A stretch of 29,766 nucleotides of DNA from Armatimonadota bacterium (GTDB lineage: Bacteria > Armatimonadota > Zipacnadia > Zipacnadales > UBA5352). Positions within the stretch are counted from its first letter, which is position 1. Each line of letters starts with the position of its first letter. The notes under the pieces were generated by a model that saw nothing but the letters and a program-made list of their open reading frames with translations, made no database searches and was not told the DNA's origin. Made by a program: the position numbers and the translations under genes. Of this stretch, positions 1 to 29,766 are shown piece after piece. The stretch covers positions 1 to 29,766 of the forward strand of contig JAYENL010000196.1 in NCBI GenBank assembly GCA_034722055.1. Direction: 5' to 3'.

Positions 1-19
1 CGGCAATCGCGGAACGGCT

Positions 20-100
20 GGACGCATCTGAAGATGCGTCCCTCCGAACCGAACGGCGTCGGCCGTTGTCGTGCGGAGGGGCGGGCTTCCCTGCCCGCCC
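20..100. repeat. Inverted pair of GGAG-type REP-like hairpins
   Basis: 20-45 on minus strand: GGAG+GGACGCATC-TTCA-GATGCGTCC. 75-100 on plus strand: GGAG+GGGCGGGC-TTCCCT-GCCCGCCC. Both are perfect stems preceded by a tetranucleotide, with AACGGC-rich linkers as at 5260-5350 and 13151-13240. Confidence 0.7.
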
Positions 101-160
101 GGCCGTTTGTCGTGCGTCGTTCGGAGCCGTCGGCCGTATGCCGTTGCCGTGGATGCCGTA

Positions 161-196
161 CGCTTGTAGCTTGCAGCGTGCGGCCTGCAGCTCCCG
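161..196 (-). repeat. Degenerate 7-bp tandem array (CTGCAAG-like)
   Basis: Reverse complement CGGGAG-CTGCAGG-CCGCACG-CTGCAAG-CTACAAG-CG; related to 2404-2438 and 13295-13330. Confidence 0.6.
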
Positions 197-198
197 AC

Positions 199-1368
199 TC
201 AGTCGTCGGCAAGCCCCTCGAAGCGGAAGTCCTCCGTGATCTCGACCGCGTCGGTAGAGTAGGGCCAGCCGAGCAGCTCGCTGAAGAGCTTCCGCTGGTC
301 GGCGGCGTAGTCGATCAGCCAGTTGATGCCCGTCATGTCGCTCCAGGGGACCTTCCTGATCTGCCCCGCCGAGGCGTAGGCGCCATCGATCAGCAGCGTG
401 GCCTTCACGGCCTCAGAGGCCGGGGCGTGCAGCGTGCTCTCCTCGCCGCGGATACAGCGGATGAGGTTCTTGTGGATCTCATCGCGGTCGGTGGGCTGCT
501 CGAAGACCATAGGCTCCTCGGCGCCGTCGAGCCACACGGTGGCCCTGCCGGTCTCCCAGCTTGCGCGGCCCTTGGTGCCGTAGATGTCGAGGGCGGTGCG
601 GAAGGGCTCGTGGCAGTTGGTGGTGCAGTAGAAGTGCAGCGTGGCCTCGCCGAGGTTAGCGCGGATGGCCGCCAGGTCCTCCACCTCGATATTGGGGTGG
701 GCCTGATACAGCTCGGCCTGGACCGCAAGCGGACTGGCGTGGTCCTCCACCCGCGAGCCCATCTGCAGCGCGGTGTTGATCAGATGCACCGCCTGGTTCA
801 TCATCACGCCGTCGAAGACCGGCAGGTCATCGGCGTAGCGCTTGCCGGTCCAGTGCCCGCGGTCGTAGTAGGCGTCGGTGCGCTTCCACTCCATGACCCC
901 CACGACCTCTCGCAGCTCCCCGAGCTCCCCGCCGGCGATGAAGTCCTTGAGCCGGTGGGAGTGGGGGAAGGAGGTGTACTGGAAGTCAACCTGCACGAAG
1001 AGCCCGGTCTCCTCGGCGAGGCGAACCACATCCCAGCCGTCCTGGGCCAGGACCGTGAGCGGCTTCTCGCACAGGACGTGGATGCCGCGGTTGAGGCACT
1101 CGATGGTGTAGGGCGCGTGCCAGTGATGGGGGACGGCCAGCGTCACGTAGTCGAGGTCATCGGCCACGTCGTCGAGCATGTCGGCAATGTCGTCGTAGAG
1201 CGGGACGCCCCACTCTTGGACCTCTTCGACGTGCTCGGCGACCTTCTCGCGCTGAGGGTACTTCTCGGCCGCTGCGATGAGCTCCACGTCTTCGAGCTGG
1301 TGCATGATGGTCCGGTGATACCGCCCGATGCCGGAGACTCCGACGACGGCGGCCTTGAGCGTGTCCAC
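199..1368 (-). CDS. Gfo/Idh/MocA family NAD(P)-dependent oxidoreductase
   Basis: N-terminal Rossmann motif AAVVGVSGIG, HVLCEKP motif, NQAVHLIN. GTG start at 1368 chosen for the GGAGGTGG RBS; in frame with ORF 199..1503. Confidence 0.9.
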   Translation of the reverse strand: MDTLKAAVVGVSGIGRYHRTIMHQLEDVELIAAAEKYPQREKVAEHVEEVQEWGVPLYDDIADMLDDVADDLDYVTLAVPHHWHAPYTIECLNRGIHVLCEKPLTVLAQDGWDVVRLAEETGLFVQVDFQYTSFPHSHRLKDFIAGGELGELREVVGVMEWKRTDAYYDRGHWTGKRYADDLPVFDGVMMNQAVHLINTALQMGSRVEDHASPLAVQAELYQAHPNIEVEDLAAIRANLGEATLHFYCTTNCHEPFRTALDIYGTKGRASWETGRATVWLDGAEEPMVFEQPTDRDEIHKNLIRCIRGEESTLHAPASEAVKATLLIDGAYASAGQIRKVPWSDMTGINWLIDYAADQRKLFSELLGWPYSTDAVEITEDFRFEGLADD

Positions 1369-1539
1369 GGTGCGTCCACCTCCGATGGTGCGGTAGCAGC
1401 TATCGTGAGCCGGGCAGCCCGGCCTGGCGACGGTGAGGTCTTCGACGGACCGGCGGGGATGTCCTTCGGGGCAGGGCGACGTGGTCCAGTGGCGGAGGAT
1501 CACTGGGGCCTCGGGAGGTCTTCCGCATACTGTGCGCGG

Positions 1540-2331
1540 CTACTGGGCCTGTGCGGCCTGGAGCTTGTCCTGGAGAACCGTGGGCATGGCCTCGTGCAGG
1601 AAGAGGTTGACGATCATCCGGTCGGCCTCCTCGTGAGAGGGCCGGAACAGCTCCATGAGCTTCCCTCGCAGCGCCTCCCCCTCCCGGCGGTATTGCTCGG
1701 CATCCATGGCGCGCGCCAGCGACAGCAGCTCCAGGATCTCGTCCTCGCTCAGGTCGCCCTCCCGGCCGGTGAGCTGGCTGGCGACGTAGGCCGGCACCTG
1801 GCTCTCGAAGGCCTCGTCATCCAGCTCCCGGACCCACTCGATCAGCTCCACGACCTGCCGGCGCGCCTCCTCCTCACCGGTGACGATGGCGATCTGGGCG
1901 TCGGAGAGGATCTCGCGGAAGACGCTTGCGTGCGCCGTCAGGCTCTCATCGGCGCGGCGGTCCAGCTCGGCGAGCTCGGTGTCGAGTGCCTCGATGTGAG
2001 CCGGCAGCTCCTCGGGCGGATGCTCGTCGCGAATCAGCAGCTCACGCTTGCGCTGCAACAGGGGCTTGAGCCGGCGGAGGATGTTGAGGCGCTGCTGCTC
2101 CAGAGCGATGGCGGCCCCCTGCACCTCGCTGGTGGCGGGAATGAGGCTCTGGATCTGCTCCGTGGTGAGCTGGAGTGTGTTCAGGTCCTCAATGAGCTGG
2201 TTCTCAGCCGCGAGGGCGTCAAGCTCATCGCCCAGCTTGCGCAGCTCTGGCGAGAGCTGGGCGCGGGCGCAGGTGGCGACCAGCGCGGCGGCGAGGCCGA
2301 GGCAGGCGGCGAGCAGGGCGGTGGTGCGCAT
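1540..2331 (-). CDS. Secreted all-helical protein with Spy/CpxP-like LTxxQ motifs
   Basis: Signal peptide MRTTALLAACLGLAAALVATCARA after a GGAGGAG RBS; motifs LQLTTEQ and ILSDAQ flank a helical segment. The family assignment is tentative. Confidence 0.7.
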   Translation of the reverse strand: MRTTALLAACLGLAAALVATCARAQLSPELRKLGDELDALAAENQLIEDLNTLQLTTEQIQSLIPATSEVQGAAIALEQQRLNILRRLKPLLQRKRELLIRDEHPPEELPAHIEALDTELAELDRRADESLTAHASVFREILSDAQIAIVTGEEEARRQVVELIEWVRELDDEAFESQVPAYVASQLTGREGDLSEDEILELLSLARAMDAEQYRREGEALRGKLMELFRPSHEEADRMIVNLFLHEAMPTVLQDKLQAAQAQ

Positions 2332-2370
2332 GGAGACTCCTCCGGGGCGTAGCCAATGGCGATTGCTGCG

Positions 2371-2399
2371 ATTGTACACCGCCCATCAGGGGCGGTCAA
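2371..2399 (-). promoter_or_regulatory. sigma70-type promoter for the 1540-2331 gene
   Basis: Minus strand TTGACC-17 bp-TACAAT, about 40 bp above the start codon. Confidence 0.7.
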
Positions 2400-2403
2400 G
2401 CAG

Positions 2404-2438
2404 CGGGAGCTGCAAGCCGCAAGCCACAAGCTGCAAGC
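2404..2438 (+). repeat. Degenerate 7-bp tandem array
   Basis: CGGGAG-CTGCAAG-CCGCAAG-CCACAAG-CTGCAAG-C. Confidence 0.65.
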
Positions 2439-2509
2439 ACTGCGACGGTCACCTCGTGGCATGGCGCTGGGCGCACGAGAGTCGCCTGTCACCCAGGCGA
2501 GGATGTTGC

Positions 2510-2686
2510 GCGCGGGCGGGGGCGCCCGCGCCCCAGGAGAGGTATCCATGCTTAGGAACCCGGCCCCTCGCTGGCCCATTCCGTGCTTGGGAAGCCGGCG
2601 CCCTCGCCGGCTTGTGGCGCGCAGCGCCACTCACTTGCCGGGGCACCTGGTCGAAGGCCGCGCGGGCGGGGCGCCCGGGCCCCCAA
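2510..2686. repeat. Cluster of (C)TGGG-type REP-like hairpins (composite unit B, copy 1)
   Basis: GCGCGGGCG-GGGG-CGCCCGCGC-CCCAG (2510-2536); TGGG-AAGCCGGCG-CCCT-CGCCGGCTT followed by GTGGCGC-GCA-GCGCCAC (2588-2630); inverted partner at about 2660-2685. Positions 2592-2631 are identical to 12990-13029. Confidence 0.75.
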
Positions 2687-2720
2687 TGGTTACTTGGGAT
2701 AAGCAGGCACTACGTGGGGC

Positions 2721-4889
2721 TCAGGAGGTGCTGTCGGTGGGAGGTCGGTGGAAGGCGATGTAGCCGTCGAGGATCTCGGTGGTGCCCAGGCGGCCGCCGA
2801 GGTTGGACAGCAGCATCAGGCGCCGGCCCTGGCGCACCGCGATGCCGATGTGCTGGGAGCCGCGCGCGCCCCACGTAAAGGGCCACACCAGGATGTCGCC
2901 GGGCCGGGGCAGCCCGTCGTCGCGTGCCACGTATCCCATCCGCGGCAGGCGGTAGGCCCACTGGTGCGCGTCACCGAGGCCCCAGCCGAGGGCCTGGCGC
3001 ATGGTCAGGGCGCAGAGGTTGGGGCGGTGGCTGACCCGCCCCTCGATCATGGCCTGAACCGCGTCGCGGATCTCGCCCTCAGCGGGGTAGGTGAGTGTAG
3101 TGTCATCATCGAGGACCGTCGTGGTCATGCCGTCCACGTAGGAGGCGCGCCACTGCTCCAGGGCCGCCAGCCGCCGCGCATGGGGGCCGTCCTCGGCCTC
3201 CGGTGAGGCGAAGCGAGGCAGCGACTCCAGCCGCAGCCGGCCGGTGAACCGGTCGCGAGCCGGCACCCCGGGCTCGGTGACGCGAGCGGCCCACGCGCCG
3301 CCGGGCCCGACGGTGGGGAACATCTCCTGCAGGCGCAGCGCACTGGTGGCGAACTTCGAGGGCCCGCGGGCGGGCTGCACGGTGTCGGAGGCGATCTTCT
3401 CCTCGCCGACCCCCGCCTGCAGGGTCATCCACCGCAGCGCCAGGTAGGGATCATCGCGGAAGGGACCGGACTGAGAGATGACCAGCAGGCCAACCTCCAC
3501 GTCTTCGGTCTCCGGCAGCGGGCGCAGCGATGCCACCCAGCCCTCGAAGACGGCCTCGGGGTAGTCCTCAAAGGTGAGCGTCACCGAGCGGCCGGGCCGG
3601 AAGGCCGCCAGGTCGTCGGGGGTCACGCGCGCGGTCAGGCTGGCGAGCTGCAGGTTCGCCACTCGCAGGAGCTCGTCGCCGGCCTCCACGAGCGTCCCCT
3701 CAGGCGCGACCGCCTCGGTGACCATGCCCGGCGCGTCTGCGGTCAGCTCCTCCCACCGCGGAGCCGCTATCTCATGGACCTCCTGCACCATGGGATAGCC
3801 GCCGGGCCGGTCAGTTTCCGGCTCGTCCTCGCGCGGCGCCTCCCGGAGGGCGATCTCGGGCGGGGCCTCCCGCTCCCGCTGGGCGGGGGCCGTCCCTCGC
3901 GGGGCCGAGCGCGCGGCCCGCTCGCGACTGCGGGCCTCCGCGAGCCTGGCGCGTCGCTCCCTCTCCCGGCGGATGGCCTCGTGTGCCTCAGCGGCCTCGT
4001 TCTCCAGCTCCTGGATCCGGGCGGCAATGCGGTCGTAGCCCTGCTGCGCCTCCAGCAGGGCCTTCTCGGCGCGGCTGAAGGCCGTCTGGGCCTTCTCCAC
4101 GCGCTCGCGCGCGGGCTTCACCGCCTTCTCGGCAAGCACCCCGTCGCCGGCGAGCTTGAGGCGCTGGTCAAGCTCCTCCCGGGCAGCCTCAAGCTCGTCG
4201 AAGGTGCTGCGGACCTCCGTCATCGCGGCGCTGACGACCTGCGCCACCATCTCCGCCTCCTGGCGCAGCGCCTCCTGCTCCCGCTGGTTGGCCTCCAGGT
4301 CGAAGTCCACGGTCTCCCGAATGTCCGGTGGCGCGTTGGGGGCCGTATGGGGAGGCACAGGTGCCTCCGGAGAGGCCGGCGCCGCGCGCTCGACCGGCGG
4401 CGGCTCAGCCAGCGCCGGCTGCTCGTCAGCGGTGCTGGTCTGCGGCTCCCCCGGGCGTGGCTCGCAGGCGATAGTCAGCGGCGAGACGTCGGCGGTGGCC
4501 ATGAGTTGCTGCGCGCGCTCGATGTCGGAGAGCAGCTCGGGGTCATAGACGCGTGCCAGGGGCGCGCCACGCCGGAACAGGCCGTGGGGCGGGAAGACGT
4601 ACTCCACGATACCGCGCCACAGGGAGGTCAGGGTGTATGAGAGCGTGTGGCGGCTGGCGCGGCGCATGAGCCTCTGCTGGTCAGCCTGGCAGGGGCCGAG
4701 GCGAATCTCGGCGCGTGGGGTGAGCATGCGGTCAAGCAGATCATCGGCGGGAGAGCCAGTCTGCACAGGTGGCACTTCATTCCGAACGGGCTGAGGGGAG
4801 GCGGCGTGACATGTCGTCGCTGCCAGGCTGAGGCAGGCGGCGCACGCCACGACTCGCAGGGTCGCTTGTGTGATGGAGTGCTGCATCAT
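2721..4889 (-). CDS. Exported HlyD-like membrane fusion/adaptor protein with long coiled coil and C-terminal CHAP/NlpC-P60-like domain
   Basis: Signal-like N-terminus; split lipoyl-like halves (LTSLWRGIVEYV..GAPLARVYDPEL and LTADAPGMVTEAVAPEGTLVEAGDELLRV); beta-barrel segment GRSVTLTFEDYPEAVFEGWV; C-terminal NLCALTMRQALG..GDAHQW..PRPGDILVW..QHIGI. Confidence 0.75.
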   Translation of the reverse strand: MMQHSITQATLRVVACAACLSLAATTCHAASPQPVRNEVPPVQTGSPADDLLDRMLTPRAEIRLGPCQADQQRLMRRASRHTLSYTLTSLWRGIVEYVFPPHGLFRRGAPLARVYDPELLSDIERAQQLMATADVSPLTIACEPRPGEPQTSTADEQPALAEPPPVERAAPASPEAPVPPHTAPNAPPDIRETVDFDLEANQREQEALRQEAEMVAQVVSAAMTEVRSTFDELEAAREELDQRLKLAGDGVLAEKAVKPARERVEKAQTAFSRAEKALLEAQQGYDRIAARIQELENEAAEAHEAIRRERERRARLAEARSRERAARSAPRGTAPAQREREAPPEIALREAPREDEPETDRPGGYPMVQEVHEIAAPRWEELTADAPGMVTEAVAPEGTLVEAGDELLRVANLQLASLTARVTPDDLAAFRPGRSVTLTFEDYPEAVFEGWVASLRPLPETEDVEVGLLVISQSGPFRDDPYLALRWMTLQAGVGEEKIASDTVQPARGPSKFATSALRLQEMFPTVGPGGAWAARVTEPGVPARDRFTGRLRLESLPRFASPEAEDGPHARRLAALEQWRASYVDGMTTTVLDDDTTLTYPAEGEIRDAVQAMIEGRVSHRPNLCALTMRQALGWGLGDAHQWAYRLPRMGYVARDDGLPRPGDILVWPFTWGARGSQHIGIAVRQGRRLMLLSNLGGRLGTTEILDGYIAFHRPPTDSTS

Positions 4890-4948
4890 CCGCGAGTTTG
4901 GACACGTCCAGACCGGAAAAGGTTCACTCGTGCGACACTTCGCGAGTA

Positions 4949-4977
4949 ATAATACCCGTCCGGGCCGCTCAGGTCAA
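4949..4977 (-). promoter_or_regulatory. sigma70-type promoter for the MFP-CHAP gene
   Basis: Minus strand TTGACC-17 bp-TATTAT, 60 bp above the ATG. Confidence 0.7.
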
Positions 4978-5056
4978 GCTCGTTGCGAGGTGGGATGGGC
5001 ATGCGTGCTGTGGATTGAACGCGCGTTCGGGCGGTATCCGCGCTCCAGAGAGACAC

Positions 5057-5420
5057 GTGGGGCGGGGTTCCAGCCGGCCATCGCCCGGAGGGCGATTGTC
5101 GTTGGAGCGCGCCCTCGACAGCACGGCAACAGATGCGGACTCATCGGAGGAGGATGCGCGCCCGGGTGCCGCATATCACAGCAATCATCCCGTAGGACAC
5201 AGCGTGTCGCCCCAATCCTTGCGTAGGTCGGGCCTCCAGCCCGACAACCACAGACGACGGACGGACAGGAGTGTCCGTCCCACGGAACGGCAGACGGCAG
5301 CGGCTCACGCCAAACGGCCCGCCGGGTCCGAAGACGCCCCCCGCTCCGGATGAGGGCGCCAGTCAGTGCCCCTGTCCGGAGCCCAGATCAGTGCTGGGGC
5401 GCGGGCGCCCTCGCCCGCGC
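5057..5420. repeat. Mixed REP-like hairpin cluster (GTAG/GTGG/GGAG/CTGGG types), including composite unit C copy 1 (5260-5350)
   Basis: GTAG-GTCGGGC-CTCCA-GCCCGAC (5223-5245); minus-strand GTGG-GACGGACA-CTCC-TGTCCGTC (5260-5283); CTGGG-GCGCGGGCG-CCCT-CGCCCGCGC (5394-5420); degenerate copies at 5057, 5192 and 5320. Confidence 0.7.
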
Positions 5421-5452
5421 GTTCTACCGACTGGAATTCGCGAGGTGGCCTT

Positions 5453-5703
5453 GGCAGCACCCAGATTCATGTGCCTGTCCTCTGTACTGACGCCGCCGAT
5501 GCCCGCGGAGGGGCCGCCTGAGGAGCGCATGCCCTTTATGCGCGACGAAGCCGGCCCGCGACCCCACGAGACAGAACGGCCGGGCCGGCTTCGGCTCCAG
5601 CAAACCACGCTGGAGCCTCAGGCGGCCCCTCCCCTCCTACCACCGGCATTCCGACAGTCCGCTCCCCGGCCCTCGCGCTGGGCACACGAATCTGGATGCT
5701 GCA
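5453..5703 (+). mobile_element. MITE copy 1 (251 bp) with perfect 9-bp TSD GGTGGCCTT
   Basis: Ends GGCAGCACCCAGATTCATGTGCC ... GGCACACGAATCTGGATGCTGCA (imperfect TIRs); GGTGGCCTT at 5444-5452 and 5704-5712; homologous to 21871-22146 and 27268-27499. Confidence 0.92.
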
Positions 5704-5720
5704 GGTGGCCTTCGGTCGGG

Positions 5721-5750
5721 TTGCGCAGCGCCGGGAGGCGGTGCTATAAT
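5721..5750 (+). promoter_or_regulatory. Extended -10 sigma70 promoter for yebC
   Basis: TTGCGC (5721-5726), 18-bp spacer ending in TGC, TATAAT (5745-5750). Confidence 0.8.
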
Positions 5751-5792
5751 CAAGACCCGAACGCAACCCCCCGATGCGGAGGAGTGGCTGCG

Positions 5793-6557
5793 TTGGCAGG
5801 GCACTCAAAGTGGGCGAATCGGGTCCACCGCAAGACGCGACAGGATGCCAAGCGCTCGAAGATCTTCTCCAAGTACTCCCGCGCCATCATGGTGGCGGCG
5901 CGGGAGGGCGGCGGCAACCCCGACCACAATCCGAGCCTGCGGTCGCTGATCGACCAGGCCTCGGACGCGGAGATGCCCAAGGACAACATCGAGTACGCCA
6001 TCAAGCGCGGGCTGGGCGAGGTGGAGGGGGTCGAGTTCGAGGCCGTCCGCTATGAGGGCTACGGCCCGGGCGGCGTGGCGATGCTCATCGAGTGCGTCAC
6101 CGATAACAACCAGCGCACGGTGGCCGAGGTGCGGAACGTGATGAGCAAGCGCGACGGGAAGCTCAGCGGCGCCGGCACCGTCACCTGGCTGTTCGAGCAG
6201 AAGGGCGTCATCACAATTCCCCGATCCGGGTCCGACTATGATACCGTGTTTCTGACCGCGGCCGACGCCGGCGCGGAGGACATCGTGGACGAGGATGAGG
6301 AGTACTGGGAGGTCCGCACCGCCATGGAGGACTTCCACACCGTCCGCGAGGCTCTCAAGGAGGAGGGGCTGCCCATCGAGCGGGCTGAGCTGTCGATGAT
6401 TCCCACCAGCACGGTCGAGGTCCCCGAGAAGGAGGTCAACAAGCTCCTGGGCCTGCTGGAGGACCTGGAGGACCACGACGACGTTCAGCATGTCTACGCG
6501 AACTTCGAGGTCTCCGACGAGGCTCTGGAGGCCTACGAGGCGGCGCACGCCGACTGA
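5793..6557 (+). CDS. yebC: YebC/PmpR family protein
   Basis: (M)AGHSKWAN, YEGYGPGGVA, TDNNQRT, LEDHDDVQHVYAN; TTG start after a GGAGGAG RBS. Confidence 0.96.
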   Translation: MAGHSKWANRVHRKTRQDAKRSKIFSKYSRAIMVAAREGGGNPDHNPSLRSLIDQASDAEMPKDNIEYAIKRGLGEVEGVEFEAVRYEGYGPGGVAMLIECVTDNNQRTVAEVRNVMSKRDGKLSGAGTVTWLFEQKGVITIPRSGSDYDTVFLTAADAGAEDIVDEDEEYWEVRTAMEDFHTVREALKEEGLPIERAELSMIPTSTVEVPEKEVNKLLGLLEDLEDHDDVQHVYANFEVSDEALEAYEAAHAD

Positions 6558-6600
6558 CAGCCGCACCCCCTGCCGACACGCTGCGATCCGAGGTGCCCTC

Positions 6601-7383
6601 GTGTCCGAGATACGTGACTGGAAGCTGTTCGAGACCAACCTGGGCCGCGCCGAGCAGATCCCCTATGAGGTGGCGGTGTTGCCCATCGGCGCCATGGAGG
6701 CGCACAACCTCCACCTTCCGTACGGCACCGACAGCTACGAGGTGGAGGCCATCGCCGACCGGGCCTGCGCTCGAGCCTGGCAGCAGGGCGCCGAGGTGCT
6801 GCTGCTGCCCACCATCCCGGTGGGCGTGAATGAGAACACCCTGGGCTTCCCCTGGACGCTGAGCTTCAAGCCCACCACCATCCTGCAGATCATGCGCGAT
6901 ATCGTCTCCTCTCTGGAGCACCATCGTCTCCTCAAGCTCCTGGTGCTCAACGGCCACGGGGGCAATGAGCTGAAGCCCTTCCTGCGCGAGCTGTTCCGCG
7001 AGAGCGAGGTGCAGATGGTGCTGGTGGACTGGTGGACGGTAGACCCGGAGGGCTTCGAGACCATCTTCGACAAGCCCGGCGAGCACGCCGGTGAGATGGA
7101 GACCTCCCTGATGCTGCACCTCCGCCCGGACCTGGTGGAGATGGAGCGGGCAGACGAGGGCAGGACCCGCGAGGCGCACTTCACGGGGATGAGGGAGGGC
7201 TGGGCGTGGATCGCGCGGCCCTGGGACAAGCTCACCCATCACAGCGGCGTTGGCGACCCCTCAGCGGCGACGGCCGAGAAGGGAGAGCAGTTCGTGGAGC
7301 GGTGCGTGACGAGGATCGCCCAGCTCATCGTGGAGATGGCCGAGGAGCCCATGGACGACTGGTACCCCTACGAGGCGGATTAG
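6601..7383 (+). CDS. Creatininase / creatinine amidohydrolase family protein
   Basis: PIGAMEAHNLHLPYGTD, LNGHGGN and HAGEMETS metal-binding motifs; GTG start after GAGGTG. Confidence 0.92.
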   Translation: MSEIRDWKLFETNLGRAEQIPYEVAVLPIGAMEAHNLHLPYGTDSYEVEAIADRACARAWQQGAEVLLLPTIPVGVNENTLGFPWTLSFKPTTILQIMRDIVSSLEHHRLLKLLVLNGHGGNELKPFLRELFRESEVQMVLVDWWTVDPEGFETIFDKPGEHAGEMETSLMLHLRPDLVEMERADEGRTREAHFTGMREGWAWIARPWDKLTHHSGVGDPSAATAEKGEQFVERCVTRIAQLIVEMAEEPMDDWYPYEAD

Positions 7384-7399
7384 CCTCCGCGCCGACCGA

Positions 7400-10051
7400 T
7401 CATGCCCCCCGCTGGCCTTCGAGGAAGCGCGCGATCTCGTCTGCGGCCCGCACGCCGTCGGCGACCGCCTGCACCACCGTGTCCCCGCCGTTGACGATGT
7501 CCCCGCCGGCGTAGACGCCCTGTCGCGAGGTGCGCGTGGAGTCCGCCTCGGTGGCGATGAGCCCGCGCTCGGTCAGCGCCACGCCCTGCAGCCACCGCTG
7601 CAGGTCGGCCGGCGTCCGCTGGCCGATGGCCTCGATGGCGAGATCGACCTCCACGACGCGCTCGGAGCCCTCCTGCACGATCGGCCGACGCCGCCCGCTC
7701 TCATCGGGCTCGCCGAGGACGGTGCTGGCCACCCTGACGCCGCGGAGCCTGCCGTCATCCGCCACATAGCCCAGCGGCTGGGTGAGCAGCAGAAAGTGCA
7801 CACCCTCCTTCAGGGTCCGGTCGCGCTCCTCCGGCCACGCCGGCATCTCCGGGAAGGAGCGGCGGTAGATGAGGTAGACGTCGCGTGCGCCGCCGCGGCG
7901 GGCCGTGACGGCGGCGTCCAGCGCGGTGTTGCCGCCACCGAGCACCGCGACGCGCGGCGGGACCTCCATCGGCGCGTCGCTCTTGGCGCGGCGCAGGAAG
8001 CCCAGGACATCCACCACGCCCTCGGCCGGCCGCTGAGCGCCCGGAAGCGAGACGCTCTCGGTCAGCCCTATCCCCACGAAGACGGCGTCGAAGCCCTGGT
8101 CGAAGAGGTCATCGATGGTCAGGTCGTCGCCGACGCGGGTGCCCAGACGCCACTGCAGCCGGTCATGATCGCAATCCTCGAGGATCGCGGCCACCTCCGC
8201 CGCCGCGGCGTCGGGCTCCAGGCGAGCGGTGGGGATGGTCGCAGAGGCGATGCCGCCGGGCGCCTCGCCAGCGTCGATGATGGTGACGTTCAAGCCCTCC
8301 TCCAGCAGCCGGATGGCGCACGTGATGCCGGCTGGACCGGCGCCGATGACGGCCACGCGCTCGTCGCGGACCTGCTCGGGCCGCTCCAGCCGCGTCCAGC
8401 CCTTCTCGCGCGCGAGCTCGCAGACGTAGCGCTGGATCAGCCTGATGGGCAGCGGGCCGTCGCCGATATGCCGCTGCACGCACTCCCCCTCGCACTGCGT
8501 CTCGGCCGGGCAGACGTAGGCGCAGAGCTCGGGCAGCGGGTTGGTCTCGCGCAGCACCTCGTAGGCGCGCCGCTCGCGTCCGTCGGCGACCGCGGACACG
8601 AAGCCGGGGATATCCACGCCGGCCGGACAGCCCGTCTGGCAGGTGGGGGCGTGGCACTCCCGGCAGACCGCCGCCAGCTCGCGCATGACAGTGGGGTTGT
8701 GCGCCTGCCCCTCGCGGAAGATCGGCTCGTAGACCTCCCAGTCGCGGACCACGCAGCCCGCCCGGCCGCCATCGCGCATGATCTGCGTGCAGGACGAGCA
8801 GGTGATGCACAGCTTCGTCGGCGTCAGCGCGCGCTGCTGGATGATCTCGCGCGCGAAGTCCGGATGCGCCAGGGCCATGCGCCCCCAGCCGGCGCTGACC
8901 GCTTCGCCCCGCTCCACCAGCGCCGCGGCCACGTGCGGCGAGAACTCGCGCAGCCAGGTGAAGCCGGTGGCCACCAGGGGCATCCCGACCTGCCCGGCGA
9001 GCTCCCCGTGCAGCTCCACCATGGTGGCGATGTTCGCCAGGGGGTGCTCTTCAGGGGTGTAGCCGCCGCTCTCGTGGGTGTCATATGGCCGCTCGACGTG
9101 CGGGTTGTAGTAGGGGCTGCCGTAGGCGACGTTGACGAGGCAGACGCCCAGCTCCTGCAGCTCGCGGATCAGCCGCACCGGCTCGGTGAGGTCCGGCTCC
9201 ATGCTCCGGTCGCGGGCCATGCCGAAGCCGTAGGGGTAGGGCATGGCATCGTAGACGCTCAGGCGGGTGGTAACTGCGATCTCGGGGACCTGCTCCCGGA
9301 TCCTCGCGACGATCTCCCGGAGCAGGCGCGTGCGGTTCTCGTAGCTGCCACCGTAGCGGCTGCCCTGGCGGGTGAAGGCGTTGAGCAGCTCGTAGAGGAG
9401 GTAGCCGTGACAGGCCTTCACGTCCACGGCGTCGAAGCCGGCCTCCAGCGCGCAGCGGGCGGCCTCCACGTAGGCCTGCTGCAGCTCGTCCAGCTCCTCG
9501 TCGCTGATGACCGGATAGTCATCGGGCAGGTCGTGGCGGGGATCGAGCACGGGGTGGCGGTAGGCGATGACCGGCGCCGGGGAGCTTTCGGGCTTGGAGT
9601 AGCGGCCGGAGTGGGTGAGCTGGACAACCACGACCGGGTCATGGCCCTCGCCGAACTGTTCGGCGGCGCACTCGGCGATGGTGCCCCGCAGCCGGGCGAA
9701 GTCCTCCACAGTGCCCTGATGCAGCCAGAGCTGGCGGGGGTTGGCGCGGCCGCGGTGCACCACGGCGGTGGCCTCCAGCCAGATCAGCCCCGCGCCGCCG
9801 CGCGCGAAGCGCTGGTAGCGCCGGAAGGTCAGCGCCTCGGGGGCGCCCCGCGCGGAGCCGTCGCAGCCCTCGATGGGATGGATGGCCACGGCGTTGGGCA
9901 TCGAGAGCGGGCCGGCCTTGGCGGGCTCGGCCAAGGCGGCCACGTTCTCGGAGTACGGTAAAGAGAGGCCGAGATCGTCGAGCCTCGCCCGGATCTCTGC
10001 CCACGAGTCATAGCTGAACTGCTCGTGTTCGGATGGTCGCCTGACCTCCAT
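7400..10051 (-). CDS. NADH:flavin oxidoreductase (Old Yellow Enzyme barrel) fused to a GltD/NfnB/DPD-like Fe-S flavoprotein
   Basis: GGAGLIWLEAT, QLTHSGR, KACHGYLL, YGGSYENRTR; CITCSSC cluster; CRECHAPTCQTGCP and CAYVCPAETQCEGEC; VIGAGPAG; VLGGGNTALD; YAGGDIVNG. Confidence 0.9.
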   Translation of the reverse strand: MEVRRPSEHEQFSYDSWAEIRARLDDLGLSLPYSENVAALAEPAKAGPLSMPNAVAIHPIEGCDGSARGAPEALTFRRYQRFARGGAGLIWLEATAVVHRGRANPRQLWLHQGTVEDFARLRGTIAECAAEQFGEGHDPVVVVQLTHSGRYSKPESSPAPVIAYRHPVLDPRHDLPDDYPVISDEELDELQQAYVEAARCALEAGFDAVDVKACHGYLLYELLNAFTRQGSRYGGSYENRTRLLREIVARIREQVPEIAVTTRLSVYDAMPYPYGFGMARDRSMEPDLTEPVRLIRELQELGVCLVNVAYGSPYYNPHVERPYDTHESGGYTPEEHPLANIATMVELHGELAGQVGMPLVATGFTWLREFSPHVAAALVERGEAVSAGWGRMALAHPDFAREIIQQRALTPTKLCITCSSCTQIMRDGGRAGCVVRDWEVYEPIFREGQAHNPTVMRELAAVCRECHAPTCQTGCPAGVDIPGFVSAVADGRERRAYEVLRETNPLPELCAYVCPAETQCEGECVQRHIGDGPLPIRLIQRYVCELAREKGWTRLERPEQVRDERVAVIGAGPAGITCAIRLLEEGLNVTIIDAGEAPGGIASATIPTARLEPDAAAAEVAAILEDCDHDRLQWRLGTRVGDDLTIDDLFDQGFDAVFVGIGLTESVSLPGAQRPAEGVVDVLGFLRRAKSDAPMEVPPRVAVLGGGNTALDAAVTARRGGARDVYLIYRRSFPEMPAWPEERDRTLKEGVHFLLLTQPLGYVADDGRLRGVRVASTVLGEPDESGRRRPIVQEGSERVVEVDLAIEAIGQRTPADLQRWLQGVALTERGLIATEADSTRTSRQGVYAGGDIVNGGDTVVQAVADGVRAADEIARFLEGQRGA

Positions 10052-10160
10052 GGTGCGCCGGATGCTCCAATCTCAGTCGGAATGCATGCCGTGCCAGGCG
10101 CAAGCGTCCCGGTGATGACTGCCTGCCAGCGAGGGCTCTCCTTCTGCATGGGGCCTGCGC

Positions 10161-11273
10161 TCAGGTGATGGCGTCGCCGGTATCGGGGTCAAAGAGGTGG
10201 GAGCGCTGGAGGTTCAGCACCAGCTTCAGCGGCTGGCCCTCCTGCGCCCCGGTGCTGCTGTCGAGGCTTGCAACCAGGCTGTGCTCGCCGGCCTTGAGAT
10301 ACACCACGGACTCGGCGCCCATGGGCTCAACGACCTCGACAAGCGCGGAGATGCAGTTGTCGTCCGTGGGCGGCACCGGCCCGGGGAGGGCGGCGTCGTG
10401 CATGTCGGTGGGGCGGACGCCGAAGACGATGGGCTCGCCCACACGGGCCTGGACCTCGTCCCGGTGGGCGATGGCCTCGGGCAGTTCCACCCGCACGCCG
10501 GACCCCTCCAGCACGGTCTCGCCGTCGGCCTGCACCAGGCGGGCGTCCAGGAAGTTCATCGGCGGGCTGCCGATGAAGCCGGCGACGAAGCGGTTGGTGG
10601 GGTGGTCGAAGATCTGCTGAGGCCTGTCGCACTGCTGCACCTCGCCGCCGCGCATGACGGCGATGCGATGGCCCATGGTCATGGCCTCAACCTGATCGTG
10701 GGTCACGTAGATGGTGGTGATCCCCAGGCGCTGGTGCAGCTTGATGAGCTCCGCGCGGGTCTGTATCCGCAGCTTGGCATCCAGATTCGACAGGGGCTCA
10801 TCCATCAGGAAGACCGCCGGCTCTCTGACCACCGCCCGGCCCACCGCCACACGCTGGCGCTGGCCCCCGGAGAGCTGCGCCGGCCGGCGGTCGAGAAGCT
10901 CCTCGATGCCCAGCATGTCGGCGGCATCGTGGACCCGATCGTCGATCTCGGCCTTGGGGAACTTGCTCAGCCGCAGGCTGAAGGCCATGTTATCGTAGAC
11001 CGTCATGTGCGGGTAGAGGGCGTAGTTCTGGAAGACCATGGCGATGTCGCGGTCTTTGGGGGAGAGGTTATTGACGCGGCGCCCGTCGATGTAGACGTCC
11101 CCAGAGGTCGGCTCCTCGAGCCCCGCGATCATGCGCAGAATGGTGGTCTTGCCACAGCCTGAAGGGCCCACCAGCACAAGGAACTCGCGGTCTTCGACCT
11201 CCAGGTCAATGCCCCTGACGGCCTCCGTCTGCCCGAACCGTTTGGAGAGATTCGCCAGCCGAACCTGCGCCAT
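10161..11273 (-). CDS. Carbohydrate ABC transporter ATP-binding protein (UgpC/MsmX/MalK family)
   Basis: Walker A GPSGCGKT, VFQNYALYPHM, LSGGQRQR, DEPLSNLDAKLR, C-terminal TOBE region; ATG at 11273 after AGGAG. Confidence 0.95.
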   Translation of the reverse strand: MAQVRLANLSKRFGQTEAVRGIDLEVEDREFLVLVGPSGCGKTTILRMIAGLEEPTSGDVYIDGRRVNNLSPKDRDIAMVFQNYALYPHMTVYDNMAFSLRLSKFPKAEIDDRVHDAADMLGIEELLDRRPAQLSGGQRQRVAVGRAVVREPAVFLMDEPLSNLDAKLRIQTRAELIKLHQRLGITTIYVTHDQVEAMTMGHRIAVMRGGEVQQCDRPQQIFDHPTNRFVAGFIGSPPMNFLDARLVQADGETVLEGSGVRVELPEAIAHRDEVQARVGEPIVFGVRPTDMHDAALPGPVPPTDDNCISALVEVVEPMGAESVVYLKAGEHSLVASLDSSTGAQEGQPLKLVLNLQRSHLFDPDTGDAIT

Positions 11274-11354
11274 GTGCTCCTGCCTCCGGCGGCCCCGCCC
11301 GCCTGCGATCAGCCCCTCATGAGGGCCACGAACGGTATGGGTGAGCAGGCAGAG

Positions 11355-11383
11355 ATTCTCCCACAGGGCCCCCGCGCTGTCAA
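11355..11383 (-). promoter_or_regulatory. Probable sigma70 promoter for the ABC ATPase
   Basis: Minus strand TTGACA, 17-bp spacer ending in TGG, GAGAAT; the -35 box overlaps the stop codon of the upstream hydrolase. Confidence 0.55.
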
Positions 11384-12822
11384 GCGTCCGGCTCCTCTGC
11401 GACGATGGCGGATACGGTGGTCTCAACGACCTCGTTGCCATTGCTGTTGAGGGCCACCACACGGATCTGGTGGGGACCGGGAGCTGCGTACTGGGTGTCC
11501 CACGAGCAGCGGAAGGGCTGCTGATTCGTCATGGCCTTGACCTCGCCGTCAAGGTAGAACATGACGATATCCACGTCCACGGCCGCCCCGGCCTCCGCCA
11601 CAATCTCCACCTGGCCGGTCACCTGATGGGGGGGCGCCCCGCGGATGGCGACGTCCAGGCCCCCGCGAGCCACCGGCCCCAGCCTCGCCAGGGCCAGGGG
11701 GTGCTCGGTCGGCGGCGGCTCCACCTCCGCCGCCTCCGCGACTCCTCCGCCGGGCTCCTCGGGCGCCAGAGGTTCCGTGGCCGGCGGCAGCTCCAGCGGC
11801 CCGGCCGGCTGGGCCTCGGCCGGCTGACGCTCGGGCGCCATCGGCGGCAGGGCGGCCACCATCTCAGAGACGTCCGGCACGCGGCCGAGGAACCAGGGGT
11901 CGGCGATGAGCCTCCGATAGCGCTCCAGCACCGCCGACGAGCCGGTCAGGGAGTAGTTGTTGCTGGCCAGGCCGGTGCCTATGGCGTCCACGCAGAACCA
12001 GTTGATCATCTTCACGCGCGGGAACCGCGTAGGGAGTGCCTCGTAGATGCGCGTCATCTGCCGCAGCGCCATGTCCGTGACGTCCCGGCCGCACGCCGCG
12101 CAGTAGTGGGTGGCGGCGTACTCGCAGATGGCGATGGGCTTGCGGCCGGCGTAGCGATCGTAGACGTATCGCAGCAGCTCTCGGGGGTCGTCGTTGGAGG
12201 GCTTGGTGATGTCGCCGTCGTAGTGGTGGACGCTGTAGATGTTCACACCCACCCAGTCAACCCACTCGTCGCCGGGGTAGTAGTCCTCGATGGTGGCCTG
12301 GGGGGTAGCGAAGGGGCACCACACCAGGATGACGTTGGGGGCCAGCTCGCGGAAGACGCTGGCAACCAGCCGCCACTTGCGAATGTACTCCTGGGGGTGG
12401 CCCGAGTACGCCTGCCACGTCCCGTTCATCTCCGAGGCGTAGCGGAGGAAGATGGGGCCCTCGGTGCGGGCGGCCGCCTCCGCCCACCCGCGGAGGTAGT
12501 CGTCATCGCGGACGGGCTCCAGGCCCCCGTTGGGCTCCCAGGCGATGTGCGGCAGGATGCCACGCGCGTGCAGCTCGCGGACCCATCGGAACGGGAACGG
12601 CGCACCGTAGCCCACGTAGCGGAAGTAGGTGGCGTGCGGTTTGCCGACGAGCTCCTCGAAGGCCCCGATGTCGCCGTCGAGAGCCTCATCCAGCTCGATG
12701 TACGCGCCGACGTAGCAGCCCTCGGCCGGGATATAGCCCGCCGCGAAGAGCGGCTGCCAGGCTACCGCCAGCAGCACCGTTGCCGCCAGGATGCGAGTTA
12801 TCGATGATTGCAGCATACCCAT
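11380..12822 (-). CDS. Secreted GH26-like glycoside hydrolase with Pro/Glu linker and C-terminal Ig-like domain
   Basis: Signal peptide; HIAWEP, LRYASEMNGTW (acid/base Glu), YYPGDEWVDWVG, KPIAICEY (nucleophile); C-terminal MFYLDG..PF..SWDT..GPHQIRVVA. Confidence 0.85.
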   Translation of the reverse strand: MGMLQSSITRILAATVLLAVAWQPLFAAGYIPAEGCYVGAYIELDEALDGDIGAFEELVGKPHATYFRYVGYGAPFPFRWVRELHARGILPHIAWEPNGGLEPVRDDDYLRGWAEAAARTEGPIFLRYASEMNGTWQAYSGHPQEYIRKWRLVASVFRELAPNVILVWCPFATPQATIEDYYPGDEWVDWVGVNIYSVHHYDGDITKPSNDDPRELLRYVYDRYAGRKPIAICEYAATHYCAACGRDVTDMALRQMTRIYEALPTRFPRVKMINWFCVDAIGTGLASNNYSLTGSSAVLERYRRLIADPWFLGRVPDVSEMVAALPPMAPERQPAEAQPAGPLELPPATEPLAPEEPGGGVAEAAEVEPPPTEHPLALARLGPVARGGLDVAIRGAPPHQVTGQVEIVAEAGAAVDVDIVMFYLDGEVKAMTNQQPFRCSWDTQYAAPGPHQIRVVALNSNGNEVVETTVSAIVAEEPDA

Positions 12823-12855
12823 AAGTACACAGCGGCCCGCAGGGCCGCCATCGTG

Positions 12856-12885
12856 ATTCTACTGCACGTGGGCTGATGCCGTCAA
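12856..12885 (-). promoter_or_regulatory. Probable sigma70 promoter for the GH26-like gene
   Basis: Minus strand TTGACG-18 bp-TAGAAT. Confidence 0.6.
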
Positions 12886-12949
12886 CGGCGGCGATCGCGG
12901 GGTACGAAGCCGGAGTGCCGGCGTAACGCGCGGCAACAGCCATCGCATC

Positions 12950-13084
12950 CTGGCAAGCCGAGCCCTCGCTAGGCCATTCCATCTTTGGAAAGCCGGCGCC
13001 CTCGCCGGCTTGTGGCGCGCAGCGCCACTGAATCCTTGGCCCGCTCAGGCCAACGGCGCCCGGGCGCGGGCGCCCGGGCCCCAG
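12950..13084. repeat. Composite REP unit B, copy 2
   Basis: 40 bp (12990-13029) identical to 2592-2631; similar upstream sequence; inverted CTGGG-type hairpin GCCCGGGCG-CGGG-CGCCCGGGC-CCCAG at 13058-13084. Confidence 0.75.
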
Positions 13085-13150
13085 TCCCGATCTGGTTCGC
13101 GGGCCGCTCGCCTCCCGAAACAGTGAAACGGTTCCAGCGCCAGGAACGGC

Positions 13151-13240
13151 GCACGCACAGGAGTGTGCGTGCCACGGAACGACAGACGGCAACGACCGGC
13201 TGGAAACGGCCGGCGGGTCTGAAGACGCCGCTGCTACGGA
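13151..13240. repeat. Composite REP unit C, copy 2
   Basis: GCACGCACA-GGAG-TGTGCGTGC-CAC, linker GGAACGACAGACGGCA, second hairpin ending CTAC; colinear with 5260-5350. Confidence 0.75.
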
Positions 13241-13294
13241 CGACGACCGACGGGAAACGGCCGGCGGCTGCCTTGCGGGCCAGTCGTTGATCAT

Positions 13295-13330
13295 CAGCTT
13301 GACGCTTGCGACTTGCAGCTTCCAGCCTCC
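13295..13330 (-). repeat. Degenerate 7-bp tandem array
   Basis: Reverse complement GGAGG-CTGGAAG-CTGCAAG-TCGCAAG-CGTCAAG-CTG. Confidence 0.55.
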
Positions 13331-13369
13331 AGAGACGCCGCGTCTATCGACGACCACGCCTGACGACAC

Positions 13370-14308
13370 TCACGTGGCCACGGGCTCCGGTATGTCAACG
13401 TCCGGGGGCGGCGTGCGCCAGCGCTTGTGCATCCACAGCCACTGCTCGGGATGGGCGCGGATCTCCTCGCCGAACACGTCGTTGATCATCTGTGTCGTCC
13501 GGCGCACGTCGCCCTGGCGATCGCCGGTGTCGGGCAAGTGTAGTGGAGGAAGCACGTAGATGTCAATATGCTCGTCCTCCGTGCGGCGGGCGAAGGCCGC
13601 AACGATGGCCGCGCCGGTGTGGGCGGCCAGCGAGGCCGGCCCGGTCACGGTAGAAGCCGGGTGACCCATGAAGCCGATCCAGATTCCCCCCTCGCCCCCG
13701 TGCTGGTCCGGCAGGATCCCCAGCAGCTCTCCCTCGCGAAGCGTGTGGAGCATCTCACGCACCTGGTCGCGCTCCAGGACTCGTTCACTGGCGCTCTCCC
13801 GGCAGCGGTTGATGACCCGCGCGGTCACAGGGTCGTTGGCGTCCCGCGCGACCACCGAGACACCGTAGCCCATCTGCGCCAGACGGGCGGCCAGGATCTC
13901 CCAGTTGCCGAAGTGCGGCGTGACCACCACAACGCCCTTGCCGCGCTCCACAGCGCGCTCCAGATGCTCCTCGCCTCTGACGGAAGCGAACGCGGCGAGC
14001 TCCTGCTCCGACATGGCGGGCAGCTTCAGCAGCTCCAGCATGGTCTTGGCCATGTTGCGCACCGACGCCAGCGCCACGCGGCGCCGCTCGCGCTCGGTGA
14101 GCCGGTCGCCGAGGACGCGGCGGAGGTTCTCGAGCGCCAGCCTCCGCCGGGCGCCCAGGCCATGGTAGATGAGCCAGCCCGCCACATTGCCGATGCCCTG
14201 CACCCTGCGAAGGGGCAGGACGCGGGCGAGGGCCGCGAAGCCGTGCGTCAGCCAGCGCATAAGGAGCTGCTCAAGCTTCCTCCGCTGCGGCGTCTTGTCG
14301 TGCAGCAT
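13370..14308 (-). CDS. lpxL: Lipid A late acyltransferase (LpxL/HtrB family)
   Basis: HFGNWE, ILPDQ, HPEQWLWMHKRW; located in a lipid A operon. Confidence 0.9.
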   Translation of the reverse strand: MLHDKTPQRRKLEQLLMRWLTHGFAALARVLPLRRVQGIGNVAGWLIYHGLGARRRLALENLRRVLGDRLTERERRRVALASVRNMAKTMLELLKLPAMSEQELAAFASVRGEEHLERAVERGKGVVVVTPHFGNWEILAARLAQMGYGVSVVARDANDPVTARVINRCRESASERVLERDQVREMLHTLREGELLGILPDQHGGEGGIWIGFMGHPASTVTGPASLAAHTGAAIVAAFARRTEDEHIDIYVLPPLHLPDTGDRQGDVRRTTQMINDVFGEEIRAHPEQWLWMHKRWRTPPPDVDIPEPVAT

Positions 14309-15401
14309 CGTGGACTGAGGCGACCAGCGCCTCCCATGCCTCTTCGTTATCGGTGATCTCCAGGTCCACCGCGACCGCCAGCACCGGCGGCAGGTCCTCC
14401 GGGACAGGCGGGAGCTTCACCATGTCCTTCTCGGTGGTCGCGATCAACTCCGCGTCCGATTCCCGCACGGCCTCCCGCACGCGGGCCCAGTCCTCGGGGC
14501 GGTAGTGATGATGGTCGGGGAACGCCGCGCGTCCCACGACCTCAGCGCCACGCTGCAGCAGGAGGCCCTCGAAGGACGCCGGGTTCCCCACCGCACACAT
14601 GGCCACCACGCGGCGTCCCGCCAACTCCAAGTCCGGAGCCTCGCCCTGGCCACCGACGAGATCCAGACCCGTCGCTGCATGCCTCGCGAGCATCACCGGC
14701 GCGTCCGGCGCGTAGCGATGCAGAAGCTCCACTGTGCGCTCCACCTGCCGGCGGGGCGCCAGGTCGGCATGTGTGACCACGAGGTGCGTGGCGCGCCTGA
14801 GATGCGTCAGTGGCTCCCGAAGCCGCCCGCGCGGGAAAACGCGAGCGGCGGCGAGATCGACGGTGGCATCGACGAGAACCGCGTCAACGTCCCGGCACAT
14901 GCGGAAGTACTGGAAGCCGTCATCGAGCACCGCCACCTCGGCCCCGGCCTCCGCCAGCAGCTCGATGACCGGCTCGCGGCGCGTTCCCACCGCCACCAGC
15001 GCTCCGTCGATGGTTCGCGCCAGCATGACGGCCTCGTCGCCGACCTCCGCCACGTCGGCCAGGGCGTTGCGGCCGTCGGAGACCAGCAGGTCGCCGGCCC
15101 CATGGCGGCCGTGGCCGCGCAGGACGATGCCCGGGCACACGCCCCGGGCCAGCAGGTCCCTGGCCAGCCGCCGGGCGGCGGTAGTCTTTCCGGTGCCGCC
15201 GAGCGTGATGTTCCCGACGCTGGCCACGGGAATGGATGGTCGCGTGCGGCCTTTGAGTCCTCGTTCGTAAAGGCCCAGGTTGGCCTTGAGCCCCAGGACG
15301 TAGGGGACTGCGGCGGCGGAGAGCAGGCCCCGATACAGCGCCGCCGGCAGCCCCCGGCGCCGCCCGGAGACGACCTGCCGCCACCAGCGCTCCAGCGTCA
15401 T
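14271..15401 (-). CDS. lpxK: Tetraacyldisaccharide 4'-kinase
   Basis: SVGNITLGGTGKT, GDEA, LDDGFQY, GRLREP, FPDHHHY, TTEKD. Confidence 0.95.
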   Translation of the reverse strand: MTLERWWRQVVSGRRRGLPAALYRGLLSAAAVPYVLGLKANLGLYERGLKGRTRPSIPVASVGNITLGGTGKTTAARRLARDLLARGVCPGIVLRGHGRHGAGDLLVSDGRNALADVAEVGDEAVMLARTIDGALVAVGTRREPVIELLAEAGAEVAVLDDGFQYFRMCRDVDAVLVDATVDLAAARVFPRGRLREPLTHLRRATHLVVTHADLAPRRQVERTVELLHRYAPDAPVMLARHAATGLDLVGGQGEAPDLELAGRRVVAMCAVGNPASFEGLLLQRGAEVVGRAAFPDHHHYRPEDWARVREAVRESDAELIATTEKDMVKLPPVPEDLPPVLAVAVDLEITDNEEAWEALVASVHDAARQDAAAEEA

Positions 15402-16807
15402 CCCTCCAGGCTGCCGGGAGAGATGACGCCGGTGCGGTCGGGGACGGCGGCCTCCAGCAGGCTCACGACGTGCTCGGCACAGCGCCGGGAGGCCCCCGAG
15501 TACTTCTCGATGACCGCCGGCCCGCGGGCGGCGATCAGCGTCAGGTCGCCCTCGGATGTGAGCAGGCGATGGGCCTCAGCCACCAGCTCCTCGAGGCCCG
15601 AGACCTCGAAGCCCACTCCCTCGCGAAGGCAGATGGCGGCGATGTCGCGGAAGTTCTCCATGTGCGGGCCGAACAGGGCGGGCTTGCCCAGCGCCACCGG
15701 CTGCAGGACGTTGTGACCGCCGCCGACGGCGAGGCTCTTACCGACGAAGGTGACGGCGGCGATGGCGTAGACGCGGGCCAGCTCGCCCATGGTGTCCAGG
15801 ATGGCCACGCGCACCTGGGCGCCTCCCTCCGGCGCCAGCGGGTCGGTGCCACCGGCGTCGAGCGCTCTGCTGCGGCGGTAGGCGGCGTAGCCGTGGTCAT
15901 GCACCAGCTCCTCCACGCGCCCGCCGCGCTCAGGATGTCGCGGGGCGATAACAAGCTGCAGGTCCGGGTGGGTGACCTTAAGCTGTGTGAATGCCTGCAG
16001 GGCGATCTCCTCCTCGCCCTCGTGGGTGCTGGCGGCGAGGAGAACCGGGTCGTCGCGGCCGAAGCCGAAGTCCTGCCGGAACTTGTTGGCCTCCGCCTCC
16101 GAGACAGTGGGGAACTGCTCGTCGAACTTGGAGTTGCCGGTGACCACGACCCGCCCGGGATCGGCGCCGAGGGCAATGAAGCGGTCGGCGTCCTCCTGGG
16201 ACTGAGCGCAGATGGCCTCGACGTTGGACAGCATCCAGGCGAACAGCGGTCGCAGCCGGCGGGCCCGGGCGTAGGAGTGGTCAGAGACACGGCCGTTGAC
16301 GATGATCACGCGCACTCCACGGCTGGCCGCCGCCTGCAGCATGTTGGGCCAGATCTCGGTCTCCACCAGGACCATCACGTCGGGCCGCACGGCATCCAGC
16401 ACGCGGTTGACGATGACGGGCAGGTCGAAGGGGAAGTAGAAGAGGGCGTCGGGGTCCACGTGCCGCTTCCGGGCCATCTCCCGCCCGGTCTCGGTGATGG
16501 TGGAGAGGGCGACGCCGGCCATGGGGTCGGCGACGCGGATCTCCTGGATGACGGGCACCACGGCAGCCACCTCGCCGGCGGAGACGGCATGCACCCACAC
16601 GACCGGGTCGTCGCCCTCCAGGCCGGCGATACGGTCGGCGATGGCGCCCATGCGCTCGCTGAACCCGGCGAGAGTCTTGCTGCGAACGACCAGGCGCCAC
16701 AGCAGGTAGAGCACGACCAGTGGCAGCAGGAGCACAAGCAGGATGTTGTATGCGACCCAGATGGCGCGCGAGCCTGCATGTGCTGTCGTGGGGGTCTGCT
16801 CAGCCAT
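15398..16807 (-). CDS. waaA: 3-deoxy-D-manno-octulosonic acid transferase
   Basis: WVHAVSAGE, ETEIWPN, NGRVS, GNSKFD, ASTHEGEE, PRHPER, GGHNVLQP; ATG at 16807 overlaps the upstream stop. Confidence 0.95.
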   Translation of the reverse strand: MAEQTPTTAHAGSRAIWVAYNILLVLLLPLVVLYLLWRLVVRSKTLAGFSERMGAIADRIAGLEGDDPVVWVHAVSAGEVAAVVPVIQEIRVADPMAGVALSTITETGREMARKRHVDPDALFYFPFDLPVIVNRVLDAVRPDVMVLVETEIWPNMLQAAASRGVRVIIVNGRVSDHSYARARRLRPLFAWMLSNVEAICAQSQEDADRFIALGADPGRVVVTGNSKFDEQFPTVSEAEANKFRQDFGFGRDDPVLLAASTHEGEEEIALQAFTQLKVTHPDLQLVIAPRHPERGGRVEELVHDHGYAAYRRSRALDAGGTDPLAPEGGAQVRVAILDTMGELARVYAIAAVTFVGKSLAVGGGHNVLQPVALGKPALFGPHMENFRDIAAICLREGVGFEVSGLEELVAEAHRLLTSEGDLTLIAARGPAVIEKYSGASRRCAEHVVSLLEAAVPDRTGVISPGSLEG

Positions 16808-18641
16808 TGTCAGCCGCTCGGTCCTCCGGTGTGAGCACCGGCTCGGCCTGCCGCTCGACCTGGTGCGCGCGGTAGAGCCGGGCGTAGAGCCCGCCGCGGG
16901 CCAGCAGCTCCTCGTGGGTGCCGCTCTCGACGATCCGTCCGCTGTCGAGGACGATGATGCGGTCGGCGTCGCGGATGGTGGAGAGCCGATGCGCGATGAT
17001 GATGGATGTGCGTCCGTGCAGGATGCGCTCCAGGGCCCGATGGATGGCCATCTCACTCTCGGTGTCCACCGATGAGGTGGCCTCATCGAGAATCATGATG
17101 CGTGGGTCGCGCAGCACTGCGCGGGCGATGGCGACGCGCTGGCGCTGGCCGCCGGAGAGCTGCATCCCGCGCTCTCCGACCGCGGTGTCGTAGCCGTCGG
17201 GAAGCTGCATGATGAAGTCATGGGCGTTGGCGGCCTTGGCGGCCTCGACGATCTCCTCATCGGAGGCGCCGGGCCGGCCGTAGAGGATGTTCTCACGCAC
17301 ACTGCCGCCGAACAGGAGTGTCTCCTGAGGAACGATGCTCATGTGCCGCCGCAGTTGCTGCGGGTCCACCTGCCCGATGTCTATCCCGTCGATGAGCACC
17401 CTTCCGCGGGTGGGATCGTAGAGGCGGGGGATGAGGTTGGCGATGGTGGTCTTGCCGGCCCCGCTGGGGCCCGCGAAGGCCACCACCTCACCGGGCTGGA
17501 TCTCCAGGCTGATGTCACTGAGCGCCGGGGAGCGCCCCGTGTAGGAGAAGTGGACCCCCTCGAAGCTAATGCGGCCCTCGACGCTGTCCATCTGGACGGG
17601 ATCATCGACCACCGGGAGCCGCTCCTGCACCTCCAGCAGCTCGCGGTGCCGGCTGGCGGCGGCCCCCGCCTGCTGCAGCGCCAGGTTCAGGCGCGAGACG
17701 CGGTTGACGGAGCTGGCGACCGCCTGCATCAGCACGATGACGGCGAAGAGGTCGCCGCCGGTCATCTGTCCCGCGATGATTTGCCGCGCTCCCAGCACCA
17801 GCAGGGCCACGATGCCGAGTCCGCCGGCGACTCCCACCAGCGGCGAGTTCATCGCCCGCACCAGCGCCGTCTTCATCTCGGTGTCCATCACGGTGCGGTT
17901 GTCCCCATCGAAGCGCTCCGTGATCTGGCGCTGGATGCCGAAGATCTTCACCACGCGCACCGCCGCCAGTCCCTCGTGCAGCGAGGTGGTCAGCTCACCC
18001 AACCGCTCCTGCACCCGGCGGGCCAGAGAGCGGACGCGGCGGCCCAGGACGATAGTGAGGCCGGCCGCCAGAGGGATGATGATCACCAGGCTGAGGGTCA
18101 GGTAGGCGGAGGCCCGCCACATCTCCCAGACGCCGACCACAACAGCCACCGGCGCTGCGACGAGGTTCATGAGGTTGGGGCCGAGCGTGCGCTGCAGGAT
18201 CATGGTGTCGTTGTTGACCCGGGAGATGATCTCGCCGAGGCGCTGGCGATCGTAGAACGACATTGACAGGCTCTGGAGGTGCTCGAAGAGGGCCTTGCGC
18301 AGCTCGTACAGGAGGTGCTGACTGACGTACTCGGTGCTGTAGAGGGCCAGGCCGTTAGCCAGAGCCGCCGCGACCAGGAAGGCGAAGAGGATGGCGGCGG
18401 CACGCATGACCCGCGTGTGGACCTCCTCAGGAGCAAGCTGCTCCAGCTTCGGGCCTTGCGCCGGCCCCTCGGCCGTGGCCCCGCCAACGGCGGTGCCGGG
18501 GAAGATCTCGTCCACCACGCCCTTGACCCGAGCCAGGGCCACGGGCAGGAGCATGCCGGCGGCGATCATGAGGATGACCGCCAGCACGACGGCCTTCCGG
18601 TAGGGCCGGAGGAACTTGGTGAGATACAGCAGGTCCCTCAT
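16800..18641 (-). CDS. msbA: MsbA-like lipid A ABC exporter (fused TMD-NBD)
   Basis: N-terminal transmembrane domain, GPSGAGKT, LSGGQRQR, ILDEATS, IIAHRLST; MsbA call rests on the position between lpxB and waaA/lpxK. Confidence 0.85.
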   Translation of the reverse strand: MRDLLYLTKFLRPYRKAVVLAVILMIAAGMLLPVALARVKGVVDEIFPGTAVGGATAEGPAQGPKLEQLAPEEVHTRVMRAAAILFAFLVAAALANGLALYSTEYVSQHLLYELRKALFEHLQSLSMSFYDRQRLGEIISRVNNDTMILQRTLGPNLMNLVAAPVAVVVGVWEMWRASAYLTLSLVIIIPLAAGLTIVLGRRVRSLARRVQERLGELTTSLHEGLAAVRVVKIFGIQRQITERFDGDNRTVMDTEMKTALVRAMNSPLVGVAGGLGIVALLVLGARQIIAGQMTGGDLFAVIVLMQAVASSVNRVSRLNLALQQAGAAASRHRELLEVQERLPVVDDPVQMDSVEGRISFEGVHFSYTGRSPALSDISLEIQPGEVVAFAGPSGAGKTTIANLIPRLYDPTRGRVLIDGIDIGQVDPQQLRRHMSIVPQETLLFGGSVRENILYGRPGASDEEIVEAAKAANAHDFIMQLPDGYDTAVGERGMQLSGGQRQRVAIARAVLRDPRIMILDEATSSVDTESEMAIHRALERILHGRTSIIIAHRLSTIRDADRIIVLDSGRIVESGTHEELLARGGLYARLYRAHQVERQAEPVLTPEDRAADNG

Positions 18642-18645
18642 GCGA

Positions 18646-19278
18646 CTACTTCACCAACTCTATGAAGAACATCGCGGCCACGATCCAGGCGGAGATGATG
18701 TTCAGATGCTCGCCATTGTCGATGACCCGCTTCCAGCAGAAGCTGCCATTGCCGGTGCCGTTGGGTGGCTTCGGGAGCCACCGTGCCACCTGCCGGCAGT
18801 AGCGCTCGAACTTGGTGCCGAACTTCTCGCGCAGGAAGTCCTCCTCACAGGCGACTGTGGGGGCGTGAGTGGCCAGCCACAGGAGCAGGAGGATGGGCAC
18901 GGCGATGAGTCGTCCGGACATGAGGCCGAAGGCCACGACTACCAGGAGGTTGGCGAGATACAGCGGGTTGCGGCACCAGCCAAAAGGCCCGCCGGTGACC
19001 AGCGTCTTGTCCTTGTCCAGGTAGCCCGCACATATGAGGCGGATGAGGTAGGCGGCGGCCATGATGAATGCGCCGCACGCCAGCAGGGCCGGGGTGGGGC
19101 GCGCGAAGGCCACCAGGATGAAGGCCGCCAGCAGGCCCAGGAAGGTGCGGCGGCGCACCAGGAAGGCGCGCACGTGGGCCAGCATCCGGTGGTATCCCTC
19201 CGCGGCACTGGCCGCGGCATCGAGCGACCGCTGCGTGGCGACGTTTAGCTGGCTGTCAGTCTCCGCGTAGTTGGTCAT
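18646..19278 (-). CDS. Isoprenylcysteine carboxyl methyltransferase (ICMT/PEMT) family membrane methyltransferase
   Basis: LVTGGPFGWCRNPLY and EEDFLREKFGTKFERYCRQVARWLP signature segments; several TM helices. Start codon uncertain. Confidence 0.85.
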   Translation of the reverse strand: MTNYAETDSQLNVATQRSLDAAASAAEGYHRMLAHVRAFLVRRRTFLGLLAAFILVAFARPTPALLACGAFIMAAAYLIRLICAGYLDKDKTLVTGGPFGWCRNPLYLANLLVVVAFGLMSGRLIAVPILLLLWLATHAPTVACEEDFLREKFGTKFERYCRQVARWLPKPPNGTGNGSFCWKRVIDNGEHLNIISAWIVAAMFFIELVK

Positions 19279-20440
19279 CGCCCTCCACGTCAGTGCCCAT
19301 CATCTCAAACGCCATCGCTGCCACACGGTCGGAGACGCCCGGCTCCCCCAGCCGATGGCGCACTCGCGCCAACCCCTGAACCACCGCCTCTCGGCGACGC
19401 TCGTCGCCCAGGAGCTCCAAAACAGCCTCCGCGGTGCTCCCGGGCCGAGCCTGCCGGCCGACCAGCTCCGGAACGATCCGCTCGCCTGCGACTATGTTGG
19501 GCATTCCCACATGATCGACCCGGAACCTCCGAAGCAGCCTCTCCAGTCGCATCAGCCACGTGCCCCGGTAGATGATGACCATGGGGCAGAGGGCCGCGGC
19601 GGCCTCCAGAGTGGCGGTGCCCGCCGAGCTGACCACCACGTCCGCGGCGCGCACGATCTCCGTCACGCCCTCCAGCAGCAGCACGCGGTCCGCCAGGCCC
19701 GCTCTGCGCACCTGCCGCTCCAGGAGCCGCCTGGGGATCGAAGGCGCCACGGAGAGCACAAGGCCCACCTCGGGCACCTCCCGGGCGATACGCTTCGCAG
19801 CCCCCAGCATGACGGCGCCGTTGCAGCGGGCCTCCGCCGGGCGGCTGCCCGGGAGCATGCCCACCACCGGCACCTCGGGCCTCAGACCGAGGCTTTGGCG
19901 CAGGTGCGCACGCTCCTCGGCATGGGCAGGCTCGATGCGGTCCACCACCGGATGGCCGACCCAGCGGGCGTTGATGCCCGCCTCCCGGAGGCGCCCCTCC
20001 GACCACTGGAAGGGCGTGGCCACGCGGTCCACCAGTCCCGTCAGGGAGTGGTAGTCGGCATCGAGAGACCACGAGCGCGGCGGGAAGTAGTACAGGATCG
20101 GGCCGGGCAGCTCCCCGCGCAGCCTGCGGGCCAGTCGGACGTTGAAGGCCCCGAAGTCCATGAGAACCAGCAGGTCGGGGCGGAGTGAGACCAGATGGGC
20201 CGTGAGCTGGCGCATGCGGACCAGCAGCATGGGGACCCGCCGCAGCGACTCCACCACCCCGATGCCGCTCCATCCTGTGCTGTCGAAGCGCAGCTCGAAG
20301 CCGGCCTCACGCATTCTCCGCTGCCCGACGCCCAGCAGCCCGACCTGGCGCCGGCGCCGGAGGGCCTCGCCGAGCATGGCCGCGTGCTGATCGGCCGACG
20401 GCTCACCGGCGACTACGAAGACCTGCGGCGTGCGGTCCAT
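19256..20440 (-). CDS. lpxB: Lipid-A-disaccharide synthase
   Basis: VVAGEPSAD, MDFGAFN, WVGHP, LPGSR, AGTATLE, MPNIVAGERIVPEL. Confidence 0.93.
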   Translation of the reverse strand: MDRTPQVFVVAGEPSADQHAAMLGEALRRRRQVGLLGVGQRRMREAGFELRFDSTGWSGIGVVESLRRVPMLLVRMRQLTAHLVSLRPDLLVLMDFGAFNVRLARRLRGELPGPILYYFPPRSWSLDADYHSLTGLVDRVATPFQWSEGRLREAGINARWVGHPVVDRIEPAHAEERAHLRQSLGLRPEVPVVGMLPGSRPAEARCNGAVMLGAAKRIAREVPEVGLVLSVAPSIPRRLLERQVRRAGLADRVLLLEGVTEIVRAADVVVSSAGTATLEAAAALCPMVIIYRGTWLMRLERLLRRFRVDHVGMPNIVAGERIVPELVGRQARPGSTAEAVLELLGDERRREAVVQGLARVRHRLGEPGVSDRVAAMAFEMMGTDVEGDDQLRGD

Positions 20441-20468
20441 GTCCACGCTCGCCCCGCGCGCAGCGCCC

Positions 20469-21245
20469 TCAGTTCTCCTGCCGTCCCCGGCGCCCCTCGT
20501 CGATGCGCTCGATGAACTCCACGAACTCGCGAACCATCTCGGTGAGCGGGCCCTGCTGGCGCAGCGACGCGATGGCGTCGGAGGTGTTCTGGTCAGAGCG
20601 ATAGATGGTCCGGAAGGCCTGCCGCAGCGCCGCCTGGTCATCCTCGGCGACGTCGTGGCGGGCCAGGCCGATGGCGTTGATCCCCTGCAACTCGTTTCCC
20701 AACGCGGTGGTGAAGGGCGGGATGTCGCGGGTGACGCGGGACTGCCCCCCGATCATGCACATCCGACCGATGGTGACGTACTGGTGCAGGCCGGTGAAGC
20801 CGCCGATGACCACGCCATCGTGGATCACGCAGTGGCCGCTGATCCCGCTGAAGGAGGCGATCATGATGTCGCTGCCCATGCGCACGTTGTGCCCCAGATG
20901 CGAGTAGGCCATCAGGAAGTTGTCGTCGCCGACGATGGTCCTCTTCCCCGCACCGGTGGCGCGGTGAATGGTTACGTACTCCCGCAGGATGTTGTTGTCG
21001 CCGATCTCGACGAAGCTCTCCTCGCCGTCGAACTTGGCGTCCTGTGGGTCGGATCCGAGCACCACGCCGACGTCGAGGGTATTCCCCTTCCCGAGCGTGA
21101 CGTAAGGCTTTATGACGCAATAGGGGCCGATGCGCGTGCCGTCGCCGATCCGCACGCGATCGTGGACGATGGCGTAAGGCCCGACCTCCACGTCTCCACC
21201 CAGCTCCGCGCCGGCCTCGATGACTGCGGTTTCGTGAATCGCCAT
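20469..21245 (-). CDS. lpxA: UDP-N-acetylglucosamine O-acyltransferase
   Basis: IHETAVI, hexapeptide repeats, PQDAKF, REYVTIHRAT, MAYSHLGHN, LHQY, DIPPF. Confidence 0.96.
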   Translation of the reverse strand: MAIHETAVIEAGAELGGDVEVGPYAIVHDRVRIGDGTRIGPYCVIKPYVTLGKGNTLDVGVVLGSDPQDAKFDGEESFVEIGDNNILREYVTIHRATGAGKRTIVGDDNFLMAYSHLGHNVRMGSDIMIASFSGISGHCVIHDGVVIGGFTGLHQYVTIGRMCMIGGQSRVTRDIPPFTTALGNELQGINAIGLARHDVAEDDQAALRQAFRTIYRSDQNTSDAIASLRQQGPLTEMVREFVEFIERIDEGRRGRQEN

Positions 21246-21258
21246 GCCTTCCTCCAGG

Positions 21259-21714
21259 TCACTCAACCTCGGGGTGCTGCTCGGGCGCCCGTGCCAGCGC
21301 GAACATCAGCTCTGCCTCAGCGGCCACCTGATCGTCCACGGTAGCGACGCCCTTCACCTTGCCGATGCTGCCCTTGCGCCGGAGCATCTCCACCTCCAGA
21401 CGGATCTGGTCGCCTGGGATCACCTGCCGCCGAAAGCGGGCCTTGTCAACGCCGCCGAAGAGGGCGAGGCGGCTGTCATCGTGCTCCAGCTCGGCGTGCA
21501 GCAGCACTCCGCCGACCTGCGCCATGGCCTCCAGGATAAGCACGCCGGGCATGACGGGAGTCCCTGGCCAGTGGCCGGCGAACTGCGGCTCATTGGCGGT
21601 CACGTTCTTGATCCCTACGGCGCGCTGCCCAGGCTCAAGCTCCACGATCCTGTCCACCAGCAAAAAGGGGTAGCGGTGTGGGAGGATCTCCATGATGTCC
21701 TTGGCCTGAAGCAT
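21259..21714 (-). CDS. fabZ: 3-hydroxyacyl-ACP dehydratase
   Basis: [44 protein letters not shown] at 21714 after GGAGG. Confidence 0.97.
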
Positions 21715-21824
21715 CGGCAGGCGCCTCCAGTAAACACCTGGGCCGTCCCAGGCCCCACGGCCGGCATCTGCCAACACCGCGGTCCCACGACGGCCACTCA
21801 TGCCCGTCCGCGAAAGCCGCGGCG

Positions 21825-21854
21825 ATTATAGCAGAGCGCTCGAAGCACTGTCAA
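21825..21854 (-). promoter_or_regulatory. Consensus extended sigma70 promoter for the fabZ-lpx operon
   Basis: Minus strand TTGACA (21854-21849), 18-bp spacer ending in TGC, TATAAT (21830-21825). Confidence 0.88.
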
Positions 21855-21870
21855 ACCACAGACCCTGCCC

Positions 21871-22146
21871 GGCAGCATCCAGATTCATGTGCCTGTCCTC
21901 TGTACTGACGCCGCCGATGCCCGCGGAGGGGCCGCCTGAGGAGCGCATGCCCTTTATGCGCGACGAAGCCGGCCCGCAACCCCGAGACAGCGTCGCGAGG
22001 CGCTGCTCCGAACGGTGAACGGCCGGGCCGGCTTCGGCTCCAGCAAACCACGCTGGAGCCTCAGGCGGCCTCTCCTCTACTACCAGCGGCATTCCGACAG
22101 TCTGCTGCGCGGCCCTTGCGCTGGGCACACGAATCTGGATGCTGCG
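21871..22146 (+). mobile_element. MITE copy 2 (276 bp, longest) with degenerate 9-bp TSD
   Basis: GGCAGCATCCAGATTCATGTGCC ... GGCACACGAATCTGGATGCTGCG; flanks ACCCTGCCC (21862-21870) and GCCCTCCCC (22147-22155) match at 7/9. Confidence 0.9.
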
Positions 22147-22255
22147 GCCCTCCCCCCCCGGTGCGCACCTGGGCTGGGGGCGCCCCGCCCGCAGACGAGG
22201 ATTTGCAGATGCGCCCCCCGTCACAGATGGCATACTGGCGCCGAACTTCAGAGCG

Positions 22256-23269
22256 TTAGACCGTCGGTGGGCGAGGCGGTTGCGGCCTGGATGGCGGCGC
22301 TGCAGCGGTCTGCTCGTCGTGCGGGCGGCCGCGGTCGCGAAGGTGGTCGCGCAGCAGCCATCCGCCGGCCCCCAGGATGATAGCGATGGAGGCCACCTGG
22401 GCAACGGTCAGGGGCGCCAGCGGGGCAAAGATCTCTGCGCTGGCGCCGCGCCGGAAGTGCTCGATGGCGAAGCGGGCGACCGAGTAGAGCACGAAGTAGC
22501 TCAGCAGCAGGTGTCCGTCTCGGTGCAGGTGGCGGCGCAGAACCAGCAGGAGGGCGAAGATGAGGAGGCTGGCGGCGGCGGCGTAGAGCTGTGTGGGGTG
22601 CCGCGCCACCTGCCCGCCATCGACCGCCGGCAGGTGCACCCCCCATGGCATGGTGGTCGGCACGCCGTGGCAGCAGCCGTTGAGGAGGCAGCCCACCCTG
22701 GTGATGGCGTATCCCAGCGCTATGGACGGCGCCACCAGGTCGGCCACGCGCCAGAAGCCGATCCTCCGCCGCCCCAGGAACAGGGCGGCCGCCAGTATCC
22801 CGCCCAGCAGGCCGCCGTGGAAGCTCAGGCCGCCGCTCCATACCTCCCACGGCGCCCTGTGGCCCTGGGCGTACGTCTCCCACTGCAGGGCCACCGAGAG
22901 CGCCCGGGCGCCGATGACCGCGCCCACCAGGATGACGAGTGTGAGGTCGATGATGACGTCGGTGGTGAGCTGATCGTCACCGCGCGTGTCGTGCATCAGC
23001 CACAGCATGCCGGCGATGAAGCCCAGCATCAGCATGGTGCCCCACGCCCGGACCTGGATGGGCCCCCAGCGGCCCAGCATCCACCAGGCGGTCAGCCCGA
23101 TCGCTGCGCCCAGCGCCGCGATGCCCGCGATTCGCAGCGGGCGAGGCGCCATCCGCAGGCGCCGCTCCTCCACCACCTCCAGGAGGCCCCCCACCAGAGC
23201 CAGCGCCAGAGCCATGGCGGCCGCGGCCCAGGCCGGGAGCGGCCCGATCTCCAGCAGCACGGGATACAC
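22256..23269 (-). CDS. lgt: Prolipoprotein diacylglyceryl transferase
   Basis: (M)YPVL, GAVIGAR, GGLSFHGG, RVGCLLNGCCHG, HPTQLY, RFAIEHFR; GTG at 23269 after AGGAGGA. Confidence 0.9.
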   Translation of the reverse strand: MYPVLLEIGPLPAWAAAAMALALALVGGLLEVVEERRLRMAPRPLRIAGIAALGAAIGLTAWWMLGRWGPIQVRAWGTMLMLGFIAGMLWLMHDTRGDDQLTTDVIIDLTLVILVGAVIGARALSVALQWETYAQGHRAPWEVWSGGLSFHGGLLGGILAAALFLGRRRIGFWRVADLVAPSIALGYAITRVGCLLNGCCHGVPTTMPWGVHLPAVDGGQVARHPTQLYAAAASLLIFALLLVLRRHLHRDGHLLLSYFVLYSVARFAIEHFRRGASAEIFAPLAPLTVAQVASIAIILGAGGWLLRDHLRDRGRPHDEQTAAAPPSRPQPPRPPTV

Positions 23270-23273
23270 GGGT

Positions 23274-23774
23274 TCAGTCCTCCTCCTGATGGGAGGCACG
23301 GCGGGAGGCGGAGCCGGCGATGGTGGCGATGATCAGCAGTCCGGCGCCGACGGTGATGGCGATGTCGGCGATGTTGAAGATGGGCCAGAAGTGCAAGTCG
23401 ATGAAGTCAATGACGTAGCCCAGACGCAGGCGGTCGATGAGATTGCCCAGCGCGCCGCCGATGAGCAGGGCCACGGATACGGCCAGCAGTGGGCTGGCGG
23501 AGACGCGGTGTGCAACGAGGACCAGGACGGCAATGACGACGGCCGCCGTAGCCACCAGCAGGCTGGTGGCGGTCGGCAGCATGCCGAAGGCTCCACCGGT
23601 GTTCGTGGCCCAGGTGAGGCTGAGGTATGGCCCCAGCACGGGGACTGTGCCCACTGGCTTAAGGAGATGCACGGCGGCAAGCTTGGCAGCCTGGTCGGCC
23701 AGCAGGATGGCCGCCGCCGTGAGGTAGACCACCGGCGTGAGCCTGCGGGCCTCCGAGCCGGAGGCCGGGGTCAC
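23274..23774 (-). CDS. lspA: Signal peptidase II
   Basis: [35 protein letters not shown] start overlaps the upstream TGA. Confidence 0.96.
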
Positions 23775-24151
23775 CTTCCGGAGAGCCCGGCCCGGCATTC
23801 CTTGCAGAGAGTGGCCCATGGCAGGACACGCAGCCGCTTCTTCGTAATCGGCTTGCCGCAGTTGTCGCAGATTCCGTATGTGCCCTGCTCGATCTTCTCC
23901 AGAGCGGCGTTGACCTCATCGAGCTGCTCGCGCAACGACGCCCCCACCGCCATCGACTGGGCGCGATCCACGGTCTCCGTGGCGGCATCGCCGCCCGGCT
24001 CATCGAAGTCCTGACCGGCCTGCTCGGAGTGCAGTCGGTCGCGGCCGGCCGCCCTATCCTCGATGCGCTTGAGCTCGGACTGCAGCCGAGCCCGCTCCTC
24101 CTCCAGGGTCGCCTTGAACTTGTCTACGTCCAGCTTTCTCTTACGCGCCAC
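23771..24151 (-). CDS. TraR/DksA C4-type zinc finger protein
   Basis: Coiled coil with GDAATET tip; [22 protein letters not shown]. Confidence 0.92.
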
Positions 24152-24288
24152 CGTCGCTGACCTCCGATGCGCAATGGCCGGGCCGGCGGCAGTTTCTCCG
24201 GCCGGCCTGGACTACCTTCTCGGCGATGAACACCACCGCTTGGCGGAAGAGGCCTTGTCGCCCTCAACAGCCCTCGCTCCCCCGGTCC

Positions 24289-27093
24289 TCAGCCAGATAG
24301 AATACGACTTACCCGCTCCGCACACCTGCTACACAGCTCGGGATGCTCCTGGATCATCCCGGTGCTCTCCGCGCGCATCCAGCAGCGCGCGCACTTGTCG
24401 CCCGCCGCCAGCGATGCCTCGGCGTGCATTCCCGACGGCTCGTTGAACTCCTCCTCGGCCTCGGATATGTGATGCAGCTTTACATCCGAGACGATGAACA
24501 GGCTCCACAGGTCCTCCTCCAGGGCTTCCAGCACATCCCGTGCCGCGTCGCTGACGTAAAGGTCCAGCCTGGCCTCCATGGGGTTGGGCACCTCGCCGGA
24601 GTCCTTGGCCTCCTCCAGCGCCGCCGTGGCCACGCCACGCAGCCCCAGGAACTGCCTGTAGCGCTCGGCGAGATCCTCGTCCAGCAGGCTCTCGTCTCCC
24701 TCCGGCCAGTCGGCGAGCTGAACGCTGGCGGGCAGGGCCTCGTCCACCTCCCGCCGCATGTGCTGCCAGGCCTCCTCGGAGGTGAAGGTCAGCACCGGCG
24801 CCATCATCTTCACGATGGCCAGCAGCGTGCGCCACATGGCCGTCTGCGCGGACCGGCGGGCCGGAGAGTCCGCCAGGTCAGTGTAAAGCCGGTCCTTGAG
24901 CACATTGAGGTAGAACGCGCTCAGGTCCTGGTCGCAGAAGGCGTGCAGCTCCCGGTAGACGATGTGCAGGTCCCAGCGCTCGTAGGCGTCCGTGATGGCC
25001 CGGATGCGCCGCTGCAGGCGATCCAGCGCCCAGCGGTCGATCTCGCGCAGCTCGGCCACGGGTAGAGAGTCCTCAGACGGATCGAAGTCCTGAAGGTTCT
25101 GCAGCAGGAACCGCGTGGTGTTGCGGATTCGACGATAGGCGTCGGCCACCTGCTGGAAGATGCTGTCGGACAGCACCATCTTCTGGCGGAAGTCCGCGTA
25201 GGTGAACCACAGCCGCAGCACGTCCGCCCCGTATTGCTCGTAGACCTCCGCGGGGCTGATGATGTTGCCTCTGCTCTTGGACAGCTTCTGGCCGGTTTCG
25301 TCCACGAAGAAGCCGTGGCCGACCACGGTGCGGTAGGGCGCCGGGTCGCCCAGCGCCATGGCCACCCACAGGGAGGTCTGGAACCAGCACTGGTACTGGT
25401 CGTCGCCCTCCAGATACAGGTCGGCGGGGAAGTCCAGCTCCGGGTGGGGCCGCACCACACAGTAGTGCGAGCAGCCCGAGTCCACCCACACCGACATGAT
25501 GTCGGGCTCCTTGCGGAAGTGTGTTCCGTCGCAGCCGTCAGCGGGGCAGGTGGTGTTCTCGGGCAGAAGCTCCTCAGCCTCGCGCTCCCACCACACGTCG
25601 GCGCCGTGCTGGGCCACCAGGTCGCGGAGATGCTCGATGGTCTCGGGCGTGATGAGCGGCTCGCCGCACCTGGTGCAGTAGAAGACCGGGATGGGCACCC
25701 CCCAGGTTCGCTGGCGGGAGATGCACCAGTCGGGCCGGGACTCGATCATCCCGGAGATGCGACTCTCGCCCCACTCGGGGTTCCACTCCACACCTCTCAC
25801 GGCCTTCAGCGCCTTCTCCCGCAGCCTCTCGATGTCCATGAACCACTGTCTGGTGGCGCGGTAGATGACCGGCTGGTGACAGCGCCAGCAGTGGGGGTAC
25901 TCGTGCTCGATCTGGGCTTCGCCGATGAGGGCGCCCCGGCGGCGGAGGATGCCGGTGACGATCTCATTGGACTGGTCGGCGACCTCCCCCGCCAGCTCCT
26001 CGCCGGCCTCGGCGGTGTACCTGCCCAGGTCGTCGAGCGGGCTGACGATGTCCAGGTCGTAGGCCAGCGCGGTCTCATAGTCCTCCAGCCCGTGTCCCGG
26101 GGCGGTGTGCACCGCCCCCGTGCCGTCCTCGACCGTCACGTAGTCGGCCAGGACCACCGGCGACTGGCGGTCGTACATGGGGTGCTTCGTCACCAGCCCC
26201 TCCAGCTCCCCGCCCGTGAAGCGCGCCACGACCTGGTAGCGGGTGATCTGGCACTCCGCCATTGAGCGGTCCAGCAGCTCCTGGGCCAGGATGAAGTGGC
26301 CCCTGGGGGTGTCCACCAGCACATACTCCGCGCTCTCGGACAGCGCGATGGCGGTGTTGCCGGGGATGGTCCACGGAGTGGTGGTCCAGATCAGGAAGCT
26401 CACCGGCTCAGCAGGCGGCTCGTCCATGGGCAGGTGCTGCCTGTCGATGATCTCGAATGCCACGTAGATGGCGGGGGCGGGGCGGGTGGCGTACTCGATC
26501 TCGTCCTCCGCCAGCGCTGTCTCGCAGTGGTAGCACCAGTAGACCGGCCGGAGGGCGCGGTAGAGCAGGCCGGAGAGGGCGATCTTCCCGAAGGCCTTGA
26601 TCTGCCGGGCCTGATACTCGGGGCTCAGCGTCAGGTAGGGGTTGTCCCAGTCCCCCCGCACGCCGATGCGCTTGAACTGCTCCCGCTGAGTGTCCACGTA
26701 GCCCAGCGCCAGCTCCCGGCACAGGCGCCGCCACTGGAGCACGGGGACGTCATGCGGGAAGACGTTCCTCTCGCGCTGCACGCTCTGCTCGGTGGGCAGG
26801 CCCTGGGTGTCCCAGCCGGGGATATAGGGGCAGTCGAAGCCCCGCATGGTCTTGTACTTGATGGTGATGTCCTTGAGGATCTTGTTCAGCGCCTGGCCCA
26901 GGTGGATGTCGCCGTTGGCGTAGGGCGGGCCGTCGTGCAGGATGTAGGTGGGCGCGCCGGCGCGCAGCTCGCGCACCATCCCGTAGATGTCCATCTCCTG
27001 CCACATGCGCAGGATCTGCGGCTCGCGCTCGGCCAGGTTCCCCCGCATGGGGAAGTCGGTTCGGAGCAGGTTCAGCGTGTCCCGATAGTCCAT
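24289..27093 (-). CDS. ileS: Isoleucine--tRNA ligase (type 1, C-terminal zinc finger)
   Basis: MDYRDTLNL, HDGPPYANG, WTTTPWT, GTGAVHTAPGHG, DWCISRQR, KLSKS, KCARCW..LCSRC. Confidence 0.97.
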   Translation of the reverse strand: MDYRDTLNLLRTDFPMRGNLAEREPQILRMWQEMDIYGMVRELRAGAPTYILHDGPPYANGDIHLGQALNKILKDITIKYKTMRGFDCPYIPGWDTQGLPTEQSVQRERNVFPHDVPVLQWRRLCRELALGYVDTQREQFKRIGVRGDWDNPYLTLSPEYQARQIKAFGKIALSGLLYRALRPVYWCYHCETALAEDEIEYATRPAPAIYVAFEIIDRQHLPMDEPPAEPVSFLIWTTTPWTIPGNTAIALSESAEYVLVDTPRGHFILAQELLDRSMAECQITRYQVVARFTGGELEGLVTKHPMYDRQSPVVLADYVTVEDGTGAVHTAPGHGLEDYETALAYDLDIVSPLDDLGRYTAEAGEELAGEVADQSNEIVTGILRRRGALIGEAQIEHEYPHCWRCHQPVIYRATRQWFMDIERLREKALKAVRGVEWNPEWGESRISGMIESRPDWCISRQRTWGVPIPVFYCTRCGEPLITPETIEHLRDLVAQHGADVWWEREAEELLPENTTCPADGCDGTHFRKEPDIMSVWVDSGCSHYCVVRPHPELDFPADLYLEGDDQYQCWFQTSLWVAMALGDPAPYRTVVGHGFFVDETGQKLSKSRGNIISPAEVYEQYGADVLRLWFTYADFRQKMVLSDSIFQQVADAYRRIRNTTRFLLQNLQDFDPSEDSLPVAELREIDRWALDRLQRRIRAITDAYERWDLHIVYRELHAFCDQDLSAFYLNVLKDRLYTDLADSPARRSAQTAMWRTLLAIVKMMAPVLTFTSEEAWQHMRREVDEALPASVQLADWPEGDESLLDEDLAERYRQFLGLRGVATAALEEAKDSGEVPNPMEARLDLYVSDAARDVLEALEEDLWSLFIVSDVKLHHISEAEEEFNEPSGMHAEASLAAGDKCARCWMRAESTGMIQEHPELCSRCAERVSRILSG

Positions 27094-27221
27094 CCTCTGA
27101 TGTCCTCTGGGTGCTGTGGGGCGCAGACGACGTAGTGAAAGAGCCGCCGAGTCTCCGCGCACGGGATGCCCACGGAGACTCCGCGACCGAATGTACCGCC
27201 TATCAGTTGTCCGTCGGAAGT

Positions 27222-27251
27222 ATTGTACCACATTCATTGGATGGCTTTCAA
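27222..27251 (-). promoter_or_regulatory. Extended sigma70 promoter for the ileS operon
   Basis: Minus strand TTGAAA (27251-27246), 18-bp spacer ending in TGG, TACAAT (27227-27222). Confidence 0.82.
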
Positions 27252-27267
27252 CCCCCCGGAGCGTCGC

Positions 27268-27499
27268 TGCAGCATACAGATTCGTGTGCCCAGCGCGAGG
27301 GCCGCGGAGCGGACTGTCGGAATGCCGGTGGTAGTAGGGGAGGGGCCGTTCGCCGTTCGGCGCACGGCCTCGCGATGCTGTCTCGTGGGGTCGCGGGCCG
27401 GCTTCGTCGCGCATAAAGGGCATGCGCTCCTCAGGCGGCCCCTCCGCGGGCATCGGCGGCGTCAGTACAGAGGACAGGCACATGAATCTGGATGCTGCC
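27268..27499 (-). mobile_element. MITE copy 3 (232 bp) with perfect 9-bp TSD GAGCGTCGC
   Basis: Reverse-oriented copy; GAGCGTCGC at 27259-27267 and 27500-27508; 46-bp internal deletion relative to copies 1 and 2. Confidence 0.92.
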
Positions 27500-27695
27500 G
27501 AGCGTCGCGATTCGGGCCCGCGAGGAGGTGTCGCCGAAGGAAGGAGGAACGGCGTCAGGAGCCGTCTGGTGGGGATGGAGCGCTCCGTGAGAGAGCGCCC
27601 GGCGTGAACCTGAGCGTGGGCGGACTGAGCTTCGAAAGCGGGCCAGGGGGGAAGCGGTATGCCCACCACATACCATCCCGAACGGAGGAGAGGGC

Positions 27696-28379
27696 ATGGA
27701 GTACACCATTCGCGGGTCCGTGATGCAGAGCGTGGAGGTCTCGCTCAATGCGGGCGAGGCCGTCTACACCGAGGCCGGGGGGATGGCATGGATGACCGCG
27801 AACATCGACATGGACACCAACATGCGCGGCGGGCTGATGGGGGCGTTGCAGCGCGCGGTCTCCGGGGAGTCCCTGTTCATGACCAGCTACGCCTGCAGCT
27901 CCGGCTCGGGCTTCGTGACCTTCACCACCGAGACGCCCGGCAAGATCGTGCCCACGGAGCTTGCCGGGGGCCAGAGCCTCATCTGTCAGCGGGATGCCTT
28001 CATGGTCGCCCAGGAGAGCGTGGGGCTGGACATGCACCTGCACCGGCGGCTGGGCGCCGGCCTCTTCGGCGGGGAGGGCTTCTTCCTCCAGAGGGTCACG
28101 GGGCCGGGGACGGCGTTCTTTGAGATCGCCGGTGAGACCGTGGAGTACAACCTGGAGGCCGGGGAGGCGCTGAAGGTGGATCCCGGACACGTGGCGCTGA
28201 TGGACCCGACGGTGGACTTCGACATCAGCACGGTGCCGGGGATCCGCAACATCTTCCTGGGCGGTGAGGGGCTGTTCCTGGCGCTGGTGAGCGGACCCGG
28301 GCGAGTGTGGCTGCAGTCGATGCCTCTGCCGAACCTGGCCGTACGGCTGGCGCCGTATCTGCCCGACTCCGGCGACTGA
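27696..28379 (+). CDS. AIM24 / TIGR00266 family protein
   Basis: EAGGMAWM, RAVSGESLF, GLFGGEGFFLQ, KVDPGH, GGEGLFLALVSGPGRVWLQSMP; GGAGGAG RBS. Confidence 0.92.
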   Translation: MEYTIRGSVMQSVEVSLNAGEAVYTEAGGMAWMTANIDMDTNMRGGLMGALQRAVSGESLFMTSYACSSGSGFVTFTTETPGKIVPTELAGGQSLICQRDAFMVAQESVGLDMHLHRRLGAGLFGGEGFFLQRVTGPGTAFFEIAGETVEYNLEAGEALKVDPGHVALMDPTVDFDISTVPGIRNIFLGGEGLFLALVSGPGRVWLQSMPLPNLAVRLAPYLPDSGD

Positions 28380-28496
28380 CCTGCAGCGCGGCAGGCCACG
28401 GCACCGGGCGTACGTGAAACACCTCCGCGAAAGGCATCGGTGTCCCCTGGTCTCGCGGAGGTGGGGTCTCTTGAGCGGTGAAGCCGGGCGTGCCGC

Positions 28497-29513
28497 TCAG
28501 TCGATGTCGCGCTCGATGGCCATCCGCTTGCGGGTCTGCTGCTTGTAGATGTAGCTGGCGTGCTCGGGGACCGGCAGGCCGAGCAGCTCGCTGAGCTCGG
28601 CGACCTTGTAGCCGGCGTGGTGGTTGAGTGCGGAGACGTCCGCGGCCAGGCGCCACTGCTCCAGAGCCTTCTCGTACTGGCCGGCCTCCTCGTAGATGTG
28701 GGCCTTCAGATGCAGCGCCAGGGTGGACTGGGGGTTGACGGTGAGATAGTAGTCGGCCTTCTCGATGGCCTCATCGTACCGCCCCTGTTCCATGAGGCGC
28801 CATGCCGGCATGTAGCGCTCCCGGATGGTCATGGTGGCGCCCTTGGCGGTGTGGTCATTGGGCCTGCGCTTGAGGCAATAGTCGTACCATTCCAGCGCCC
28901 GCTCCATCTCCGGCAGGCGCTCGTAGCCGTGTGCGATGAGCCGCTCGATGTGCTCGGGGTGCTCGAAGCGGGTGGCGGCTTGCAGCCACCTGGCGGCCTC
29001 GTCGTAGTCGCGGATCTTGTCGAAGTAGGTCCAGCCCAGCTCGAAGTAGAGGTCGTAGCGGTCCGGGTTCCAGGAGATACCCTCCTTAAGCGTGTCCACG
29101 GCCGTCTTCAGCAGCCAGGCCCGCTCCTCGGGGTCCTCGGTCTCCACGTAGAGGTTGTAGGCGCAGTGCCAGGCCGTGATCCGCCACGGCTGGAGCCAGT
29201 GCGGATCGAGCATGGTGGTCATGCGCATGAGATAGAGGGCCTCCCAGCGCGTGCCGGCGCCCTTGTGCCACATGGAGTGGGTCTTCATCCACAGCATGGT
29301 TGCGGCGACCTCGCGGAAGCCGCCCAGCATGGCGCCCACAATGACGCCGGTCATGGCCGGGGCATCGTACTGCAGGATCTTCGTCACCTGCGTGGGCCGC
29401 GCGTAACCGCGCACGAGGCGCTCATAATCGAGCTCCTCATAGATCGGCCCCAGCCCCATGAAGAGCGCGATGATGAGGATCCCTACCACTATCTTCTTCG
29501 GTGTATCGCTCAT
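28497..29513 (-). CDS. Membrane-anchored tetratricopeptide-repeat protein
   Basis: N-terminal TM segment; TPR-like units (LYFELGWTYF..YDEAA, ALHLKAHIYEEAGQYEKALEQW). Confidence 0.8.
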   Translation of the reverse strand: MSDTPKKIVVGILIIALFMGLGPIYEELDYERLVRGYARPTQVTKILQYDAPAMTGVIVGAMLGGFREVAATMLWMKTHSMWHKGAGTRWEALYLMRMTTMLDPHWLQPWRITAWHCAYNLYVETEDPEERAWLLKTAVDTLKEGISWNPDRYDLYFELGWTYFDKIRDYDEAARWLQAATRFEHPEHIERLIAHGYERLPEMERALEWYDYCLKRRPNDHTAKGATMTIRERYMPAWRLMEQGRYDEAIEKADYYLTVNPQSTLALHLKAHIYEEAGQYEKALEQWRLAADVSALNHHAGYKVAELSELLGLPVPEHASYIYKQQTRKRMAIERDID

Positions 29514-29629
29514 GAAATCACTCTGTGCTCAGAGCGCGCCCCGGCCGGGCAGCGCCGTCGCGCTTTGCGTAGTGACATCCCTTGTGTGCTCGCCTCCCGC
29601 GGCAGGCCGCCCGGCGTTGGCGCGCCGCG

Positions 29630-29764
29630 CTACACCTCGCGCTGAGAGAAGAACAGGTAGCCCAGCGCCAGGACGATGGTCACGTAGATGGCGCCCATGC
29701 CGATGGTGGTGCCCACGTACTTCCACACGACCGGCACGTCGGTGAGGATGGCCTCCCGGACATC
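29630..29764 (-). CDS. C-terminal fragment of a probable ABC-2 type permease (runs off the window)
   Basis: Hand translation DVREAILTDVPVVWKYVGTTIGMGAIYVTIVLALGYLFFSQREV*: final TM helix plus an F-x-x-R-E end typical of ABC-2 permeases. Confidence 0.65.
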   Translation of the reverse strand, partial: DVREAILTDVPVVWKYVGTTIGMGAIYVTIVLALGYLFFSQREV

Positions 29765-29766
29765 GA

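Follow-up and report, generated by a model that had tools for sequence, protein, structure and literature searches.

A promoter-adjacent MITE family in an Armatimonadota genome and its likely ISKra4-family partner

In the genome of an Armatimonadota bacterium (G000), we identified a family of elements whose ends recur 15-18 nt from the -35 box of predicted sigma70-type promoters. The elements are short, multi-copy and non-coding, with TIRs and target duplications, and the family is thus a MITE family. Judged from the TIR, which is shared with transposase elements of related genomes, the MITEs very probably owe their mobility, in trans, to an ISKra4-family (p-MULT 4) transposase of the Mutator-like DDE type. 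Three copies are located in the window, the whole stretch of 29,766 nucleotides analyzed here. The G000 assembly comprises 6.1 Mb in 330 contigs, with 68% G+C and a completeness of 92.7%.

Copy 1 of the window (5453..5703, + strand, 251 bp) has its right end towards the yebC promoter, copy 2 (21871..22146, + strand, 276 bp) its left end towards the fabZ-lpx promoter, and copy 3 (27268..27499, - strand, 232 bp) its right end towards the ileS promoter. Between their two 23-bp TIRs, copies 1, 2 and 3 have 20, 21 and 20 matching positions, respectively. Copy 1 is flanked by target duplications at 5444..5452 and 5704..5712 (both +, 9/9 match), and copy 3 by a promoter-side duplication at 27259..27267 and a far-side duplication at 27500..27508 (both +, 9/9 match). 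The promoter-side 9-mer of copy 2 (21862..21870, +) matches its far-side 9-mer (22147..22155, +) at 7/9 positions, a partial match that a neighbouring deletion may have left by chance; on the far side the related genome G001 has ~60 bp more, and the terminal base of copy 2 there is atypical. The promoter-like site of yebC (5721..5750, +) consists of the -35 box TTGCGC, an 18-nt spacer, a TGn and the -10 box TATAAT, and begins 17 nt from copy 1. The site of the fabZ-lpxA operon (21825..21854, -; TTGACA, 18 nt, TGn, TATAAT) and that of ileS-lspA-lgt (27222..27251, -; TTGAAA, 18 nt, TGn, TACAAT) are each 16 nt from copies 2 and 3, respectively. The genes concerned are yebC/pmpR (5793..6557, +, start codon inferred), fabZ (21259..21714, -), which is the first gene of a lipid A cluster, and ileS (24289..27093, -); lipid A genes are present in G000, the genome of the window. 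The elements and their duplications, the three distances, the gene names, and the TGn and 18-bp spacer of all three targeted promoters had been described in a first-pass annotation of this DNA, and all were confirmed. Its statement that untargeted promoters lack this combination is true locally, as six other promoter-like sites in the window are without TG plus an 18-bp spacer and canonical -10 box.

The interior of the elements is a strongly folding palindrome (z -8.3). In copy 2 the inner palindromic core (21918..22075, no strand assigned) is a dispersed repeat that recurs at many other loci; dozens of G000 loci carry it without the MITE TIRs, and 13 of 17 family genomes have a match. Since the core repeat is found without TIRs, the element would consist of TIRs around a captured repeat rather than derive from simple deletion of a transposase gene. 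A stretch at 22090-22113, ~33 nt inside the right end and with equivalents in other copies, resembles the TIR of a second repeat family; the MITE may be a nested composite. No known RNA family was matched in an Rfam search of the window, and no internal promoter was found on either strand of copy 2. Other dispersed intergenic repeats in the window are located at 5254-5325 and 13146-13217, at 2557-2685 and 12955-13083, and at 5383-5421; one of them lies directly upstream of copy 1 and is also present at the fabZ site of G001. Only 0.12 copies would be expected in 29.8 kb, and the window has three (Poisson p 0.00024 per window, ~206 windows), a mild clustering that perhaps results from promoter density or local hopping.

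Across G000, 38 TIR ends were identified, representing 24 elements, of which 14 are complete (209-283 bp) and 10 have a single end. A TIR-like match in C106 without the MITE interior and the diverged C248:42487-42709, which lies outside the mismatch filter, were dropped before counting. The family copies have a median ungapped identity of 94% over the first 100 nt. With regard to the terminal G...C that is conserved in the p-MULT superfamily, the terminal base is G at 19/19 left ends and at 9/19 right ends, the remaining right ends having T (nine) or C (one). Duplications in the 14 complete copies comprise eight perfect 9-bp, one perfect 8-bp, three at 7-8/9, one at 6/8 and one crossed case. 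In the crossed case the flanks of C288:30516-30793 pair with the contig-edge ends C197:7288 and C101:10740, which points to misassembly or recombination between copies. The TIR pattern occurs in eight named records, of which five bear the label Candidatus Zipacnadia or Armatimonadia; the other three belong to unrelated taxa and were treated as chance. Genes behind targeted promoters include rimP, pnp, an aspartokinase-type kinase, a LeuA/CimA-type synthase, an ArsR regulator, a tRNA-Ser/Arg cluster and tRNA-Pro. In the tRNA cluster behind a targeted promoter at C115:26458-27101 (L226), a tRNA-Arg was called with the unusual anticodon GCG.

All promoters reported here are predicted, as two-box consensus matches scored with our own weights. 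Within 0-79 nt of the 38 G000 ends there were 23 promoter hits, two of them at 15 nt, ten at 16 nt, three at 17 nt, one at 18 nt and seven elsewhere. The fixed spacing first read from the window copies thus extends to further genomic copies as a peak at 15-18 nt that includes 16/38 ends; when the flanks were shuffled 1000 times, the mean was 0.044 ends and the count never exceeded 2. Other 4-nt distance windows contained 0-2 hits each, and in a random-position control a promoter was present at 15-17 nt in 11/20000 cases. A promoter at 15-18 nt was found for 11/14 complete and 5/10 single-end copies. The copies without one are C115:31003, C288:30516 and C316:34529 among the complete elements, plus five single-end copies, and for most single-end copies without a promoter hit the second flank lies beyond the contig. 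Eight left and eight right ends face a promoter in G000, so that either end may indeed do so as proposed from the window, and the 16 target 9-mers are without consensus, which upholds the earlier view of insertion as positional and not based on target sequence. Where a TTG stands at 15-18 nt, a -10 box follows at 15/18 ends in G000 and 20/28 in G007, a related genome. Good promoters at off-peak distances (8, 11 and 21-35 nt) were seen at C41:221, C115:31280, C131:11736 and C250:219 and at L029, L062, L070, L085 and L196; these distances possibly reflect subsequent insertion or deletion events at one hot site.

The MITEs of G007 have the TIR of the G000 family and a different interior. Forty regions were counted, corresponding to 43 of 44 exact TIR matches, with the remaining match (C142) examined separately. 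A promoter was located at 14-18 nt in 25/40 loci, the other 15 being without one, and paired copies had 9-bp duplications in 22/33 cases, 8-bp in three, 10-bp in one and none in seven. Two G007 targets, L128 and L129, have a TGnTATAAT box at the usual distance and no recognisable -35 box. Older diverged relatives with the same core were observed in G001 (L052, L054 and L055) and as the C248 element of G000 excluded above; by eye, the three in G001 lie ~16-18 nt from promoter-like sites.

Two further proposals of the first-pass annotation were not upheld. The TGn with an 18-bp spacer is not the target determinant, as the combination occurs in 3/16 G000 targets, all in this window, and in 5/41 of the targets pooled from two genomes. 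Taken singly, TG precedes the -10 box in 21 of the pooled 41 and is approximately twofold enriched over the 20-25% of predicted promoters, while the 18-bp spacer (8/41) is not enriched over the 25-28% of predicted G000 promoters; this background consists of predicted promoters of G000 only and includes false promoters. Replacement of UP elements was likewise not supported because the displaced upstream DNA is GC-rich, with only 20-45% A+T in the displaced 20 nt in 11/11 copies examined. Approximately 1% of predicted promoters have at least 70% A+T upstream. The proposal that the promoters are left intact by insertion did stand: the core promoter and the 15-18 nt upstream of the -35 box remain in place at the targets. 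Essential operons would thereby keep their promoter and the MITE could spread at low cost.

In relatives, the window promoters are conserved without the element at all loci viewed (fabZ 5/5, yebC 5/5, ileS 4/4). The promoters are therefore older than the insertions, and the fact that they are conserved speaks for real promoters. A clean empty site was found at rimP in G001, where both flanks match, the element is absent and one exact copy of the 9-mer is present at the same distance. At two further sites G001 lacks the element and its upstream DNA has diverged. Empty sites with a single 9-mer, as anticipated by the first-pass annotation, were thus obtained for rimP but not for yebC, fabZ and ileS, as the upstream DNA of G001 at the three window sites and the two further ones has either diverged or is truncated.

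The notion that the MITE derives, as a non-autonomous form, from a Mutator-like DDE element that targets promoters is supported by relatives in which the MITE TIR is found on two-ORF transposase elements. Parts of the expected autonomous IS with the same ends were found in such relatives but not in G000: the window MITE ends are 96-100% identical over 22-24 nt to the right end of an IS in G007. At three contig edges of G007 the TIR comes after the C-terminus of the transposase, and at five there are related left ends before the N-terminus. Five of these eight IS ends are 15-16 nt from a promoter, and two of the other three adjoin a MITE end 8-10 bp away, as expected if one site was hit twice. 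Six related genomes have pieces of Mutator-like ORFs attached to this TIR type. The partner IS is known from contig-edge fragments and from one more distant relative, the near-complete G002:C52, whose ORF2 has the DDE triad and D(2)H when aligned to ISKra4 proteins scoring over the cut-off. This ORF2, a half-gene below the 205-bit cut-off, scores 154 bits with the ISKra4 profile (NF033572) against 92 with that of ISLre2 (NF033529) and 16 with ISH6, which argues against the ISLre2/TnGBS-type partner originally put forward. ORF1 of the same element scores higher with ISH6 (43.8 bits) than with ISKra4 (32.4). A 27-row tree, containing no named ISKra4- or ISMich2-group rows, left the group unresolved and placed ORF2 weakly (91/58) with P0024 and two ISAzba1-group proteins. 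Based on these comparisons, the partner is most likely an ISKra4-family (p-MULT 4) transposase. An IS256-type partner was also considered and rejected, PF00872 being without a match in G000.

Partner coding DNA had no match in the 92.7% complete G000, and the partner IS is absent from the assembly, being either unassembled or lost. A complete partner gene was not recovered from protein databases, viral contigs, plasmids or 400 genomes of the phylum, nor from a metagenome TIR scan (three loci). In G005:C13 (L194) and G010:C252, an internally deleted partner element with both ends lies between two promoters; at L194 there is a promoter 17 nt away on each side, one of them upstream of a tRNA cluster.

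At a T/C run just after the second Cys pair, the partner ORF2 occupies the +1 frame in 4/4 elements shown, a set that does not include the linker of the multi-copy G007 element. In addition, 26/37 short relatives stop within 30 residues of the second Cys pair motif, and together these features suggest a programmed shift. An IS630 element is known to undergo slippage at T5C5 (PMC6211511, available part), and the shifts listed for the ISKra4 family in the accessible text of PMC3942029 are of the -1 type; a literature search covering few subscription papers revealed no further description of ISKra4 frameshifts. A column between domains N1 and N2, by our own identification from the alignment, is probably the Asp of the published targeting signature. 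It contains Asp in 14/16 rows (one has Glu), including G002:C52. In the partners with the TIR closest to that of the MITE, this otherwise conserved position is Gln (G007:C142 and G425) or Pro (G005/G010), which may set them apart from the ISKra4 group. We tentatively raise the possibility, itself rather doubtful, that the partner represents an undescribed p-MULT 4 branch with a conserved +1 slip at T5-6C4-5 after the zinc finger and loss of the Asp in its nearest members, still targeting at 16 nt, including extended -10 promoters without a -35 box. If so, docking to RNA polymerase would use some surface outside the published motif, and the natural variants would allow dissection of the proposed transposase-polymerase model.

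The habit itself has precedents. According to the available part of PMC3942029, 13 ISKra4-group elements with near-perfect IRs target sigmaA promoters in both orientations in many phyla, including diderms, and some group members have a frameshifted transposase. The members named there are ISKra2/4/5/6, ISTvi1, ISDesp4, ISHhy1 and ISLfe1/2, and the features given are 8-9-bp duplications, 18-39-bp TIRs matched at 83-100% and a distance of 13-17 bp from sigmaA promoters. The MITE resembles this group in having 15/38 G000 ends at 15-17 nt and one at 18, in using both orientations and in IRs matched at 20-21/23 positions, and its IRs and duplications are within the p-MULT ranges (18-39 bp and 8-9 bp). 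It differs from the group elements in being non-coding, and its partner lineage in needing a +1 shift after the second Cys pair where -1 shifts are listed. The MITE TIR string had no match among the IRs listed in Table S1 of that paper, as far as accessible. Targeting of this kind in a high-GC diderm, which the first-pass annotation had proposed, does apply here but is not new, since the same source reports the ISKra4 group outside Firmicutes and in both orientations. With ISLre2/TnGBS (p-MULT 3), as described in the accessible sections, the family has in common insertion 15-17 bp upstream of the -35 box, 8-9-bp duplications and a Mutator-like DDE transposase; those elements, mostly from Firmicutes, target sigmaA promoters in one orientation with the right IR by the promoter, unlike the MITE with its eight left and eight right ends. 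Like the ISMich2 group (p-MULT 4), the partner has its transposase split into two ORFs, and unlike ISMich2, for which the same text gives a -1 shift and no promoter targeting, it has a +1 shift and strong targeting. ISLre2 and ISKra4 elements are reported at 50-250 bp from genes in the part of PMC9208149 available. The general description of bacterial MITEs in the accessible text of PMC11602168 as short, non-coding and intergenic elements with TIRs and duplications, moved in trans, fits the family; a word search of that text gave no ISKra4, ISLre2 or sigma, and 'promoter' in the references only. The available text of PMC8024623 and bioRxiv 2025.07.22.666184 contains nothing on promoter-targeting MITEs of the ISKra4 family, and no paper describing a MITE of this family was found in a literature search that covered few subscription papers.

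We suggest that the partner transposase would bind both near-identical 23-bp TIRs of the MITE, which, by analogy with the family (PMC3942029, available part), may be excised or copied out as a circle. Insertion would be symmetric, as also suggested by the family in that text, because the two TIRs are nearly identical. The transpososome probably docks on promoter-bound sigma70 RNA polymerase, as indicated by the -10 box at most TTG-bearing ends and by the two extended -10 targets without a -35 box, and would cut with a 9-bp stagger at around -52 to -44. The available part of PMC3942029 cites Brochet 2009 for the polymerase model. Alternatively, the same element and family could be involved with a transposase that reads promoter DNA, either the -35 TTG or local shape, without RNA polymerase. 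In agreement with direct reading, the spacing varies about as little relative to the -35 box as relative to the -10 box (sd 0.74 vs 0.81 nt), the insertion distance does not track spacer length, and distances of at least 17 nt occur at 13/16 non-TTGA compared with 8/25 TTGA boxes (Fisher p 0.004, post hoc). We nevertheless consider it unlikely, as most targets have a -10 box, 40 nt from the cut, two are extended -10 promoters with no -35 box to be read, and TG is about twice as common in targets as in predicted promoters.

The remaining alternatives concern the source of the transposase or the origin of the spacing. Mobilization by the intact ISKra4 element of G000 itself (C213) is suggested by its being the only gene of this family detected in G000 (285 bits, above the cut-off), by its position 16 nt from a promoter, and by a TIR that has GG and CCAGATT in common with that of the MITE. 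The C213 ends otherwise differ, however, and match a second, separate G000 repeat family, whereas the MITE TIR is almost exactly matched by the other IS lineage in relatives, whose G002 member is only 33% identical to C213; we regard this source as very unlikely. The C213 element (C213:170-1630, L001) lies 16 nt upstream of the -35 box of a gene that by eye resembles an anaerobic ribonucleotide reductase; it is arranged in tandem with one end of a different element, the two sharing the 9-mer between them. For the second repeat family with C213-like ends, 11 of 75 regex hits, many of them spurious, were 16-18 nt from promoters. It is extremely unlikely that an unrelated IS4/IS5-like transposase moves the MITE: in L098 the TIR does occur near a transposase assigned to IS4/IS5 by eye, but it reads away from that gene, and the TIR type is joined to Mutator-like pieces in the six genomes mentioned above. 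We give almost no credence to random insertion followed by selection for harmless intergenic sites. As such a process would predict, the copies lie between genes, and for some of them a promoter at the fixed distance is missing, yet selection would not yield a peak 4 nt wide with 16/23 of the hits within 0-79 nt, nor the same peak in the MITEs of G007, whose interior is different, and at the ends of autonomous IS.

Taken as mobilized by an ISKra4-family transposase, the MITE family is a clean new example of the published ISKra4-group habit and not a new kind of system. The general picture is unchanged by the finding, and what most merits pursuit is the partner lineage. While the targeting rule has been published, its mechanism is only proposed, and the literature searched shows no later test. 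The family offers a natural data set with 41 targets in two genomes, a sufficient minimal 23-bp end, targets that lack a -35 box, and partner variants that differ in whether they carry the candidate signature residue. As a minimal promoter-adjacent inserter, the MITE could serve as a tool, and the element ends would mark primary promoters in a poorly studied lineage.
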